Origin: a candidate division WOR-3 bacterium
Lineage (GTDB): Bacteria > Hydrothermota > Tepidihabitantia > SM23-42 > CAYGYG01
Assembly (NCBI GenBank): GCA_965648915.1
Contig: CBFGIV010000003.1
Coordinates: 39,323 to 103,322 of the forward strand
Direction: 5' to 3'
DNA length: 64,000 bases
Shown here one piece after another: positions 1-64,000 of this stretch (position 1 is the first letter of the stretch; each line of letters begins with the position of its first letter). Both the position numbers and the translations under genes were made by a program. The notes under the pieces were generated by a model, which was not told the DNA's origin, ran no database searches, and saw only the letters and a program-made list of their open reading frames with translations.

Positions 1-2
1 TA

Positions 3-1298
<1,296 letters not shown>

Positions 1299-1311
1299 TT
1301 TCGTTGCTTAC

Positions 1312-2448
1312 TTACTTTCTCTCTCCTTCCCCGGCAACTTCCTCGGGAAGGAGCTGGAGAAACTGAGGCGGGATATTTTCTACCAGGTAAGTCTCATCAA
1401 CCTTATAGAAGACTACACCCTTTTTATGAGCCTCTTGGGCATCAACCTTGAAAATAACCGAACCGGCCGGTCCCCGGGAACTCATCGTTTTGGCATCATC
1501 AATATTGACGGCCAGATGAATAAAACCTCGTTTCATCGGCCTTAGACCTTCAATCAATATTTTATCTCTTACCCAACGGGGCGCATTATGATAGAGCTCT
1601 TTCGGCGGTTTAGTCTTTTTTAAATCAATCTTTACGGGTAGGGAATGGCCGTATAGAGCTCTGATTTTATTACGTTTGATTTCAAAACGTTTTTTGTCCT
1701 GGGTACTGACGATATCTTTAATCTCAGATTCTTTTACATTCAATGCCTGGGCAAGATCCTTGATGGGGATAAACCCCTTCTCATCCATTTCCAGTTTGAA
1801 CATTTCAGGATGATGCCTGAGGATAAAAGCCAATTTCCGCCCCATTCTTTCCTGGGGCGAGGTAAGGGTAAATTTGCGCAGATAGGTATAGGGGCGATCG
1901 AAGAAATCCGGAATCATAGCACGGATGGTATCGTTTATCTTCTTTTTCATTCTTTTCGATTCATCTGCCTTCCATAGATGAAGAATCGGGATGTATTCAT
2001 ACATCCTGCGACTGAGTATCTTCTGGAGGATAAAGAGTTTTACATCACGGTTTATATTCTTTAACTGAATCGGAAAGGTCTCAGGTTTATGAACATTGCC
2101 ACTATGAATCCACTGGTCGAAAGTTTTAAAGACTTCATCGGAAAGTATTTTTCGGATTCGCTCCTGACCTTTTGCTGTCTGAAAGAGGAGTGGCTGCCGC
2201 TGTCGATATTCTACCCGGAGCCAGTCATTTTCGATCATCCAGTTTATCTTATCTTTTATCTCTTTTGCGGTTTCTTTTTTAAAAGCACCATAGCCAATGA
2301 TCTGGTCAAACCCCTTCTCTTTAATGATCTTTGACCTTGAACCCTTTAATATTAAAATGAGGGCATTCTTGCCTGCCTGGTATGCAATATCACCCGCAAC
2401 CTGCAGAATTGTATCGATTTCCTGGTCAGTCGGTTGTTTTTGTACCAC
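1312..2448 (-). CDS. Fusion of an N-terminal RQC-like (RecQ C-terminal winged-helix) domain and a C-terminal RNA 2'-phosphotransferase Tpt1/KptA
   Basis: N-terminal ILKGSRSK...YGAF...INWMIENDWL resembles RQC. C-terminal ILRHHP...KKRF...IRALYGHS...GLRPMKR..IHL...VENIPP are Tpt1 motifs. Confidence 0.85.
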   Translation of the reverse strand: MVQKQPTDQEIDTILQVAGDIAYQAGKNALILILKGSRSKIIKEKGFDQIIGYGAFKKETAKEIKDKINWMIENDWLRVEYRQRQPLLFQTAKGQERIRKILSDEVFKTFDQWIHSGNVHKPETFPIQLKNINRDVKLFILQKILSRRMYEYIPILHLWKADESKRMKKKINDTIRAMIPDFFDRPYTYLRKFTLTSPQERMGRKLAFILRHHPEMFKLEMDEKGFIPIKDLAQALNVKESEIKDIVSTQDKKRFEIKRNKIRALYGHSLPVKIDLKKTKPPKELYHNAPRWVRDKILIEGLRPMKRGFIHLAVNIDDAKTMSSRGPAGSVIFKVDAQEAHKKGVVFYKVDETYLVENIPPQFLQLLPEEVAGEGERK

Positions 2449-2671
2449 TTTTTGCTCCTATCTATTTGGTCATTACCAATTATCCTAAAATTAGGCTAAT
2501 TGATCTTCTACAAAACTGATATCTGAGGCATTAATATTACTACTCCTTGATCTTCTTATCCTTTTTGCACCAGTGATAAACTGTGGTTGACAGTTTAACT
2601 GTTTCTGTAAACCAGCCAGTTCATATTGTCATATTTTTTATTTATTAATAATGCTTTTTTAGAATTAATTA

Positions 2672-2699
2672 ATTATATCTAAGGTTTAAAAAAAGTCAA
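2672..2699 (-). promoter_or_regulatory. sigma70-type promoter TTGACT-N16-TATAAT for the RQC-KptA gene
   Basis: Minus-strand hexamers with a 16-nt spacer, about 220 nt upstream of the GTG start. Confidence 0.6.
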
Positions 2700-2769
2700 C
2701 AGTGATTTATGGCCCGGACCGAATGGCTCAAGGACGGGATATATCTTGATTATTATTAATTAGCGAAAC

Positions 2770-2797
2770 TTGACATTAAATAAAATTATGATATAAT
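2770..2797 (+). promoter_or_regulatory. Promoter TTGACA-N16-TATAAT, 6 nt before the glnA ATG (probably leaderless)
   Basis: Perfect consensus hexamers at 2770-2775 and 2792-2797. Confidence 0.75.
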
Positions 2798-2803
2798 AGG
2801 GAT

Positions 2804-4144
2804 ATGGAAAAGATTCAGGAATTGATCAAGCGTGAAAAGATTGAATTCATTGATTTGAAGTATGTTGGACTCTTAGGAGATTTACGACATATTACGATCC
2901 CTGTCCAGCGTTTTAACTATATTATTAAAGATGGGGTGGGTATTGATGGTTCGAGCATTCCCGGATTTAAGGGGGTTAAGCGTTGCGATATGATTGTTCG
3001 CCCGGATCTCGACTATCATTTCATCGATCCCTTTTTTTGCGAAAGGACACTTTCATTTTTTGGTAACTGTCTTTACAGTTATGATCAGTCACCATTTGAA
3101 AAAGATCCAAGAAATCTTGTCGTAAAATTGACTGATCTTCTCAAAAAGAAAGGATTAACCGCCTATTTCCTGCCGGAACTTGAATTCTATCTATTTAATG
3201 CAATCGAATTTGATGAAGGGCCAGGTTATAGTTTTTACCGAATCGTATCTGAGGAAGCGATACCCGATGAGCGTTTTCCTGATCAGGGCTATCGTTTAAG
3301 GAAAAAAGGTGGTTACCATACTGTTCCCCCATTTGATCGAACTTATAATTTCCGTGATAAACTTACACAATTACTCCAGGCCTGCGGGATTGAGGTAAAA
3401 TACCATCATCACGAGGTAGGACCAGCATCTCAGGTTGAGATTGAACTGGCATTTAATGATATTAAGAAGATTTGTGATTTTATAATCCTCGCCAAATATC
3501 TCATCAGAAATTGCGCCCACCGGGCAGGTCTCTCAGCAACCTTTATGCCCAAACCACTCTATGGTGAACCGGGTAATGGACTACATATCCACCATTATCT
3601 TAAAAAAGATGATAAACCAATCCTCTTCAGCCTGACCGAACGCTCAAAATTGAGTCGAATCGGCGAGCATTATATCTCTGGTCTATTGGAACATGCACCT
3701 TCCCTATGTGCCTTAACCAATCCGACAACCAACTCTTATAAGAGATTAATTGCTGGTTATGAAGCGCCAACCTACACTGATTATGCAATCGGCAGTCGGG
3801 CAGCGGCGATCCGGATACCAGAATATGTGCGCAATCTCAACGAACAGCGTATCGAGTATCGAATACCAGATTGTATGGCCAATCCCTATCTTGCCCTCAG
3901 TGCAATAATCCTGGCCGGACTGGATGGAATCGAGAAGAAGATCGTTCATCCGGGAAAAAAGTCTTTACCGACCAATCTCTTAGATGCGCTTACCGAGTTT
4001 AAACATGATCATAAATTCCTTCTGACCAACAACGTCTTCACTGAAGAGATCATCGATCAGTGGATTGAGATAAAGAAATCAGAGTTTGAAACAGTTAATC
4101 AACACCCAACCGTTCAAGAATTTATCCTTTACTACGGGGTTTAA
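2804..4144 (+). CDS. glnA: Glutamine synthetase type I
   Basis: IDGSS, PELEFY, HHHEV, ATFMPKP..GEPGNGLH, NSYKRL..GYEAP, AAIRIP and RIEYR.PD..ANPYL motifs. Confidence 0.9.
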   Translation: MEKIQELIKREKIEFIDLKYVGLLGDLRHITIPVQRFNYIIKDGVGIDGSSIPGFKGVKRCDMIVRPDLDYHFIDPFFCERTLSFFGNCLYSYDQSPFEKDPRNLVVKLTDLLKKKGLTAYFLPELEFYLFNAIEFDEGPGYSFYRIVSEEAIPDERFPDQGYRLRKKGGYHTVPPFDRTYNFRDKLTQLLQACGIEVKYHHHEVGPASQVEIELAFNDIKKICDFIILAKYLIRNCAHRAGLSATFMPKPLYGEPGNGLHIHHYLKKDDKPILFSLTERSKLSRIGEHYISGLLEHAPSLCALTNPTTNSYKRLIAGYEAPTYTDYAIGSRAAAIRIPEYVRNLNEQRIEYRIPDCMANPYLALSAIILAGLDGIEKKIVHPGKKSLPTNLLDALTEFKHDHKFLLTNNVFTEEIIDQWIEIKKSEFETVNQHPTVQEFILYYGV

Positions 4145-4146
4145 TT

Positions 4147-5169
4147 ATGGAGAAGAAATTAAAATTGGGGATCATCGGTCTGGGTGCCCTGACTCAGACT
4201 ACCCATATCCCAATCTTCAAGAGGATAAATACCGTTGAGATTGTGGCAATCTGCGATATCGATGTTCGAAAACTTGATCACATTGCAACGCAACTGGGAG
4301 TTAAAAAACGATATGTCGATTTCCAGGCCCTGATTGAAGATGAAGAGGTTGAGGCGGTGGTCATTGCTACTCCAACCTATCTCCATGCCCCGATGACGAT
4401 CGCGGCATTAAATTTTGGAAAACATGTCTTCTGCGAAAAACCGATGTCAACGACGCTCGAGGAAGCAGAAGAGATGGTCGCCGCGGCATATAAAGCAAAA
4501 CGAAAATTGGCAATCGGTCTCAATAACCGTTTTCGTCCCGATGTTCAGACTTTAAAAAACTTCATTGATCACGGTGAACTGGGGGATATTTTCTATATGA
4601 AAGCAGGATGGCTGATGGGGAGAACAGAATGGGATTTTGATGAATGGCATCGCACGACGATCCGAGCCGGAGGCGGCTCGTTTTCCAGCATCGGTGTGAA
4701 CCTTCTCGATATCTGTCTCTGGTTTCTTGAGAAGAAAGAGCCGATTGCAATCTCTGGCGCCTGTCACACCCGCATTGAAAATGGTAAAATCGATGATGCC
4801 GCGGTTGCACTGATTCGCTATCACGATGATACCTTCTTAACAATCGAGGTGGGATGGTCATTGATGTTCGAAAAGGATTTTCTTTACTGCAATATGTTCG
4901 GCCAGAAAGGAGCAGCGCTCCTTAACCCCCTGGGTATTCATAAAGAGATGCATGGTCACCTGGTCAATGTCACACCTACCATCCCAACAAAGAATTACTA
5001 CCGAATATCCTTTGAACTGGAAGACAGGTTTTTTGTTGAGTCGATTTTAAGAGATCAGACACCGGTTTTTAGCGGCCAGGATGGTCTATTAATCGCCCGG
5101 GTGGTTGATGCCTTCTATCGGTCAGTAAGGCAGAAGACCGAGGTCAGGTTTGACTCGATTAAAAAATAG
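4147..5169 (+). CDS. Gfo/Idh/MocA family oxidoreductase
   Basis: GIIGLG Rossmann motif, ATPTYLH and GKHVFCEKPM. Confidence 0.9.
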   Translation: MEKKLKLGIIGLGALTQTTHIPIFKRINTVEIVAICDIDVRKLDHIATQLGVKKRYVDFQALIEDEEVEAVVIATPTYLHAPMTIAALNFGKHVFCEKPMSTTLEEAEEMVAAAYKAKRKLAIGLNNRFRPDVQTLKNFIDHGELGDIFYMKAGWLMGRTEWDFDEWHRTTIRAGGGSFSSIGVNLLDICLWFLEKKEPIAISGACHTRIENGKIDDAAVALIRYHDDTFLTIEVGWSLMFEKDFLYCNMFGQKGAALLNPLGIHKEMHGHLVNVTPTIPTKNYYRISFELEDRFFVESILRDQTPVFSGQDGLLIARVVDAFYRSVRQKTEVRFDSIKK

Positions 5170-6637
5170 TTTTTTTTTGCTGGTGGCCTCTTGTGCACTT
5201 GCAATCTCGTTCTTTCCCTGGCCATTGCATTTTTTGAGTTGTGGTGCATTAGTTCCACTATTCTTATTGATCGAAACAAAAAATAACAAGAAGGTATTCT
5301 GGACTGGTTTTTTCTTCGGTTTCTGCTTTAGCATATTCCTCCTCTTCTGGTTAATCTTTCTCCAGGTGCCCCTGACGATTAAAGCCTGGCTAATCTTCGG
5401 GTTTTTTTTACTCAGTGCCTTCATCGGTTTCTATTTTGCTACATTTACGCTCCTCACCAGCTGGCTAGGGCTTACCTGGGCACCCCTTGTTCTCATCACC
5501 CTTGAATATATTCGTTCAATCGGTGAGATTGGTTTTCCCTGGGGTGTGCTCGGTTACTCAATTGTTCCATATACACCAATAATTCAAATAGCCGCGGTGT
5601 TTGGTATCTGGGGAATCTCTTTCTGGATTGTGCTGGTCAACCTTGCGCTTCACCGTCTGATCAAGGTCTGGTCAATAAGTAAGTTACGTCTTCCTGTGTT
5701 ATTATATCTAATCGGACTAATCTTGGTTCCGTTGCTTTACGGAATCTTAAGGATTGAGAAAAACCAGCCAGGTGCGATTCGGGTCGCCATAATTCAGCCT
5801 AATATCGATCCCAATCTCAAATCAACCCGGGAGATGAAACAGAAGATGTTTGATATCCTCAGAGATGATGCGAAGAGCATTAAAGAGCTGAACGTCGATA
5901 TGATTATCCTTCCCGAAACAGCCCTGCCGGTTAACATCGAGCGGGAGCCGATATATTATAATCAGGTGAAGAGTATTTCAGATTCGACCCATTGTGCAAT
6001 TCTAACCGGTTCCCTTCTGTATGAACGGAGTGAAAAATCCTTTGAGGTATATAACGGTGCAGTATTTTTTAAACCCGATTCCGGGATTGTCGAGAAATAC
6101 CGCAAGATTCATCTTGTGCCCTTCAGTGAAAAAATTCCCTACAGTCGGTTTATCCCTTTTTTACGCAAGCTGGATTTTGGCGGCGGAGATTTTACCCACG
6201 GGAAAGAATATGTTATTTTCAAACTTAAAGGTGAAAAATTTGCAACCCTCATCTGTTTTGAATCAATCTTTGGAGATCTGACCAGAAAATTTATTTTAAA
6301 AGGTGCGGATATTCTGGTTAATATTACAAATGATGGTTGGTTCGGAGATACACCTGGACCATACCAGCATGCCGATATGGCAATTATCCGGGCGGTTGAG
6401 AATCGTGTGCCCCTGGTTCGTTGTGCCAACACCGGAATCTCAATGATCGTTGATCAGTATGGTCGAATCATAAAGAAAACCCCAATTTTCGAGAAGGCAT
6501 TGATTACCGGTGATATCCCAAATGGTAGTAGGGATTCATTCTACACCAGATTCGGCGATTTTCTACCATTAATTTCACTCTTAACCACAGTAGTATTGAT
6601 CATTTTAAGAGCATTCGGAATACTTGACAAATCATAA
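5150..6637 (+). CDS. lnt: Apolipoprotein N-acyltransferase
   Basis: Multi-TM N-terminus, GFPW, IIQPNI, LPETA, YRKIHLVPFSE, ICFES, ITNDGWFG and RAVENR...NTGIS. Confidence 0.95.
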   Translation: MTRLKNSFFLLVASCALAISFFPWPLHFLSCGALVPLFLLIETKNNKKVFWTGFFFGFCFSIFLLFWLIFLQVPLTIKAWLIFGFFLLSAFIGFYFATFTLLTSWLGLTWAPLVLITLEYIRSIGEIGFPWGVLGYSIVPYTPIIQIAAVFGIWGISFWIVLVNLALHRLIKVWSISKLRLPVLLYLIGLILVPLLYGILRIEKNQPGAIRVAIIQPNIDPNLKSTREMKQKMFDILRDDAKSIKELNVDMIILPETALPVNIEREPIYYNQVKSISDSTHCAILTGSLLYERSEKSFEVYNGAVFFKPDSGIVEKYRKIHLVPFSEKIPYSRFIPFLRKLDFGGGDFTHGKEYVIFKLKGEKFATLICFESIFGDLTRKFILKGADILVNITNDGWFGDTPGPYQHADMAIIRAVENRVPLVRCANTGISMIVDQYGRIIKKTPIFEKALITGDIPNGSRDSFYTRFGDFLPLISLLTTVVLIILRAFGILDKS

Positions 6638-6651
6638 ATTGTCAATATAAT
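6624..6651 (+). promoter_or_regulatory. Promoter TTGACA-N16-TATAAT for yebC-ruvCAB, containing the inverted repeat TTGACAA-N8-TTGTCAA
   Basis: Read directly; AAGGAG SD follows at about 6660. Confidence 0.7.
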
Positions 6652-6671
6652 TTTTATCAAAGGAGTTTAGT

Positions 6672-7418
6672 ATGTCAGGTCACTCTAAATGGGCAAAAGT
6701 TAAACATAAGAAAGCAAAAGAAGATGCGATTCGAGGACGAATTTTCACTCGTCTGATCCGGGAAATCACTGTTGCGGCTCGACAGGGCGGCGATCCCAAT
6801 CATAATCCAAGGCTGCGAACAGCAATTGATATCGCCCGGAGTTACAATATGCCTCAGGATAACATCGAGCGGGCAGTAAAACGGGGAACCGGTGAACTTG
6901 AGGGTGCTACTTACGAGGAAGTATCTTATGAAGGCTATGGTCCAGGGGGTGTGGCAATATTGATTGAGGCAATCACCGATAATAGAAATCGCACGACATC
7001 TGAGTTGAGACATATCTTCTCAAGGATGGGTGGTAATCTGGCCGCCGCCGGATCAGTTGCCTGGCAGTTTCATACCCGGGGGATTATCTCAATTGATGGC
7101 AATAAGTATGATGAAGATACCGTCCTCAATCTGGGGCTTGAGGCTGGAGCGCTGGATGTGAACAAAGAGGATAGCACAATTACGATCGTAACATCGGTTG
7201 AAGATTTTAAGAAGATGAAGGATGTCCTTGCTCAGAATAAAATTGAAATTGTTAATGCTGAGATTACCCGGGTTCCCCAGAACACAGTTCCGGTTAGTGA
7301 AAAAGAAGCGGAAAAGGTTCTTAAACTCTATGAGGCGCTCGACGAACACGATGATGTCCAGCATGTCTATGCCAATTTTGATATCCCGGATGAGATAATG
7401 GAAAAATTGGCCAGTTGA
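6672..7418 (+). CDS. yebC: YebC/PmpR family protein
   Basis: MSGHSKWA..KH.K, YEGYGPGG, TDNRNRT and DDVQ.VY.N. Confidence 0.95.
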   Translation: MSGHSKWAKVKHKKAKEDAIRGRIFTRLIREITVAARQGGDPNHNPRLRTAIDIARSYNMPQDNIERAVKRGTGELEGATYEEVSYEGYGPGGVAILIEAITDNRNRTTSELRHIFSRMGGNLAAAGSVAWQFHTRGIISIDGNKYDEDTVLNLGLEAGALDVNKEDSTITIVTSVEDFKKMKDVLAQNKIEIVNAEITRVPQNTVPVSEKEAEKVLKLYEALDEHDDVQHVYANFDIPDEIMEKLAS

Positions 7419-7435
7419 ATTGACCATAATCCGCG

Positions 7436-7885
7436 ATGGTAATTATCGGACTTGACCCAGGTCTCACCGCCACTGGTTTTGGTGTTGTTGAAGATGGTCG
7501 CCTGTTAGATTATGGTGTCTTTAAGCCTGATCGATCCGTACTTGCCGAGCAGAAGATTAAAAAGTTAACTGCCGATGTAGAGCATCTGGTCAAGAAATAC
7601 CAGCCGAGAGTCTGTGGCCTGGAGACCGTCTTTTATCGGAAGAATCTGAGAACTGCATTAATATCCTCTCAATTGAGGGGTGCTTTTATTTACATCCTCA
7701 GTCAGTATAATGTAAAGATTACCGAAGTTTCCCCGGCCAGGGTAAAACTGGCATTAACGGGCAACGGCCGGGCATCCAAGTCTCAGGTTCAATATATGGT
7801 AAAACAGTTGTTTAAGATTTCAGTTCCCCTCCCGGCCGATGCGGCTGATGCAATTGCTATCGCATTCTGTGCAGGTAAAGGATGA
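7436..7885 (+). CDS. ruvC: Holliday junction resolvase RuvC
   Basis: IGLDPG...TGFG, GNGRASK.QV and DAADA; ruv operon context. Confidence 0.95.
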   Translation: MVIIGLDPGLTATGFGVVEDGRLLDYGVFKPDRSVLAEQKIKKLTADVEHLVKKYQPRVCGLETVFYRKNLRTALISSQLRGAFIYILSQYNVKITEVSPARVKLALTGNGRASKSQVQYMVKQLFKISVPLPADAADAIAIAFCAGKG

Positions 7886-8427
7886 TCCACTTTCTCTCTG
7901 GCACCATAAGTGAAAAAGATCCACCCCGTCTGGTCATCGATGTGGGCGGTGTAGGATTTGTTGTATATATGCCACTCTCCCTCTTCCCTCGATTAGGTGA
8001 TGTTGGTAGCAAGTCGAAGATTATAACCCGACTAATTGTGAAAGAGGAATCTCTTGAACTATATGGCTTTATGACCGGTGAGGAATTAGCCCTGTTTGAT
8101 GATTTAACCACTGTTCCGGGAATCGGACCAAAGACTGCACTCAATTTAATGTCCCGGTTTTCAGTGAACGAGCTGCTAACCGCAATAGAAAATCAGAATG
8201 ATGACTTGCTCGCCACGGTCCCCGGTATCGGCAAGAAGACCGCGGCCAAAATAATATTAGAACTGAAAGGTAAAATAAAATTTGAAAAAGATCGGCCTGG
8301 TTTTACCCAGGCGATCGATGCCCTGGTCAGTCTCGGTTTGACGCGTAATGAAGCGATAGATAAGTTAAGAAATATTGACCCTAATCTCAGTCCCGAAGAG
8401 ATGGTGCGAAAGGCACTCCAGCGATAA
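7882..8427 (+). CDS. ruvA: Holliday junction branch migration protein RuvA
   Basis: GGVGF, LYGF and two HhH motifs ([18 protein letters not shown]). Confidence 0.95.
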
Positions 8428-8428
8428 G

Positions 8429-9451
8429 ATGCAGGTCGAAAGAAGAATAACTCATCCTGAGCCCTTTGAAGGTGAAGAGGCCCTTGATATCGCCCTGCGC
8501 CCCAGGATCCTGGATGAGTTTGTCGGCCAAAATAAGATTAAAGAAAATTTAAAGGTCTTTATTGAAGCAGCCCGGCAGAGAGATGAATCGCTCGACCATA
8601 TCCTGCTCCATGGACCCCCCGGTCTTGGTAAGACAACGCTGGCCCATATTATCTCGAATGAAATGGGGACCCGGATTGAGGTGACGACCGGCCCGATCCT
8701 CGAGAGGCCTTATGACCTGGCTGGTATTCTGACAAAATTGGAAGACAAGAATATCTTCTTTATCGATGAAATTCATCGAATGAACAAGACAGTTGAGGAA
8801 TACCTCTATCCAGCACTCGAAGATTTTAAGATCGATATTGTTATGGATAAAGGGGTCTATGCCCAGACGATGAAATTGAATCTTAAACATTTTACAATGA
8901 TTGGGGCAACAACCCGTATCGGGCTACTGACCGCACCCCTGAGAAATCGTTTCGGTATAACCTTACGATTTGACTATTATCCGGTTGATGACCTGTTCAA
9001 GATTATTAACCGGTCTGCCCGGATCTTAGGGATTGAAATTGATGAGTCCGGGGCAAGAGAAATTGCCCGGCGGTCCCGCGGGACACCAAGGGTGGCGAAT
9101 CGTCTATTACGCCGGGTGCGCGATTTTGCTCAGGTAAAAGGAAAGAAGGTGATTGATCGGGAGATTGCAGATTATAGTTTAGGGCAGCTCGATGTTGACC
9201 AGAGGGGACTCGATGATATGGACAAGAAGATAATTTTGACGATAATTGAAAAGTTTAAGGGAGGACCGGTCGGACTTAATAGTCTATCAGTAGCGGTCAG
9301 TGAAGATCCTCAGACAATCGAAGAGGTCTATGAACCATTTTTAATAATGGAGGGTTTTATTAAAAGGACGCCAAGGGGAAGAGAAGCAACTGATCTGGCT
9401 TATCGCCATTTCGAAATTAAATCCCACCCGAGCAGGTCGAGTTTATTTTAA
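8429..9451 (+). CDS. ruvB: Holliday junction ATPase RuvB (start moved to ATG 8429)
   Basis: [29 protein letters not shown] and RTPRGR. Confidence 0.96.
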
Positions 9452-9473
9452 CAGAAGACTGAACCCTTAAAAT

Positions 9474-10628
9474 CTATCTTAGAAATTGATAAAGCAGACT
9501 TGCTCCGAGTTTGAAAAAACGGGTGTTAAACTTTAATGCCTTAAGGACGACGTCCCGGGAGTTAATATCAGAGATAACCACACCATCAAAGGTCTTTTTA
9601 AAGAAATCAATGAGGAGTTCAAAATCGCGGTTGTTTAACTTAAGGTAAATGTCCCGGACTCGTTTGTGGAAACTTATCTCATCGAGGACCTCTTTTTTGA
9701 TTGCCTTCTCATATTCTGACTTCTTCCCCTTTAATATCCGGGCCGCATTGATGCCGGCAAGAAATCCTGATTTAACCGCATTGGCAATACCCCCACCCGA
9801 AAGCGGGTCACAGAACCGGGCCGCATCGCCCGCCAGAAAGCAGTTCCCGCTTGTAAACTGCTTCATTATTTTGGCCGGCACACCACCGCAGATGAATCGT
9901 AGTTTTGTGGCTGAAGAAAATTCATTTGTGACCCAGTGGTCGAGATAGATTCGGACTGATTGTTTGGCCTTTAAGGGAGAGATACCCAATCCGACATTGG
10001 CCCGATCTTTTGATTTGGGAAAGACCCAGGCGTAACCGCCGGGCGCTATGTCTTCATCAAGATAGAATTGGGCATAGTCAGATTCGATATTTAAGTTGCC
10101 TAAGAGATATTGAGCGCAGATATGGATTTCGTTCAATTTTAAGAAAGTTTTCAAGCCAGCAAGACGTCCGATCCGGGATTCACAGCCATCAGCACCGATT
10201 ATGAAGCCAAACCCTACTTCCTTCTTTTCCTGATCCTGGAGATAGATCAGTTTTTTATCCTGGATCTCGATTGCTTCGGCATTGCAGATTAACTTCGCTC
10301 CAGCCTTTACCGCCTCACCGGCGAGTTCGGCGTCGAAAATTTTTCTCTCGAGGATATAACCGACATCAGGATAATTGGCCTGAAAGATTCTCCGGCTGGG
10401 TGATTTAACAACTGCTCCTCTGAGTTTCGTTGAAATCCAGTGTGGTTTTATATCAAGCCAGCCATCGACCGTACTGCGGGAGATGCCTTCAGCACAGAGG
10501 ATATGTTCACCTACCCTTTTATGCCTTTCCAGGATGACAACCGAAAGTCCCTCCCGGGCCGCAGCCCAGGCAGCACAGCTTCCGGCCGGACCAGCACCAA
10601 CAATAACGAGATCGAATTTTTCGATCAT
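9474..10628 (-). CDS. Geranylgeranyl reductase family FAD-dependent oxidoreductase
   Basis: GAGPAG, CAEG, GADG, PGGYAWVFP (PxxYxWxFP) and GDAA...DPLSGGGI. Confidence 0.85.
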   Translation of the reverse strand: MIEKFDLVIVGAGPAGSCAAWAAAREGLSVVILERHKRVGEHILCAEGISRSTVDGWLDIKPHWISTKLRGAVVKSPSRRIFQANYPDVGYILERKIFDAELAGEAVKAGAKLICNAEAIEIQDKKLIYLQDQEKKEVGFGFIIGADGCESRIGRLAGLKTFLKLNEIHICAQYLLGNLNIESDYAQFYLDEDIAPGGYAWVFPKSKDRANVGLGISPLKAKQSVRIYLDHWVTNEFSSATKLRFICGGVPAKIMKQFTSGNCFLAGDAARFCDPLSGGGIANAVKSGFLAGINAARILKGKKSEYEKAIKKEVLDEISFHKRVRDIYLKLNNRDFELLIDFFKKTFDGVVISDINSRDVVLKALKFNTRFFKLGASLLYQFLR

Positions 10629-10764
10629 TTAACAGTGAGTCATTATATGCTAACAGATAGATACCTGTCAAGAACAATTAAAGATAATAATGGCTCACCA
10701 AATCTCTACAAATTACTCTTGACAGGAAATGATTTTTGATTATAGTTTGACAGAGGAGATAGAG

Positions 10765-11694
10765 ATGTTTCTTTCTGTATTATCAACAGTCATAATCTGG
10801 TTGATCGCCGATCCGATCAAACTTACCTATATAAACGAAGTCCGGGTTGCACCTGATTCGCTCGAAGGTATTGAGATTGCGGTCTATCCGGTGCGGAATA
10901 TTGTCGATGTCCGTGGCTGGCAGATAAGAACCCGGGCTGGCCTGGCGACAATCAGTTCGAGTGTCCTGCCCGATAGTTTTGTCCTTATTAACCGCACCAA
11001 TCTCATCGGACCATTCGGGCTGAATGATACTACCGATTCGATTACCCTTTATCAGAATAGCCTGATCAGAGATGGTCTGGGCTACCGTAATAGTCGGCCG
11101 AGTCCTTTCGCAACAGCGGCACGATTCAATCAAAGGTTTTTTTACCCCGAGACCCTTCAGGTAGTTAGAACCTATATTGACTTGACGCCAACTTTTGGGC
11201 AGGCAAACGATGATTACGGTTCAATAACCGGGATGGTTCGAGACCAGAACGGGACGCCGGTTGAAGGAGCAACAGTCGAGGCTCATGGGCCTTTGGATGA
11301 TGCCTATACCTATAGTCGCTATAACCCTTATGCGGGTCTCTATTACCTTCACGGACTATCAAAATGTAAATATCTGATGACCGCCTCTAAACCCGGTTAT
11401 ACATCCCACACCTATCCAGACTCAGTCACTATCGGTGCGCAGGTCAATTTTGTCCTCAGGGCAATAAAGGTTGAAGATCAAACAATCTATCCCAAGCCAT
11501 CGCTTCCCAGAGAAAAGTCAATCTTTTCTCCCAGGATTGGACCGATCAGCAAATCTGAGTTTCAACTCTATACCATTACTGGTCACAAAATTTCTCGATT
11601 GTCTGATCTGCGCTGTCTTGCGTCCGGTATCTATTTCGTCGTAACAACTGAGCAAGGGGTAGTAAAGAGTCACAAAGTAGTCCTTATCCGATGA
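10765..11694 (+). CDS. Secreted protein with a lamin-tail-like N-region, carboxypeptidase-regulatory-like domain and T9SS-type C-terminal domain
   Basis: GAGGAG SD before ATG 10765; INEV, TPTFGQAN and GSITGMVRDQNGTPVEGATV; C-terminal LASGIYFV...KVVLIR. Confidence 0.7.
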   Translation: MFLSVLSTVIIWLIADPIKLTYINEVRVAPDSLEGIEIAVYPVRNIVDVRGWQIRTRAGLATISSSVLPDSFVLINRTNLIGPFGLNDTTDSITLYQNSLIRDGLGYRNSRPSPFATAARFNQRFFYPETLQVVRTYIDLTPTFGQANDDYGSITGMVRDQNGTPVEGATVEAHGPLDDAYTYSRYNPYAGLYYLHGLSKCKYLMTASKPGYTSHTYPDSVTIGAQVNFVLRAIKVEDQTIYPKPSLPREKSIFSPRIGPISKSEFQLYTITGHKISRLSDLRCLASGIYFVVTTEQGVVKSHKVVLIR

Positions 11695-12230
11695 GGGTGA
11701 TTTTAGTTGGACTCACCCTTATCACCGGGCTTGGTGCGGATATAAAATTCTATAGAGAGCGGGTCGATATTATAATCGATAATGCCTCCGGGGTTGTTGA
11801 GGGGAATTTTTTCTTAACCAACACCAGCCCGGTCAGGCTTACACCCTTGATCTTCTTCCCCTTTCCAATCGACCAGGATCATCCTTATCCGGAGACGATT
11901 GCGGTCGAAGAATATAATTATCAGATCTGTGATTCGGGAATAGCAATCATAATCCCCTTTGAACCAAACGAGAAAAAAAGGTTGAAACTCCGTTATCGTC
12001 AGAAAATTTTCGATCAGGTTTTTACTTATATTGTCCGAACCATTCATGAATGGAAGCGACCTGTTGCCGAGGCCGAATTCGTTATCGTTCTGCCCGCTTC
12101 TTTTAAGAATCCCGAAATAAATTATAAAGTCAATCTGGTTAGAAAAGATAGCCTCAGGCTGATTTACAAAATTAAAAGAAAGAATTTTTATCCAAGGGAT
12201 GATTTGCAGATTAAATGGCAGGTTGAATGA
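11691..12230 (+). CDS. Exported hypothetical protein (DUF4424-like)
   Basis: ATGA overlap with the upstream gene, signal-like N-terminus, and YIVRT...W pattern. Confidence 0.6.
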   Translation: MRVILVGLTLITGLGADIKFYRERVDIIIDNASGVVEGNFFLTNTSPVRLTPLIFFPFPIDQDHPYPETIAVEEYNYQICDSGIAIIIPFEPNEKKRLKLRYRQKIFDQVFTYIVRTIHEWKRPVAEAEFVIVLPASFKNPEINYKVNLVRKDSLRLIYKIKRKNFYPRDDLQIKWQVE

Positions 12231-12255
12231 GATGGGCCGGTTCTTAGGTGTAGTA

Positions 12256-12283
12256 TTGACAATAAACGGCAGATGAGTAAAAT
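12256..12283 (+). promoter_or_regulatory. Promoter TTGACA-N16-TAAAAT, 5 nt before ATG 12289
   Basis: Read directly; no room for an SD. Confidence 0.7.
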
Positions 12284-12288
12284 AGGCC

Positions 12289-12678
12289 ATGGGCAAAGAG
12301 AAAACTCTGGTCAGTGCCTGCCTTCTTGGAATAATGTGTCGATACGATGGAAGAAAGTTAAGAAAACCAAGATTATTCGATCCCGATTTCATTCCGGTTT
12401 GTCCGGAACAGCTTGGTGGATTGCCAACTCCGCGTTTTCGATCGATGATCCAGGGCGGAACCGGAGAGGACGTTTTAAAGGGTAAAGCCCGGGTCCTGGA
12501 TGAAGAAAGACAAGATGTTACTGAATATTTTTTACGGGGGGCAGCAGAGGTCAGGCGAATTGTAAAGATGTACAGGATCAAAAAGGCCTATCTTAAAAAA
12601 TGGAGCCCTTCGTGCGGAGAAGAAGGAGTTTTGACGGCTTTGCTCAAAAAGATGAAAATAAAGTTAGTATTTGTTTAG
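12289..12678 (+). CDS. DUF523 / TudS 2-thiouracil desulfurase family protein
   Basis: VSACLLG..CRYDG, PVCPE..GGLPTPR and SPSCG. Confidence 0.88.
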   Translation: MGKEKTLVSACLLGIMCRYDGRKLRKPRLFDPDFIPVCPEQLGGLPTPRFRSMIQGGTGEDVLKGKARVLDEERQDVTEYFLRGAAEVRRIVKMYRIKKAYLKKWSPSCGEEGVLTALLKKMKIKLVFV

Positions 12679-12745
12679 GTATTATAATTGTCAGTTATGT
12701 TATCAGTATTTGAACATAGCAATTTATACCTTTGATTCTCTTTCT

Positions 12746-13909
12746 ATGAAGAAGGAAGTTTTAGTCAGAAAAATCCATCCCGGACATCCCTGGATATTCT
12801 CTAATGAGATATTTCGAGTTTTTGGTGAACCCGCACCTGGAGATGTTGTCAAGGTCACCCGTAAAGCAGGGCGAAAAAGAGAATTGATCGGGTTCGGTTT
12901 CTATAATCCTCACTCCCTGATTGCGGTGCGCCTCTTTTCAAAGGAAGAAGATTTTACAAAGGTCTTTCTTAAAAAAAAGATCGAAAGGGCACTGAGACTT
13001 CGTCAGAGAATCTTAGAAGATAATAGTTTTCGCCTGATCCACGGCGAGAGTGATGGATTGCCCGGTCTGATTATCGATAAATATGAAAATGGCTTTGTCC
13101 TGGAGATAAATTGCCTGGGTATGGAGATAAGAAAGAATTTGATTATCGATACCCTTGCTGAGCTGTTTAACATCAATTTCATCTATGAAAAGAGTGATAG
13201 CCATTACCGAAAATTTGAAGGACTCGAACCAGTTGTAAGAATTGTCCGGGGTGAGTTGCAGGAACGGGTTGTTATCATCCAGAATGGTATTCATTTTTCA
13301 GTTGATATCATTCAGGGCCAGAAGACCGGTTTTTATTTCGATCAACGAACCAACCGTCAAAAGGTTAAAGAACTTGCCGCCGGCAAAAGGGTACTTGACC
13401 TCTTCTGTTATACGGGCGGATTTGCCCTCTATGCTGGCCAGGGTAAAGCAAAGTCGGTTCTCGGCGTCGATTCATCGGAGCGGGCAATTGAACTGGCCCA
13501 GGAAAACAGTCGCCTGAATAACCTTGAGAGGCAATGTTCCTTTGTGGTTGGTGATGTATTTGAGTTTTTAAGGGAAAAGGCACAGAGCGAAGAAAAGTTT
13601 GATCTGATCATCCTTGACCCACCAGCATTTGCCAAAACCAAGAGAGAGGTCAAAGATGCCCGCCGGGGTTATAAGGATATAAATCTCTTTGCAATGAAGG
13701 TCCTTGCCCCGGATGGCCTGCTGGTTACATCCACCTGTTCCCATTATGTCAATGCCGACGATTTTATCGATATCCTCAACCAGGCCCGAATCGATGCTGG
13801 AAGAGAATTTAGAATCATCGGGAGAGGATTTCAATCGGGTGATCATCCAGTAGTTATCGGTATGCCCGAGAGTGAATACTTGAAATGCTTCTATCTGCAA
13901 TCTTTTTAA
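12746..13909 (+). CDS. rlmI: RlmI-like SAM-dependent rRNA methyltransferase (start ATG 12746)
   Basis: GHPWIFSNE, ESDGLPGL, GQKTGFYFDQR, VLDLFCYTGGF, ILDPPAF and DHP. Confidence 0.88.
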   Translation: MKKEVLVRKIHPGHPWIFSNEIFRVFGEPAPGDVVKVTRKAGRKRELIGFGFYNPHSLIAVRLFSKEEDFTKVFLKKKIERALRLRQRILEDNSFRLIHGESDGLPGLIIDKYENGFVLEINCLGMEIRKNLIIDTLAELFNINFIYEKSDSHYRKFEGLEPVVRIVRGELQERVVIIQNGIHFSVDIIQGQKTGFYFDQRTNRQKVKELAAGKRVLDLFCYTGGFALYAGQGKAKSVLGVDSSERAIELAQENSRLNNLERQCSFVVGDVFEFLREKAQSEEKFDLIILDPPAFAKTKREVKDARRGYKDINLFAMKVLAPDGLLVTSTCSHYVNADDFIDILNQARIDAGREFRIIGRGFQSGDHPVVIGMPESEYLKCFYLQSF

Positions 13910-14508
13910 CTTTTCTTAATTATCAACTTCCCTCAACCGAATCGATCATTTATCGGACTGAGGAGAAAGGTAAGGTCGGTTATCTCACCGCCGAGATGAG
14001 GATGGACGACAGTACCATTAGAGTTTACTATACTTCGGATCGACAGGTTGAGACGGTGATTGACCGACAGGATCTTAAAACCCTCTGGGTCAGAAAGATT
14101 ATAAATGGCCGGAAGGACTTTGAATACCGGCGGACCGGCGATACAATCTCGGTCTATTATCAAGGGAATGAAAATACCTATCGTCGGCCGGATTTGATCT
14201 TTGACCGGCATACCCTCGATTATGTCCTGAGGGCGCAGGATTATAATTACAATTTTCAACGCGAAATATTTATTCATCTCCCTGAATTAGGGATAAAAAA
14301 AGCAATATTGAAGGTAGTCGGTGATACAGTTACAACAACTGCGCTGGGTGAATTCGATTGCTGGCGAATCGCATTGATTGCCCGGGTTTTGTTCATCAAA
14401 CTTAAACTCTATTTCTTAATTGAAAAGCAGTATCCCCATCGCTATATCAAGTATGACGATGGAAAAAGGAAGATGGAAATTTTTAAGTATCGGGCCGGGG
14501 CACAATGA
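13885..14508 (+). CDS. Exported hypothetical protein (DUF3108-like)
   Basis: Hydrophobic N-terminus and TTALGEFDCW pattern; overlaps the upstream stop. Confidence 0.6.
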   Translation: MLLSAIFLTFLNYQLPSTESIIYRTEEKGKVGYLTAEMRMDDSTIRVYYTSDRQVETVIDRQDLKTLWVRKIINGRKDFEYRRTGDTISVYYQGNENTYRRPDLIFDRHTLDYVLRAQDYNYNFQREIFIHLPELGIKKAILKVVGDTVTTTALGEFDCWRIALIARVLFIKLKLYFLIEKQYPHRYIKYDDGKRKMEIFKYRAGAQ

Positions 14509-14734
14509 TTGCCATTGTAGTAAGATAAGAGGGGATACTCTATATATTGTGTGATTCGACCCCACTTTATTTAAAAATTAAACAAAATGCTTTTTTAAGC
14601 CCTCGGGCCAATTGAACATAGTAGCCAAACGATTTAAAATTTCATTATGAATATGGTATAAATCATCTCCAGGAGCGGGTTTAATCTACATCAAGGCAAA
14701 ATCAACAGAGGAGCGGAAAAAATTAAAATAACTC

Positions 14735-14762
14735 TTGACAAACTCTCTATTATAGATAAAAT
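14735..14762 (+). promoter_or_regulatory. Promoter TTGACA-N16-TAAAAT for hup
   Basis: Read directly; followed by a GC-rich leader of about 70 nt and an AAGGAGGTG SD. Confidence 0.7.
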
Positions 14763-14840
14763 AACGCAATGTGACCGCAGGGAATCCGGGCGCCAGGATC
14801 TCTGCCGGTGCAGATCGGTTTGGGAAAGGAGGTGAAAAAA

Positions 14841-15113
14841 ATGACCAAGGCGGAGATTGTAGCCGCTATCGCCAAGAAAGCAAAGATTAAGAAGACACAG
14901 GCGAATATCGCACTCGATACATTTGTCGATTCGGTCACGGCCGCACTGAAGAAGGGTGACAAAGTTTCACTGGTCGGTTTTGGAACCTTCCTGGTTGCAA
15001 AGCGCAAGGCGCGTAAGGGATTCAATCCTCAGACCAAGGAAGAGATCAAGATACCACCCAAGAAAGTACCTAAATTCAAACCAGGACAAGATCTGAAAAA
15101 GGCAGTCAAATAG
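14841..15113 (+). CDS. hup: DNA-binding protein HU
   Basis: MTKAEIV...GFGTF...RKARKGFNPQT...PKFKPG; strong SD. Confidence 0.95.
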   Translation: MTKAEIVAAIAKKAKIKKTQANIALDTFVDSVTAALKKGDKVSLVGFGTFLVAKRKARKGFNPQTKEEIKIPPKKVPKFKPGQDLKKAVK

Positions 15114-15121
15114 AGTTGCCC

Positions 15122-15155
15122 AGGGGATGCTGATCAGCATCCCCTTTATATTTTT
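15122..15155 (+). terminator. Probable intrinsic terminator after hup
   Basis: Perfect 24-bp palindrome AGGGGATGCTGATCAGCATCCCCT followed by a T-rich tract. Confidence 0.75.
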
Positions 15156-15166
15156 ATACTTAGAAT

Positions 15167-15733
15167 ATGAGACCCGTTATCATTCTTGCCTCTACTTCTC
15201 CCCGACGCAGGATAATTCTTAAAAAACTTAAAATACCGTTTGAGGTAGTAAATCCGGCGATATCAGAAAGACTGAACATAACCAATCCAGTAAAGTATGT
15301 AAAGACCGCAGCCGAGTTAAAGGCGAAGGTAGTTAGCCTTAAGCGGAGAGGTTTAATTGTCGGTGTCGATACTGTGGTTGTAATCGATAATAAAATTTTA
15401 GGGAAACCAGAGAACCGCAAGGAAGCACGAGCAATGATCCAACGATTGAGTGGTCGCAAACATAAGGTCTTATCAGCGGTGTTCCTGATTGATAGTAAGA
15501 CGGGTCGTCAGTGGCAGGCGATTGAAAAGACAGCGGTAAAATTTCGCCGGCTCGGTCCGGCGGAGATTGAATCTTATATCCGTTCATCTGAACCTTATGA
15601 TAAGGCCGGAGGTTATGCAATTCAGGGTCAGGCGGGGCTATTCGTCGAGTGGATAGATGGTTGCTACTGGAATGTCGTTGGATTCCCAATCTCGTCTTTT
15701 TTAAGTTTGTTAAAAAAGAGCGGCTATTTTTAG
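15167..15733 (+). CDS. maf: Maf family nucleotide pyrophosphatase (YhdE-like)
   Basis: ILASTSPRR, DTVV, ILGKP, DKAGGYAIQG and NVVGFP. Confidence 0.93.
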   Translation: MRPVIILASTSPRRRIILKKLKIPFEVVNPAISERLNITNPVKYVKTAAELKAKVVSLKRRGLIVGVDTVVVIDNKILGKPENRKEARAMIQRLSGRKHKVLSAVFLIDSKTGRQWQAIEKTAVKFRRLGPAEIESYIRSSEPYDKAGGYAIQGQAGLFVEWIDGCYWNVVGFPISSFLSLLKKSGYF

Positions 15734-15735
15734 AT

Positions 15736-17838
15736 CTAAAAATTTGCTGAAATTCCGAGGAGGGGAATAAAAGGGAGTGAATAGTAGGTTTTAGTTCTAC
15801 CGGTAGTTGGATCAAACTCGTAATTTTCGATATTCTTCCTGTTCAACAGATTGATGGCTTCACCATAGAAGGTTATGATACCCAGTCTCTTTTCAAGCCG
15901 AAGGTCAAGTCGACTGTAGTATTCGGTGCGGGCACTATTTTTTTCTCCGTAGACGGGTAGGTAGCACTGTCTTAAGGAATCATAGAATGTCTGAACCAAC
16001 GGTGTATATGGTTTACCCGAGGCAAACCTTAAATTGGTCGATACGGTAAATCCTTTGATTTCGGGCAGGGCTAGGCTCAGATTTATCGTGTGGGGCTGTT
16101 CCCAGTCAGCACGGTAGAGTTTTCGATCAAAACCGGTTTTACGATAACTGGTAAGGAAAGAGTATGAGAACCACCCGGATAAATATCTCTTATCTTCGCG
16201 CTGAAGAAAGATCTCAATCCCCCGGGCATAGCCATAGCCATCATTGGCCGTATGCTGGAAGGTCGAATCCGATGTGATGAGCCGATCGTAGTCTTTATAA
16301 TATACTTCAATCTTAATCCGGTTATTGGCTAAAAAATTCCATTCGGTTCCGAGAATATAATGGGTTGCCTTCTGTGATCGGGGGAAATTTGTTGTATCAA
16401 GCAGTTGTTCAAGTCGTCGGGGGAACTGATAAAATATACCATAGGCGGCGAAGACCGTGAGATCGCGATCCGGCAAAAGGCTGAGCATAATGCGGGGTGA
16501 AGTGACATACTCCTGACATTTTTTAAAATAATCTCCCCGTATGCCGTAACGAATGTTTATCAGGTAGTTAGGACGCTGTTCGGCTTCAATAAATAATCCT
16601 GGCACCGTAGTAATAATGTTGCTCTTTAAGAAAAGGTCGGGTTCGAGCGTATCAGGGATACCGCGCATACCAAAACCCGGCATCTTACCCTTTAAATTAA
16701 AGAGAATCCGGCTGTAGGAATAGCCACATTTAAGAGTAAATGTGATAGATGGCTGATAGATGATATCCTGCCGATAGACATAAAGCTTCAAATCATTATC
16801 CGCATGCCAGCGTAATAGTCTTATTCGGGCAGGGAAATAGTCAAAGTAGATGAGCGAGCGGAGGAGAAGATTGGTTCGGGCATTAAAATCATAGGCAACC
16901 GATGCATGACTGACCGACTGCCACCAGGTAAGTGTAGCTCCCTCTTCGTCAAGGGTGACTTTTGAATTGTCCTCGCTCAATAAGAAGGTAGATGAGATTT
17001 TATGATTTTTGTTGATCGGCAATACAAAATTGCCGTTAAGGTCATAATAATTAGGCAGGATATAACTCTCGGTTGCTCCCGATTTTTCAAGTAAAATATC
17101 GAACCAGCTGCGCCGTAGACATAAGGCGATATTGGGTGCGGTTATAAAAAATTTCGCATTGGCGAGATCGAGGGCAATCTTTCCTCTCCATCTTTCACCC
17201 CGGATCAGACGGGTCGAGACAATCCCGGACATCGCCCAGTTGTATTCGGCTGAGAAACCGCCAGTAAAAATATCGACCTGATCTATCATATCCGCATCAA
17301 ACATTCCACCCAGACCAAAGAAATGGAAGGGGTTGAAGATGACACCCCGATCAAGGAGGTAGAGGACCTCATCGATATCACCACCCCTTATTACAAAAAT
17401 TCCTGAGAAGTCTGAGACCGGCGAAATACCCGGCAACTTCTGAATCGCCCGGAATAAATCACCGCCCCCACCAGCCGTTCTCTTTATTTCCGATCCAGAA
17501 ATGGTCTTTGAATCTTCGATCTTCTCTTTCTTTGCGGTTACTTCAGTGACGGTTAGTTCAATCGGCTCAGGGGCGAGTTCGAAATTTAAATAGATTGAGT
17601 CTTTAAGAACGATAATCTTGATCTGGGGCTGGTAACCGATAAGGCTAACTTTCAACTGATATCGGCCGGTCGGAAGATCCGGCATATAAAACAGCCCCTG
17701 CCGATCTGTTGATGTTCCTCTACCTGTGCCGGGGATTGTAATATTAACATTGGGTAAAGGTTGGTGTGTCTCGCTGTCGACAATGTGACCGCTAACAGTT
17801 GCAGCCAAGATAAAAAAGAATACCAACATAAAAAGCAC
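15736..17838 (-). CDS. TonB-dependent receptor with an N-terminal carboxypeptidase-D-regulatory-like domain
   Basis: VSGHIVDSET, LPGI...IRGG plug, GGFSAEY, GIE, NLLNR and a C-terminal Phe. Confidence 0.88.
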   Translation of the reverse strand: MLFMLVFFFILAATVSGHIVDSETHQPLPNVNITIPGTGRGTSTDRQGLFYMPDLPTGRYQLKVSLIGYQPQIKIIVLKDSIYLNFELAPEPIELTVTEVTAKKEKIEDSKTISGSEIKRTAGGGGDLFRAIQKLPGISPVSDFSGIFVIRGGDIDEVLYLLDRGVIFNPFHFFGLGGMFDADMIDQVDIFTGGFSAEYNWAMSGIVSTRLIRGERWRGKIALDLANAKFFITAPNIALCLRRSWFDILLEKSGATESYILPNYYDLNGNFVLPINKNHKISSTFLLSEDNSKVTLDEEGATLTWWQSVSHASVAYDFNARTNLLLRSLIYFDYFPARIRLLRWHADNDLKLYVYRQDIIYQPSITFTLKCGYSYSRILFNLKGKMPGFGMRGIPDTLEPDLFLKSNIITTVPGLFIEAEQRPNYLINIRYGIRGDYFKKCQEYVTSPRIMLSLLPDRDLTVFAAYGIFYQFPRRLEQLLDTTNFPRSQKATHYILGTEWNFLANNRIKIEVYYKDYDRLITSDSTFQHTANDGYGYARGIEIFLQREDKRYLSGWFSYSFLTSYRKTGFDRKLYRADWEQPHTINLSLALPEIKGFTVSTNLRFASGKPYTPLVQTFYDSLRQCYLPVYGEKNSARTEYYSRLDLRLEKRLGIITFYGEAINLLNRKNIENYEFDPTTGRTKTYYSLPFIPLLGISANF

Positions 17839-19130
17839 TAACCGAGAACAATTAATTTAAGGATATTTGTATATTTACAATTTTTAAAAATCAGGAAATA
17901 GGCACCGGGTGATAAGCTTGCTTTTACTAAATTTAGAGAATGCTCCCCTCTATTTCTCTTACCAGCAAATATTCTTTTTATCTTTTTACCCGTAAGGTCA
18001 TAGAGATCAATGATTATATAAGATTCTTCCTGGAGATAGAAATGGAGAGTGGTATTATTGTTAAAAGGGTTGGGCAGGGCCGAGAAGCCATTTTTTACTG
18101 GTGAGTTGACGGTTAAGAAATCGCTTATTCCGATAAGATTCACTCGTCCCCTTTCGATCGAATTTATCCCGGTTCCATTCCATCCACAGACGACATAAAG
18201 AGAACAGCCTTTTTGGGTACCCCCGTGGGAACGGCGTGCAGTTCTGATCGGCGTCTCATTTGACCAGTATGGGTAGCGGCAATCTTTTTTCTGAACCGCA
18301 TTCAGATAACTTGAACGATCCTGCCCGCCGATAATAAACATCATCAATCCGGTATCGGGTGTATTGATAATATGGCCCGACGCCCAGAAGGTGGGGAGAT
18401 TCATTGAGTCTGATTTTATTATCCAGGTATCACCAGGGCAGAAATAGGCATATACTGATCGGGTGCCGTTAGGATAATTGGTTGAACCACCACAGATAAA
18501 GATCGTATCCCCGATCGGTATAGCGCATACTGCCATCTTGGGTACCGGCATCGGTCTTTTGACTGACCAGGTGTTACTGATCGGGTCATAGCACCAGGTT
18601 TCGTCGGTAAAGAGGGTGTCATATTTTATACCCCCGAACATATAAATCTTACCATTCCAGGTGGCAAACTGATAATAATAATGGGGGACACCCTGATTGG
18701 GCATCTTGCCGATTATCGTCCAGGTATTACTGTTTAGATCGATTAAGGTCAGATCATCAGTAAAGTTTGATCCCTGACGTCCACCGCCAACATATATCTT
18801 TGAACCGAGGGCAACTGCTGAATGGTTATGGACACCACCTCCGCCCGGATAGGTCAAGCCTCTCTGCCAGGTATTGGTGAGGGGATCATAAACCTCGTCA
18901 AAAGGGTGTGAACCATGGGTTGGGCAGTTACCGCAGATCAAATGAATTTTATTATCCGACCCCAGAATCGCAACCGTCCTTGAGACGGCGCAGGTGGGAA
19001 TTGGGACCATATATTCCCAGGTAATGGAGAATGGTCCTGCAGGGGTTGATGCTTCGCAAATAATAGGCTTACTAAGAAAATCATCAGGGGGTGGTGCCAC
19101 TGTAAGGAGGAAAAATATTATAATCTTCAC
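17838..19130 (-). CDS. Kelch-repeat protein with T9SS-type C-terminal domain
   Basis: Repeated IYV/MFGG...YDP..NTW motifs; C-terminal PNPFN...LYDLTGK...GAYFL...KLIVLG. Confidence 0.85.
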   Translation of the reverse strand: MKIIIFFLLTVAPPPDDFLSKPIICEASTPAGPFSITWEYMVPIPTCAVSRTVAILGSDNKIHLICGNCPTHGSHPFDEVYDPLTNTWQRGLTYPGGGGVHNHSAVALGSKIYVGGGRQGSNFTDDLTLIDLNSNTWTIIGKMPNQGVPHYYYQFATWNGKIYMFGGIKYDTLFTDETWCYDPISNTWSVKRPMPVPKMAVCAIPIGDTIFICGGSTNYPNGTRSVYAYFCPGDTWIIKSDSMNLPTFWASGHIINTPDTGLMMFIIGGQDRSSYLNAVQKKDCRYPYWSNETPIRTARRSHGGTQKGCSLYVVCGWNGTGINSIERGRVNLIGISDFLTVNSPVKNGFSALPNPFNNNTTLHFYLQEESYIIIDLYDLTGKKIKRIFAGKRNRGEHSLNLVKASLSPGAYFLIFKNCKYTNILKLIVLG

Positions 19131-19221
19131 ATAATAAAATATACTATAAAAAGATAAATGTCAATACAAAATTTCTAATATTTATTCTTGAATTCGCGAG
19201 TAATTTAAGTATAATTATATT

Positions 19222-19857
19222 ATGATTAAGACTCTTCTGATAGGCCTGCTGGCATTTTATGTTGTTGAAGCCAAAGGGATTGAGGTTTCAGAATTTGTCT
19301 GGGATTTTGGTGCGATCCCGACCAATGCCTATGCCCATCATACTTTTATTCTTAAGAATATACGCTCGATACCGATAAAGATAAAGAAGATTCGACGATT
19401 TTGCGGTTGCCTCATATTTTCGCTCTCAGACACAATCCTCTATCCAGATGTTCTCACTTATTTAAATGTTGGCTATTTCAGCGGCACCAAATCAACAAAT
19501 GAGAAGAATAAAATATATATAACAACCGATGATCAAGAGGATATGGTATTAAAATTTACCGTCACCGCCGAAGTTGGTAAAGAGATCACTGGAATCCAGG
19601 TTGAACCGAAAAGATTAAAGGTCTTCGATCTCAAAAAGACATCATTGAAGTTTTATAATGCCTCTGACCATCCTGCACCATTAAAGGTTATCTATGCAAC
19701 AAAAGGTATTGAGGTCGATCCAGAAACAACAACAATCAATCCCAGGGAGAATATAAAGATTTCAATTACTTCAAAATATAAGGTCTTTGATGAGAAACCT
19801 TCTATTTTATTTGAAATAAAAGGTTCAAGAATCACAATCCCGATTGATTTGAAATAA
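19222..19857 (+). CDS. DUF1573 domain exported protein
   Basis: WDFG...F.LKN...CGC motif; promoter TTGAAT-N16-TATAAT 6 nt upstream. Confidence 0.75.
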   Translation: MIKTLLIGLLAFYVVEAKGIEVSEFVWDFGAIPTNAYAHHTFILKNIRSIPIKIKKIRRFCGCLIFSLSDTILYPDVLTYLNVGYFSGTKSTNEKNKIYITTDDQEDMVLKFTVTAEVGKEITGIQVEPKRLKVFDLKKTSLKFYNASDHPAPLKVIYATKGIEVDPETTTINPRENIKISITSKYKVFDEKPSILFEIKGSRITIPIDLK

Positions 19858-19881
19858 AAAAGGGGCCCTTTCGGGCCCCTT
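19856..19881 (-). terminator. Intrinsic terminator for the S8 protease gene (possibly bidirectional)
   Basis: AGGGGCCC-loop-GGGCCCCT stem with a GAAA loop and poly-T on the minus strand, between convergent genes. Confidence 0.8.
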
Positions 19882-19898
19882 CTGTTATAGATATCACC

Positions 19899-22010
19899 TT
19901 ATCTCACGACCACCAGTTTCTTAACCGTGCTTTCGTTCTCATGCGTGTAGTTGACAAAGTAAATACCTGAGGCAAGTTTCCGGGTATCAATATTGATGGA
20001 CTTAACTCCAGCCTTTTCATTGCCATCGACCAAGGTGTTAACCAGTGAACCAGTAGCATCATAGATTTTGAGTGTAACATTTGCCGGATGAGGCAGACCA
20101 TAAGTGATGCGGGCAAAATTACGGGCATGCGAGGCTACATCGAGGGTGAAGTTTGAAGGTACCACTGCAGGATCTTCTTCAGATATGCTGACCGGGCTAT
20201 AACCACGCCAGTGGGCATAGATATTGGTTACCCGATATGTTCCACCATTCGATCTCAGTTCGAGAACGAACGGGATGATCGACTCAGCCGCCGGGATTGT
20301 GGAGAGGACGCGGAACTGGAAGTAGTCGGTTCCATTATGACCCTTGCGGTTCGCACCACCAACGCTGTCGAGGTCGCCAAATGTTCCAAGTGAATCCTCG
20401 ATCACTGCATAGGTGAAGCCGGGGCGTAGACGGAGCACACCAGTAATCCCGGTTGCTCTGCGGCCACCCGCACTCCAGATCGTGTCAACCATCCGGACCC
20501 GCTCACCTGGATCAGCCCGACCATTGTTATTACCATTACCCCAGTTGTCAATGATGGCATGGCGGTAATAAGCCAGACTCGGACTTCGAGGCATTACCTG
20601 CAGGAGTCGAGCCATATCGATAATACCCCAGCCATAGGTACTATCTTCACCTGGTGTCCCTTTGTCTCGTGCAGTATACATCATCAGTTTCTTCAATGTA
20701 TCGGCACCGATATTGGTATTATACTGACGCATCAGTAAGAAAGCACCAGCCACATGGGGACCAGCCATTGAGGTTCCGGACATTGTTCCGTAGTTATTCG
20801 GTCCAGTCCTTAAACAGGATCGGACATTAACACCCGGTGCAACCACTTCGGGTTTGCATCTGGTAGCAGGATTGTACATTGTGCAGTCAGTTGGACCACG
20901 GCTCGACCAGCTTGCGATATTCTCAGCATTATCAACGGCACCAACTGCATAGTTCAGAGTGAAAGTTGAGCAGATATTGGCTGGACTGCGATGGGTCTGG
21001 CGGGCTGGACCTTCATTGCCGGCAGAGTACTCAACGATACAACCAGCTGCTTCAAGCCGGTAGATCTCAGCATTCCATCTTCGGTCGCAATCCTGATAAC
21101 CGGTAAACCGTGCATCAATACCCCAGGAGTTCTGGCAGGCATCGGGCATATCATAGACCGTCGCTGGATTGCCATCCGGGTCTGCAGCCCAGGTATAGGC
21201 TTCACGGACATCAGCATCAAAACCTGAGCCTACACCCTGATTTATTGCATTATCCGCAATCCACTGTCCACCAGGTGCCATACCGACGGTATCACCCGGA
21301 TAACCACCAACCATTGTCCCACAGCAGTGGGTACCATGGCCATAGGTATCCTGAGGATTGGGTTGGCTACCGAGCGCATCTTTCCAAGCCTGGGCTAATG
21401 TTGCACCATTACGACCACGCCAGCGTCCAACCAGACAGGTATGCTGGAGATAGACACCGGTATCGAGACAGAAGGTGAGCCTTCCCAGACCATCGATCCC
21501 TCTCCGCCAGCAGGAGTCAGCCCGGACCATTGCCAGACCCCACTCATAGGCAAAGGTCTGGTCCGGAGCAGGTCCAACACTCACCGGCTTGATTAACTCG
21601 ACCGGCAGGTCGCGGTAGATGATGTCGACATCGGGCCGGTTGACAACCTTCTCGAGAACCGACTTCTTGCACTCAAGGGCAATTGAGTTGGAAAGCCAGA
21701 AGGAACGGATGCGACGGATATTGCCGCTCGCCTTCTCCTTGTTGAGAAAGGCAAGGATATCTTTCTGACTCTCATTACACTTATTCATCAGGGCACTGCA
21801 GATGACATAGTGCCTCTCCTGGCGGTCGGCATTCCGGGCATTTAATTCGGCCTCGAGTGCGGGCACATCGACCTGGTCCGCCATAATCACGATTGCCCTG
21901 ACTTCAGCGTCATCGGGCAGGGTCTGGAGATACTCTTCAAACGGCGGCTCATAATAACCGGCCAGAACCAGACCAATCGCCATCATAACCAAAAACGACA
22001 CTCGCTTCAT
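19899..22010 (-). CDS. S8 subtilisin-like serine protease (bacillopeptidase F-like) with T9SS-type C-terminal domain
   Basis: Signal peptide and prodomain; LDTG, GHGTH, SAGNEG and SGTSMAGPH; C-terminal IYDATG...SGIYFV...KKLVVVR. Confidence 0.92.
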   Translation of the reverse strand: MKRVSFLVMMAIGLVLAGYYEPPFEEYLQTLPDDAEVRAIVIMADQVDVPALEAELNARNADRQERHYVICSALMNKCNESQKDILAFLNKEKASGNIRRIRSFWLSNSIALECKKSVLEKVVNRPDVDIIYRDLPVELIKPVSVGPAPDQTFAYEWGLAMVRADSCWRRGIDGLGRLTFCLDTGVYLQHTCLVGRWRGRNGATLAQAWKDALGSQPNPQDTYGHGTHCCGTMVGGYPGDTVGMAPGGQWIADNAINQGVGSGFDADVREAYTWAADPDGNPATVYDMPDACQNSWGIDARFTGYQDCDRRWNAEIYRLEAAGCIVEYSAGNEGPARQTHRSPANICSTFTLNYAVGAVDNAENIASWSSRGPTDCTMYNPATRCKPEVVAPGVNVRSCLRTGPNNYGTMSGTSMAGPHVAGAFLLMRQYNTNIGADTLKKLMMYTARDKGTPGEDSTYGWGIIDMARLLQVMPRSPSLAYYRHAIIDNWGNGNNNGRADPGERVRMVDTIWSAGGRRATGITGVLRLRPGFTYAVIEDSLGTFGDLDSVGGANRKGHNGTDYFQFRVLSTIPAAESIIPFVLELRSNGGTYRVTNIYAHWRGYSPVSISEEDPAVVPSNFTLDVASHARNFARITYGLPHPANVTLKIYDATGSLVNTLVDGNEKAGVKSINIDTRKLASGIYFVNYTHENESTVKKLVVVR

Positions 22011-22166
22011 CTTAACCTCCTAATTGTTTAGAGTGTCACAATTTCAAACCAAAACATCGGATTATCTCCCACCCCATGTAATAAGTATCTAATTTTATCT
22101 ATCTTTTTTATATTGTCAATACTTTTTTTCATCATCTGGAGAGAGAAATCGACTATATTCTTCAGA

Positions 22167-22670
22167 CTACTGCCGGTCTTTTTCCATCTCTAATTCAATC
22201 AATACCTGATTGGCGTCGACTTTGGCACCGGCCTGGATATTTACTTTTTTTATCTTCCCTTTCATCGGCGAGCGCATCTGATTCTCCATCTTCATCGCCT
22301 CAACAATCACCAGGATCTGACCCGGTTCAACCTCTTGACCCTCTTCTACCTCTACTTTCACTACAACCCCGGGCATAGGTGCGGTAATTAAGTTATCCAC
22401 CGGATGTTCAATCACCGCCTTCAACTCTGCCTCCTGCACCACTTCAACCTCATAGATCTTTGAACCCCGGGCTAAATAAATCTTCTTCTCATCATAAACT
22501 GTATAGATATTGTATCTTTTATTGCTGATGGTTAAGTATAATTGATTCTCACTGATAAATCTTCCCTCGGCCTGATAATTCTGGTCACCAATCGCGATCA
22601 AGTACTTTCCTTCTTTCTCTTCGATCGTGCCGTTTATTGGCTGCCGATTGATCCTGAGGTTAAACTTCAT
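22167..22670 (-). CDS. Biotin carboxyl carrier protein
   Basis: APMPG...EAMKMEN. Confidence 0.9.
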   Translation of the reverse strand: MKFNLRINRQPINGTIEEKEGKYLIAIGDQNYQAEGRFISENQLYLTISNKRYNIYTVYDEKKIYLARGSKIYEVEVVQEAELKAVIEHPVDNLITAPMPGVVVKVEVEEGQEVEPGQILVIVEAMKMENQMRSPMKGKIKKVNIQAGAKVDANQVLIELEMEKDRQ

Positions 22671-24166
22671 CTACCTATCTCCCAATCACCGATGGTTAAC
22701 CAGGGGTCGGGAAGAGACTTTTCCAGTAAATTCAATCTTTTCTGACCGATCTTCATCTGTGTTAGGATAGCGCTGGCAACAACAATCGGTTCTGGTATGG
22801 TCTCGATTTCCGTTTGAACTTTTTTTCTTTCAAAATACTTATCGACAAAATGGGTTGAGATACGACCGGCTCTATAATCGCCATCCATTAAAACATCCTT
22901 GAGAAAACTGACGGTCGATTTAATACCGAGAATGACATAGTCATCAAGTGCAGCAATCAATCGCTGCCGGGCGATCTCTCTTGTCTCTCCCCAGGCGATG
23001 AGTTTAGATAGTATCGGATCGTAATAGGGACTGATCTCAATTCCCGAATAGAGGCCTGAGTCACAACGGATACCAGGGCCAGTTGGTTCCCGGACAAAAA
23101 TAATCTTGCCCGGAGAGGGAATAAAATTATTAGCCGGATCCTCCGCATAAATTCGACACTCAATGGCATGACCCCGCTGCCTCAGTTCATTCTGTCTTAT
23201 CGACAGCCGCTCACCCGAGGCGATCAATATCTGTTGCCGGACAAGATCGATGCCGGTGACCATCTCGGTAATGGGATGCTCAACCTGGAGTCGAGCATTA
23301 ACTTCGAGGAAGTAGAAATTTCTATTGCGGTCGAGAAGAAATTCAACGGTCCCGGCATTGGTATAACCAACTGCCTGAGCAACCTTAACCGCGGTCGCTC
23401 CCATCTTAGCCCTTAAGTCCTCATCCATTATGGTTGATGGGGTCTCTTCAATAATCTTCTGATGGCGTCGCTGAATCGAACACTCCCGTTCAAAGAGATG
23501 AATGATATTACCATACCGATCACCGAGTATCTGAAACTCAATATGGCGTGGTTCATCAATATACTTTTCCAGATATATTGATTCATCGCCGAAGGAAGAT
23601 TTTGCCTCACGCATACCGGCCGCAACCGCATCTTTGAGTTCACTTTCCGAACGAACAATCCGCATTCCCTTTCCCCCTCCTCCCAGTGAAGCCTTGATAA
23701 TCACCGGATAACCTACCTCCTGTGCCCCTCTTAAAAAATCATCCATATCCCTTCCAACAAACTGCATCCCCGGAATAATCGGTATTCTCTCTTTAACCAC
23801 GGTATTGCGCGATTCAACTTTATCGCCGACCAATTTAAGGGCCCGGGCATCAGGGCCGATGAATGTAAGCCCGGCATCTTTACACCGCTGGGCAAATTGA
23901 TAATTCTCAGCAAGAAATCCATAGCCCGGGTGGATACCATCACAGTTGGTCTCCAGTGCTGCCTTAATGATATTATCAATATTGAGATAACTCTCAAGCG
24001 GTGCCGGGCCGCCAATACAGACTGCTTCATCTGCCATCTGGACATGAAGCCCATCCCGATCGATCGATGAATATACCGCGACAGTCGGGATCGACATCTC
24101 CCGGCAGGCGCGGATAATCCTTACTGCAATTTCACCGCGATTGGCAATCAATATCTTTCTCAGCAT
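22667..24166 (-). CDS. Biotin carboxylase (acyl-CoA / methylcrotonyl-CoA carboxylase alpha type)
   Basis: ILIANRGEIA, HPGYGFLAEN, GGGGKGMR, RECSIQRRHQK and RLQVEH; start ATG 24166. Confidence 0.93.
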   Translation of the reverse strand: MLRKILIANRGEIAVRIIRACREMSIPTVAVYSSIDRDGLHVQMADEAVCIGGPAPLESYLNIDNIIKAALETNCDGIHPGYGFLAENYQFAQRCKDAGLTFIGPDARALKLVGDKVESRNTVVKERIPIIPGMQFVGRDMDDFLRGAQEVGYPVIIKASLGGGGKGMRIVRSESELKDAVAAGMREAKSSFGDESIYLEKYIDEPRHIEFQILGDRYGNIIHLFERECSIQRRHQKIIEETPSTIMDEDLRAKMGATAVKVAQAVGYTNAGTVEFLLDRNRNFYFLEVNARLQVEHPITEMVTGIDLVRQQILIASGERLSIRQNELRQRGHAIECRIYAEDPANNFIPSPGKIIFVREPTGPGIRCDSGLYSGIEISPYYDPILSKLIAWGETREIARQRLIAALDDYVILGIKSTVSFLKDVLMDGDYRAGRISTHFVDKYFERKKVQTEIETIPEPIVVASAILTQMKIGQKRLNLLEKSLPDPWLTIGDWEIGR

Positions 24167-27100
24167 AGAATCGCTCACACTCTCTTAATTTATGGTCTAA
24201 TTTAAGTGACTGGTAGATATCCCGGGCGACCATGAGGTAACGGTCAACAGTCTTGCTCTCTTTACCAAATCTTTTAAGCAGGGCTGCATAATTTAAACTT
24301 GTGTCCGCAAGGAGTCGCTTCCGCCCAATTTTATCGAATAGTTCAATTGCCTTTTGATAATTTTCCGCCGATCGGGTAAAATCGGCTTTAGTAGCATAAA
24401 TCTTGCCGTAAACAAAATAACAATAGGCCTCACCCGATTTTGACCCTAACTCTCGGGCATACCTCAGGGCGTTGTCAACATATTCCAATATCTGCTCGAG
24501 ATGAAATTCACCTTTGGCCAGCGCCAATTGAACCATAAGGAGATACCAGGTTTTTAAAACATCTTTACTTTGAATCTCACCAATAACCTTCTCTGCCCTT
24601 AATAAATATTCTTCAGCCTTACGCAATTCTCCCATCTCAAGGTATACATCAGTTAGAGAACAGCACGCTTCACCGATCCGAAACTTATCCTGTGAATCCT
24701 CAGCAGTCTTTAAAAATTTCTGAATCTCTTCAATCGCCCGGGCATATCTGCCCATCTCCTTATAGACATTGCCCAGACAACCATAGGCTAAGCCAATGCT
24801 CTTCTCACTACCACACTCTTCGGCAATGGCCAGATCTTTAAGATAGAAGTCAATCGCCTTTTCGTATTCACCTTTATAGAAATGGATATCGCCTAAATTA
24901 TTGTAGGCAATGCCTGAACCATTTTTATGGCCGATCTCTTCACATATCGCCAATTTTTTCTGAAAAAGTTCCTGCGCCCGTTCATAATCGCCCTGATCCA
25001 TATAGACCAGACCTAAATTATTCAGGGCAATGCTCACTCCGCGTTTGTAATCTAAGTCGATGTAAATATCAAAGCTCTCTTTATAAAATTGAATTGCCCT
25101 CTGGTAATCACCTTTTACCCAGCAGGATAATCCTAAATTGTTATAGGCACGTGCAATTATCCGCTTCTTCTCCTTTTCATCGATATTAAAACCCTTGACG
25201 ATCTCAATCTCCTTCATCGTCTCTTCGATCGCCTTATCGATCATTCCTAATGTCCGATAGGTCGAACATCGGAATATCCGGATCTCTGACCGTTCAAGCA
25301 TATCATCGAGTGAGTCACCCCTGATCTCAGCTTCAGCCTTATCCAGCATCTTCAACCCTTCATCGGTCTTACCCCGCTCACTCAATATGAGGGCAATCTT
25401 CCTTTTCGCTCTTGCCTTAACAGATCCCTCGCGGGCATATGCGGTGATTAAACTAAAATGGTCGATTGCCCGATTGTAATCACCTTTTATGTCGTATAAA
25501 TCACCCAGGGCTTCGTTGGCAACAATAAAATCCTGGTAGTGACTATCCATATTTTGCTTAATAAAAACCAATGCATTTTGGAAATTTCTGATTGCCTCAT
25601 CATTGGCCCAGCGTTCCTTTGCTTTTTTACCGGCCCTTATTAACCACTCAATTGCCTTCTCCGGATCATTACTATTGTTGTATTGGTGAGCAATTACTTC
25701 GGTCAACTCTTCTAATCGGTCGGGGTATCTCTTCTCAATTAACGAACCGATCTGTCGGTGTAGTTCCATACGCTTCTTCTTCAAAAGCGTCTGGTAGACA
25801 ACTTCATGGACAACCGGGTGGCGAAACTGATAGCAGTATTTAGAATCCACGCGTTCCTGTTTAATAAATTCGAAGGCCTCTAAGGTGCTGAGATGAAGAC
25901 TCAAAATTAGAGAGTCAACATTACAGAGGGCTTCAAGGATATCTATTTCAAAATTTTTTCCAATCACTGATGCCAGCTGGAGAACCTCTTTCAGTTCGGC
26001 TTCCAGCCGATCGAGCCGGGCAATAATTACCGACTGGACTGTATCCGGAATTTTAATCGAAGCAACATCGGTTGTTAACCGCCATACGCCATCAGTGAAA
26101 ACCAGAAAGCCTGCGTCGATCAGGGAACGGATAATCTCTTCAAGAAAAAATGGGTTACCTTCAGCCTTGGCCAGTATCCGGTCTTTAAAGTTTTCAGTAA
26201 TACCAGGGATTTTCAGAAGGTTATAAACCAGCATCGAACTTGCTTCATATTCCAGTGGTTTGAGGGTAACCTCAAGAAATATACTATTCAACCCCTTACC
26301 AATTCTTTCTTTTACTCGATAACACTCGGTGCCACGTTCGATGCGCGAAAGACAGATAAAGGCTACGGCCGGTAGATCGGATGATTGGATAAGATATTCA
26401 AGAAGTTCCAGCGATTCGGGGTCAATCCAATGATAATCTTCAATAATGATGAGGACCGGTTCTTTGCGGGCAAAGGCATCGATCAATCTCCGCATACTTG
26501 AAAAGATTTGAATCTTAATACTACCCGGATCAAGATATTTTACTTTTTCATCCAGTTCCCCTTCGAAACGGATCGCAAACATATAAGCAATGTAGGGCAA
26601 TATCTCTTTATAACTTTCACCCAGGATTTGGGGGCCTAGACTGAGAAGTTTCTCTCTGATACTATCGTTTGAATCCTTCTCTGAAATATTAAACATACTT
26701 CTCAAAATACTCAAAAAGGGATGGTAAAAAAGGCTCTTGCCGTAAGAAAGGCACCTCCCTTCAAATACGGTGAAGGGCCGCTTTTCTCTATCAAGTGATT
26801 TTATCACCTCGGCAACGAGCCGGGATTTCCCAACACCCGCTTCGCCCGTGACAAAGATAACCCTCTTTTCTCCCGAAGATGACTCACTGATAGTTTTTCG
26901 TAACAACTCCAGTTCGCGGTCACGGCCGACCATCGGTGAGTATAATTCTTGAATCCCCCGTTTGGGTAACGGCTTAGATTTTATTCGGAGCAGTTTAAAT
27001 AGACGAACCGGCTGATCAATCCCTTTTATCATCTGTGACTCAATCGGTTCATAGTCAAAAAGATAACGGGTCATACGATAGGTTACTTCAGAAGTTAAGA

Positions 27101-27581
27101 TTTCACCATTTTGTGCCCGATCCTTAAGTCGCGAAGCAAAATTGACAACATCGCCCATCACCGAATACTCACGCTTCTCGGCAGTCCCAACCTCACCCAC
27201 ATAGACTGTTCCGGTGTGAATACCGATATGGAGACCGAGGGTATTCTCGATCTTGAGTTTCGATCTTAATGACTTATTTATCTCGGGGAGATAGGCCATC
27301 ATCTCCAGCGCCGCTTTGACTGCCCGCTCTGGATCATCTTCAAGTGCTTGAGGCAATCCAAAAAGGGCAATAACCAGATCCCCTTCATATTTATAGATTG
27401 TGCCTCCCTGATTTATGATTGCTCGATTTAAGTATTCGAAACAGAGATTAGCCACATCCCGGACCTCTTCTGGATCCAGTCTCTTTGAAATTGCGGTAAA
27501 CCCTGAAAGGTCAGCAAAAACCAGACTCAAAAATCTCCGTTCACCTTCGATACCGCTTTTAATAACTCTATCTTTTCCCAT
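24132..27581 (-). CDS. Class III adenylate/guanylate cyclase + STAND-type AAA ATPase + TPR repeats
   Basis: FADLSGFT, KYEGD and GDVVNFASRL; MVGR..EL, GEAGVGKS, IIEDYHW and EGNPFFLEE; many NNLG TPR repeats. Likely start ATG 27581. Confidence 0.9.
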   Translation of the reverse strand: MGKDRVIKSGIEGERRFLSLVFADLSGFTAISKRLDPEEVRDVANLCFEYLNRAIINQGGTIYKYEGDLVIALFGLPQALEDDPERAVKAALEMMAYLPEINKSLRSKLKIENTLGLHIGIHTGTVYVGEVGTAEKREYSVMGDVVNFASRLKDRAQNGEILTSEVTYRMTRYLFDYEPIESQMIKGIDQPVRLFKLLRIKSKPLPKRGIQELYSPMVGRDRELELLRKTISESSSGEKRVIFVTGEAGVGKSRLVAEVIKSLDREKRPFTVFEGRCLSYGKSLFYHPFLSILRSMFNISEKDSNDSIREKLLSLGPQILGESYKEILPYIAYMFAIRFEGELDEKVKYLDPGSIKIQIFSSMRRLIDAFARKEPVLIIIEDYHWIDPESLELLEYLIQSSDLPAVAFICLSRIERGTECYRVKERIGKGLNSIFLEVTLKPLEYEASSMLVYNLLKIPGITENFKDRILAKAEGNPFFLEEIIRSLIDAGFLVFTDGVWRLTTDVASIKIPDTVQSVIIARLDRLEAELKEVLQLASVIGKNFEIDILEALCNVDSLILSLHLSTLEAFEFIKQERVDSKYCYQFRHPVVHEVVYQTLLKKKRMELHRQIGSLIEKRYPDRLEELTEVIAHQYNNSNDPEKAIEWLIRAGKKAKERWANDEAIRNFQNALVFIKQNMDSHYQDFIVANEALGDLYDIKGDYNRAIDHFSLITAYAREGSVKARAKRKIALILSERGKTDEGLKMLDKAEAEIRGDSLDDMLERSEIRIFRCSTYRTLGMIDKAIEETMKEIEIVKGFNIDEKEKKRIIARAYNNLGLSCWVKGDYQRAIQFYKESFDIYIDLDYKRGVSIALNNLGLVYMDQGDYERAQELFQKKLAICEEIGHKNGSGIAYNNLGDIHFYKGEYEKAIDFYLKDLAIAEECGSEKSIGLAYGCLGNVYKEMGRYARAIEEIQKFLKTAEDSQDKFRIGEACCSLTDVYLEMGELRKAEEYLLRAEKVIGEIQSKDVLKTWYLLMVQLALAKGEFHLEQILEYVDNALRYARELGSKSGEAYCYFVYGKIYATKADFTRSAENYQKAIELFDKIGRKRLLADTSLNYAALLKRFGKESKTVDRYLMVARDIYQSLKLDHKLRECERFYAEKDIDCQSR

Positions 27582-28383
27582 TATCTTTGAATAAATTTTG
27601 CCAATCTGGCTTTCTTTTTTCAAGAAAAGCCGCCATACCTTCCTGGGCTTCAGGCGAGGTCCTCAATTGAGCAATAACCTCTGCGGTAAACCTTCGGGCG
27701 TCTTCAAATGATATCTGTGAAACTCTACTTAGGAGTTCTTTACACTTTTTTATTGCCTCAGGCCCGCTCGATAATAACTGATTAACCATCTCGTCGACCG
27801 CCTTATCGAGTTCTTGAGCCGGGACAATCTTATTGATCAGTCCTGCCGCCAGCGCCCTCTCGGCGGTAATTCTCTCACCAGTCAGAAAGAATTCGCGACA
27901 TCTTCCTTCGCCACACTTTTTAATTACATAAGGGGAAATGCAGGCCGGAATCAATCCAAGTTTCACTTCACTAAAACTGAATTTTGCGTCAACGGCAGCA
28001 ATCGCTATATCACAGACTGCAACCAGACCGGTCCCACCCCCAATCGCCGCCCCCTGAACCCGGGCAATGGTTGGTTTAGGGGATGAGTAGATGAGGTAGA
28101 GCATCTCAGCCAGTTCGAGCGACTCTTTAAGATTCTGTTCATAGGAATAATCTTTTATCTCTCTCATCCAGTTCAGATCGGCACCGGCACAAAAGGATTT
28201 TCCTTCACCCTTCAGGATAACAACCTTTAAATCATCGATCCCTTTTATTTCATTGAAGACACCTGCCAATTCATTAATCATCCTGCGGTTGAAGGCATTG
28301 TGGACTTCGGGTCGGTTAAGGGTTACATAGCCAATTGCATCTTTAACAGAAAAGGTTATGGTCTTGAGGACTGACTCAGACAC
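27568..28383 (-). CDS. Enoyl-CoA hydratase family, methylglutaconyl-CoA hydratase (LiuC)-like
   Basis: LNRPEVHNAFN, FCAGADL.WM, GAAIGGG, FSEVKLGLIPA.ISPYV and EG..AFLEKRKP.W; adjacent to a biotin carboxylase. Confidence 0.85.
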   Translation of the reverse strand: MSESVLKTITFSVKDAIGYVTLNRPEVHNAFNRRMINELAGVFNEIKGIDDLKVVILKGEGKSFCAGADLNWMREIKDYSYEQNLKESLELAEMLYLIYSSPKPTIARVQGAAIGGGTGLVAVCDIAIAAVDAKFSFSEVKLGLIPACISPYVIKKCGEGRCREFFLTGERITAERALAAGLINKIVPAQELDKAVDEMVNQLLSSGPEAIKKCKELLSRVSQISFEDARRFTAEVIAQLRTSPEAQEGMAAFLEKRKPDWQNLFKDNGKR

Positions 28384-28388
28384 AGAAG

Positions 28389-28416
28389 ATTATAGCCAGA
28401 AATAGCCCTTTGTCAA
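28389..28416 (-). promoter_or_regulatory. Promoter TTGACA-N16-TATAAT, 5 nt before GTG 28383
   Basis: Read on the minus strand. Confidence 0.7.
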
Positions 28417-28454
28417 GGAGGTGAGTATGTATGTAGCAATAATCAAAATTACTA

Positions 28455-28482
28455 TTGACAAATTTTTTATTCTGGTTAAAAT
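28455..28482 (+). promoter_or_regulatory. Promoter TTGACA-N16-TAAAAT for the C25 protease gene
   Basis: Read directly; back-to-back with the preceding promoter. Confidence 0.7.
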
Positions 28483-28622
28483 CGTTTAATCTTGAAAACC
28501 GGCCTGGTTGAAAATCGAAAGTTTCAACCCTAGTGGAGATAAGAAAAGCGCATCGTTCAAGGGGCCGGTCAGAGATTATGCTCCGTGGAAACGGAGTGAT
28601 GAATAATGCTGTAGGAGGTTTT

Positions 28623-31046
28623 ATGAAGAGACTTGGCTGTCTCTTATCTATCCTCTTATTAACTGCCGTAATTACTTTTGCAGGTGAACTGATTCAGCAG
28701 ATGACCTTCTCACCCAGTGACCTTGCTATCACTCAGGAAAAGGGTTATACCAGACTCAATTATGGTCTTTATCCTAACTATGATGATGTGGTTGGTAATC
28801 CGGCGCTTCCTGAACTCCCGCTCTATGTTGTCATTCCACCCAGTGCAGTTGTTACCAGCTTCGAGGTCTTATCCGCCGATGTCCACACCCTTCAGGGTGA
28901 CTATCTTGTCATCCCGGCCCAGAATACCCGACCCTTCTCAGTAATGGAAGAGCCGCCTTTTGTTGAGCCGAATAAAGAGGTTTACAATTCGAAGGCAGTC
29001 TGGCCTGAGAATATTGTCCAGTACCACTCTACCGGAAACAAAGGTGGTTTCCAGATCGGTGCATTCCGGGTATATCCAGTAAGATATATACCGGCAGAAA
29101 GGAAACTCCTCTTCTGCACAAACCTGAAGGTCAAGATAACCTATCAGGAAGGTGTGGTTGAGCCATTACGGAGAACCGAGCGCCAGATCGAGGTCCACAG
29201 TGCTGGCCTGACCGGTCTGGTAGCAAATCCTCAGGATATCAAACGTTTCAGCCCACCGCTCAGAACCGGATTGATCTCTTCGCCCTTCTTACCCGCAGGG
29301 AACTATGAACATATCATCCTGACCCCGACTGCTTACAAGGATACTTTCAAGGTTTTTGCCGACTGGCGGACCAAAAATGGAATCCCTTCACGCGTCTTCT
29401 GTATTGAATCCACCGCAACCTATCCTGGTGCTGATGTTGCAGAAAAGATGAGAAACTTTTTGCGTGATGCTGATACGACCTGGGGTCTGATCTTTGCCTT
29501 CATCGCCCGGACTGATGCCCATCTTACGAGCGGCACAAACCGTCAATATCGGAACTGCTGGGCGTACTATTCTGGTTCCTATCAAGATACACTGCCCTGT
29601 GATATGTACTTCTCCGACCTCTGGCGCGGCACAAACCGGGTTACCTATACCTGGGATGGAAATCGTAATGGCCGGTATGGTGAAGCAAATGATACAATCG
29701 ACTACTACTCTGATATCTATGTCGGTATGGTCACACTCGATGATATGGGTCAGGCAAGAAACTGGATGAGAAAAGTCCTCCGCCATGAAGGTCCAACAAC
29801 TGACAGTACTTATTTTGCCAAAGTACTGTTGATGAATGGTGTCACCTTCTCGGATAGTTTCTTGAACCGCATTGCCGAGGCAACGCCTGCCAACTGGATC
29901 GACTGCAAGATGTATCTAAGTGGTGCTGGTGGTATTACGCCTACGACTCAACGAGTTATAGATTCGATAAATGCCGGTTACGGATACTTCTGTATCATCG
30001 CCCATGGAACCGTCACTTCTTTCTATGTCAACAACACAGAACAGTATACGGTTGCCAATGTGAGCCAGCAGAATAATCTGAATAAATTAAACACGGTTAT
30101 TGCAGTCAGCTGCCATCCTGGCGCCTTTGATCAGGGTGATGAGTGTCTGGCTGAGACCATGGCAGTCTATCCGGGTGGTGGCTATATCAACATTATGATG
30201 AACTCCCGTTATGGCTGGGTCGCAGTTGCTGAACTCTACAATACCTACTTCATGCACAATATCCTGCCCAAAGGGTCGCATCCGGATACGGTCCGTTATC
30301 CCTGCTTTGGCGATAAGTATGTCGGGCAGTCACTTGCCCGGGTAAAAGACCGTCTGGTCTATAAGTATCCTCGCCCCGGGATTGGCACCGATTCAAGCCG
30401 CTGGCGCTGGGAGTCCTACGAAAAGAACCTCTTTGGTGACCCGGCCGGTTTCTGCCACACAACCAGACCGATCCGCTCGATGCGGGTAACACATCCAGCC
30501 ACGATTCGCACCGGCTCACAGGTTGTCAGGGTGTCGGTCGATGTCAGTGCCTTTGCCCCGGTCGATTCGGTCCTGATCACACTCTGGAAAGGAACCGAAG
30601 TCTATGCCCGTGGCTACACCAACACCTCGGGCTATGTCGATCTCACGGTCAATCCAACAACTGCTGGCCAGATGTCGGTGACCGCTAACAAGCGTAATTA
30701 TCGTACCTATGAAGGAACCATTCAGGTAACAACCGGTGTTGCCGAAGAGGATAACCCAGTTCTTCCCACCCACTTCGCCCTCGGTCAGAGCAAACCGAAT
30801 CCATTTGGCAAGATTACAAGCATCAACTACCAGACGCCACATACGGTTAAGACCAGACTGACAATCTATGATGCAAGTGGACGGACTGTTCGGACCCTGA
30901 TCGACCGGAAAGATAATCCGGGCTGGTACACCGTCAACTGGGATGGCAGGGATGATCGTGGACTCGAATGTTCAGCCGGTATCTACTTCTACCGCCTCGA
31001 GGCAGGAAACTATACTGCTACCCGAAGCCTGGTCATTGTCCGGTAA
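28623..31046 (+). CDS. Gingipain-like C25 cysteine peptidase with propeptide and FlgD/T9SS-type C-terminal domain
   Basis: AGGAGG SD and signal peptide; GNPALP propeptide, D.YFSDL, AHG, SCHPGAFD and NLFGDP; C-terminal PNPF...WDGRD...GIYFYRL. Confidence 0.9.
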   Translation: MKRLGCLLSILLLTAVITFAGELIQQMTFSPSDLAITQEKGYTRLNYGLYPNYDDVVGNPALPELPLYVVIPPSAVVTSFEVLSADVHTLQGDYLVIPAQNTRPFSVMEEPPFVEPNKEVYNSKAVWPENIVQYHSTGNKGGFQIGAFRVYPVRYIPAERKLLFCTNLKVKITYQEGVVEPLRRTERQIEVHSAGLTGLVANPQDIKRFSPPLRTGLISSPFLPAGNYEHIILTPTAYKDTFKVFADWRTKNGIPSRVFCIESTATYPGADVAEKMRNFLRDADTTWGLIFAFIARTDAHLTSGTNRQYRNCWAYYSGSYQDTLPCDMYFSDLWRGTNRVTYTWDGNRNGRYGEANDTIDYYSDIYVGMVTLDDMGQARNWMRKVLRHEGPTTDSTYFAKVLLMNGVTFSDSFLNRIAEATPANWIDCKMYLSGAGGITPTTQRVIDSINAGYGYFCIIAHGTVTSFYVNNTEQYTVANVSQQNNLNKLNTVIAVSCHPGAFDQGDECLAETMAVYPGGGYINIMMNSRYGWVAVAELYNTYFMHNILPKGSHPDTVRYPCFGDKYVGQSLARVKDRLVYKYPRPGIGTDSSRWRWESYEKNLFGDPAGFCHTTRPIRSMRVTHPATIRTGSQVVRVSVDVSAFAPVDSVLITLWKGTEVYARGYTNTSGYVDLTVNPTTAGQMSVTANKRNYRTYEGTIQVTTGVAEEDNPVLPTHFALGQSKPNPFGKITSINYQTPHTVKTRLTIYDASGRTVRTLIDRKDNPGWYTVNWDGRDDRGLECSAGIYFYRLEAGNYTATRSLVIVR

Positions 31047-31063
31047 ACGGTAGAATGCATCTT

Positions 31064-31095
31064 GAAGGGCCGCCTCGGGCGGCCCTTCTTTTTTT
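31064..31095 (+). terminator. Intrinsic terminator
   Basis: GAAGGGCCGCC-TCG-GGCGGCCCTTC followed by T7. Confidence 0.88.
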
Positions 31096-31118
31096 CAAGT
31101 TAATACCGGGCATAATCC

Positions 31119-31146
31119 TTGACACTTACAAATCCCTGACTATAAT
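31119..31146 (+). promoter_or_regulatory. Promoter TTGACA-N16-TATAAT, 6 nt before ATG 31153
   Basis: Read directly. Confidence 0.75.
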
Positions 31147-31152
31147 CTTCTT

Positions 31153-31929
31153 ATGAGAGAACTGTCTCTTTCCCTGCTTTCTTTAAGTATAATATGGGCG
31201 CAGACCTCGCCCGATAACTTCTACAAAAGGCTTACCCCCGGACTCAGTGGGACACTGGCCTTAACCAATTTCTCAAAACCTTCAAATCTTGGTGGCCTGG
31301 GCCATCTTCAATTTCGTCTGGGCGGAACCGACCTTTTCTTTAAATATCCAACTTATGGTGAATGGGCATACATCCCTTCGATTACCACCACAGTTGAAAT
31401 GGGCATATTTAAGGGTAGAAGTCATAGCCAGATTGTCTCGGGAATTTTTGCATTGGACCTGGTCACCCGGTTGGGTCTTTATCCCAAACAGCCGCGAACC
31501 TCAACATCCCGATTTTTCTACGGAGCCGGGGTAAAGATTGGATTATTAAAGAATACGCTGATTACTCCGGCAGTATCGATCCGCTTAGAATATATCCAAA
31601 TTAATGACCTTTTCTTTGGGTATCAGGATCCCAATCTTGAGGCAACTTATGACAAACTGCGAATCTTTAATGGATCGCTTGGTATTGGTAAACAGATCTA
31701 CGGACTCTACCCCTATATATCAATTGGTGGTCTGTATAATATGATTGAAGGTAGATATATCCAGCGAGCCCTCCCTGCACCAGAATTTGTAACTTACGAA
31801 GAGAAGTTCGGCTCTTTTGCCGGGTTTATTGGCTGTGAATGGAAGATCCTATTTTTAAAGTTGAACTCCGAGATTCTCTTTTCCGGGACAAAACCCGGTA
31901 TCGCAATCGGTCTGGGCAATGGGTTATAA
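31153..31929 (+). CDS. Putative outer-membrane beta-barrel protein
   Basis: Signal peptide; alternating Gly/aromatic beta-strand pattern. Confidence 0.6.
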   Translation: MRELSLSLLSLSIIWAQTSPDNFYKRLTPGLSGTLALTNFSKPSNLGGLGHLQFRLGGTDLFFKYPTYGEWAYIPSITTTVEMGIFKGRSHSQIVSGIFALDLVTRLGLYPKQPRTSTSRFFYGAGVKIGLLKNTLITPAVSIRLEYIQINDLFFGYQDPNLEATYDKLRIFNGSLGIGKQIYGLYPYISIGGLYNMIEGRYIQRALPAPEFVTYEEKFGSFAGFIGCEWKILFLKLNSEILFSGTKPGIAIGLGNGL

Positions 31930-32929
31930 AATTTTACTGAGTATCACCATATCTATCCTGATCTCTTCAGCCTGGCTTTACGAACCCGGGGCAACCGGTA
32001 TGACCTTCTTAAAACTGGGAATTGGAGCAAGACCAGTGGCAATGGGCAATGCCTTCAATGCGGTCAGCGATGATGGCAATGCCATCTTCTGGAATCCAGC
32101 CGGTTTTGGTATATCGCGCGACTTCCATCTCACGGGTATGGGTATGAATATGTTAGGATTTGTAAATTATTTTTCCCTCGGTAGTCTTATACCAGTGGGC
32201 AGATTCGGCGGCATCGGTGTTGGTGCCTCCTACCTCTTTGCTCAGGATACCCGCTACAGTGAAATGGGTGAGGAGTTAGGAAGTTTCACTAATTCTGACC
32301 TGTTGATCGGTCTTGGTTACGCATATCCTTTTATCTCATCGCTCTCTGGCGGTGCATCAATGAAATTCATTCGCAGCCAACTTGCTGAGTATTCTGCTTA
32401 TTCTTTTACAACCAATGTCGGTATCATCTTCAGTCCAATTAAATATATCTATCTCGGTTCAAGCATCCGCGATCTTGGCCCACCCCGAAGATTTATCAGT
32501 GAATGGGAATATCCACCAACCAATCTCAGAAATGGCATAGCATTGAAGATACCTATTGAGGAGAGCCAGATTACCATCTCCTCAGATCTTTCGGTCTATC
32601 CCGATGTCTCACCAACCTTTTCGGCCGGGGGTGAGTTAGCATTAAGACTCAGCCAGATGATGAAGAAGATTTCCGGGCAACCGCTTTCCGGAATATTTAT
32701 TCGTTGCGGTTATCAGTCTGGTTACCACCTTGGAAACTGGGGCGGACTCTCTTTCGGCCTGGGAATTGAATATCAGGTATATACCAATCTCTTTCTAATC
32801 CTTGATCTGGTCTATTTTTCATATGGTTACCTTGGCGAATCAGAACGGGTCTCGCTCTCTTTACGGTACGCGCCCAGCATAGCGCGTCGGTCGAAGAGCG
32901 GTAAGCGCCCCGGGCGTTCCAGACGATAA
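31919..32929 (+). CDS. PorV/PorQ-like (UPF0164 / FadL-fold) outer-membrane protein
   Basis: FLKLGIGARPVAMGNAF.AVSDD..AIFWNPAG signature and C-terminal beta strands. Confidence 0.82.
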   Translation: MGYKILLSITISILISSAWLYEPGATGMTFLKLGIGARPVAMGNAFNAVSDDGNAIFWNPAGFGISRDFHLTGMGMNMLGFVNYFSLGSLIPVGRFGGIGVGASYLFAQDTRYSEMGEELGSFTNSDLLIGLGYAYPFISSLSGGASMKFIRSQLAEYSAYSFTTNVGIIFSPIKYIYLGSSIRDLGPPRRFISEWEYPPTNLRNGIALKIPIEESQITISSDLSVYPDVSPTFSAGGELALRLSQMMKKISGQPLSGIFIRCGYQSGYHLGNWGGLSFGLGIEYQVYTNLFLILDLVYFSYGYLGESERVSLSLRYAPSIARRSKSGKRPGRSRR

Positions 32930-33872
32930 AACCTTCTGCCCCGGCCAGGAGCGCACCAAAGATCTGAGTAAATATGTAGTCCGAACCGAACTGTGGGGCA
33001 ATATAATTGAAACCCTGAATATAAGGAACAACCTTCACTTCAGCATCAACCTGTTCGATGGCACGCAATGTGCTCTCATAATAGATGAGAAATGAACGCC
33101 AGATATCGTCGATCTCTTTCTTAAAATGTTGAGAAAAATGTGATGGATAAAGCATCGGATAGAGGTAGTCAATATATTTAGCCATCTTTTCAATATTCTG
33201 CCCTTCTTGCTTTAACTGAGTCCAGATGGAATAGCCAAAGACACAGACTCCAACCTCACCGCCTTCACGCTTTACGACCTTCTGAACCCTCTCCAGAAAA
33301 TTACTGATCGCTTCCTCTCTGCTACCCTTAATTTTTGAATATCGACAGGCCTTAAGATCTCCATCAGTTGGGAATCTCACATAGTCCAGTTGAATACTCT
33401 TTATCCCTTTCTTTAATAACTCTTCAATAATTGAAATATTATAATCCCAGACCTCTTCAAGATAAGGATTGACCCAGAAGTTCCTCCCATCATCTCTCCA
33501 TAGACAGCCAAGCCTGTGTCTTATCCCATAATTTTTATACCGGGCCAATTGATTGTCCTTAAATATGACCAGTCGGGCGATAAGTTTAACATTATGTTCT
33601 TCAGTCAATCTAATCAATGTATCAAGATTTATAAAATTACGAACCGCTTTTATCTTTCGGGCAATTTCGTTTTCTGATGGAAAGACAATGAGCCCCAGAT
33701 CACTTTTTAAATCAACCACAATGGTATTTATGTACCCACTATCGGCCCAGGTCAGGACATTTTTAAGATAAGCCCGATCCATTGCCCGGTTTGGATTTAA
33801 GTAAATGCCTCGGATCGGCGCCGGATCAGCGACCCAGAAAGTTGAGAGGACAATCAGAGCAGAGAGGTTCAT
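32697..33872 (-). CDS. Putative glycoside hydrolase (DUF4015 family)
   Basis: IRGIY, NT.VVDLK.D.G, IARLVIFKD, WVNPY..EVWDYN, IQLDYVRFP, PMLYPSH and W NA...Y. Confidence 0.8.
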   Translation of the reverse strand: MNLSALIVLSTFWVADPAPIRGIYLNPNRAMDRAYLKNVLTWADSGYINTIVVDLKSDLGLIVFPSENEIARKIKAVRNFINLDTLIRLTEEHNVKLIARLVIFKDNQLARYKNYGIRHRLGCLWRDDGRNFWVNPYLEEVWDYNISIIEELLKKGIKSIQLDYVRFPTDGDLKACRYSKIKGSREEAISNFLERVQKVVKREGGEVGVCVFGYSIWTQLKQEGQNIEKMAKYIDYLYPMLYPSHFSQHFKKEIDDIWRSFLIYYESTLRAIEQVDAEVKVVPYIQGFNYIAPQFGSDYIFTQIFGALLAGAEGFIVWNARGAYRSSTDALCWARTVKRARPVLIRQGNHMKNRPDQGLERDWYIPDIQFPGRKRVRPSFQGGNQTDNRNE

Positions 33873-34488
33873 TTTTAAGACAGTAAGTCTTGCCCAGACG
33901 AACGATCAAGGCGTGGAATTCATTAAAGACCTTGACTTCCGATTTTAAACTTTTGATAAAAAAATCCTGAATCTCATCATAGCTTGCATCTTCTTTTATA
34001 ATATTATGGCGTAAAAGAAATCTCCTGGTATAGGCATCAACCACAAAGACCGGCCGATTCAGAGCGTACAATAGAATCGAATCAGCAGTCTCAGGTCCAA
34101 TGCCATTTATTGCCAGCAATTCCCGGCGCAATCTTCCGGTCGGCAATCTCTCCATCCTTTTGATTTCACCCTGATAATTTTCATCGAGATAACTCATACA
34201 ATTTAACAGACGCCGCGCCTTGACATTATAATAGCCTGCGGGTCTGATAAGCCGGGCAATCTCTTTCCGTTTTTTTAAAATCATTTTAACATCTAACAGC
34301 TTCGCCTTTTTTAAATTCTTAATCGCCTTTTCGACATTAGGCCAGGCGGTATTCTGGGTAAGAATAGCACCAATTATCACCTCTAAGGGGCTATCTCCCG
34401 GCCACCAGTGCTGGGGACCAAAATGTTTTAAGAGGGTTTGATAGATATCAGAGACCTTGATATTCCTGGAGTTTAAAAATCGAGTCAC
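33826..34488 (-). CDS. HhH-GPD / endonuclease III-related DNA glycosylase
   Basis: GPQHWWP, GAILTQNTAW.NVEKA, GIGPETADSILLYA and FVVDAYT. Start codon uncertain. Confidence 0.88.
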   Translation of the reverse strand: MTRFLNSRNIKVSDIYQTLLKHFGPQHWWPGDSPLEVIIGAILTQNTAWPNVEKAIKNLKKAKLLDVKMILKKRKEIARLIRPAGYYNVKARRLLNCMSYLDENYQGEIKRMERLPTGRLRRELLAINGIGPETADSILLYALNRPVFVVDAYTRRFLLRHNIIKEDASYDEIQDFFIKSLKSEVKVFNEFHALIVRLGKTYCLKNEPLCSDCPLNFLGR

Positions 34489-35143
34489 CCGTAGAATAGA
34501 AGGTAATCAGCCCGACATCGGGCGCATAGTATTCAAAATATCTGGTACTATCAAAATATGTATAGAAACTCGAATTTATCCGGCAAACATTCAAAACTTC
34601 GACCTTATAGACATCATCAAAAATACCGGCGGGCACTTCAATCCTTCCTGACCTTTTGTCGCCGTCCATCGGTTCGGCCAATCCGATCACCCTACCGTTG
34701 ATCCGGTGGTCAATCCTGACCTTAACCCCACCAATATCTATTGAGTCATAAAAGAGGTCCTCCCAGGTGTTACCCGTAATCAGCGGTAATTCAATCCATT
34801 TTCGATAACGGGCCTCGATCTCATATTCAAATCCTCCATAAGGCACTTTTATATCAAAAAAACGGTATATGCCTTCTGGTTGTTTAGATCGATATTCAGC
34901 TATGCCATTGATAACAAATACCACCGCATCATAATCAAACCAGGTCGTCTCCGCTTCAACCTGAATATATATATCCCGACTTTGAGATTTATAGAGCCAG
35001 CCCGCACCGACTTTAACTGGATAATAGTCTGCACCGGACCTGCAGATAATGTGGTCATCACAACAGAAGAAGAGTAAAAAGATCAAAGTCAGAAGAATCC
35101 GGTGTCTATTTTTTAAGAAATAAATACTACAGGACATAACCAA
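34448..35143 (-). CDS. Hypothetical lipoprotein
   Basis: LLFFCC lipobox-like sequence; YYP..VG..W.Y, VPAG.F and YAPDVG pattern. Start uncertain. Confidence 0.6.
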   Translation of the reverse strand: MVMSCSIYFLKNRHRILLTLIFLLFFCCDDHIICRSGADYYPVKVGAGWLYKSQSRDIYIQVEAETTWFDYDAVVFVINGIAEYRSKQPEGIYRFFDIKVPYGGFEYEIEARYRKWIELPLITGNTWEDLFYDSIDIGGVKVRIDHRINGRVIGLAEPMDGDKRSGRIEVPAGIFDDVYKVEVLNVCRINSSFYTYFDSTRYFEYYAPDVGLITFYSTGDSIFKLQEYQGL

Positions 35144-35594
35144 TCCTTAACGCAATAAAAGATATTATTGGAGCAGTGGTAAAATCCGACAATCCCCTGA
35201 AATTTATGCCTGGTGCTATTAAGACCTGTTCGAAATTTACTGGAAAACCGATATTAAAATCATAGACGAGACTGAACCCCTTTTCCTGACCAGTATTCAG
35301 TTCACGCCTGATCCTTCCGCCTCCAATTCGGGCCATAAACTGAATAAATTTTACCCTCCGGGAAAATCCGGCCAGGAATGAATAATCCTCAAGAAGATAT
35401 TCGCTATTTGTTGTATTAAAATTTTCAAGCCCGGCAGCAATCTCTAAGTTATATCCTCCCAATTTTCTGTTCAAAAATAGGTTTATTATCTGACTGGATG
35501 AAACCTGATTATATAGACCGGCCACCGGGATACCCGCACCAGTTTCAATCCCGATCGAAATTGAAAAGAGCGCAACAAGGAGATAAATTTGCAT
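35127..35594 (-). CDS. Small outer-membrane beta-barrel-like hypothetical protein
   Basis: Signal-like N-terminus and C-terminal LRIGY; TTGACA-N16-TAAGAT upstream. Confidence 0.55.
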   Translation of the reverse strand: MQIYLLVALFSISIGIETGAGIPVAGLYNQVSSSQIINLFLNRKLGGYNLEIAAGLENFNTTNSEYLLEDYSFLAGFSRRVKFIQFMARIGGGRIRRELNTGQEKGFSLVYDFNIGFPVNFEQVLIAPGINFRGLSDFTTAPIISFIALRIGYVL

Positions 35595-35693
35595 AAGAAG
35601 ACATCTTACTCATTTTTTATAGTTTGTCAATCAATATTCTAACCGGGGGACGAATCTATTGACACAAATCAGGTCCTGCATAGAATTGTTAGC

Positions 35694-36854
35694 GTGAAAA
35701 AACTGATCGCCATTTCTACTGAGATTGGAAGGGGGCATCCGAATTATTTAGACGGTGTGGTAGAAATTCTTACCAGAAAAATTGGCCTGCCGGTCAAGGT
35801 CTATAGTGTTTTTGAAATTGGCTCTGGTACATCAATCCGGTGCTGGCAGTTGATCAAAAAATTTTATGAACTGGGTAGTAGGGGAGGAATGCTCACCCGG
35901 ATATACAATCTAATTCGTTCCCGTCCGGTCCAAAAAGGAAAATTGCTTGAAATCTTAGGCCAGGACCTCACTCGAACCTTTGGAAAATTCCGCGGTATAT
36001 GCCTGGTCGAACATCCAATTGTTGCTGCCATCTTGCAGGAACTGAGCAGGGTCTATTATATTCATGGTGAAGTTGCCGCGCCAATTTCCAGCGCAATCCC
36101 CTGGCCAGCAAAAATATTCGTGCCGCTTGAATATACTAAAAATAGATTCCTCCAATTTGGCATTGAACCGAAACGGATTTCAGTTACCGGCCTGATGATT
36201 GAACCCGGACTTATCCGGAAAGCAAAAAAATCGATCTCAGAAAGGATTGAACGAATTAGATCGCAAACCGATTTAACAGTTGGTTTCTTTACCTCGGGCG
36301 CCTATCCCCCGGTCCACATCAAAATTATCATAGAAGCCATTAGATCTTTAAGTTCAGGTAATATCAAGAAGGTCCTCTTTACCGGATACAATCCCGCAAA
36401 ATTAAAGATGATTATCAGAAGATTGAAAGACCGGGGGTTAGAAGTCTTTTATCTCCTGCATAGAACCGGAAAGTTTCACCCCCATAAAATTAATATTGTC
36501 TATGCAATCGATCGGATCAATGATACGAAACGGACAATCGAATTATTGCCCCGGATCGATGTTGCAGTCTCAGCCCCTCATGAAAGGATAAACTGGTCCT
36601 TAGGTCTCGGACTGCCGATCTTTGCCCTGATGCCGGCGATCGGTCCGTTTGCAATGGAAAATTATCATTTTGCCCTGAAAGAGGATACTGTCTACCCGCT
36701 GGATATCAATAATGCTCACCGATTTGGAACGATTCTTGAGAATATGCGCCAGGATGGTTCTTTGGTCAGGATGGCCCAAAATGGTTTTGGTAAGTATGCA
36801 ATTGACGGCTGTCAAAAGGCAGGGGAAGAAATTCTTTCTGATCTCGAATCTTAA
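35694..36854 (+). CDS. Hypothetical protein, possibly a GT-B fold glycosyltransferase-like protein
   Basis: N-terminal IGRGH (like the GxGH of GT28/MGDG synthases) and GI...I.VTG; promoter TTGACA-N16-TAGAAT 7 nt upstream. Confidence 0.55.
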   Translation: MKKLIAISTEIGRGHPNYLDGVVEILTRKIGLPVKVYSVFEIGSGTSIRCWQLIKKFYELGSRGGMLTRIYNLIRSRPVQKGKLLEILGQDLTRTFGKFRGICLVEHPIVAAILQELSRVYYIHGEVAAPISSAIPWPAKIFVPLEYTKNRFLQFGIEPKRISVTGLMIEPGLIRKAKKSISERIERIRSQTDLTVGFFTSGAYPPVHIKIIIEAIRSLSSGNIKKVLFTGYNPAKLKMIIRRLKDRGLEVFYLLHRTGKFHPHKINIVYAIDRINDTKRTIELLPRIDVAVSAPHERINWSLGLGLPIFALMPAIGPFAMENYHFALKEDTVYPLDINNAHRFGTILENMRQDGSLVRMAQNGFGKYAIDGCQKAGEEILSDLES

Positions 36855-36869
36855 ATTTTTTAATCAGGT

Positions 36870-37805
36870 CTAATCTCTTAACCAGACTCTCAGTTGAGTC
36901 TGTGCCTTTACCCGCTGGTTCTGATAACGGGCAGGATTAAAACGATACTGACGAACTGAATTTAATATGGCACTGTCCTGTCGGAGATTACCTGATGACC
37001 TGATAAGATTTGCATCGATGACGTTGCCAAATGTATCAATCACAACATTGACTGTGACCTCGCGCCGGAGTTGTCTTAAATCTTGATCAGCAAGGATCTT
37101 TACTTCAACCGAATCGATCAACTGCGGAGCCACATCATAAGTTAAGAGTAATTCTTCGTCATAAGCGGTTTTTGCTTCTGATGAATATACAGGAGGGGTA
37201 GCAGCGCCGGTCCCGCGCGGAATAAATTCCTCAGCCGGTCTTTTCATTCTTTCAAGTTTATCGGCCAGATTTGGGGTTGCAGGTCGGACGGCCTTAGTCA
37301 CCCCGGTCCTGGGTGACACCTCTTTGCCCCTGGTTTCACTCTTTACAACCGGGCTGGCTTTTTCTTTAAGCGTTAACTCATTTTCGGCCGGAGGAGGCGA
37401 GGCCGGAGCCGGCCGGGTCTCTGCCTCTTCAATCTTCCGGGTTGTGATTATCCTGCCCTCTTCACTCCTAAATATTATATAAAGGCCGATGCTGGCGACA
37501 AAGAGTATCACCGCGGCCGAAACAACCTGGGGCCAGAACTGGAAAAAGGGTATTCTCTTTTTATGATTCAACTGTTCCTGGGCAATCTTCCTTCGAATTC
37601 TCAGAGTAAGTTCATCAAGGGATTCAGGCGCAGGTTCGAGAGGTTTAACCAATAGACTCAATTCCTGGATCTTAATCAATCTTTCGTATTCGCGACGACA
37701 TTCACCACATTCTCTAAGGTGTTTTTCGATCTTGATCCGATCTTCAGCAGCGAGTTCATTGTCGATATATCTATTGATCAATTCATTAATTTTTTTATTA
37801 TGCAT
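36870..37805 (-). CDS. Zinc-binding anti-sigma factor fused to a TonB C-terminal domain
   Basis: YIDNEL...HLRECGEC (HxxxCxxC), one TM, a Pro/Ala linker and VVID..GNV......SSG....D.A......YRFNPA. Confidence 0.8.
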   Translation of the reverse strand: MHNKKINELINRYIDNELAAEDRIKIEKHLRECGECRREYERLIKIQELSLLVKPLEPAPESLDELTLRIRRKIAQEQLNHKKRIPFFQFWPQVVSAAVILFVASIGLYIIFRSEEGRIITTRKIEEAETRPAPASPPPAENELTLKEKASPVVKSETRGKEVSPRTGVTKAVRPATPNLADKLERMKRPAEEFIPRGTGAATPPVYSSEAKTAYDEELLLTYDVAPQLIDSVEVKILADQDLRQLRREVTVNVVIDTFGNVIDANLIRSSGNLRQDSAILNSVRQYRFNPARYQNQRVKAQTQLRVWLRD

Positions 37806-38362
37806 TACTGAATTACTCCTTGAGCAATTAAAATCTCTTTTAATTTTTCCCGGGCCCGGCTCAATCTCGACATAACTGTGCCGATTGAGATATTTAAAGT
37901 CCGGGCAATCTCTTCATAACTGAACTCCTCATAAGTTCTCAGAATAAATACCGCCTTCTGCTCGGATGGTAACTGCTCCAGGGCGCTCTTTATCTTCTCT
38001 TTTAATATTGACTCATTTGCCTTATTTACCGGGTTGGTCGTCTTGTCCACCACCAGTCGGGGTGGGAGACTATCCAGCGACACCGATTTTGTTGTCTGTT
38101 TCTTTAGATGGTTAATACTTAAGTTCATTGCAATACGGTAGATCCAGGTCGAAAAATGGTATTTCTCATTAAAACTTCCTATACTGTGAAACGCCCGGAT
38201 AAATGTATCCTGAACCAGATCTTCAGTGTCAGAGACATTATGAACCATACGATAGATTGCAACATAGATACGCCTTTGATAGGATCTAACAAGTTCTTCA
38301 AAAGCCTTGAGATCACCATCTTTAACCTTCCTGACCAGTTCAATCTCTTCTTCGTATTTCAT
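37805..38362 (-). CDS. ECF RNA polymerase sigma factor
   Basis: GD..AFEELV, EDLVQDTF, FSTWIYRIAMN and SYEEIA...GTVMSRLSRAR. Confidence 0.93.
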   Translation of the reverse strand: MKYEEEIELVRKVKDGDLKAFEELVRSYQRRIYVAIYRMVHNVSDTEDLVQDTFIRAFHSIGSFNEKYHFSTWIYRIAMNLSINHLKKQTTKSVSLDSLPPRLVVDKTTNPVNKANESILKEKIKSALEQLPSEQKAVFILRTYEEFSYEEIARTLNISIGTVMSRLSRAREKLKEILIAQGVIQ

Positions 38363-38394
38363 TAATTATACATTTAAAAAGTGAAAAAATTCCG

Positions 38395-39807
38395 TCAAAA
38401 GACGAGTTTTTCGACCTCTTTTAGTGCCTCTTCAAATATTGCCAGGCCCTGATCCGCCTCACTCTTTGTTAAAATTAGTGGTGGACTAATTCTTAAACAG
38501 TTAAACCCTGCACTATAAAGAATCAGCCCTTTCTTAAAACAGGTTCCGGTAAATATCTGAGGCAGCCCTTTACCATCTCTGGTTAGCGAGCGGGGAAACT
38601 TTTCCTTAGTTCTTTTATCCTTAACCAACTCGATACCGATCATAAGGCCAAGTCCCCGCACATCACCAATAATTCTCGATTTTTCAGCCAGCTCCATCAG
38701 CCTCTCTTTCATATATTTACCGACCCTTGCCGCATTATCGACCAGGCCATTCTTGATGAGTTCGATACTTTTGATTCCCGCGGCACAGGCAACTGGATTG
38801 CCACCAAAGGTGCTTCCATGCGAACCTTTTTTCCAGGCACGTTGATCCACCTTTTCGTCCATCATCTCAGCCCGGGCGATGACCGCACCCAGGGGTAGGC
38901 CTGAAGCAATTGCCTTGGCAATGCAGAGAATATCCGGTTCAACCCCCCAGTGTTCAATCGCAAACATCTTTCCGGTCCGGCCGAGGCCACACTGAATTTC
39001 ATCGAGCACATAACAGATTTCGTATTTTTTAGTGATTGCCCGGAGGAGTCTATGAAACTCGGGCGGTGGAACGATATAACCACCTTCACCCTGAATTGTC
39101 TCAACAAATATTCCGGCAACATCTTCCGGATCGACCAGTTGTTCAAAAATCACCTCAGTGAGAAAGGCGATGCAGGGTAGAAGCGGGATACCATCAATCG
39201 TCTCCTTACGCCGGCAATCCGGGTATTTAAGATTAAATGGACAGCGGTAACAATAAGCAAATGGGATATGAGTAACCTCAGGGATGAGGGGCGCAAAGTG
39301 TGCCTTCTGGACTTTTTTACTTCCGGAGAGTGTCATACCGGCAAAGGTCCGGCCATGAAATGCACCCAGAAAGGCAATCATCTTCGGTCGACGGGTAAAG
39401 TTACGGCTTATCTTAATCGCCGCCTCCAGCGTCTCAACCCCGGAATTGGCAAAATAGACCCGTTTGTCAAAATTCCCGGGTGTGAGGGGCAGTAATTTTT
39501 CAGCCAGTTCAAGCTGGGGTAGATAATAGAAATCGCTCCCCGAGATATGAAGAAGTTTCTCTGCCTGTTCTTTTATTACTTTAACAACATCAGGATGACA
39601 ATGGCCGGTACCGCAAACCGCAAACCCCGCACCAAAGTCGATATATTCCCGACCATCGACATCGTGGACAATAACACCTTTTGCATAATCAACAACCAGT
39701 GGGATCTCGGGTGTGCGCGTGTTGGCGCCAAACATAACTTTCTGGTCGCGTTCGATAATCTTCCGGGCATTAGGACCGGGTTGAGGCGATTGATAGTCAA
39801 TAGTCAT
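38395..39807 (-). CDS. Class III PLP aminotransferase (4-aminobutyrate / acetylornithine type)
   Basis: NSG.E, FHGRT, E.IQGEGG, DEIQ.GLGRTG, AKAIASG and STFGGNP; AAGGAG SD before ATG 39807. Confidence 0.9.
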
Positions 39808-39951
39808 ATTCTGTCTCCTTTCAAGATCGATTATAATCATAATTAATCTGCGGTCAAGGACGATCTATTTTATTCGAGAGTGCTTTATAAAACTTCGCAC
39901 TGCCTACAAACTCTTGACAATGGTCAGTTAATGGCTATATTTTGATCATAT

Positions 39952-40674
39952 ATGTTTACTTTCTGTATCGCACTATCTCTCTTTATGAATTATATCAAGC
40001 TCCATGGTGATACGGTGATGTTTTATAACCATGACTCAACCCTGATTAAAAAGATTGTCTTAAAGTGTAGCCAGGAGAATAAGTTTGTAAACGGCAGATC
40101 GGTCTCGATCACCACGATTGAGAAGGCCTATCTTTCGGAAAACGGAAAATATCTTATCCTGTTTCATCTCAAGACCAACGATTCAGTAATTGAAAGCTGG
40201 GTAAGGTTTATTGACCATGAAGGAAAAATTATTATCCAGCGTTCAACATCGGGGAGATATCAGTATGATCCTTACACTTCCTTAGCTCATAATCTCGGTT
40301 TTGCCATCGTTGTTTTGACCGATTTTTATCGCCATAACCCGGTTCTTTTCCTTATAAATAATAAGGGGCAGATAAAAAAGCTATCCCGCTCAAAATGGCA
40401 TGGAATTGCCGGTGTCTCGGCATCAGATAATGGGAAATTTCTGGCATTCAATGTCCGTCGTAAAGAACGGAAATATGTCTGGGATTGTCTCCTATTTATC
40501 GATTTAGAAAAAAGTCAAGAATGGACCTACACCTTTTCCGATTGTCTCTCCTGTGGTCGATCCAGTGGATTAAAATTTAATCTGAATAACGAAGGGACAA
40601 CAAGCGTGGTATTTAAGAATGAAACCTATCTCTTCGCCCGGGATGGCCGAATTCTAAGGATCAATTCTTTATGA
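39952..40674 (+). CDS. Exported hypothetical protein (partial beta-propeller-like)
   Basis: 240-aa ORF with S.NGKY/F repeats and its own TTGACA promoter. Confidence 0.55.
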   Translation: MFTFCIALSLFMNYIKLHGDTVMFYNHDSTLIKKIVLKCSQENKFVNGRSVSITTIEKAYLSENGKYLILFHLKTNDSVIESWVRFIDHEGKIIIQRSTSGRYQYDPYTSLAHNLGFAIVVLTDFYRHNPVLFLINNKGQIKKLSRSKWHGIAGVSASDNGKFLAFNVRRKERKYVWDCLLFIDLEKSQEWTYTFSDCLSCGRSSGLKFNLNNEGTTSVVFKNETYLFARDGRILRINSL

Positions 40675-40683
40675 ACTTTTATC

Positions 40684-40848
40684 TTAATACTCGAGCCGTT
40701 CGAATTCTTCTTTACTCGCCCCGCATTCCGGGCAACCCCAGGCATCGGGTAATTCCTCCCAGAATGTCCCGGGTTCGATACCATTCTCCGGATCACCTTT
40801 TTCTATATCATATATATATCCACATACAATACACTGCCATTTTTCCAT
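40684..40848 (-). CDS. Rubredoxin (not in the ORF track)
   Basis: Manual translation [54 protein letters not shown], with two CxxCG knuckles. Confidence 0.95.
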
Positions 40849-40855
40849 ATAGTTT

Positions 40856-41425
40856 TCAACCGATTACAATATCTTTTGTTGATCTAATATTTTTGCGGTC
40901 CGTGGTGGCGTAATAGTAATTACCCAGATAAAGAGCCGGCTGGATTCGATCGAGATGGATTATACCATCAGTTGTAAAATTTTCGTCTTCGGTATGGACC
41001 GCAACGATCTCACCAATAAATATGGTGTGATCACCATAGGTCTTGAAATCAAAAAGTGTGCATTCATACGCCGCAAAGGCCAGACTGATAATCGGGCTGC
41101 TGATCTTCAGTGATTTTTCGGTCTTGATATCAAAATACTCGAGTTTATCAAACTCTGCCCCTGATGTGTGACCCAACTTGTGGATAATCTCGATGCTGGC
41201 AAAGGTTAAAAAATTGAGAGAAAAATTCCTAACCTCAGTTATGATCTTATGCGTATACCGTTTGGGTGAAATTGAAACTGCATACAGAGGTGGTTTAAAG
41301 GAAACCGGCATATGCCAGGCCGCGGGCATGGCATTTATCTTTTCCTTACCTTTGGCCAGGACAACCGCAATTGAGGCAGGGTATGAAGGAGCAAAATTTT
41401 CAATCTTTTCTCTGATCGTCTTCAT
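40856..41425 (-). CDS. Flavin reductase / flavoredoxin family protein
   Basis: NAMPAAW...S..PP, G.TSG...DK, ECTL and [11 protein letters not shown]. Confidence 0.88.
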
Positions 41426-41453
41426 CGTCTGTTATCTACAATCCTGCCTCTTT

Positions 41454-42056
41454 TTAATATCTCGTTACAAATATCGCATCATCGGGATCTAACAGGTCTT
41501 TGATCCGGTCGATCCGGACCCTGTCATTCGGTTTGGCATAAAGACATTTTCCCTTACCGGCGTAGATCCCCACCAACCAGGGCCAGAATTCAATCTTATT
41601 AATAACCGCAAAGGATTCCTGGTCTGAGCCAATCTGAAAAGGGACGAGGAGGTAGACAATATCACCCCTTTTCAGCCTTTTATAATCAATATCTTTTTTC
41701 AAAACTGGTGCCAGCCCATCGACCGGTCGACCGAGTTTTTCACTCTCGACCAGGACCCTGGGCCAGGTTGGCAGGTTTTTCCAGTCTTTCTGGGTCACAT
41801 CACGATAGGCAAGAAAGATTAACCCCATACAATCAACGCCGTCTTCTGATCTCCCATTATCCCTGTACCTTACACCATAATACTTCGATGCCGCTTTCAA
41901 AAGTCTTTCACCGAAAGGCTGATCTTTTGATTTATCTGCCGGGGAAGAATCAATTTTCGTGCTCTGCGCCTGGATCGAAAATACCAGGAAAAAAACCAAT
42001 AAAAAAGAGAGTCTAAAAGATATCTTCATAATATCAACCGACTGAAATACCCTCAC
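41454..42056 (-). CDS. NlpC/P60 family protein, apparently lacking the catalytic His
   Basis: A.KY.G..Y, GVDCMG, GDIVY and WLVGIYAG.G; signal peptide. Confidence 0.75.
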   Translation of the reverse strand: MRVFQSVDIMKISFRLSFLLVFFLVFSIQAQSTKIDSSPADKSKDQPFGERLLKAASKYYGVRYRDNGRSEDGVDCMGLIFLAYRDVTQKDWKNLPTWPRVLVESEKLGRPVDGLAPVLKKDIDYKRLKRGDIVYLLVPFQIGSDQESFAVINKIEFWPWLVGIYAGKGKCLYAKPNDRVRIDRIKDLLDPDDAIFVTRY

Positions 42057-43975
42057 TTTTTATGTTCGGCCCACCAGTTATGAGTTCCAAAATCTTCAAT
42101 GTTTTGAGTCCCTTCAATCCGTTCCCAATCAGCCGAGATCTTCCCTTTCATCGAAATCTTCTTCTTCGTGTTTGTCCAGTAAAAGACATTTAAGTATCGA
42201 CAATTGATACTCCCTTCAGCAACAAATTCATCTTTGACTACCGTTCCTTTGATCTCGCCGGTATAAATGAGGCCATCTGATGGGCGATGATAGTATTTTA
42301 TCTTAAGGCGGCTCCCCTCCTGCCTGATGGTCATATTGAATGAAGCCTCGTAGCCTGAAGCATCCTGGCCAATTTCGCCCTGCCAGGTACCACCTAGGTC
42401 TTCTAAGTGGATCTTCCCTAAGTCAAGGATACTATTTTTGGTAATATTGACGAACCGGGTATAGGTTAAATATCCATCTTTTCTGATTTCAAGCCGGTAG
42501 TTTGATACGGGAATATTATCGGCGACAAAAGGGGTATGTCCGATAAACTTCTGATCAAGATAGACATCAGCACTCTCGGGTTCAGAGACTACTTTGAGTC
42601 CACCGTATGCCGGCACCAGGTTTACACGGACAAATCCATTTTTAGCAAAACCGACATAGACATCTTCCTGCCATCTTTCATAACCATCTTTTTCAATTTC
42701 AATCGTGTGACGACCGATTAAAACCGAAGGGGTCGAAATAAAACCGGATTTACCCTGATGGGGAGTTATATGCTTACCATCAAGAAGAACCTTAAGGTTT
42801 CCTCCCGGTGTAACCTGAATGAGAATCTTATTGTGGGATAGGATCCATAAAAAAGCGACGACAACAATCAAACTCGCTATACCAGCCGCAATGGTCAATG
42901 CTTTTTTTAGACTCTTTCGACTTGAGAGATAAATCTCTTTCCTGGTCTTTTCAAGCAGTTGCTGATATTCAACCGAGTCGATATCGTAACTGACCGCAGT
43001 CTCAAGATAGTTTATGCCTTTTTTTATCTTGTTCTCTTGTAGTGCATATTCTCCAAGTTTAAAGAAAAGAGCAGCGAGTCTCTTCTGGTCGCTCCGGTCC
43101 ATCTGTTGACTAGTAGCCCGGTCAATCTGATTAACAAAGTCTTCAGCAATCGGTCGATTACCCTGGGCAAAATAAGTAAGTGCCAGATATGTCTTGATAA
43201 GCGTCTCCATTGCCGGGCCGATGTTTTCAAACTTAAAGGCATTGGTAAAATATTCAACTGCCCGATCATACTGGCGATTATCGTAATAATATTTTCCGAT
43301 CTGAAAATCGATAAGGATATCCCGGATATGGAGATTGACCAATTTTTCATAGTAGTTTATGACTTTTACTATATTATTATTCTCCAGGTGGTAATAGACA
43401 AGGTCTTTTATATTCTGGACATTGTCCGGAGTAAGCCTTTCCAGAGCCTCGAGTTCGGTCAAGACCTTCGCTTTATCCCCTTTCTGAAGGTAAAGATTTT
43501 TCAAAAGGATATGAAACTCAACATTGTTGGGTAAGATCTGAAGTATCTTTTCTCCCAGAACGATCGCCTCATCGGTTTTATTCTGAAGATAGTAAACGCG
43601 AAACAGTCCGATCAGCATTTCCGTCGATTTCGGGTTGAGGTGGAGTGCAGAACGAAAACTAATTTCGGCCTCGTTTAACTCCTTCAACTCAAGATAGAGA
43701 TTAGCCCTCTTTGCATAGGCTTCAAAATTAGTGCTGTCGCGCTCAACTACCGCCTTATAGGTATTTAACGCCTCTTTAATAAAACCGTATTTGTGATAGA
43801 GATCACCAAGGTCAAGCAAGTTTTTCACGTTGGTGGGTTCTTTTTCGACCATCTTACGCAGGAGATTGATATGGGCAATGACTTCCGGTTCAAGATGGAC
43901 TAATATTGTGCCACAGGCATTGCAGATCTTATCCTGGGCATCGACCGGTGCACTGCATTCAGGGCATTTATCCAT
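42053..43975 (-). CDS. Zinc-ribbon + TPR + TM + PEGA domain membrane protein
   Basis: CPEC...CNAC, TPR helices, one TM and two PEGA repeats (SEPESADVYLD...GHTP...KDGY). Confidence 0.8.
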   Translation of the reverse strand: MDKCPECSAPVDAQDKICNACGTILVHLEPEVIAHINLLRKMVEKEPTNVKNLLDLGDLYHKYGFIKEALNTYKAVVERDSTNFEAYAKRANLYLELKELNEAEISFRSALHLNPKSTEMLIGLFRVYYLQNKTDEAIVLGEKILQILPNNVEFHILLKNLYLQKGDKAKVLTELEALERLTPDNVQNIKDLVYYHLENNNIVKVINYYEKLVNLHIRDILIDFQIGKYYYDNRQYDRAVEYFTNAFKFENIGPAMETLIKTYLALTYFAQGNRPIAEDFVNQIDRATSQQMDRSDQKRLAALFFKLGEYALQENKIKKGINYLETAVSYDIDSVEYQQLLEKTRKEIYLSSRKSLKKALTIAAGIASLIVVVAFLWILSHNKILIQVTPGGNLKVLLDGKHITPHQGKSGFISTPSVLIGRHTIEIEKDGYERWQEDVYVGFAKNGFVRVNLVPAYGGLKVVSEPESADVYLDQKFIGHTPFVADNIPVSNYRLEIRKDGYLTYTRFVNITKNSILDLGKIHLEDLGGTWQGEIGQDASGYEASFNMTIRQEGSRLKIKYYHRPSDGLIYTGEIKGTVVKDEFVAEGSINCRYLNVFYWTNTKKKISMKGKISADWERIEGTQNIEDFGTHNWWAEHKK

Positions 43976-44099
43976 AAGTGATTATTATCTTAATTAAAAA
44001 AACACTAATGTCAAGAAATGATTGTGATAAAAATAGACCCCTGTGACCTATCCCTATCTCTTCCTTGACTTTTCAATTTATTTTGTTATTATAAAACTT

Positions 44100-45575
44100 A
44101 TGGCCGCTCTCTTCTCATTACTCATCTTCTTCAATATAAAGGTCTTTCATACTGACTCATCCCTCCTTTTTTTTAAGCCGGGACTTGATGAATATGAAGA
44201 AGCAGTATTCGGTGAGAAAATAACAGGACTTGCCCAGGGCAAGGATCTCTACCTCCTGACCGAGCATTACCTCTACAAGATCGATCCGGAAAAGAGATTG
44301 ATCAAACAGAAGAATTATCTACCATTTCGCTTAAACAGTATAACACTTCAGACTGACCGAAATGGAGATGATTCGCTCCTCATTATTCTTTCTATCGATG
44401 AGATAATTTTAATCGACCCCGTTTATCTCTCTTATGCAGGCGGTATCGGTATCCCCCCGGGTGATCGGGAGATAATATCGACTCTTATTCCGGGGTTGAT
44501 TTATCTAATTGTGAAAGGGCTAAAAAGTTCGCTGATTGAAATTTATGATTTAAAAAATGGCCAACGCCGGCAGGGGATAAGAGTCGATCTGATCCGACAA
44601 ACCCTCTTTAATCCTGCAACCGGACATCTCTACCTTTTTGCAATCAATGGTGACATAAGAAGATTAACACTTAATTTGAGAGATAACAAGAAACTGCTTA
44701 ACCTCCAGCCACCAATATTAAATGCTTTTATCCTCGATTCAGATCTGGTGGTTGTCACCACGGCCGGGATATATCTGATTGAAATAAAATCAGGACGGGT
44801 GCTTGATCATCGACCGATGAAAATCGATGGAGCAGAGTTGATCGACTCGGTCTATCTCCTGACTTATGCCCATAACCAAGATGGTAATCTCTCCTCTTCG
44901 CTATCGCTATTGAATCTTGTTACAATGACACCGATTAAATATATCTCATTAACTGAATCAATTGAAAAATCTCTTCCCCTCGATTCCAACACACTTCTCA
45001 TAAAGACAGCGGAAAGTTACTCCCTCATCAATCTTATTAATGGAGAAATACAAAAACTGAAATGTAATCCAATCATCTTGAGTCCTGGGTTTGAAACCAC
45101 CCGGATCGCCCAGGATTCCTGTTATTATATCCAGGTGGGGGCCTTCTCTCAAATCAGCAAAGCCCGGGCCGTTATTGAATCATTGCTTAAATACAGAATA
45201 CCGGCATTCTGTGATTCGAGTTCAAGATTCTTTCGCATTCGAGTTGGGGGATTTATCAACCGGGAAGAGGCCGAGCTATTTAACACCGTGTTCGGTGCCA
45301 AAAACTGGCTTGTCTTTACGGCAAAAGACCAATCCCGAGTTCTACCGGCCAGCAGTCTCTGTGCCTTTAATGGCCAAAATACCCTTTTCGTATTCAGGTA
45401 TGATTCAGGCACTTTAAGATTAATCCATAAAATTGAAAATTTCATAAAAGACTATCAAGGGAACCCGGTCATCAAAGATTCGACCATTGAGATCAGAAGG
45501 AATGATGGCCGGAAAAGTATCTTCTATTTCAAAACAGGAGGAATTTATGAAGAGATCAGAGATATTCAAGACTGA
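44100..45575 (+). CDS. Exported beta-propeller-like protein with SPOR domain
   Basis: YYIQVGAFS...A...L and FRIRVG.F..REEA; ATG 44100 lies 7 nt after TTGACT-N16-TATTAT. Confidence 0.75.
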
Positions 45576-45936
45576 TAAGGCACCGGCGGCGATTGGGCCT
45601 TATTCTCAGGCGGTTGGTTTTGGCCAATTCATCTTTACTGCCGGGCAGATCGGCCTTGATCCGAAAACTGGCACACTGGTCCAGGGTGGCATCGAAAATC
45701 AGACTCGACAGGTTCTTGAAAATATTAAGGCTGTTATTGAAGGAGCGGGCAGTTCCCTCGAAAAAGTCCTCAAGACGACAATCTACTTAAAAAACCTCGA
45801 TGATTTTGCAAAGGTAAATGAAATATATGCGCGCTATTTCTCGAAAGAACCTCCGGCCCGGAGCACCGTCGAGGTTGCCAATCTTCCAAAGGGTGCCTTG
45901 ATTGAGATTGAAGCAATTGCCTACAAGGAGGAATAG
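45547..45936 (+). CDS. ridA: RidA/YjgF enamine deaminase
   Basis: [16 protein letters not shown] and [18 protein letters not shown]; GGAGG SD. Confidence 0.93.
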
Positions 45937-45938
45937 AG

Positions 45939-46379
45939 ATGTGTATCAGAAAGAGTTTATTATTATTTCTTCTCTTAATTACTGGTTGTTCATTCCTGAA
46001 AGAGCGAATTGCTATAAAAGAGTGTACCTTCAAACTAAAACAGGTCCGACCATATGACTTTACTCTAACCGATTTGAAACTCGACCTGACCGTAAATATC
46101 CAGAATCCAAACAAAATCGATGCCGTCCTTGACCGTCTCGACTATTCGTTATCAATTGCGGGGGAAAATGTATTTACCGGCGTTATGGGGCAAAGACAGC
46201 GGATCCCGGCGGGTAAATCAAAGGATATTCTGACAACCGTGGTCTTGAATTATCAGTCGGTCTCTATGGCCATTATTAAAGCAATAAAAGAGGGCAATCC
46301 GACCTATTCAATTAACGGTCGCGCCTACATCGATACACCAGGGGGAAGTATAAATTATCCGGTAAATATAAGTCTATAA
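45939..46379 (+). CDS. LEA type 2 (WHy domain) lipoprotein
   Basis: LITGC lipobox and NPN...LDY. Confidence 0.78.
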   Translation: MCIRKSLLLFLLLITGCSFLKERIAIKECTFKLKQVRPYDFTLTDLKLDLTVNIQNPNKIDAVLDRLDYSLSIAGENVFTGVMGQRQRIPAGKSKDILTTVVLNYQSVSMAIIKAIKEGNPTYSINGRAYIDTPGGSINYPVNISL

Positions 46380-46417
46380 ATAAGATTCGGCGCAGTGATT
46401 TAAGATTGGAGTAAAAA

Positions 46418-47491
46418 ATGTCATATAATATCTTGGTTATCAACCCGGGTGCGGGTTCGACGAGGGTCGCATTATTTGAGGATGAGCGATCGCTTTTTGA
46501 AGAGAATATCCGGCACACACCAGAAGAGCTGGCAAAATTTAAATCGGTGATCGATCAGTATAAATTTCGAAAAGAGATTGTAATCAAGGTATTAAAGGAA
46601 AAAGGTATTGACCTGAAGACCGTTAGCGCAGTGGTTGGCCGTGGCGGACCCTTCAAGCCGTTGAAGAGCGGAGCCTATTTAGTCAACGATAAACTAATCG
46701 AAGATATAAAAAATGGGAATTATCAGAGTGAGCATCCTTCACTCTTGGGGGTATTAATTGCCCGAGAGATTGCGAATTCGATCGGTTGTTCCGCCTATTT
46801 TGTCGATCCAGTTTCAGTCGATGAGTTCTGGCCCCTGGCAAGATATTCCGGACTGAAAGAGATAAAACGTAAAGCCCTGAGCCATGCCCTTAATGTCCGG
46901 ATGGTAGCCAAAAAGGCTGCCAAGGAATTGAAGAAACCGTATGATGATTGCAATTTTGTCATCATTCATCTCGGCACCGGTATCACCGTCGCCACTCACT
47001 TAAAGGGTCAGCAGGTCGATTCGACCAATGCCAATGAAGACGGCCCATTCTCGCCTCAGCGGACCGGTGCCCTGCCCACCATACCACTGGTTGAGATGTG
47101 CTTCAGCGGAAAATATAAAGAGGAAGATGTTAAGAAAAAGATCTGGCGACAGGGCGGGCTCCTCTCCTATCTCGGCACCGATGATATAAAAGAGGTGGAA
47201 AAGAGGATCGATCAGGGCGACCAGGAGGCGAAAGAGGTTTATGAAGCGATGGCTTATCAGATTGCCAAAGAGGCCGGTGCCTATGCAGTAGTCTTAAAAG
47301 GCAGGATCGACGCAATAATTATTACGGGTGGAATAGCATATTCAAAAATCTTCGTCGATCTCCTGAAGTCCTGGATCGAATTCTTATGTCCGAGGATATT
47401 GGTCTATCCGGGTGAAGGCGAAATGGAAGGCCTTGCTCTCGGCGTGCTCAGAGTATTTACTGGTGAAGAGCCGGTTAAAGAATACCGATAA
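46418..47491 (+). CDS. buk: Butyrate / branched-chain carboxylic acid kinase
   Basis: ILVINPG, GRGG, VDPVSVDE, HALN, HLG.GI, GPFSP.R.G, TGGIA and YPGE.EM. Confidence 0.92.
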   Translation: MSYNILVINPGAGSTRVALFEDERSLFEENIRHTPEELAKFKSVIDQYKFRKEIVIKVLKEKGIDLKTVSAVVGRGGPFKPLKSGAYLVNDKLIEDIKNGNYQSEHPSLLGVLIAREIANSIGCSAYFVDPVSVDEFWPLARYSGLKEIKRKALSHALNVRMVAKKAAKELKKPYDDCNFVIIHLGTGITVATHLKGQQVDSTNANEDGPFSPQRTGALPTIPLVEMCFSGKYKEEDVKKKIWRQGGLLSYLGTDDIKEVEKRIDQGDQEAKEVYEAMAYQIAKEAGAYAVVLKGRIDAIIITGGIAYSKIFVDLLKSWIEFLCPRILVYPGEGEMEGLALGVLRVFTGEEPVKEYR

Positions 47492-47597
47492 AGCAATCAG
47501 CTGAAAAACGGTTCTTAGCAGTCTCATCTTCTTCTCGGATCACTTTCACTTCATTCTTGACTTTGACTTAAAAGATGTATATTATATAAAACTTAAT

Positions 47598-48338
47598 ATG
47601 GTTAAAGGACTCGTAATCATCCCTACTTATAATGAAGCAGAAAATATCGCCACTGTTATCAAGTCGGTCCTTAAAATAATGAAAAATGTAGACATCCTGA
47701 TCATTGACGACAATTCTCAGGATGAGACCAGAAAGATTGTCAGGAATATCAGAAGGAGGGAAAAAAGGGTCACAATGATTGAACGGCAAAAAAAATTGGG
47801 ACTCGGTACTGCCTATGTTATGGGTTTTAAATATGCCCTGTCCCATAATTATGATTTCGTCTTCGAAATGGATGCTGACCTCTCCCACGATCCCAATGAC
47901 CTACCGCGCTTTGTCAAAGAGTTAAATTTTTACGACCTCATCATCGGTTCCCGGTATATTAAAGGTGTCAGTGTGGTCAACTGGCCGATGAAGAGACTCT
48001 TATTATCTTATTTTGCAAATCTTTATGCCCGAATTGTGACCGATGTTCCAATCAAAGACTTGACCAGCGGTTTTAAATGCTATTCAAGACGGGCTCTGGA
48101 AGCTGTCAACTGGGATGATGTTAAGACCAATGGATATGGCTTTCAGATCGAGGCTAATTTTAGAATTTATAAGGCTGGTTTCAAAATAAAGGAAATCCCG
48201 ATCATCTTTGTCGAACGCAGGGCAGGGGTATCGAAGATGTCAAAAGGGATAATCTGGCAGGCGTTCTGGCTTGTCTGGAAACTGAGATTGCTTGCTCTTT
48301 TCAAAAATGAATTTAGACATCATCATCGTCAATTATAA
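47598..48338 (+). CDS. Polyprenol monophosphomannose synthase (Ppm1/Dpm1-like GT2)
   Basis: IIPTYNE, DDNS, GLGTAY..GF, MDADLSHDP, GSRY, D.TSGFK and ERRAG.SKM. Confidence 0.88.
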   Translation: MVKGLVIIPTYNEAENIATVIKSVLKIMKNVDILIIDDNSQDETRKIVRNIRRREKRVTMIERQKKLGLGTAYVMGFKYALSHNYDFVFEMDADLSHDPNDLPRFVKELNFYDLIIGSRYIKGVSVVNWPMKRLLLSYFANLYARIVTDVPIKDLTSGFKCYSRRALEAVNWDDVKTNGYGFQIEANFRIYKAGFKIKEIPIIFVERRAGVSKMSKGIIWQAFWLVWKLRLLALFKNEFRHHHRQL

Positions 48339-49176
48339 TTCAGGCCCATACTTAAAAAAATGCCTCGACTCGATAAGCCCGGCCTTCAACGGCGATCTTG
48401 GGAGGGTACTTATCATTGATAATGCTTCTTCTGATGGGAGTATTATTAATCTCCAAAGTGTCTATCCTCATATCCAGATTATCCGGAACCAGCAAAATCT
48501 CGGTTTTGCCCGGGCGGTAAATCAGGGGATAAGAATCACCACTTCGCCTTATCTCCTCCTCATTAACCCGGATGCCGAATTACAATCAGCGAGTATTGAC
48601 AAAATGCTACAATTTATGGAGACGAAGCCCGATTGCGGTGTGCTTGGAGGCCTGGTTCTTTATCCAGACGGTCGACGCCAGGAGACCGTCCGTTCCTTCC
48701 CTACTTTCTGGACAGTTCTTTTAGGACGCAGATCTTCCCTAACTTATAAAATTTTCCCCCATAATCCATTTTCCAAGAGATATCTTCTCACGACCCATGA
48801 CTTCACAAAGACGCAGGAGGTCGACTTTGTTGCCGGGACATTTATGATGTTGAGAAGAAAAGCGCTTGAAGAGATCGGGCTTTTTGACGAAGACTATTTC
48901 TGCTATGTTGAGGATGTTGATATCTGCTGGCGGATGAAAGAAAAAAACTGGAAGGTCTATTTCTATCCTGAAGCAAGGTGCGTTCATCTTTACGGCGAAA
49001 ATATAAGGAAGGATAATATCCATCCCGAGATTTATCACGCCCGGGGAATGTATCATTTTTTCAATAAGTATTATCAACCCAATTTTTTATACAAGTCTTT
49101 TTTGACCACCTGCCTCTATTTAAAGATCTGCCAGATAATCGCCTGGGGATTTCTTAAATTGTCGTTTGCACGATGA
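48307..49176 (+). CDS. GT2 glycosyltransferase (rhamnosyltransferase-like)
   Basis: IIVNYN, DNASSDGS, NLGFA, INPD and FDEDYF.Y.EDVD. Confidence 0.88.
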   Translation: MNLDIIIVNYNSGPYLKKCLDSISPAFNGDLGRVLIIDNASSDGSIINLQSVYPHIQIIRNQQNLGFARAVNQGIRITTSPYLLLINPDAELQSASIDKMLQFMETKPDCGVLGGLVLYPDGRRQETVRSFPTFWTVLLGRRSSLTYKIFPHNPFSKRYLLTTHDFTKTQEVDFVAGTFMMLRRKALEEIGLFDEDYFCYVEDVDICWRMKEKNWKVYFYPEARCVHLYGENIRKDNIHPEIYHARGMYHFFNKYYQPNFLYKSFLTTCLYLKICQIIAWGFLKLSFAR

Positions 49177-50174
49177 TCTATCTCTTTACTGTAATCATAA
49201 CCCTTGTGCTTGCCTATCTTTTGACCTGGCTGATGATAAAAATCGCCCATCGCTTCAACCTCTACGACATTCCCTCGGAACGAAAGGTCCACTATGAAAA
49301 TGTCCCGATCCTGGGTGGCGTCGGGATTATCATCGCCTTTTTTATCGGTGAAGGCCTGGCCTTCAAAGTTTTTGGGGTAAACACAAACTTTCTCTTACTC
49401 ATCTTTTTATCTTATCTACCAATAATGGTAATCTCAATCTATGATGATTTGAAGGAGACCAGTGTCTACCTAAGGCTTTTGATTCAGATAATCAGTGTCA
49501 CAATTATCGTCGTCGCCGGGCCCAAAATCGAGTACTTACCTTTACCTGTGGGTAAATTATCATTGCGTTTCTTTTCCTATCCGATTACAATCTTCTGGTA
49601 TCTTTTATTGATCAATGGTTTTAATTTTATCGATGGGCTCGATGGCCTGGCTGCAGGCATTGCCTGCATTGGATCGATCGTCATCTTTATAACTAAATCT
49701 GTGGTTGGTGATCAGTATTCAGCGCTTTTCTGTCTGGGCCTTTTAGGTAGCAGTCTCGGTTTTTTAAGATTTAACTTCTTTCCAGCGAAAATCTTTATGG
49801 GTGATACAGGTGCGAATTTTCTCGGTTTTACCTTTGCCGCAATATCACTCTTAAGCCAGGGTAGAGCTGTGGTCTTAACATCACTCCTGATCCCGATTAC
49901 GGCATTGAGTCTTCCGATCGTCGATGTCTTACATCATATCGTTTATCGCGCCGGTGATCGGAAGGGGCTTTTTGTTTCGGACAAAGACCATATCCACCAC
50001 CGTTTTCTCCAAATGGGCTTTCATCACAAATGGGTGGTAATAGAATTTTATCTATTAACTGCCCTCCTCGGTGGAGTCGGACTCTTTCTTTTAACCAAGA
50101 GCCGTCTCTACATTTATACATTTACAATACTTTTTTTAATTTTCAGTGTAATATGGTTTAAACAGAAGAGGTAA
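49173..50174 (+). CDS. WecA/TagO-like undecaprenyl-phosphate GlcNAc-1-P transferase
   Basis: RKVH...P.LGG, YDD, NFIDGLDGLA, IFMGDTG and HIHHR. Confidence 0.9.
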   Translation: MIYLFTVIITLVLAYLLTWLMIKIAHRFNLYDIPSERKVHYENVPILGGVGIIIAFFIGEGLAFKVFGVNTNFLLLIFLSYLPIMVISIYDDLKETSVYLRLLIQIISVTIIVVAGPKIEYLPLPVGKLSLRFFSYPITIFWYLLLINGFNFIDGLDGLAAGIACIGSIVIFITKSVVGDQYSALFCLGLLGSSLGFLRFNFFPAKIFMGDTGANFLGFTFAAISLLSQGRAVVLTSLLIPITALSLPIVDVLHHIVYRAGDRKGLFVSDKDHIHHRFLQMGFHHKWVVIEFYLLTALLGGVGLFLLTKSRLYIYTFTILFLIFSVIWFKQKR

Positions 50175-50176
50175 AA

Positions 50177-52315
50177 ATGATTATCCTTTTCATCATAAGT
50201 CTTTACAATATGAAATTTTATACCAACACTAACTATATCTACAAGTTATGTAATGATGGTCAATACCTTTATTGTGCAACCAGCGGCGGCCTGAGTATAT
50301 TCTCAATAGATGACAGATCTTTTAAGGTCTATACAAATACTGATGGCCTGCCGTCAAACTGGTCAACCTGTCTTGCCATTGACCGGGATAAGAATATCTG
50401 GGTTGGAACTGACAACGGCATCGGTATCCTGAAGGCAGACCATTCATCCATCTTAAGACTATCACAAAAATTCTTCCCCTCCCCAAGGATCAATGCCATC
50501 CATATTAGAGAAGACACGGTCTATATCGGAACCGAAGGTGGTTTACTTTTTATCAATACAAGAAATACCTTGATCGATACGAGCGATGATGAGTATAAGA
50601 TCATCAGAACTGTTAATGGTTTAATCTCTGACACTGTCCTTTCCATTGTCGCCAATCGATATATCTGGGTGGGTACGATGAACGGGATAACCCGCTTCAG
50701 CAAAAACTTCGATTCGGTCACTTATTTCCTGGACAAACAGAAGATCAAAACAATGGTATCGAAAGATTCAGTAAATATCTATGTCGGAACCGATAATGCC
50801 CTTTATCTGTTTCGGGATGACACCTTCCGGATCCTGATGAGCGGTTGGGACATAAATGACCTCGCCCTGAAGAACGATTCTCTATTTATTGTCATTCCGA
50901 ATGCCTTCATAATCTATAAAGATTCATTTATGACCCGCAATACGGGCCTGCCCGCCGGTATCAGATTAAAATCGGTGGCCACTACTTCTGATGCCTGGGC
51001 CGTGGGGCTCGGTAATGAACATTCTACCTTTGATAACAAAGGCGAAGGCATTGGCCTCTGGGAAAATGGTCGATTCTCAACCTATAAGAGAGAATGTATC
51101 CCTTCAAACTGTATTGCCGATTTGACCGTTGCCAGTAATGGCCAACTATTCTTAGCCTTGGGCCCCCGCGGTGGTATCGGTGCGGTTCTGTCGGGCATCG
51201 CACTGCTCAAAGAAGATTCTTCGTGGTTGAATATTACCAAACCGACAATCCCGACCGATATGGTGCATCGCTGTGATGCCGATCCTGCCGGCCGGGTCTG
51301 GTTTATCGGTAACTGGGAAGGCGGTGCCTTCTTTTACGACACTAAAGGCGATTCCTGGGTATTCTTCAATTCAGGAAACTCACAGATTGGTAGTAATATC
51401 GGCTGGGATATAAAGGCTGATGTCCATAATAATATCTACTTCTCTTTAGCTGGACCAGCCGACCGGATAATGGTCCTGGACTCTTCTCTGACCGTCTGGA
51501 CCCAACTTAACCCCGGTGGGCTCGGACACGCCGCCGAATTGGAAGTTGCTGATCAGGGCAGAATCTATGTCACCTTTAAGACCGAAGGGACGCTCTTTAT
51601 TGACACCAAGAACACAATTGCCGATGTCAATGACGATACCTTCTGTTTCTATACTGAAGAAAATGGTCTACCTTCGATAAACTGCCAGTCCGTACGGGTC
51701 GATCCCAAAGGCCGGACCTTTATTGCAACCGAAGCGGGCGTCGCTTTATTCTATAAGGACTCAATCAAGACCTTTAGCACTAAAAATAGTGGTATGATTT
51801 ATGACGACTGCCTGGCCATGACTATTGATGGGCAGAAAAGGATCTGGATATTGACTTCTGCCGGCATTTCCATCTATAATCCCTATTTTAACACCTGGCA
51901 AAGAATCGGCTTCAGCGAAAACAACCTCACCGTAAAGTTTGCCCCGGAAAAACTGGATAACAAAGCCTTTTTATTTGACCCTTATCACAACTGTGTCTGG
52001 CTTGGTAGCCGCAGCGGACTGCTCCGGATTGACCTTACCGAACCCCGGGTTTCCGGTACCGACAGCGCCTTTGTTTACCCTAATCCCCTAACTCGAAATG
52101 ACCATGCTCTTGTCTTCAAGAAAATTCCTCCTGATGCAAAGATTTATATCTTTTCGATCGATGGCCGGTTGATAAAGAAATTAGAGGACTTCGACCCAAC
52201 TGTTAGCGGATATATCTGGTTTGATGCTGAAATAAACCTCACCAGCGGTCTCTATTTTGCTCTGATTAAGAGCCCTCAGGAAAAAAGGATTTTAAAATTT
52301 GCCGTGGTCAAATAG
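50177..52315 (+). CDS. PorZ-like beta-propeller protein with T9SS-type C-terminal domain
   Basis: Propeller repeats (GLPSN...IWVGT..G); C-terminal VYPNP...IYIFSIDGRL...SGLYF...KFAVVK. Confidence 0.78.
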   Translation: MIILFIISLYNMKFYTNTNYIYKLCNDGQYLYCATSGGLSIFSIDDRSFKVYTNTDGLPSNWSTCLAIDRDKNIWVGTDNGIGILKADHSSILRLSQKFFPSPRINAIHIREDTVYIGTEGGLLFINTRNTLIDTSDDEYKIIRTVNGLISDTVLSIVANRYIWVGTMNGITRFSKNFDSVTYFLDKQKIKTMVSKDSVNIYVGTDNALYLFRDDTFRILMSGWDINDLALKNDSLFIVIPNAFIIYKDSFMTRNTGLPAGIRLKSVATTSDAWAVGLGNEHSTFDNKGEGIGLWENGRFSTYKRECIPSNCIADLTVASNGQLFLALGPRGGIGAVLSGIALLKEDSSWLNITKPTIPTDMVHRCDADPAGRVWFIGNWEGGAFFYDTKGDSWVFFNSGNSQIGSNIGWDIKADVHNNIYFSLAGPADRIMVLDSSLTVWTQLNPGGLGHAAELEVADQGRIYVTFKTEGTLFIDTKNTIADVNDDTFCFYTEENGLPSINCQSVRVDPKGRTFIATEAGVALFYKDSIKTFSTKNSGMIYDDCLAMTIDGQKRIWILTSAGISIYNPYFNTWQRIGFSENNLTVKFAPEKLDNKAFLFDPYHNCVWLGSRSGLLRIDLTEPRVSGTDSAFVYPNPLTRNDHALVFKKIPPDAKIYIFSIDGRLIKKLEDFDPTVSGYIWFDAEINLTSGLYFALIKSPQEKRILKFAVVK

Positions 52316-52318
52316 AAA

Positions 52319-53683
52319 TCATTTTACCGAAGATTCACTCCGCGTCAGGCCAATGCTACTGAAGATAATGAGCATTGGTTCGATCGGTATACGGAACCTC
52401 GAATAGCCAAGTGATCCGGGGATGATAAGCATATAGATAATAACTATACCATAAAGGACAAGGGCCGAATTCACTCTCTTTTTGCACAATAGATAAATTA
52501 AACAGCCTATGATTAAAATCGAATGGTATAATAAAGCGCCCAACAGGATCAAAATGGCCATAACCGGTAGACGGGCAACTCTCTCTTCAAATATAATCTT
52601 AGCCATATTCCCTATCTTCCCCTGGGCAAGATATTTCATAGCATTCTGGGCGGTCCGCCTCGAGAGATCAAGTTCTTCGGGTGTTTTTCCACTGACATAG
52701 GTAATAACCTCCCGGAACGGCAAAGGTAAGAAAAGGGTTGATCCGAAACCAATCAATCTAATCTTCAGGTAAGTAAATGGATAACGGCCTATTACTGACA
52801 ATGCCTGTCTGGTCTTTAATGCCATACTATCATTTATATTCTCCGGCCTTAAAATTGCCGCCATTTTATCATACTCTTTCCAGAACTCCTGCGCAGCATC
52901 GTTTACATCGATCTTTCTTTGAATCGCTAAAACGAGGGGTGCATCAAAGGAGGCAATATTATAACTGAATACGGATGAGAAAAAAATAGTTCTATAAACA
53001 AAGAAATTTCTCACCAGCCAGGGAAGGATGAATAAGAGGTAGCCCATTAAGAAGAGGATGATTTTTAACCCGGTCTTCTTTAAACCCTTTTTTATAATCA
53101 CATAGAAGAGAATAAACAAAGGGAGGAGGATCGCAATTGGTCTGGTTAGAGTTGCCAGGCCTAAAAATATGCCGGCGATAACAATCGACCAGCCTTCGAG
53201 TTTTTCGATAAATAAATTTACCAGCACAAGACTGACAAATATTAAAACCATAAAGATAACATCCGAGAGGACCTGAACCGAATAGAAGGCAATGTTGAAA
53301 TTTAAGATAAAGAGCAGCCCCGCAATCATTTTTTCCCGTAATTCAAGAAACTTGAGCCTAAAAATCAAAACAATCGGAATAGTTGAAATTATTATCTGCA
53401 GTAGGATCAGGACCAATCGGTTATACTGGAATACTTTATATACCCCCGCAGCAAAAAGGGGGTAAAGAGGGGTTCTTAAAGCATCGGGCCGATAAGGAGG
53501 CGCACCGTCGAGGGAAAATTTACCAACTGAGATTAGATTCCTGGCAAGCGTCTCATACTCCCGAGCATCGCGGGTCGGTGTTAAAGGGCGGTTGATATCA
53601 GATAGAGCCGGGATCGTCCAGATTGACCTGAAGGTCAGGGTAAGAATTATATTGAAGATCAGAAATCTGGTTGTTGTTGACAC
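52319..53683 (-). CDS. GT-C membrane glycosyltransferase (ArnT/PMT/GT39-like)
   Basis: D..EY..LA.NL, RTPLYP, VLSD, LTRP, PW.VRN and RFRIPIEP; multi-TM. Confidence 0.8.
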   Translation of the reverse strand: MSTTTRFLIFNIILTLTFRSIWTIPALSDINRPLTPTRDAREYETLARNLISVGKFSLDGAPPYRPDALRTPLYPLFAAGVYKVFQYNRLVLILLQIIISTIPIVLIFRLKFLELREKMIAGLLFILNFNIAFYSVQVLSDVIFMVLIFVSLVLVNLFIEKLEGWSIVIAGIFLGLATLTRPIAILLPLFILFYVIIKKGLKKTGLKIILFLMGYLLFILPWLVRNFFVYRTIFFSSVFSYNIASFDAPLVLAIQRKIDVNDAAQEFWKEYDKMAAILRPENINDSMALKTRQALSVIGRYPFTYLKIRLIGFGSTLFLPLPFREVITYVSGKTPEELDLSRRTAQNAMKYLAQGKIGNMAKIIFEERVARLPVMAILILLGALLYHSILIIGCLIYLLCKKRVNSALVLYGIVIIYMLIIPGSLGYSRFRIPIEPMLIIFSSIGLTRSESSVK

Positions 53684-53788
53684 ACCAAATTATATCTCTC
53701 CTTATCTCGATGTCAACCCTGCTTATTATTATCCAGACTTGACGAAGGCATTAAAATAGATAAAATAAAGCATTAAGTCCATTAACTT

Positions 53789-54142
53789 ATGCACGAACTT
53801 TCCGTCACTCAGTCGATTTTTGACATCTGTCTCCAAGAGGCTCGTAAGCACTCATTACGAAAGATAACTGAGATAAACATCAGATTAGGTCGATTCTCAA
53901 CATTTGAACCGGAATCGATAATCTTCTATTTCAATATTATGAGTAAAGGTTCAATTGCTGAAAATGCAAAACTTAAGTTTGAGATTATTAAAATCAAGGT
54001 CCTTTGCCTTAATTGCGATAATATTATGGAGTCAGACGAGCCTATCTTTGTCTGCACCAGTTGTGGCCACTCGAACTTTGAGATCCTTGAAGGTCGAGAA
54101 TTTTCCATCGAAAGTATTGTCGGCGATGAGGAGGTTCAATGA
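53789..54142 (+). CDS. hypA: Hydrogenase maturation nickel metallochaperone HypA
   Basis: MHELS, CxxC...CxxC and GRE. Confidence 0.95.
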   Translation: MHELSVTQSIFDICLQEARKHSLRKITEINIRLGRFSTFEPESIIFYFNIMSKGSIAENAKLKFEIIKIKVLCLNCDNIMESDEPIFVCTSCGHSNFEILEGREFSIESIVGDEEVQ

Positions 54143-54804
54143 AGATCGATATCTTAAAAAGTGTCCTGGTCACTAATGAAGCAATCGCAGCCGAAAATAG
54201 AAGGATATTCGATAAACACCGAGCACTGGTTATTAACTTAATGTCTTCACCCGGTGCCGGTAAGACAAGCCTTATTGAAAGGACGATTAAGGCCCTCGGG
54301 ACTAAATATAAAATCGCGGTCATTGAAGGCGACATCGCAGGAAATATCGATGCTCAGCGGATAAATAACCTTGGCGTACCGGTAATCCAGATCAATACCG
54401 GTGGCGAATGCCACCTCGATGCCCATATGGTCAGATCAAGTCTTCCCCATCTGCCCTCGGGAGAGTTCGATCTTATAATCATCGAAAATGTCGGTAATCT
54501 TGTCTGTCCGGCTGAGTTTAATGTCGGCGAAGATTTTAAGGCAATGATCCTCTCTCTTCCCGAAGGAGATGACAAGGTTAAAAAATACCCTCTGATGTTC
54601 CATCAGTCAAAGGTCTTGCTCGTCAACAAAATGGACCTTGTCGACCGGACCGATTTCAATTTCGATACCCTGAATAAAGATTTACAGGCAGTTAATCCTA
54701 AATTGAAAGTCTTTAAAATTTCTTGTAAAAGCGACATGGGCATCGACCAGTGGATTAAATATCTTGAAGATGCAATCATTGATAAGAAGAAAAATTTTCG
54801 TTAG
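54139..54804 (+). CDS. hypB: Hydrogenase nickel incorporation GTPase HypB
   Basis: SSPGAGKT, CHLDA, ENVGNLVCPA and NKMD. Confidence 0.95.
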   Translation: MKIDILKSVLVTNEAIAAENRRIFDKHRALVINLMSSPGAGKTSLIERTIKALGTKYKIAVIEGDIAGNIDAQRINNLGVPVIQINTGGECHLDAHMVRSSLPHLPSGEFDLIIIENVGNLVCPAEFNVGEDFKAMILSLPEGDDKVKKYPLMFHQSKVLLVNKMDLVDRTDFNFDTLNKDLQAVNPKLKVFKISCKSDMGIDQWIKYLEDAIIDKKKNFR

Positions 54805-57028
54805 AGGTATTGTTCAGGGGGTTGGTTTCCGGCCATTTATCTATCGTCTGGCTGGTCAATTCGATATTAAAGGCTGGGTCCTCAACTCCTCCTCCGGTGT
54901 GACCATTGATGCCGAAGGTGAAAAGAGTAAGGTCGAGAAGTTCATCGAACAGATAGAGCGAGAAAAACCGGTCAATGCCCGTATCGATGAAATAAAGATT
55001 CTTACCCGAAAGGCTATCGGCTACCAACATTTTACCATCCGCGAAAGCACAATCTCATCTAACGGCCATGCCCTGATCTCACCTGACCTTGCAACCTGTC
55101 CTGACTGCCAGCAGGAGATTATGAATCAGGGCAATCGCCGCTACTTTTATCCCTTTACGAATTGCACCAACTGTGGTCCCAGATATTCAATAATTATGGA
55201 TATGCCTTATGATCGGATCCGGACAACAATGAAGAATTTCCGGATGTGCCCTACCTGTGCAGCGGAATATCATAATACCAGCGATCGTCGCTTTCACGCC
55301 CAGCCCAATGCCTGCCCGGAATGTGGCCCAATCCTCTTTCTCTATACGATCAACCGTCGATTGATAAATACCCTTTCTCCAATCGAGACAACAATCAATT
55401 TATTAAAGAATGGAAAGATCATCGCGATCAAAGGTCTGGGCGGTTTTCATATTGCCTGTGATGCCAAGAATGAAATCGTGGTTAAGAGACTGAGAAGAAG
55501 AAAGAACCGCCCCCATAAACCTTTTGCCATTATGTGCAAACTCAAAGATATTAAAAAGGTTGCTTTTCTTACCAGATCCGAAGCCGAATTACTCTCATCC
55601 CCACAATCGCCTATCATCCTTTTGAGAAAAAAGAAAAATAACCTGCTGGCAGATGCAATTGCTCCGGATAACCCTTATTTGGGCATTATGATCCCTTATA
55701 CACCCCTCCATCACCTCCTCTTTCGCGAATTAGACTATCTAGTTATGACCAGCGGGAATCTCCAGGATGAGCCAATCATAATCGATGATGAAGAATGTTT
55801 TCAAAAACTGTCCCATATCGTCGACTATGTCCTGACCAATAACCGTTTGATACAAAATCGAAACGACGATTCAATTGTAACATATTCCCGTTATACAAAC
55901 TTTTCGATACTACGCCGTTCGCGTGGTTATGCCCCCGACCCCCTGGATCTACCCATCAGTATCAAGCCCACCCTGGGTTGTGGTGGTGAATTAAAGAGCA
56001 CCTTCTGTCTGGCTCATAGTAGAATCGCCTATCTCAGTCCTCATATTGGAGACTTAGAAAACAATGAGACGATGGGGGCTTTTGAAAAAATTTTACAAAA
56101 TTACAAAAGATGGTTTAAGATTGAACCGGAACTGATCGCCTATGACCTCCATCCCGACTATATGACCACGAGATTTGGACAATCGATTAAATCCGGTCAG
56201 AAAAAGCCGGTTCAACACCATTTTGCTCACATCGCCGCCTGCCTTGCCGAGAATTTAATCGAGGAGCCGGTGATCGGCCTGGCCTTTGATGGCACCGGCT
56301 ACGGACTCGATGGCAAGATCTGGGGGTGCGAATTTCTAATTGGTAATATTAAAGGGTTAAAAAGGGCTGGCCATCTCAAATATCTGCCCTTACCGGGCGG
56401 TGAGGCAAGCATCCGCCACCCTTATCGAATCGCTCTCGCTTATTTGATCTATCTCTTTGGTTCAATCCCCCAACTGCCTTTTATAAATAAAATTCCGCGC
56501 CAAGAGAAGATCACCATCGAACGGATGGTCGAATCTAATTTTAATCTAACTTTTACTTCAAGTCTGGGAAGACTCTTCGATGCCGTATCAGCAATTCTCG
56601 GTTTTACCACAGAAATAACCTTTGAAGCCCAGGCGGCTATGCAACTCGAATACCTATCAACAAACCCGACCGAAGATCTCTATCTCTCAACCATCGAGGA
56701 AGAAGACGGAATTTTGATCATAAATCCCGGTGAAATCATCAAAGGGATAATCCTCGACCTCAAACGAGGTGTCTCGCACCATAAGATTGCAACCAAATTT
56801 CATAATTCGATTATAAAATTTTCGATCGATACCTGCCTTCGATTACGGTCTCGATACAATCTTAATAGGGTCGCTATTTCGGGTGGTGCATTTCAGAACC
56901 GCCTTCTGCTCGAGGGCCTCTATAAACATCTCATTATTAATGATTTTGAACCAATCTTTCACCGTAAAGTGCCTTACAATGACGGTGGAATATCTTTGGG
57001 CCAAGTAGTTCTGGCTAACAGCAATTAA
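54770..57028 (+). CDS. hypF: Carbamoyltransferase HypF
   Basis: GIVQGVGFRP, zinc fingers, RRFHAQPNAC, KGLGGFH, DLHP.Y, QHH.AH, DGTGYG and NDGGISLGQ. Confidence 0.96.
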   Translation: MQSLIRRKIFVRGIVQGVGFRPFIYRLAGQFDIKGWVLNSSSGVTIDAEGEKSKVEKFIEQIEREKPVNARIDEIKILTRKAIGYQHFTIRESTISSNGHALISPDLATCPDCQQEIMNQGNRRYFYPFTNCTNCGPRYSIIMDMPYDRIRTTMKNFRMCPTCAAEYHNTSDRRFHAQPNACPECGPILFLYTINRRLINTLSPIETTINLLKNGKIIAIKGLGGFHIACDAKNEIVVKRLRRRKNRPHKPFAIMCKLKDIKKVAFLTRSEAELLSSPQSPIILLRKKKNNLLADAIAPDNPYLGIMIPYTPLHHLLFRELDYLVMTSGNLQDEPIIIDDEECFQKLSHIVDYVLTNNRLIQNRNDDSIVTYSRYTNFSILRRSRGYAPDPLDLPISIKPTLGCGGELKSTFCLAHSRIAYLSPHIGDLENNETMGAFEKILQNYKRWFKIEPELIAYDLHPDYMTTRFGQSIKSGQKKPVQHHFAHIAACLAENLIEEPVIGLAFDGTGYGLDGKIWGCEFLIGNIKGLKRAGHLKYLPLPGGEASIRHPYRIALAYLIYLFGSIPQLPFINKIPRQEKITIERMVESNFNLTFTSSLGRLFDAVSAILGFTTEITFEAQAAMQLEYLSTNPTEDLYLSTIEEEDGILIINPGEIIKGIILDLKRGVSHHKIATKFHNSIIKFSIDTCLRLRSRYNLNRVAISGGAFQNRLLLEGLYKHLIINDFEPIFHRKVPYNDGGISLGQVVLANSN

Positions 57029-57029
57029 A

Positions 57030-57263
57030 ATGTGTTTAGCAGTAATTGGTAAAATAATTTCGATCAGAGAAGATGAAGGAATTGTTGAAATCAGCGGTGT
57101 CCGGCGTGAGGTAATGCTCAGTCTCGTCCCCGGGGTAAAGGTCGGTGATTATGTTATGATCCATGCCGGTTTTGCCATTCAGATTCTTGAAGAAGAAGAC
57201 GCCCGGGAAACAATCCGGATGATTAACGAGATGCTAAAGGAGACCGACCAGAGTGGGGGTTAA
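57030..57263 (+). CDS. hypC: Hydrogenase chaperone HypC
   Basis: MCLA and GDYV.IHAGFA. Confidence 0.95.
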   Translation: MCLAVIGKIISIREDEGIVEISGVRREVMLSLVPGVKVGDYVMIHAGFAIQILEEEDARETIRMINEMLKETDQSGG

Positions 57264-58113
57264 ACTTTCCTTCATCATTGTCACCTGGAATAGCGAAGAG
57301 TTTATAAGTCAATTGCTAACTGGACTACCTCAGGGTGAAGATTACGAAACAATCGTCGTCGATAATGGATCTCAGGACCAAACGGTGAAAATCATCGAAA
57401 AGAATTTTCCTGCGGTAAAACTGATCAAGAATACTCAGAATCAATTTCTCTCCCGGGCAACCAATCAGGCATTTAATATCTCTAAGGGTGAATACCTGTT
57501 GCTCCTCAACCCGGATGTTATCATCAAACGAGAAGCAATAGAAACAATGCTCGATTTTATTGATAAACATTCGGAAGTCGGCGCCCTGGGACCAAAGTTA
57601 TTTAATCCTGATGGCACCCTGCAACCATCCTGTCGAGAATTCCCGACCCTGGGAAACATCCTCTGGGAATTTTCTATAATCCCGAGGATCTTCAAATCCC
57701 TCTCCCGATGGAAGATGGGATATTTTGATCATAACCATACCCGTGAAGTTGACCAGCCCATCGGCTCCTGTCTTATGGTGCGACGCGATGCCTTTATCAA
57801 GGCAGGGATGATGGATGAATCTTTACCCCTGTTTTGTAATGATGTCTCTCTCTGTTATAATATTAAAAAAGCCGGTTACAAAATATATTTCTTGGCTGAG
57901 GCAGCGGGTTTACATCACCACGGTGCTTCGGTTAAAAAGGTTATGGTCAAGACAATAATCGAAGCACATCATTCACTCTATTGCTATCTGCGCAGATCTT
58001 ACAATAAGAATTTTTTGCTTTATCTAATTGGAACTTTAATATTTATCAGTGCTGTTTTAAGAATTATATGCTACAGGTTAAGCAAAACAATTATTTCCCC
58101 CATTAAAAAATGA
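57253..58113 (+). CDS. GT2 glycosyltransferase
   Basis: IIVTWNS, VDNGSQD, LLNPD and EVDQ..G.C. Confidence 0.87.
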   Translation: MGVKLSFIIVTWNSEEFISQLLTGLPQGEDYETIVVDNGSQDQTVKIIEKNFPAVKLIKNTQNQFLSRATNQAFNISKGEYLLLLNPDVIIKREAIETMLDFIDKHSEVGALGPKLFNPDGTLQPSCREFPTLGNILWEFSIIPRIFKSLSRWKMGYFDHNHTREVDQPIGSCLMVRRDAFIKAGMMDESLPLFCNDVSLCYNIKKAGYKIYFLAEAAGLHHHGASVKKVMVKTIIEAHHSLYCYLRRSYNKNFLLYLIGTLIFISAVLRIICYRLSKTIISPIKK

Positions 58114-59684
58114 AAGTGTTATTGATTCGTCCGCCAATCTATTCTAAGAGTTTGAGGTATCCTGGAGGTCCGCGTTTTGGTCTACCAACAAGTCTGCTCT
58201 ATCTGGCGGCAGTTCTGGAAAGAGAAAAAATAAAGGTCGCTATTTATGATGCTTTGATCGATTTTACCTGGGAAGAAATTAAAAGAGACGAAAATGGCAA
58301 CTATATTATTGGGCCTGACTGGGACTCTTTCACTCAAAAAGTATTAAATTTTAATCCTGATATAGTCGGAATTACAAATCCATTCTCAGATTTCGCCAAT
58401 TATGCAATTAGGGCCGCCGCGGAAATAAAAATAGCAAATCCTAAAATAGTTGTAGTGATTGGCGGTCCGCACGCAACCAGCAGTCCTGAATACTTTTTAT
58501 TGCAAGGTAATTCGGTTGACTATGTTGTAAGAGCCGAGGGTGAGATAACTTTCATCAAACTAATCCGAGCGCTCGAAACGGGAGCATCTGTAGAAAGTAT
58601 ATCGGGTATATCGTATCGGAAAGATAATCAAGTCCATTCCAATCCGCCGGCAACATTTATCGATAATTTAGATGATTTGCCGTTACCAGCGTATCAAAAG
58701 TATTTTGCACTTGTTAAAGCTGGTTTTCCATCTCGCTATGTGTTTGAATATCCGGGTAGTGAACGGGAGGTTTCGATTATAACTTCGAGAGGATGCCCTC
58801 ATAATTGTATATTTTGTGGCAACCATTTGCATATGGGAAGGCGATGGCGTTTTCACAGTGCATCCTATGTGCTAAAGCATATGGAGTTACTAATCTCACA
58901 TTACGGAGTTCGCCATTTTCATATCGAAGATGATAACATCGCTTTAAACATTTCACGTTTTGAACAGATCCTTGATGGTATTAAAGCAAAAGACTGGCAT
59001 ATCACCTGGGATACACCTAATGGTATTCGGGCTGATGGATTAACACCAGACTTATTGCATAAGATTAAAAATTCAGGCTGCCTGTATCTCATCATCGGCA
59101 TTGAGTCGGGAAATCAATTTGTCCTGAACAATGTTATCAAGAAAAATCTACTACTTGAAGATGTGAACAAAACTGCAAAGACTTGCAAAAAATTGCGTCT
59201 CGATCTTCATGGCTTTTATGTAATTGGTTTTCCGGGTGAGAGTCGGATAGAGATTGAAGATACCTTTCAATTTGCCAAGACTTTATTGTGGCATTATGAT
59301 GTTGTACCCCATATCAGTCTGGCAAGGCCTTTACCCGGCACAAAATTATACGACATATGTAAAAACAAAGGGTATCTAACCGAACCCCTCCTTCCAGAAA
59401 TTGACAAGAAATATCGGGGTGAAATTTTCCCGCGCGTTATGATACATACCGAATCGTTCTCGCCTAAGTTACTCGAGAAATGGGTTGCTAAATTTGATCG
59501 ACAGGTTGTCCTTATCATATTGTTAAAAATACTTATATTTTTATTCAGCCGCCCCATTACCTTAATAAATATCTTCAAAAAGTTTCTCCGGGATAAAGAA
59601 CAAGGGGTTTATTCTGCAGGCAAAAGAATTTTTTGGGGCGGCCTTCTTTTCAAATTCAACTACTTAAATAAAAATTTGCGATAA
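58110..59684 (+). CDS. B12-binding radical SAM protein
   Basis: LLYLAA, GGPH, EGE, TSRGCPHNCIFC (CxxxCxxC), GIESG, G.PGE and PLPGT. Confidence 0.9.
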   Translation: MKVLLIRPPIYSKSLRYPGGPRFGLPTSLLYLAAVLEREKIKVAIYDALIDFTWEEIKRDENGNYIIGPDWDSFTQKVLNFNPDIVGITNPFSDFANYAIRAAAEIKIANPKIVVVIGGPHATSSPEYFLLQGNSVDYVVRAEGEITFIKLIRALETGASVESISGISYRKDNQVHSNPPATFIDNLDDLPLPAYQKYFALVKAGFPSRYVFEYPGSEREVSIITSRGCPHNCIFCGNHLHMGRRWRFHSASYVLKHMELLISHYGVRHFHIEDDNIALNISRFEQILDGIKAKDWHITWDTPNGIRADGLTPDLLHKIKNSGCLYLIIGIESGNQFVLNNVIKKNLLLEDVNKTAKTCKKLRLDLHGFYVIGFPGESRIEIEDTFQFAKTLLWHYDVVPHISLARPLPGTKLYDICKNKGYLTEPLLPEIDKKYRGEIFPRVMIHTESFSPKLLEKWVAKFDRQVVLIILLKILIFLFSRPITLINIFKKFLRDKEQGVYSAGKRIFWGGLLFKFNYLNKNLR

Positions 59685-59733
59685 TATGAGCTAAACTTAT
59701 CAGAAGATCTGGAATCTTATAAGACGAAAACTA

Positions 59734-60603
59734 TTATTTTATTTTTTCTTTAACTCTTGTCGCCAATTCCTCTGGTGTATCACCAACAATTATTCCCGCT
59801 TCCTGAAACGCCCTGATCTTTTCTGGCGCTGTCCCCGAGCCCCCAGTAATAATCGCACCGGCGTGGCCCATTCTTTTATCTGCGGGTGCGGTCTTACCAG
59901 CAATAAAACCAAAGACCGGTTTTTTATAGTACTGCTTGATGTATAGTGCCGCATCCTCTTCATCCCTGCCACCTATTTCTCCGACAATCACCACTGCCTC
60001 GGTCTGGGGGTCATCAGCAAACATCCTGAGGCAGTCAAGGAAATTCGTCCCGATCACCGGATCACCGCCGATGCCCACACAGGTCGATTGACCGAGTCCA
60101 ACATTAGTAATATGGTAGACTATCTCATAGGTCAGGGTTCCACTCCGAGAGACTACACCGATGTTACCCTTTTTAAAGATATGCCCGGGGAGAATACCTA
60201 CCTTACTTTCACCGGGCGAAATGAGTCCGGGTGAATTAGGACCGATCAGACGGGTCTTCTTATCCTTAATATAGCCTATCAATTTTACCATCTCAAGGGT
60301 CGGCAGACCTTCGGCAATACAGACAATCAATTCTATCCCTGCATCGATTGCCTCATATACTGCATCGACCGCAAACTGAGCCGGTACAAATATAATCGAA
60401 GTATTAGCCGCGGTCTTCTCTCTTGCCTCGGCAACACTGTTGAAGACCGGTACACCTTCAACTATCTGTCCGCCCTTCCCCGGTGTTACACCGGCCACCA
60501 CTTTTGTTCCGTAATCGATCATCTGTCTTGTATGAAACGAACCATCCCGTCCGGTTATACCCTGAACCAAAACCCTTGTATTCCTGTTTACCAGAATCGA
60601 CAT
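59734..60603 (-). CDS. sucD: Succinyl-CoA synthetase alpha subunit
   Basis: [28 protein letters not shown] and MGHAGA. Confidence 0.96.
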
Positions 60604-60611
60604 CTTACCTC

Positions 60612-61745
60612 CTACCGTTTTAACAATTCAATCGCCCGCCGGGCTCCCTCTAACATTGAACCGGCAAAAATCAACCCTGCATCTTTAAGGATCTGCCTTG
60701 CCCGATCTTCGTTTGTCCCGGTAAGACGGGCAACGATCGGTTGCTCAATCTTTAACTCCTTTTTGGCTTCGAGGATACCTTGAGCAACATCATCACATCG
60801 GGTAATTCCACCAAAGATGTTAAAGAATATCACCCGCACATTCTTATCGCTCAAAAGAATCGAAAGGGCATCCTTGACTTTCTGAGGTGAAGAAGAACCA
60901 CCGATATCGAGAAAATTTGCCGGCTCACCACCACAGTGCTTTACCAGATCCATCGTCGCCATTGCCAAACCCGCCCCATTGACAACACAGCCGATATTAC
61001 CACTCAACTGAACATATGATAGACCTGAATTCCTTGCCTTCATTTCGTTCTCATTTTCACTCTCAGGATCACGCAGGACTTCAAGCTCAGGGTGTCGCAT
61101 CAGGCCATTGTCATCAAAATTAATCTTGGCATCAAGGGCAACGACTTTTTTATCTTTTGTTATAATCAGAGGATTTATTTCCGCCAGCGAGCAATCGAGC
61201 TCAACAAATAGTTTGAAGAGTTTCAGGGCGATGTCGGCACAGGTATTGATATGTTTTGGATCCTGATAGAGGAAGAAACCGATTCGGCGTGCCTGATGGG
61301 GCAGGAGGCCGACCAGGGGATCGGCAAGAATTTTCATAATCGCTGAGGGATTCTGACGGGCAGTCTCTTCGATCTCAACCCCGCCTTCTTTTGATACCAT
61401 CACCACAACCCGTTTTGAGGTTCGATCGACAATCATCCCTAAATAGGCCTCAGATTCGATATCAAGCGCCTGCGCAACTAAAACCTTCTTCACCTTAAGC
61501 CCTTTTATCTCCATATTCAGGATATTCTGAACATGCTGTTTTAACTCTTCATCATTTTTTGCAATCTTAATTCCACCCGCCTTACCACGTCCACCAACCT
61601 GAACCTGAGCCTTCACGACAATCGGATAGCCGATGTCTCTTCCAATCTCAAGAGCTTCGGTCGGTGATGTAGCCAGTCTCCCTTCTGGTATCGGAATGCC
61701 ATATTTTGCAAAAATCTCTTTTGCTTGATACTCATGAATTTTCAT
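60612..61745 (-). CDS. sucC: Succinyl-CoA synthetase beta subunit
   Basis: [38 protein letters not shown] and NIFGGI.RCD. Confidence 0.96.
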
Positions 61746-61838
61746 ATCTATCTCCTTTTTATAACTTTAAATTGAAAGAATCGAAGATAATAAAATCCAT
61801 CTATAAACTATTATTCGTTTCGTTCATATCTGTTAAAA

Positions 61839-62054
61839 TTACTTCAAAAGTAGGGCAAGGGGTATTAAAACCAGATATCCAATAATCAAAAGGATCGGCG
61901 CCAAAGTTATTGAGCCGCGACTCAAACTAATAAAGCCGATAATGATTGTGACGATTGCCGCAGTCAAAAGGATATAATTTTTAGGTCTGAATTGAATCTG
62001 CATCAGGGTTTCCTGCTTTTTTGATAAATCTTTTTTCTTCTCTTTCTTTGCCAT
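61839..62054 (-). CDS. Small two-TM membrane protein (DUF3098-like)
   Basis: GGAGG SD; F..KNY...IIIGF...ITLAPILL.IGY. Confidence 0.7.
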   Translation of the reverse strand: MAKKEKKKDLSKKQETLMQIQFRPKNYILLTAAIVTIIIGFISLSRGSITLAPILLIIGYLVLIPLALLLK

Positions 62055-62063
62055 ACTACCTCC

Positions 62064-63725
62064 TTAACGGGTTGAATCTCTTGGGACTTCAACAATCTTA
62101 TTCTCTTTAATGGTAAAAATTTTTATAATCTCCTCGTCTTTTTTGAAAACCTTCTGGATTGTGTTGACAATGGTATTACGGCTGTACTCAGTGGCTAATG
62201 CTTTTTTCAAGCCGTACACTGCCTCAAGAAATTTTTTTTCAGCAAAACCAACTTTTTTGTTATGTTGTTTCTCATATCCCGCGATTATGTGATCGACTTC
62301 ATCATTTTGGGGCGATTCCTGAACCGCAAAAATTGCTCCCTCAACATACTTCTCACCGAGCCGAACAATCTTCTCTTCGTTAAAGGCTCTGATCCCGAGA
62401 AGCCTTACTTTCTCCAACCCATAGTAGGCAAACTGGGGTGCAATCAAGATAATCTGATCACCGTCCCCGGGGAAAAATACTGCTTCGGGATTCGTTTTCT
62501 TAAGTGTTTCAATCTCTTTGCCAAAGGTTGTGGTATCGGTCCTGAAACCAACCCGGCCCACGATTTCGCCCTTTCGATTCCTAACCTCCTCTTCAAATGT
62601 CTGGGCCAGAATCTCGCCATTGCCGTCGTTCGGGAAAAAAATACCAAATTGTTTGAGCCCCATCTCTTCAACCGCATATCGGGCAATCGCCTTCGCCTCA
62701 CTCGCCCCGCTGGTGTTGATTTGAATAATTGAAGGAGCAGTGTTTTCAAATCGTGGATCGGAAATAGTCGGTAATAATATCGGTGTCTTATAACCGCTGG
62801 CCATCCCGCAGATACCAAAAGCCTCAAGTGTAAATACCGGGCCAACAATCACATCGACCCGATAATCCTGACTGAGTTTTAATCCAGCACGAAGGGCTTC
62901 GATCGGCTCTGACTTTGTGTCGAGGTACTTAATCGGAAAAGGATATTTATCTTGAACTATGTAATAGTCCAGGAGCCCCTTGATCGCATTACCATATTGG
63001 GCGAATCGACCGCTCAGAGGCAAAAGGATTCCCATCGTCCTTGTTATCTTGCCGACCATTGATGAGGCAAGGAGTTCTTCAACCTGCCTTTCATACTGAC
63101 TGGTAGGGAATCTCATATTCAAAAGTTCAAGATCCCTTCTCCCCTGATCAATCTTGCCGGCCTTGATCTCCCTTTCACCAAGATAAAAGAGAATATGTTC
63201 ATCAAGCGGGCTGGTCATAGAAACACGGTGTAGTTTCTCCAGTTCATTTATCTTGAGTTCGGGTAAAATCATCAATACCTTTTCATTTGCTTTTTCCCGT
63301 TCAATCTTGTCTTTGGATAAATCGTATAATTTCACAAATACCACCGCCGCTTCATAATAGTTTTTTAATGCATAATTTGCCTCACCGAGAACAGCAAGTG
63401 ATTTAACATAAAATGGCGAGTTAGGCAACTCACTATTTAATCGGTCACTATAACGGATCGCCTCGACATAATTCTCAAGCCGATAATTACTGACCCCGAG
63501 TAAGTATAACGCATCATCATAATAGGTTGACTCTTGATACTTCTCGATCAGCGTTTCCAGATGGCGAATCGCCTCTTTATACTCACCGGCATCAAAAAAT
63601 TCTTTGGCCCGGGCCATCAGTTCGATCACCCGCTCTTCATTATAGGTAGACCCCTTTACCGATGGTTTAAATAAGAGACAGGCAAAAAAAGATAGGGGAA
63701 GAAGCAGAAGCCATTTTATCCTCAT
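62064..63725 (-). CDS. Lipoprotein with BamD/YfiO-like TPRs and an LpoA-like periplasmic-binding-protein domain
   Basis: SFFAC lipobox; TPRs (YP.S); GILLPLSG.F..YG and IVGP. Confidence 0.8.
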   Translation of the reverse strand: MRIKWLLLLPLSFFACLLFKPSVKGSTYNEERVIELMARAKEFFDAGEYKEAIRHLETLIEKYQESTYYDDALYLLGVSNYRLENYVEAIRYSDRLNSELPNSPFYVKSLAVLGEANYALKNYYEAAVVFVKLYDLSKDKIEREKANEKVLMILPELKINELEKLHRVSMTSPLDEHILFYLGEREIKAGKIDQGRRDLELLNMRFPTSQYERQVEELLASSMVGKITRTMGILLPLSGRFAQYGNAIKGLLDYYIVQDKYPFPIKYLDTKSEPIEALRAGLKLSQDYRVDVIVGPVFTLEAFGICGMASGYKTPILLPTISDPRFENTAPSIIQINTSGASEAKAIARYAVEEMGLKQFGIFFPNDGNGEILAQTFEEEVRNRKGEIVGRVGFRTDTTTFGKEIETLKKTNPEAVFFPGDGDQIILIAPQFAYYGLEKVRLLGIRAFNEEKIVRLGEKYVEGAIFAVQESPQNDEVDHIIAGYEKQHNKKVGFAEKKFLEAVYGLKKALATEYSRNTIVNTIQKVFKKDEEIIKIFTIKENKIVEVPRDSTR

Positions 63726-63791
63726 AACCGGAATTTTATATTACCCATTTTTCCCTTGGTGTCAAGCAGAGTATTCTGGAGATGTGAATGC

Positions 63792-64000
63792 TCAGGAGAG
63801 GGTCTTGAGAACCCTCTTACAGATTTCTTTCAAGGTTTCAAAGACACCAATTCCCTGGGTTGCGACCGCTTCAAAATAAGGATAGATACCCTGGGGATTT
63901 AATACCTTCTGCAACTCGGCAATCGAGTTGATATTGGGTAGATCCCGTTTATTGTATTGAAGGACAAGTGGGATTCGATCCAGAGAAAGGTTATAACTCT
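63792..64000 (-). CDS. mglA: MglA-family small GTPase, 3' end only (not in the ORF track)
   Basis: Manual translation ...IPLVLQYNKRDLPN...FEAVATQGIGVFETLKEICKRVLKTLS*, matching the MglA G4/G5 region. Confidence 0.88.
   Translation of the reverse strand, partial: SYNLSLDRIPLVLQYNKRDLPNINSIAELQKVLNPQGIYPYFEAVATQGIGVFETLKEICKRVLKTLS

Follow-up and report, generated by a model that had tools for sequence, protein, structure and literature searches.

A conserved fusion of an RQC-minor-1 module to a Tpt1 domain in uncultured bacteria hints at Tpt1 steered to structured DNA or RNA

The window, a 64,000-nucleotide stretch of a contig from a candidate division WOR-3 bacterium (Hydrothermota), carries on its minus strand a gene whose product joins two known domain families, an RQC winged helix and Tpt1/KptA. 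The gene, its domains, and its putative signals are listed below, with amino acid (aa) positions of the encoded protein.

2672..2699, minus strand: promoter-like TTGACT-16-TATAAT, an 11/12 consensus match only, some 220 nt 5' of the GTG
2455..2459, minus strand: Shine-Dalgarno-like AGGAG as read from the sequence, 6 nt 5' of the GTG
1312..2448, minus strand: RQC-minor-1/Tpt1 fusion gene, 378 aa; GTG start at 2448, stop codon at 1312-1314
2134..2430, minus strand: RQC winged helix (about aa 7-105), its beta-hairpin wing formed by aa 77-90
1891..2133, minus strand: RQC-minor-1 helical tail, about aa 106-186, with helices at 92-115, 134-146, 150-160, and 165-178
1855..1890, minus strand: linker between the domains (about aa 187-198), hardly varying within the clade and of low model confidence
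1624..1854, minus strand: Tpt1 substrate (RNA/DNA-phosphate) lobe, about aa 199-275, with R211, H212, K252, and R254
1351..1623, minus strand: Tpt1 NAD+ lobe, about aa 276-366, with H287-N288-A289, R307-G308, H311-L312-A313, and R325

The reading frame is uninterrupted, and its GTG is the first start codon past the upstream stop; fused orthologues share this start position in the alignment. This bears out the earlier sequence-only reading, which had placed both domains in one continuous frame. The gene is divergent from glnA, and the 355-bp spacer between them is AT-rich with promoter-like sites on both strands, although such sites are not significant by count (5 found versus 4.5 expected in shuffles). 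Nothing in Rfam matched positions 1200-2900 at E<=0.1. The neighboring genes are recF, gyrB, glnA, a Gfo/Idh/MocA oxidoreductase gene, lnt, yebC, ruvC, and ruvA. Their order is identical in a second genus, where the fusion gene also sits between gyrB and glnA. At 12 loci from 12 genomes of the same order but other families, the 1.5 kb beyond gyrB held neither the fusion nor a glnA-like gene; this synteny is uninformative on gain or loss, because gene order there simply differs.

By fold prediction and HMM match, the N-terminal half is a genuine RQC winged helix. Pfam RQC (PF09382) matches aa 10-96 (E 2.6e-8, 34.1 bits against a cut-off of 23), and NCBIfam RQC_minor_1 (NF041107) matches aa 7-178 (model positions 3-171 of 173, 132 bits against a cut-off of 115), an extent that agrees with the roughly 190 aa of winged helix plus helical tail proposed from the sequence. 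The structure prediction suggested at that stage led to the same domain: the AlphaFold2 model of this half (pLDDT 89.6, pTM 0.79) places the hairpin at aa 77-90, and its best VIA-align match is the WRN RQC-dsDNA structure 3aaf (Z 14.7, rmsd 2.5, 101 aligned), followed by WRN helicase (13.8), DrRecQ from D. radiodurans (12.8), and BLM (11.2). Generic MarR/PadR winged helices reach only Z <=9.9, below these RQC domains. Foldseek superposes the model on 3aaf with a TM score of 0.74 and an rmsd of 2.0. The helical tail, conserved among 20 aligned RQC-minor-1 family members, had no match to a solved structure in comparisons that barely covered it. Fold similarity and family name together suggest that the RQC half binds nucleic acid, either DNA or RNA. 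Winged helices, Tpt1's own substrate lobe included, can bind RNA or protein.

The module resembles the rest of RQC-minor-1 in its full-length model match and in conserved G26, L34, G36-S37, Y53-G54, W70, P86, and G94, among others, but the near-invariant W95 of the family is Q in the fused clade. The other members found are stand-alone proteins of 165-235 aa, proteins with a C-terminal treble-clef zinc finger (in 7 of the 15 host ORFs scanned), or a fusion to a nucleotidyltransferase-like domain (P0058); Tpt1 occurs in none of them. An RQC-minor-1 gene can also sit after a PrimPol-helicase gene. This modularity fits a nucleic-acid-targeting adaptor. However, none of the 19 unfused RQC-minor-1 loci has a Tpt1 gene within about 6 kb, so there is no sign of a wider functional linkage between the two families. 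With the RQC domains of the RecQ family (WRN 3aaf, RecQ 1oyw/4tmu/4q47, BLM 3we2), the fusion shares the winged helix and beta-hairpin wing (Z 11-15), as well as a weak sequence signal to RecQ 4tmu in the expected place (residues 442-497, E 0.022). Unlike those domains, its winged helix is followed by the structurally unmatched tail, and the protein lacks the helicase core, zinc-binding domain, and HRDC domain of RecQ helicase, with no helicase domain matched in either Pfam or NCBIfam; the NCBIfam recQ model matches it at model positions 405-500 only. No recQ match exceeded the cut-off in the genome carrying the window's fusion (G000) or in the genome of the second genus (G001). The best recQ-model match in G000 is the fusion gene's own RQC segment, and the weak matches in G001 include that of the orthologue.

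The C-terminal half matches Pfam PTS_2-RNA (PF01885) over aa 199-354 (E 1.8e-31, 110 bits against a cut-off of 26, profile positions 3-172 of 177), spanning both lobes, so the HMM searches that the sequence-only reading had called for place both domains above curated thresholds. Foldseek superposes this half on T. kodakarensis TkoKptA chain 9ldg_A, from the DNA complexes, with a TM score of 0.89 and an rmsd of 1.8 A; 21 Tpt1-family chains were found at E<=0.001, all in keeping with the two-lobe Tpt1 fold. Stand-alone Tpt1/KptA proteins of known structure (T. kodakarensis, 9ld series; P. horikoshii, 8tf series; C. thermocellum, 6e3a/6ede) share this fold at 32-36% identity, along with the Arg-His-Arg-Arg tetrad defined in PMC6097658 and the two histidines, from HGT and HLS, of the NAD-site H-H-h signature (PMC8120803); we assigned residue roles from PMC6097658 and PMC12678800. 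The fusion differs from them in its roughly 190 additional N-terminal residues, in H-N-A for HGT and R-G for R-Q, and in its sub-equivalog scores and long branch. All four NCBIfam Tpt1 equivalog models (NF002012-NF002015) score below their cut-offs, the best being NF002013 (154.7 versus 231 bits); by NCBI's rule, the protein scores as a Tpt1 family member and not as an equivalog. In the Tpt1 tree, a long stem of 0.92 changes per column leads to the fused clade, and no donor lineage can be named because support is under 80 on 59 of 105 inner branches. The Tpt1 proteins of same-order relatives are ordinary in size (182-194 aa in the 6 ORFs extracted), and in families f2 and f3 a Tpt1 match is present in 9 of 39 genomes.

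The window protein's motifs read L-R211-H212, K-R254-F, PMK-R307, H287-N288-A289, and H311-L312-A313. The two NAD-site histidines and the tetrad, which had been described as intact, are kept in all four fused proteins; among 156 other Tpt1 homologues, R211 is matched in 154, H212 in 155, R254 in 155, R307 in 156, H287 in 133, and H311 in 154. The HNA and HLA readings of the initial description were also correct, but only the former proved to be unusual. Ala in place of the Ser of HLS is a common variant (22/156), whereas H[N/S]A is rare: the Gly of HGT is N or S in the clade and G in 149 of the 156 others (S in 1, N in 0), and the Thr is A in the clade and T in 133 (A in 1). Thus, N288 and A289 of the window protein stand where the conserved Gly and Thr would be expected. 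The residue after the fourth Arg is G in the clade and in none of the 156 others. Because this NAD pocket is unusual, NAD+ use could be weakened or changed. According to PMC10622864, however, the Gly contacts nicotinamide through main-chain atoms, and the His and Thr back each other up in contacting the adenosine ribose: yeast survives either Ala substitution alone but not the two combined. The altered residues are thus plausibly tolerated, the His being retained, and by sequence and analogy the domain would be expected to remain catalytic despite the altered motif. The clade-specific H-[N/S]-A and R-G pocket might signify a changed nucleotide co-substrate.

Is the fusion real? An intact fusion occurs in three further 90%-identity clusters (6 other sequences, 68-74% identical to the window protein) and in the second genus, where G001 encodes a 375-aa frame without stops. 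Conservation across six fused sequences extends to the two halves and the linker alike, and the junction-spanning IPDFF[DE]RP[YF]TYLRKF is almost unvarying. The window comes from a low-coverage metagenome bin (contig depths of 2-5 in runs X1-X4). Nothing was found in favor of an artefact, whether a sequencing or assembly mistake that merged two neighboring genes or the recent loss of a stop codon, a caveat that had been raised from the sequence. The near-invariant linker and the uninterrupted orthologues argue strongly against this, and the halves are adjoining separate genes in no relative. In addition, a run X1 contig (1584-2042, 0 differences) spans the domain junction, although X1 may be the source sample, and the run-based support consists of short, low-depth DNA contigs from one study. 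The artefact reading is effectively refuted, and the gene combines two known families in a domain architecture that is both real and new. How the domains are oriented relative to one another is uncertain in the full-length model (pTM 0.62), where the linker has a pLDDT of about 50 and values drop below 50 at aa 182-184.

The census shows the architecture to be extremely rare. Among 1.84 billion cluster representatives, only the window protein's own cluster matches both halves. A word-index search with the N-terminal half scored 0 of 42 candidates in the "near" length class and, in the "longer" class, brought up nothing among 366 candidates beyond the four fused proteins already identified. Pattern scans found no relatives in 161 stretches of viral contigs or 596 stretches of metagenome contigs, both weak negatives because they are pattern-limited. 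The best ESM Atlas scores (0.77) were to stand-alone RQC clusters, which are leads only, with no fused cluster of at least 50 members. The sequence-only reading had not recognized the architecture as a described one, and we likewise found no description of it in the literature, though supplementary architecture tables of surveys could list it; we found no mention of RQC-minor, and "RQC" is absent from PMC7159879 and PMC9503650. In the excerpts of the literature that pair Tpt1 with RQC, the latter probably denotes ribosome quality control, and none of these reads as a Tpt1 domain study.

Tpt1 is also one module of a two-domain protein in other fusions, with 2H-SAK (P0045), shikimate kinase (P0112), 3-dehydroquinate synthase (P0104), or GNAT (P0039), as well as in the fission-yeast Tpt1-Yae1 fusion (PMC12810181). 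Unlike the present case, none of these partners is a nucleic-acid-binding winged helix. Two same-sized Tpt1 fusions (P0029 and P0032) were considered as possible relatives, but their N-termini are unrelated to RQC-minor-1 (hhalign probability <1%).

What might such a protein do? The most likely reading, toward which we lean slightly, is that an active Tpt1 domain is tethered to structured nucleic acid via the RQC module. A single polypeptide would combine the winged helix and family-specific helical tail, a short linker, and a complete two-lobe NAD+-dependent phosphotransferase/ADP-ribosyltransferase. The RQC module would hold the protein to structured nucleic acid, which, if RecQ and WRN are a guide, would be a duplex end or a single-strand/duplex junction, and the tethered Tpt1 domain would then attack a nearby nucleic-acid phosphate using NAD+. 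As to the substrate, DNA ends are a tentative possibility and RNA a somewhat less likely one; the prediction of DNA targeting comes solely from the RQC fold. In vitro, 5'-phosphorylated DNA and RNA are ADP-ribosylated by other Tpt1 enzymes, one of which has been crystallized with DNA (PMC6182162; PMC12678800). The ideas about DNA ends or forks, repair, and capping draw on this published in vitro 5'-phosphate ADP-ribosylation and on the RecQ/WRN analogy. In their most specific form, which is rather doubtful, the protein would be a structure-guided DNA-end modifier: the RQC wing would dock at a duplex terminus or fork and present the 5'-phosphate to the Tpt1 site, which would cap it with ADP-ribose or remove it via an ADP-ribosyl intermediate. 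The lineage in which this modifier would operate is one where no RecQ was found.

The sole physiological role established for Tpt1 is in RNA (PMC6097658, PMC10622864), and it could be that the module instead binds structured RNA or an RNA-repair partner, with the enzyme removing RNA 2'-phosphates, its canonical task, or capping RNA 5'-phosphates in the course of RNA repair or processing. The retention in the substrate lobe of the residues that grip the RNA 2'-phosphate (R211, K252, R254, and Y266) is consistent with this, as are the pairing of Tpt1 with RNA-repair domains in other fusions, such as that with 2H-SAK, and the presence of RtcB in both G000 and G001. However, RtcB is encoded on another contig, away from the fusion, and its ligation leaves no 2'-phosphate junction according to PMC10622864. 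The nearest structures to the N-terminal domain are the DNA-binding RQC domains of RecQ, WRN, and BLM, and searches of G000 (94.6% complete) and G001 (99%) turned up no Macro domain. In all, we judge an RNA-directed enzyme to be unlikely, though worth serious consideration. The missing Macro domain also counts against a conflict or defence effector, in which RQC would sense invading DNA and the ART domain would ADP-ribosylate that DNA or host nucleic acid. Such a protein would be like DarT in belonging to the ART superfamily and in NAD+-driven DNA modification, but DarT, as described, modifies thymidine bases in single-stranded DNA and is paired with the DarG antitoxin, whereas the fusion has a phosphate-targeting Tpt1 domain and no partner gene, so the likeness is one of concept only.

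Unfused RQC-minor-1 genes do often adjoin conflict-type genes, including AEP-TOTE PrimPol-helicase (L021, L023), Uma2 endonuclease-like (L025, L028, L029), WYL, NB-ARC+TPR, AAA_15/AAA_21, BsobI-like, and Fic genes. At the fusion locus, by contrast, the recF-gyrB/glnA neighbors are housekeeping genes whose order is kept in the second genus, with no antitoxin-like or hydrolase partner, and PADLOC 2.0 yields nothing beyond a weak match to DpdF, in its RQC-like segment (E 2e-4, 17.8 bits); the viral-contig scan, limited by its patterns, adds no relatives. The defence role offered in the sequence-only reading is therefore without support at the locus, and we consider it quite improbable. More improbable still is a regulator modelled on NrtR, in which a winged-helix DNA binder would carry a Tpt1-derived NAD+/ADP-ribose sensor. 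The pairing of a winged helix with a nucleotide-binding domain of altered NAD pocket would suit such a sensor, as would the divergent, promoter-like spacer shared with glnA. However, the four catalytic residues acting on nucleic-acid phosphate are invariant in the clade and would be superfluous for a pure sensor, and the winged helix belongs with the RQC domains, associated with structure-specific binding, and not with a classical operator-binding family.

For bacteria that form no 2'-phosphate splice junctions, the role of Tpt1/KptA has long been an open question (PMC8120803, PMC10622864). The fusion hints at a Tpt1 steered to structured DNA or RNA: its conserved, natural joining to a RecQ-type domain predicts structured nucleic acid, perhaps DNA ends, as the enzyme's target. 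These lessons may not extend to ordinary bacterial Tpt1, because the clade has an atypical NAD pocket and comprises only a few sequences, all from uncultured bacteria. For the otherwise uncharacterized RQC-minor-1 family, the fusion provides a first enzymatic partner of known chemistry and supports the idea of this module as a portable targeting adaptor. If the protein does prove to be a DNA-end modifier, it would be the first natural evidence of an in vivo DNA substrate for a bacterial Tpt1 and would give the 5'-phospho-ADP-ribosyl "cap" seen in vitro a physiological setting.

The fusion of an RQC-minor-1 module to a Tpt1/KptA domain is real and conserved, and only a few sequences, all from uncultured bacteria, carry it; both domain families are already known and curated.

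Features of the fusion gene and its surroundings in the window
Stop at 1298: end of gyrB, convergent with the fusion gene
1312..2448, minus strand: RQC-minor-1/Tpt1 fusion gene, a single open frame of 378 codons
2448, minus strand: GTG start of the fusion gene, the earliest start codon past the upstream stop
6 nt ahead of the GTG at 2448, minus strand: AGGAG, Shine-Dalgarno-like, read from the sequence
2449-2803: spacer between the fusion gene and glnA, 355 bp, AT-rich (GC 0.33 in the 2501-3000 bin)
2699-2672, minus strand: putative promoter-like site in the spacer, 11/12 consensus match
2770-2797, plus strand: putative sigma-70 site, TTGACA-16-TATAAT with TG, perfect consensus, directly ahead of glnA
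2804..4144: glutamine-synthetase gene (glnA), divergent from the fusion gene

If the minus-strand site at 2699-2672 were used, transcripts of the fusion gene would start with a 5' leader of ~220 nt. The spacer had no match in Rfam. The runs containing this stretch come from a single study and are labelled hot-springs metagenome.

The sequence-only reading allowed that a lost stop or an assembly error could have fused two separate genes. We consider such an artefact of joining extremely improbable, because orthologues carry the uninterrupted fusion, share its synteny and conserve its junction. Of 2084 candidates from a word-index search, 14 proteins reached E<=0.001, and four of these contain both Pfam domains: the window protein and P0003, P0004 and P0005, which are 69-74% identical to it across 98-100% of the query and whose clusters hold 4, 1 and 1 sequences, respectively. 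G001, a genome from another genus in the window's family, has the gene as an uninterrupted frame of 375 aa. There the order is pyrG-recF-gyrB, fusion gene (opposite strand), glnA, Gfo/Idh/MocA oxidoreductase, lnt and a DUF4412 gene, followed by three ORFs that match the window yebC, ruvC and ruvA by size comparison only. From gyrB onward, this gene order is common to the window and G001. A six-sequence alignment shows equal conservation in both halves, and the junction, IPDFF[D/E]RP[Y/F]TYLRKF (window 1855-1911, aa 180-198), is near-invariant in all six fused sequences. A contig from sequencing run X1 also spans the domain junction, with 0 differences across window 1584-2042, though X1 is possibly the source sample and so is not independent.

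About 190 aa of winged helix and helical tail followed by a complete Tpt1 domain had been proposed from the sequence, and this description is accurate, with matches far beyond chance. Pfam places RQC at aa 10-96 (E 2.6e-8, 34.1 bits vs cut-off 23) and PTS_2-RNA (Tpt1/KptA) at aa 199-354 (E 1.8e-31, 110 bits vs cut-off 26). For the N-half, the NCBIfam assignment is more specific than that of Pfam: RQC_minor_1 (NF041107) covers aa 7-178 (model 3-171/173, 132 bits vs cut-off 115). Structure prediction, the check suggested earlier, agrees for both halves of the models. The full-length AF2 model, built on a 64-row alignment (mean pLDDT 84.7, pTM 0.62), has a C-half best matched in Foldseek by the T. 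kodakarensis KptA/DNA complex 9ldg_A (target-normalised TM 0.89, rmsd 1.8 A, 35% identity), and all 21 chains at E<=0.001 are Tpt1-family. The N-half, modelled separately on a 20-row RQC-minor-1 alignment (pLDDT 89.6, pTM 0.79), is predicted to form a winged helix whose beta-hairpin lies at aa 77-90, then four to five helices. Among 48,161 PDB representatives, its top match was the dsDNA-bound WRN RQC (101 residues aligned at rmsd 2.5, Z 14.7); WRN helicase scored Z 13.8, D. radiodurans RecQ 12.8 and BLM 11.2, and generic winged helices of the MarR/PadR type begin only at Z 9.9. Foldseek concurs (3aaf_A, TM 0.74, rmsd 2.0), at an E of only 2.8e-3. The helical tail (~aa 106-186) had no structure match in the PDB comparison, which barely tested this segment. 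The linker is poorly modelled in the full-length prediction (pLDDT ~50 near aa 182-190), and the low-confidence junction may be an interface or a hinge.

How rare is this architecture? HMMER over 1.84 billion cluster representatives (50% identity), where a fused member behind an unfused representative would be missed, gave 3620 representatives at E<=0.001. Among the matches listed, only the protein's own cluster matched end to end (842.8 bits; next, 138.8 bits). The Tpt1 part alone was matched by 146 of the 149 further matches listed and the N-half alone by three, P0051 (165 aa), P0053 (207 aa) and P0058 (367 aa). Scanning 19 multi-domain matches with Pfam and NCBIfam revealed Tpt1 joined to shikimate kinase (P0112, 370 aa), 3-dehydroquinate synthase (P0104, 553 aa), 2H-SAK phosphoesterase (P0045) and GNAT (P0039), plus a marginal HEAT-repeat match, under the Pfam cut-off, beside Tpt1 in P0161. 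The partners in P0112 and P0104 are both shikimate-pathway enzymes, a pairing of metabolic enzyme and Tpt1 without explanation. P0029 and P0032 join Tpt1 to uncharacterised N-termini, which on comparison proved unrelated to RQC-minor-1.

Within the order, RQC-minor-1 occurs in 2/41 genomes, both from the window's own family, and Tpt1 in 11/41. Two other families, f2 and f3, have a Tpt1 match in nine of their 39 genomes, all nine in f2; in eight the open frame is complete, at 185-206 aa, and in the ninth it is partial and lies at a contig end (ORFs extracted for six genomes are 182-194 aa). Three of 151 genomes sampled from the phylum have RQC-minor-1 above cut-off: G000, where it is fused, and two in which it stands alone, at 198 and 193 aa. 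Across 185,579 species genomes, a pattern scan marked 264 stretches, of which 20 were confirmed as RQC-minor-1 loci, namely the G001 fusion and 19 in Chloroflexota and Bacillota. With eight Tpt1 queries, tblastn found no Tpt1 in any of these 19 unfused loci (flanks <=6 kb) or in the RQC-minor-1 loci of the phylum sample. The sequence-only reading did not recognise the combination as described, and we likewise found no description in the literature searched, although supplementary architecture tables could list it.

We infer that RQC-minor-1 is a portable adaptor: it would bind nucleic acids and pair with enzymes that act on them. Pfam RQC was found in all 15 intact host ORFs scanned, one under cut-off (four of the 19 unfused loci, L016, L022, L024 and L030, had no intact ORF). 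Seven of the 15, all among the 10 from Bacillota (L018, L019, L020, L025, L026, L028, L029), carry a C-terminal treble-clef zinc finger (zf_Tbcl); the five Chloroflexota ORFs have no further domain above cut-off. Genes within 3 kb of unfused RQC-minor-1 are often conflict-type. In two Bacillota genomes, a stand-alone RQC-minor-1 lies downstream of an AEP-TOTE gene in the same orientation. At L023:1103-4195 the AEP-TOTE PrimPol is joined to an SF2 helicase (ResIII/DEAD) and its gene ends 13 nt ahead of RQC-minor-1; the AEP-TOTE gene at L021:2237-5104 is ~1.1 kb upstream. The two genes together resemble a "helicase + RQC" unit split in two. Uma2 endonuclease-like genes are nearby in L025, L028 and L029, and other neighbours include WYL, WCX, NB-ARC+TPR, AAA_15/AAA_21, a BsobI-like gene and Fic. 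P0058 joins RQC-minor-1 to a DUF6932/minimal-nucleotidyltransferase-like C-terminal domain with a G-S...D-x-D motif, a second instance of the module with a nucleotide-transferring enzyme; its cluster holds 13 sequences, several source-named "predicted nucleotidyltransferase."

The Tpt1 domain of the fusion has diverged, as indicated by sub-cut-off scores against all four NCBIfam Tpt1 equivalog models (best 154.7 vs 231), a long stem branch (0.92; clade SH-aLRT support 100%) and placement apart from the stand-alone Tpt1 of same-order relatives in a 108-row tree. Deep nodes of this tree lack resolution, so no donor lineage can be named. The R-H-R-R tetrad, judged intact from the sequence alone, is indeed kept with the NAD histidines in 4/4 fused proteins and is near-universal among 156 other Tpt1 homologues (word-index and listed HMMER matches, minus three RQC-only proteins).

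Key Tpt1 positions in the 156 other homologues
R211: 154/156
H212: 155/156
R254: 155/156
R307: 156/156
H287 (His of HGT): 133/156
H311 (His of HLS): 154/156
Gly of HGT, N or S in the fused clade: G 149, A 6, S 1, N 0
Thr of HGT, A in the fused clade: T 133, A 1
Gln after the fourth Arg, G in the fused clade: Q 90, G 0
Ser of HLS, A or G in the fused clade: S 111, A 22

Of the two altered motifs flagged earlier, H-N-A is unusual but HLA is ordinary, given its 22 Ala homologues; the unusual features of the fused clade are H-N-A and R-G. According to PMC10622864, main-chain atoms of the HGT Gly contact the nicotinamide amide. [quoted passage not shown] TkoTpt1 is described as making the same contacts through His98, Gly99, Thr100, Arg118 and His122 (PMC12678800), which align with H287, N288, A289, R307 and H311. 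Since the HGT His is retained, Tpt1 activity of the fusion protein is plausible but not assured. Elsewhere in the alignment, 17/156 homologues have Val for the HGT His and 17/156 have Val or Ile at the Thr (V 11, I 6); there may be a Tpt1 subfamily without both adenosine-ribose contacts, though the two sets are not necessarily the same proteins.

We lean toward the best-supported reading, in which the Tpt1 is active and the RQC module tethers it to structured nucleic acid. The beta-hairpin of RQC domains acts as a wedge at duplex ends and junctions. RecQ/WRN RQC domains are binders of duplex DNA, and entry 3aaf shows one in complex with DNA. By analogy, the module would hold the protein on structured nucleic acid. 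Published abstracts describe two Tpt1 reactions, a two-step, NAD+-dependent removal of internal 2'-phosphates from RNA and a one-step ADP-ribosylation of 5'-phosphorylated RNA and DNA (PMC12678800). Combined with duplex binding by RQC, this DNA chemistry suggests a tentative version in which the tethered Tpt1 would act on DNA ends; its full form, physiological 5'-cap formation, is decidedly doubtful.

Action on DNA ends is consistent with the DNA-binding structural neighbours of the N-domain and with a basic protein (pI 9.75, net charge +22). Moreover, neither G000 (94.6% complete) nor G001 (99%) has a recQ above the TIGR01389 cut-off, and in each of them only the fusion gene matches the RQC portion of the recQ model. 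However, no Macro domain was found in either genome, and both have RtcB-type RNA repair, with rtcB on other contigs. That the fusion serves RNA-directed repair instead seems unlikely. It is quite improbable that the protein is a defence effector, and more so that it is an NAD-sensing regulator.

The bacterial role of Tpt1 is described as unknown in PMC8120803. The fusion recasts this question as a concrete binding-and-activity experiment, which makes a modest biochemical follow-up worthwhile.

Follow-up and report, generated by a model that had tools for sequence, protein, structure and literature searches.

Introduction

The closest described counterpart of the pattern reported here is the general protein O-glycosylation system of Bacteroidota, which reads the sequon D-(S/T)-(A/I/L/V/M/T) and for which the accepted model is that a core glycan is transferred en bloc. 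According to a 2025 review, it stands alone among known O-glycosylations in having a specific sequence motif, mannose is its common reducing-end hexose, and its transferase, core flippase and ligase await discovery, as does its sequon-reading enzyme (PMC12871550). At measured glycosites, the residue following the acceptor (position +1) ranks L>I>V>T>A>S and acceptor Ser outnumbers Thr; the motif is described as enriched in most Bacteroidota families, and a sequon signal reported for Fibrobacterota hints at a system older than Bacteroidota (PMC12871550). Sequon density in T9SS cargo is described as being under lineage-specific selection: it is heavy in Tannerella forsythia, where the S-layer's TfsB carries 19 sites and its TfsA 11, with 90 more in 16 cargo proteins, and the motif is avoided in Porphyromonas gingivalis, whose gingipains are without it (PMC8729774).

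The organism studied here is placed by its sequence in WOR-3, outside Bacteroidota. We count 272 species genomes in this phylum, including a 'Candidatus Stahlbacteria' genome (100% GyrB DNA match to G279, a genome listed in the phylum), Stahlbacteria being a name proposed for WOR-3 (PMC12542636). This placement was preferred to one by GyrB alone, for which the top named match, at 74% identity, is a 'Candidatus Omnitrophota' contig that is probably mis-binned, as the genome it is assigned to (G001) lacks both T9SS sorting domains and PF11028. WOR-3 is absent by name from the text of the 2025 review, figures and supplements apart (PMC12871550). A preliminary description of a 64-kb stretch of the genome (the window) had noted many D[ST] pairs in exported proteins and read them as dense protein O-glycosylation under selection in this lineage.

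Results

Recounting the window reproduced the hand counts of D[ST] in five exported proteins (16, 10, 10, 9 and 5), in GlnA (2804-4144), RuvB (8375-9451) and SucC (60612-61745), which have none, and in Buk (46418-47491), which has one; the three given for the GyrB fragment were wrong, as there are five. When the full motif D-[ST]-[AILVMT] was counted against an expectation from within-protein shuffles, the 21 exported proteins of the window held 43 sequons; the shuffles averaged 16.7 (sd 3.9), and 0 of 1000 attained the observed number. The 22 cytoplasmic proteins held 18, a number attained by 195 of 1000 shuffles, with 14.4 expected.

Many of these sequons lie in proteins that carry a T9SS sorting domain. 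The PorZ-like beta-propeller protein (50177..52315, + strand) has 16 D[ST] and 7 full sequons (2.93 expected) and matches NF052228 (PorZ) with 75.7 bits, under the 260-bit cut-off, TIGR04183 with 26.3 bits, and Reg_prop. The C25 peptidase (28533..31046, +; propeptide; PF01364, PF08126, PF13860) has 10 D[ST] and 7 sequons (2.02 expected); judged by its score of only 44 bits to the model of the PorU sortase, it is a paralogue of PorU, which itself was found on contig C2. A T9SS sorting domain is likewise present in the S8 subtilase (19899..22010, -; 10 D[ST], 6 sequons, 1.78 expected), a Kelch beta-propeller protein (17838..19130, -; 3 sequons, 0.98 expected) and a CarboxypepD_reg-domain protein (10729..11694, +; 5 D[ST], 4 sequons, 0.88 expected), the last being the '10765 protein' of the preliminary description. 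Further exported proteins include a TonB-dependent-receptor-like outer membrane protein (15736..17838, -; CarbopepD_reg_2 and Plug; 5 sequons, 1.91 expected), a SPOR-domain envelope protein (44043..45575, +), in which just 3 of the 9 D[ST] are full sequons (1.54 expected), a small protein of no known family (34448..35143, -; 3 sequons, 0.48 expected) and another small protein (39952..40674, +; 3 sequons, 0.55 expected). The T9SS context extends to a PorV/PorQ-family outer membrane protein adjoining the C25 gene (31919..32929, +; NF033709, 129.1 bits, cut-off 90). Directly upstream of the PorZ-like gene lie three putative glycan-synthesis genes (47598..50174, +), whose NCBIfam matches are all under the equivalog cut-offs: a GT2 similar to polyprenyl-phosphate sugar synthases (47598-48338, +), another GT2 (48292-49176, +) and a polyprenyl-phosphate sugar-1-phosphate transferase of the WecA/MraY type (49173-50174, +). 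Convergent with the PorZ-like gene is a GT-C membrane glycosyltransferase gene (PMT_2; 52319..53683, -); including this one, the genome contains 10 PMT_2 genes.

The contrast between exported and cytoplasmic proteins was borne out across the proteome and persisted after the correction for composition that within-protein shuffling provides. The 187 T9SS-CTD proteins carried 960 sequons against 340.2 expected (O/E 2.82, z 33) and the 511 signal-peptide proteins 729 against 355.1 (O/E 2.05, z 21), compared with an O/E of 1.24 for the 320 membrane proteins and of 1.02 for the 913 cytoplasmic ones (555 against 542.8, z 0.6). These classes come from a home-made gene caller (2056 genes) and equally crude home-made signal-peptide rules, which called a signal peptide in just 143 of the 187 CTD proteins; such calls blur the classes, and their effect should be to lessen the contrast rather than to produce it. 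D[ST] followed by any other residue stood at 0.99 (CTD), 0.76 (signal-peptide) and 0.74 (cytoplasmic) of expectation, so that the excess sits in the three-residue motif. Over a dipeptide-preserving expectation, the triplet still reached 1.70 in the CTD class and 1.57 in the signal-peptide class, and CTD proteins without any sequon made up 5% of the 182 examined, against 27% expected. The CTD class comprises the C-terminal hits of our own iterated profile for the sorting domain (TIGR04183/PF18962); at least 150 matches to TIGR04183 in the genome exceed the cut-off. As SprA (392.6 bits, cut-off 200) and PorU (466 bits, cut-off 420) are also present, the genome, by these profile matches, encodes T9SS type A cargo plus translocon and sortase.

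The excess is specific at each position of the motif. In the CTD class, D alone was raised at position -1 (3.10), the other 19 residues standing at 0.69-1.17 (E 0.92, N 0.69), and only S (3.24) and T (2.96) were raised at position 0. Position +1 favored L (4.58), I (3.66), M (2.99), C (2.95), V (2.66), F (2.43), T (2.37), A (2.20) and S (1.62), with G at 1.15 and charged, polar and Pro residues at 0.4-0.6. By raw counts, the +1 order in this class is L>I>V>T>A>S and acceptor S is commoner than T. The enriched residues thus agree position by position with the Bacteroidota sequon to which the motif had been likened, and the same profile is flat in cytoplasmic proteins. Control motifs showed no excess across the protein classes, whether the reversed motif (1.04-1.22), E[ST]h (0.86-1.05) or N[ST]h (0.70-0.97), and the N-glycosylation sequon was flat as well (0.93 in CTD, 1.06 in signal-peptide and 0.85 in cytoplasmic proteins).

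A signal-peptide-class O/E of at least 1.8 was found in 9 out of 10 other WOR-3 genomes (GC 30-56%); the exception, a genome of family f28, gave 1.14 in this class and 3.61 in its 2 CTD proteins. Genomes of other phyla ranged from 0.56 to 1.45, with 0 out of 9 enriched, and exported proteins gave 0.92 in Leptospira, 0.97 in Longimicrobiales and 0.56 in Eisenbacteria (45 kb of one genome). Six Bacteroidota, the expected positive control, showed no enrichment in samples of 100-400 kb each (0.58-1.45), and the T9SS cargo of Chryseobacterium, which has similar domain types, was depleted (12 sequons against 29.8 expected, O/E 0.40). Since the six are glycosylating organisms, enrichment and glycosylation are not tightly linked, and the enrichment is special to WOR-3 rather than a general mark of the system. 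As a separate observation, the lack of excess in the six sampled Bacteroidota fits poorly with what the review states of most families (PMC12871550); expectations are per protein here and from species-wide composition there, and recounting the six with the species-wide expectation still gave no enrichment (0.64-1.45).

Between this genome and one of the same family, the sequon was retained at 68 out of 85 aligned exported sites (0.80), compared with 144 out of 268 across a set of six control motifs (Fisher 1.3e-5) and 19 out of 39 (0.49) for cytoplasmic sequons, and 27 of the 44 changed tripeptides were still within the motif. Against a genome of the same order, retention was 16 out of 37 versus 27 out of 138 for controls (p 0.005). 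As a class, the motif is therefore conserved among orthologues, a sign of selection, as the preliminary description had proposed. Neither homologues nor exported proteins of other phyla share the enrichment: 21 close full-length homologues of the S8 subtilase (19899..22010) have an O/E of 2.9-3.4, and 99 distant ones pool to 1.05.

At metG (C1:23743-25717), the Bacteroides-type locus of metG followed by wzx and glycosyltransferase genes is absent; metG is followed by genes for TatD, an RsmA-type methyltransferase and DUF362, and wzx with three GT4 genes sits elsewhere, on contig C15. The best genome match to the STT3 oligosaccharyltransferase (PglB type) scored 19 bits, under the cut-off of 24.5. 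Two candidates for a shared transferase were set aside. The single Wzy_C protein (817 aa) is encoded in a Wzz/Wzx/GT4/export cluster of the kind usual for polysaccharide synthesis and, used as a query, has no match in the 6 Bacteroidota, and its N-terminal part alone matches in 3 out of 5 WOR-3 genomes; the 10 PMT_2 GT-C genes are unlikely to fill the role, their family having no match in Bacteroides thetaiotaomicron.

PF11028 (TMEM260-like) is represented by three genes (121.6, 121.8 and 98.1 bits, cut-off 24.2), two of them with TPR. The longest protein (899 aa, contig C48) combines a GT-C domain with a C-terminal TPR domain, and the Asp of its W-D-C-G-E motif aligns with the catalytic D52 of human TMEM260 (9rql_A), D52A being the inactive mutant of the human enzyme (bioRxiv 10.64898/2026.09.21.753134). 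The family occurs in 121 out of 121 Bacteroidota from an even draw, usually in a single long copy, in 262 out of 272 WOR-3 genomes (178 out of 181 of high quality), in 81 out of 81 Gemmatimonadota (80 out of 80 leaving out the unpublished G533), in 29 out of 81 Spirochaetota and also in Eisenbacteria; among 14 reference genomes, B. thetaiotaomicron alone has a match. WOR-3 and Bacteroidota members align over ~660 residues (E 2e-63). A literature search found no bacterial PF11028 member with a tested function.

Discussion

The excess is specific to motif, compartment and lineage, the motif is preserved between orthologues, and a T9SS is present. We propose that a general protein O-glycosylation very probably operates in this bacterium and in most of its phylum and reads the Bacteroidota-type sequon, namely Asp, then the acceptor Ser or Thr, then a hydrophobic or small residue. 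Glycosylation would take place after export, in the periplasm, which would confine selection on the motif to extracytoplasmic proteins. Selection in this lineage would favor many sites per protein, most strongly in T9SS cargo on or outside the cell, and sites would be purged from the sorting domain at the C-terminus, whose recognition by the secretion machinery is required. The benefit may be a glycan coat, which might, for example, shield secreted proteins against the numerous peptidases that the cell itself releases or form a surface layer as in T. forsythia. That the motif is glycosylated, that this happens in the periplasm and that a glycan coat is the benefit we infer from sequence statistics; of the earlier reading, enrichment and selection stood, and the attachment of glycans remains an interpretation. 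The enriched motif is the sequon that the preliminary description had named; the lineage is WOR-3, whereas the sequon is known from Bacteroidota.

The statistics speak for selection of a tripeptide in exported proteins, not for what is attached to it, and the motif might be read by an extracytoplasmic system other than a glycosyltransferase, be it another Ser/Thr modification, a chaperone or sorting element, or a peptidase-blocking motif. The missing Bacteroides-type locus at metG and the lack of enrichment in known glycosylators, the six Bacteroidota, would fit such a system, and the match to the Bacteroidota sequon would in that case be a coincidence or reflect a shared older recognition mode. 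We consider this unlikely, since the agreement with glycosites measured in a related phylum extends to each of the three positions, to the rank order at +1 and to the acceptance of F, C, S and G, a similar motif signal is reported for Fibrobacterota, another relative (PMC12871550), and the literature examined yielded no other system that reads D-S/T-hydrophobic.

Two further explanations would do without any reading of the motif. Beta-rich exported proteins might favor an Asp-Ser/Thr turn followed by a hydrophobic strand residue, and the flanks of the sequon, although only weakly biased, do have a mild turn-then-strand character (higher frequencies of P, G and N at -2 and, downstream, aromatic and beta-branched residues); a small excess of 1.20 over the dipeptide expectation is also seen in cytoplasmic proteins. 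Such a structural by-product is highly improbable and already contradicted by the controls: E and N do not take the place of D, the exported proteins of Leptospira, Longimicrobiales, Eisenbacteria and the six Bacteroidota show no excess, Chryseobacterium cargo of similar domain types is depleted (12 against 29.8), and distant S8 homologues pool to 1.05. Expansion of paralogues or of a repeated tripeptide-bearing domain, amplified by ~190 related cargo proteins, could in principle also produce an excess, as one single-linkage cluster holds 175 of the 680 exported proteins and a few giant proteins have many sites (57 in one). Yet one representative per cluster (409 clusters) gave an O/E of 2.31 (2.17-2.49 over 200 draws) and the 350 singletons 2.17, so paralogues do not drive the excess; the sequon exceeds expectation in 87% of 182 CTD proteins, and the sorting domain, the sole domain common to all cargo, is depleted (2 sequons against 27.2 expected). 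An artefact of this kind is already contradicted and scarcely credible.

If, as we favor, the sequon marks O-glycosylation, a concrete candidate enzyme family emerges in TMEM260-like PF11028. The three PF11028 proteins belong to the TMEM260-like family by domain, and the longest also by its catalytic Asp and C-terminal TPR domain; the predicted activity is transfer of mannose from polyprenyl-phosphate-mannose to protein Ser/Thr. Human TMEM260 (GT-C; PDB 9rql) shares the GT-C domain, catalytic Asp and TPR domain, and this O-mannosyltransferase recognizes a motif next to the acceptor Thr/Ser (bioRxiv 10.64898/2026.09.21.753134); the human sequon, which has the form P-x6-P-x3-P-x2-G-G-x3-T and lies in IPT domains, bears no relation to D-S/T-hydrophobic. 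We tentatively suggest, while holding it to be doubtful, that the 899-aa enzyme reads the sequon and that its family is also the initiating transferase of the Bacteroidota system, adding the reducing-end mannose from a polyprenyl-phosphate donor to D-S/T-hydrophobic sites. Against this, the family also occurs in Spirochaetota, Gemmatimonadota and Eisenbacteria, where the motif is not enriched, the accepted model has the core glycan transferred en bloc, and nothing ties a PF11028 enzyme to this sequon. If the suggestion were true, the system would be an ancient Fibrobacterota-Chlorobiota-Bacteroidota trait, not a Bacteroidota invention.

More broadly, our findings suggest that sugar attachment of the Bacteroidota type operates in a second phylum as well, one about which little is known. 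The same code under stronger selection in a separate phylum would push its origin back beyond Bacteroidota, and the small WOR-3 genomes (0.6-4.7 Mb among members of the phylum) lend themselves to comparative searches for the enzymes still missing. How dense the motif is can be taken as a trait open to selection: WOR-3 is enriched in it, and the cargo of Chryseobacterium avoids it. We predict that WOR-3 cells, biologically almost unknown, wear a dense glycoprotein coat of T9SS cargo; as a pure culture exists (strain sy37; PMC12542636), this prediction is directly testable.

Compared with known systems, the putative WOR-3 system would resemble PglL/PilO of Neisseria and Burkholderia and PglB of Campylobacter in being periplasmic, with a lipid-linked donor and many exported targets. 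PglB needs an acidic residue upstream of the acceptor (PMC12871550); unlike a PglB-type system, with its STT3 enzyme and its sequon D/E-x-N-x-S/T, the WOR-3 genome is without an STT3 match over the cut-off and its N-sequon is unenriched. The Bacteroidota system of Bacteroides fragilis, T. forsythia, P. gingivalis and Flavobacterium johnsoniae shares with WOR-3 the motif, the +1 order, the acceptance of F, C, S or G at +1 and the confinement to non-cytoplasmic proteins. It differs in that its glycosites have been measured, whereas those of WOR-3 are predicted, in its metG-wzx-glycosyltransferase layout, which the WOR-3 genome is without at metG, and in motif frequency, which is ~1.0 in the six sampled Bacteroidota and 2-3x enriched in WOR-3. 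The cargo of P. gingivalis and Chryseobacterium (0.40) is the opposite of WOR-3 cargo. Fibrobacterota are, like WOR-3, relatives of Bacteroidota with a sequon signal (PMC12871550). In T. forsythia, as in WOR-3, T9SS cargo is the most sequon-rich class, there as a measured glycoproteome and here as a phylum-wide statistical trait.

Exported proteins are enriched in D-[ST]-hydrophobic sequons

In Bacteroidota, a D-(S/T)-hydrophobic sequon directs O-glycosylation and is restricted to non-cytoplasmic proteins. The preliminary description of this window had counted D followed by S or T by hand, and our recount agrees for the PorZ-like protein (50177-52315; 16), the C25 peptidase (28533-31046; 10), the S8 peptidase (19899-22010; 10), the SPOR protein (44043-45575; 9) and the 10729-11694 protein (5), as well as for cytoplasmic GlnA, RuvB and SucC (0 each) and Buk (1); the GyrB fragment holds five rather than the three claimed. 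The protein identities are borne out by Pfam and NCBIfam, and five window proteins carry a T9SS C-terminal sorting domain (CTD). Counting full sequons (D-[ST]-[AILVMT]) against within-protein shuffles, we found 43 versus 16.7 expected in the 21 exported window proteins, a number reached by none of 1000 shuffles, and 18 versus 14.4 in the 22 cytoplasmic ones (reached by 195 of 1000).

To extend the comparison to the whole genome (2.45 Mb, 80 contigs), we predicted genes with a hexamer model trained on the genome itself (2056 genes) and sorted their products by simple rules into 187 CTD proteins (detected with a profile that we built iteratively; at least 150 match the curated TIGR04183), 511 others with a signal peptide-like N-terminus, 320 membrane proteins, 913 cytoplasmic proteins (no hydrophobic segment) and 125 ambiguous ones. 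The ratio of observed to expected sequons (O/E) was 2.82 for CTD proteins (960 versus 340.2, z = 33), 2.05 for the signal-peptide class (729 versus 355.1, z = 21), 1.24 for membrane proteins (267 versus 215.6, z = 3.7) and 1.02 for cytoplasmic proteins (555 versus 542.8, z = 0.6). The excess reported for exported proteins is thus confirmed in the window and across the genome, and it stays under composition control. The class rules are crude, with a signal peptide assigned to only 143 of the 187 CTD proteins, so the resulting mixture of classes should dilute the contrast, not create it. One protein called cytoplasmic by rule (G000:C13:26770-29209, in this genome) has 25 sequons versus 3.2 expected and is very likely exported, its signal peptide or start codon having been missed. 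T9SS cargo makes up about 9% of called genes (187/2056), which is very high for a 2.45-Mb genome; a first look at same-order relatives gave 34-244 sorting-domain candidates.

The signal is specific to the sequon and not to particular families

The excess is confined to the complete motif. D[ST] with a different residue at +1 shows none (0.99 in CTD, 0.76 in signal-peptide, 0.63 in membrane and 0.74 in cytoplasmic proteins), the reversed motif is flat (1.04-1.22), as is the N-glycosylation sequon (0.93-1.06), and neither E[ST]h, N[ST]h nor D[AG]h is enriched genome-wide. Measured against an expectation that preserves dipeptides, the triplet still stands at 1.70 in CTD proteins and 1.57 in the signal-peptide class. 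When one position was varied at a time in the CTD class, only D was raised at -1 (3.10; the other 19 residues 0.69-1.17, with E 0.92 and N 0.69) and only S (3.24) and T (2.96) at the acceptor; at +1, L (4.58), I (3.66), M (2.99), C (2.95), V (2.66), F (2.43), T (2.37) and A (2.20) were raised, S (1.62) and G (1.15) less so, and charged residues, polar residues and Pro gave 0.4-0.6. Cytoplasmic proteins were flat in the same test. By raw count, the +1 order in CTD proteins is L>I>V>T>A>S, with Ser above Thr at the acceptor; this rank order and the slight Ser preference are those given for measured glycoproteomes in the available text of a review of Bacteroidota O-glycosylation (PMC12871550). 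An extended motif that takes in F, C, S and G is described for P. gingivalis in the available text of PMC8729774.

A few repetitive families do not account for the excess. Among 182 CTD proteins, 87% lie above their own expectation and 71% reach at least twice that value, and 5% of CTD proteins have no sequon versus 27% by chance. One random representative for each of 409 exported-protein clusters gives an O/E of 2.31 (range 2.17-2.49), and 350 singleton exported proteins give 2.17. Bias around the motif is weak (no flanking position above 2.4-fold) and follows a mild turn-then-strand pattern. The sorting domain, the sole domain common to all cargo, is itself depleted: the 187 domains hold 2 sequons versus 27.2 expected (Poisson 6e-10), and D[ST] occurs 36 times there. 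Examples in the window are 11400-11694 and the end of 19899-22010. Glycosylation sites seem to be excluded from the T9SS secretion signal.

Sequons are retained as motifs between relatives

We aligned orthologues from the genome with those in 200 kb of G006, which belongs to the same family; the 44 exported pairs average 62.5% identity. Of 85 sequon sites in these pairs, 68 match the motif in both genomes, compared with 144 of 268 sites for six control motifs taken from these proteins (Fisher 1.3e-5); for the sequon in cytoplasmic proteins the figure is 19 of 39. The share of strictly identical tripeptides was no higher than in controls (0.48), and 27 of 44 changed tripeptides were still sequons; the extra retention thus arises because exchanges stay inside the motif. 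Against the same-order genome G011 (22 pairs, 42.6% identity), sequons persisted at 16 of 37 sites and the control motifs at 27 of 138 (p = 0.005); one of these controls, D[AG]h, was likewise kept at 10 of 23.

The lineage is WOR-3, and the enrichment follows it

The preliminary description had named the motif as the Bacteroidota O-glycosylation sequon; the lineage here is WOR-3. The GTDB phylum of this genome has no more than 272 species genomes, spread over 110 genera, and is therefore not Bacteroidota. GyrB is at most 64% identical to that of named phyla, except for one 74% match to a contig labelled Omnitrophota; a tree places it with that contig and with the GyrB of a 'Candidatus Stahlbacteria' genome (SH-aLRT 98 and 94). 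At the DNA level, this Stahlbacteria GyrB matches a contig of G279, a genome of the same phylum as ours, with 100% identity, and Stahlbacteria is a proposed name for WOR-3 according to the available text of PMC12542636. One WOR-3 strain, sy37, is in culture. The Omnitrophota-labelled contig (JAMWDE010000050.1, 6.5 kb) is as close in GyrB as same-order WOR-3; the rest of that 1.1-Mb genome has neither sorting domains nor a PF11028 match, so we set the label aside and regard the contig as probably mis-binned.

With the same pipeline throughout, signal-peptide-class O/E reached at least 1.8 in 9 of 10 other WOR-3 genomes spanning 30-56% GC: 2.12 in G006, 2.39 in G011, 2.32 in G278 (genus of the Stahlbacteria genome), and, by family, 4.05 in f4 (only 31 kb, with a cytoplasmic value of 1.92), 1.83 in f10, 2.88 in f14, 1.97 in f15, 2.19 in f25, 1.14 in f28 and 2.66 in f31. 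CTD proteins alone gave about 3.0 in the two closest relatives (G011, 84 versus 28.1; G006, 54 versus 17.8). None of nine genomes outside WOR-3 was enriched: Chryseobacterium (0.74), a Cyclobacteriaceae genome (1.12), four further Bacteroidota (0.59, 1.09, 0.58 and 1.45; pooled 99 versus 99.7), Leptospira (0.92), Longimicrobiales (0.97) and Eisenbacteria (0.56, 45 kb only). For the S8 peptidase of the window, 21 close full-length homologues score 2.9-3.4, and 99 more distant ones, among them proteins labelled Zixibacteria, Gemmatimonadota or WOR-1, give a pooled value of 1.05, with 1.63 in a short subgroup of 56. Homologues from other phyla, a comparison proposed in the preliminary description, thus do not share the enrichment.

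Secretion genes and a candidate transferase

The genome encodes a genuine T9SS (SprA, 392.6 bits; PorU, 466 bits), with a PorV/PorQ-family gene in the window. This gene adjoins that of the sorting-domain C25 peptidase (together 28533-32929), and porU and porV are known to pair; since the true PorU lies at G000:C2:97604-100747, the window genes look like a second, diverged sortase-like pair. At 47598-53683, a row of three genes, two for GT2 enzymes and one for an initiating transferase of WecA type, leads directly up to the PorZ-like gene, and a PMT_2 GT-C gene faces it. T9SS cargo of P. gingivalis is anchored to A-LPS, and by analogy this region may be a unit for synthesis and delivery of a cargo-anchoring glycolipid, outside O-glycosylation.

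We considered several families as the shared transferase. The genome has no wzx and glycosyltransferase locus 3' of metG and no STT3 match reaching the cut-off. PMT_2, which occurs in 10 genes here (very high for a 2.45-Mb genome), lacks a match in B. thetaiotaomicron and is unlikely to be shared. We dropped Wzy_C, whose sole gene lies in a polysaccharide-type cluster and has no match in six Bacteroidota. The Wzy_C gene (G000:C15:10628-13082; L219:6930-9383, minus strand) encodes an 817-aa fusion of O-antigen ligase type, whose first 350 residues are matched by stand-alone genes of 353-475 aa in genomes of other WOR-3 and of Eisenbacteria.

Of 14 reference genomes, B. thetaiotaomicron alone gave a match to PF11028, a TMEM260-like GT-C family that has three genes here: C48 (L221:3855-6554, plus strand), L222:1361-3250 and L223:474-2207 (both minus). 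The family is present in all 121 Bacteroidota of an even draw (in most as a single long copy, about 880-1300 aa), 262 of 272 WOR-3 genomes (178 of 181 high-quality ones), 81 of 81 Gemmatimonadota (80 of 80 without the unpublished G533), 29 of 81 Spirochaetota and the single Eisenbacteria, Krumholzibacteriia and Chlorobiaceae genomes tested; the genomes of Leptospira and Bacillus gave no match. The 899-aa WOR-3 protein, with C-terminal TPR repeats, can be aligned to a Bacteroidota member of the family along about 660 residues (E = 2e-63), and one of its Asp residues aligns with catalytic D52 of human TMEM260. From the available text of the sources, human TMEM260 is a motif-recognising protein O-mannosyltransferase (PMC10214176; bioRxiv 10.64898/2026.09.21.753134), and mannose is the common reducing-end hexose of Bacteroidota O-glycans (PMC12871550). 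A full-text literature search returned nothing joining TMEM260 with Bacteroid*, and a single paper mentioning DUF2723. On these grounds we propose the PF11028 protein as a candidate, and no more, for the missing transferase; the family also occurs in lineages without sequon enrichment.

Proposed mechanism and comparison with known systems

Together, the sequence statistics make sequon-directed O-glycosylation in WOR-3 the best explanation and, in our judgement, a likely one; this part of the original reading stands, with the lineage corrected to WOR-3. Proteins would be exported by Sec, glycosylated in the periplasm at D-S/T-hydrophobic sites and then handed to the T9SS via an unglycosylated sorting domain; the benefit might be a glycan shield against the organism's many secreted peptidases, or a glycoprotein surface coat. 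The sequon signal in WOR-3 is unusually strong, and PF11028 offers a testable lead to the open question of the missing transferase.

Full-text literature searches found nothing joining WOR-3 or Stahlbacteria with O-glycosylation; the available text of a WOR-3 genomics paper (PMC12542636) lacks 'glycosyl' and 'secretion system', and the text of PMC12871550, figures and supplements aside, does not name WOR-3. That text reports enrichment in most Bacteroidota families and a similar signal in Fibrobacterota. Our near-1.0 Bacteroidota values, which become 0.64-1.45 with a review-style species-wide expectation, do not fit well with this, the samples being small and the signal-peptide predictor crude. 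In 15 T9SS cargo proteins of Chryseobacterium soldanellicola (G003:C9:1-400000), we counted 12 sequons versus 29.8 expected (O/E 0.40). According to the available text of Veith et al. (PMC8729774), sequon density in T9SS cargo is lineage-dependent and under selection, sequons being heavy in T. forsythia cargo and absent from P. gingivalis gingipains; for these two species the authors proposed that dense sequons go with a lack of O-antigen. WOR-3 cargo, being sequon-rich, resembles that of T. forsythia, whereas the sampled Chryseobacterium cargo resembles the gingipains of P. gingivalis.
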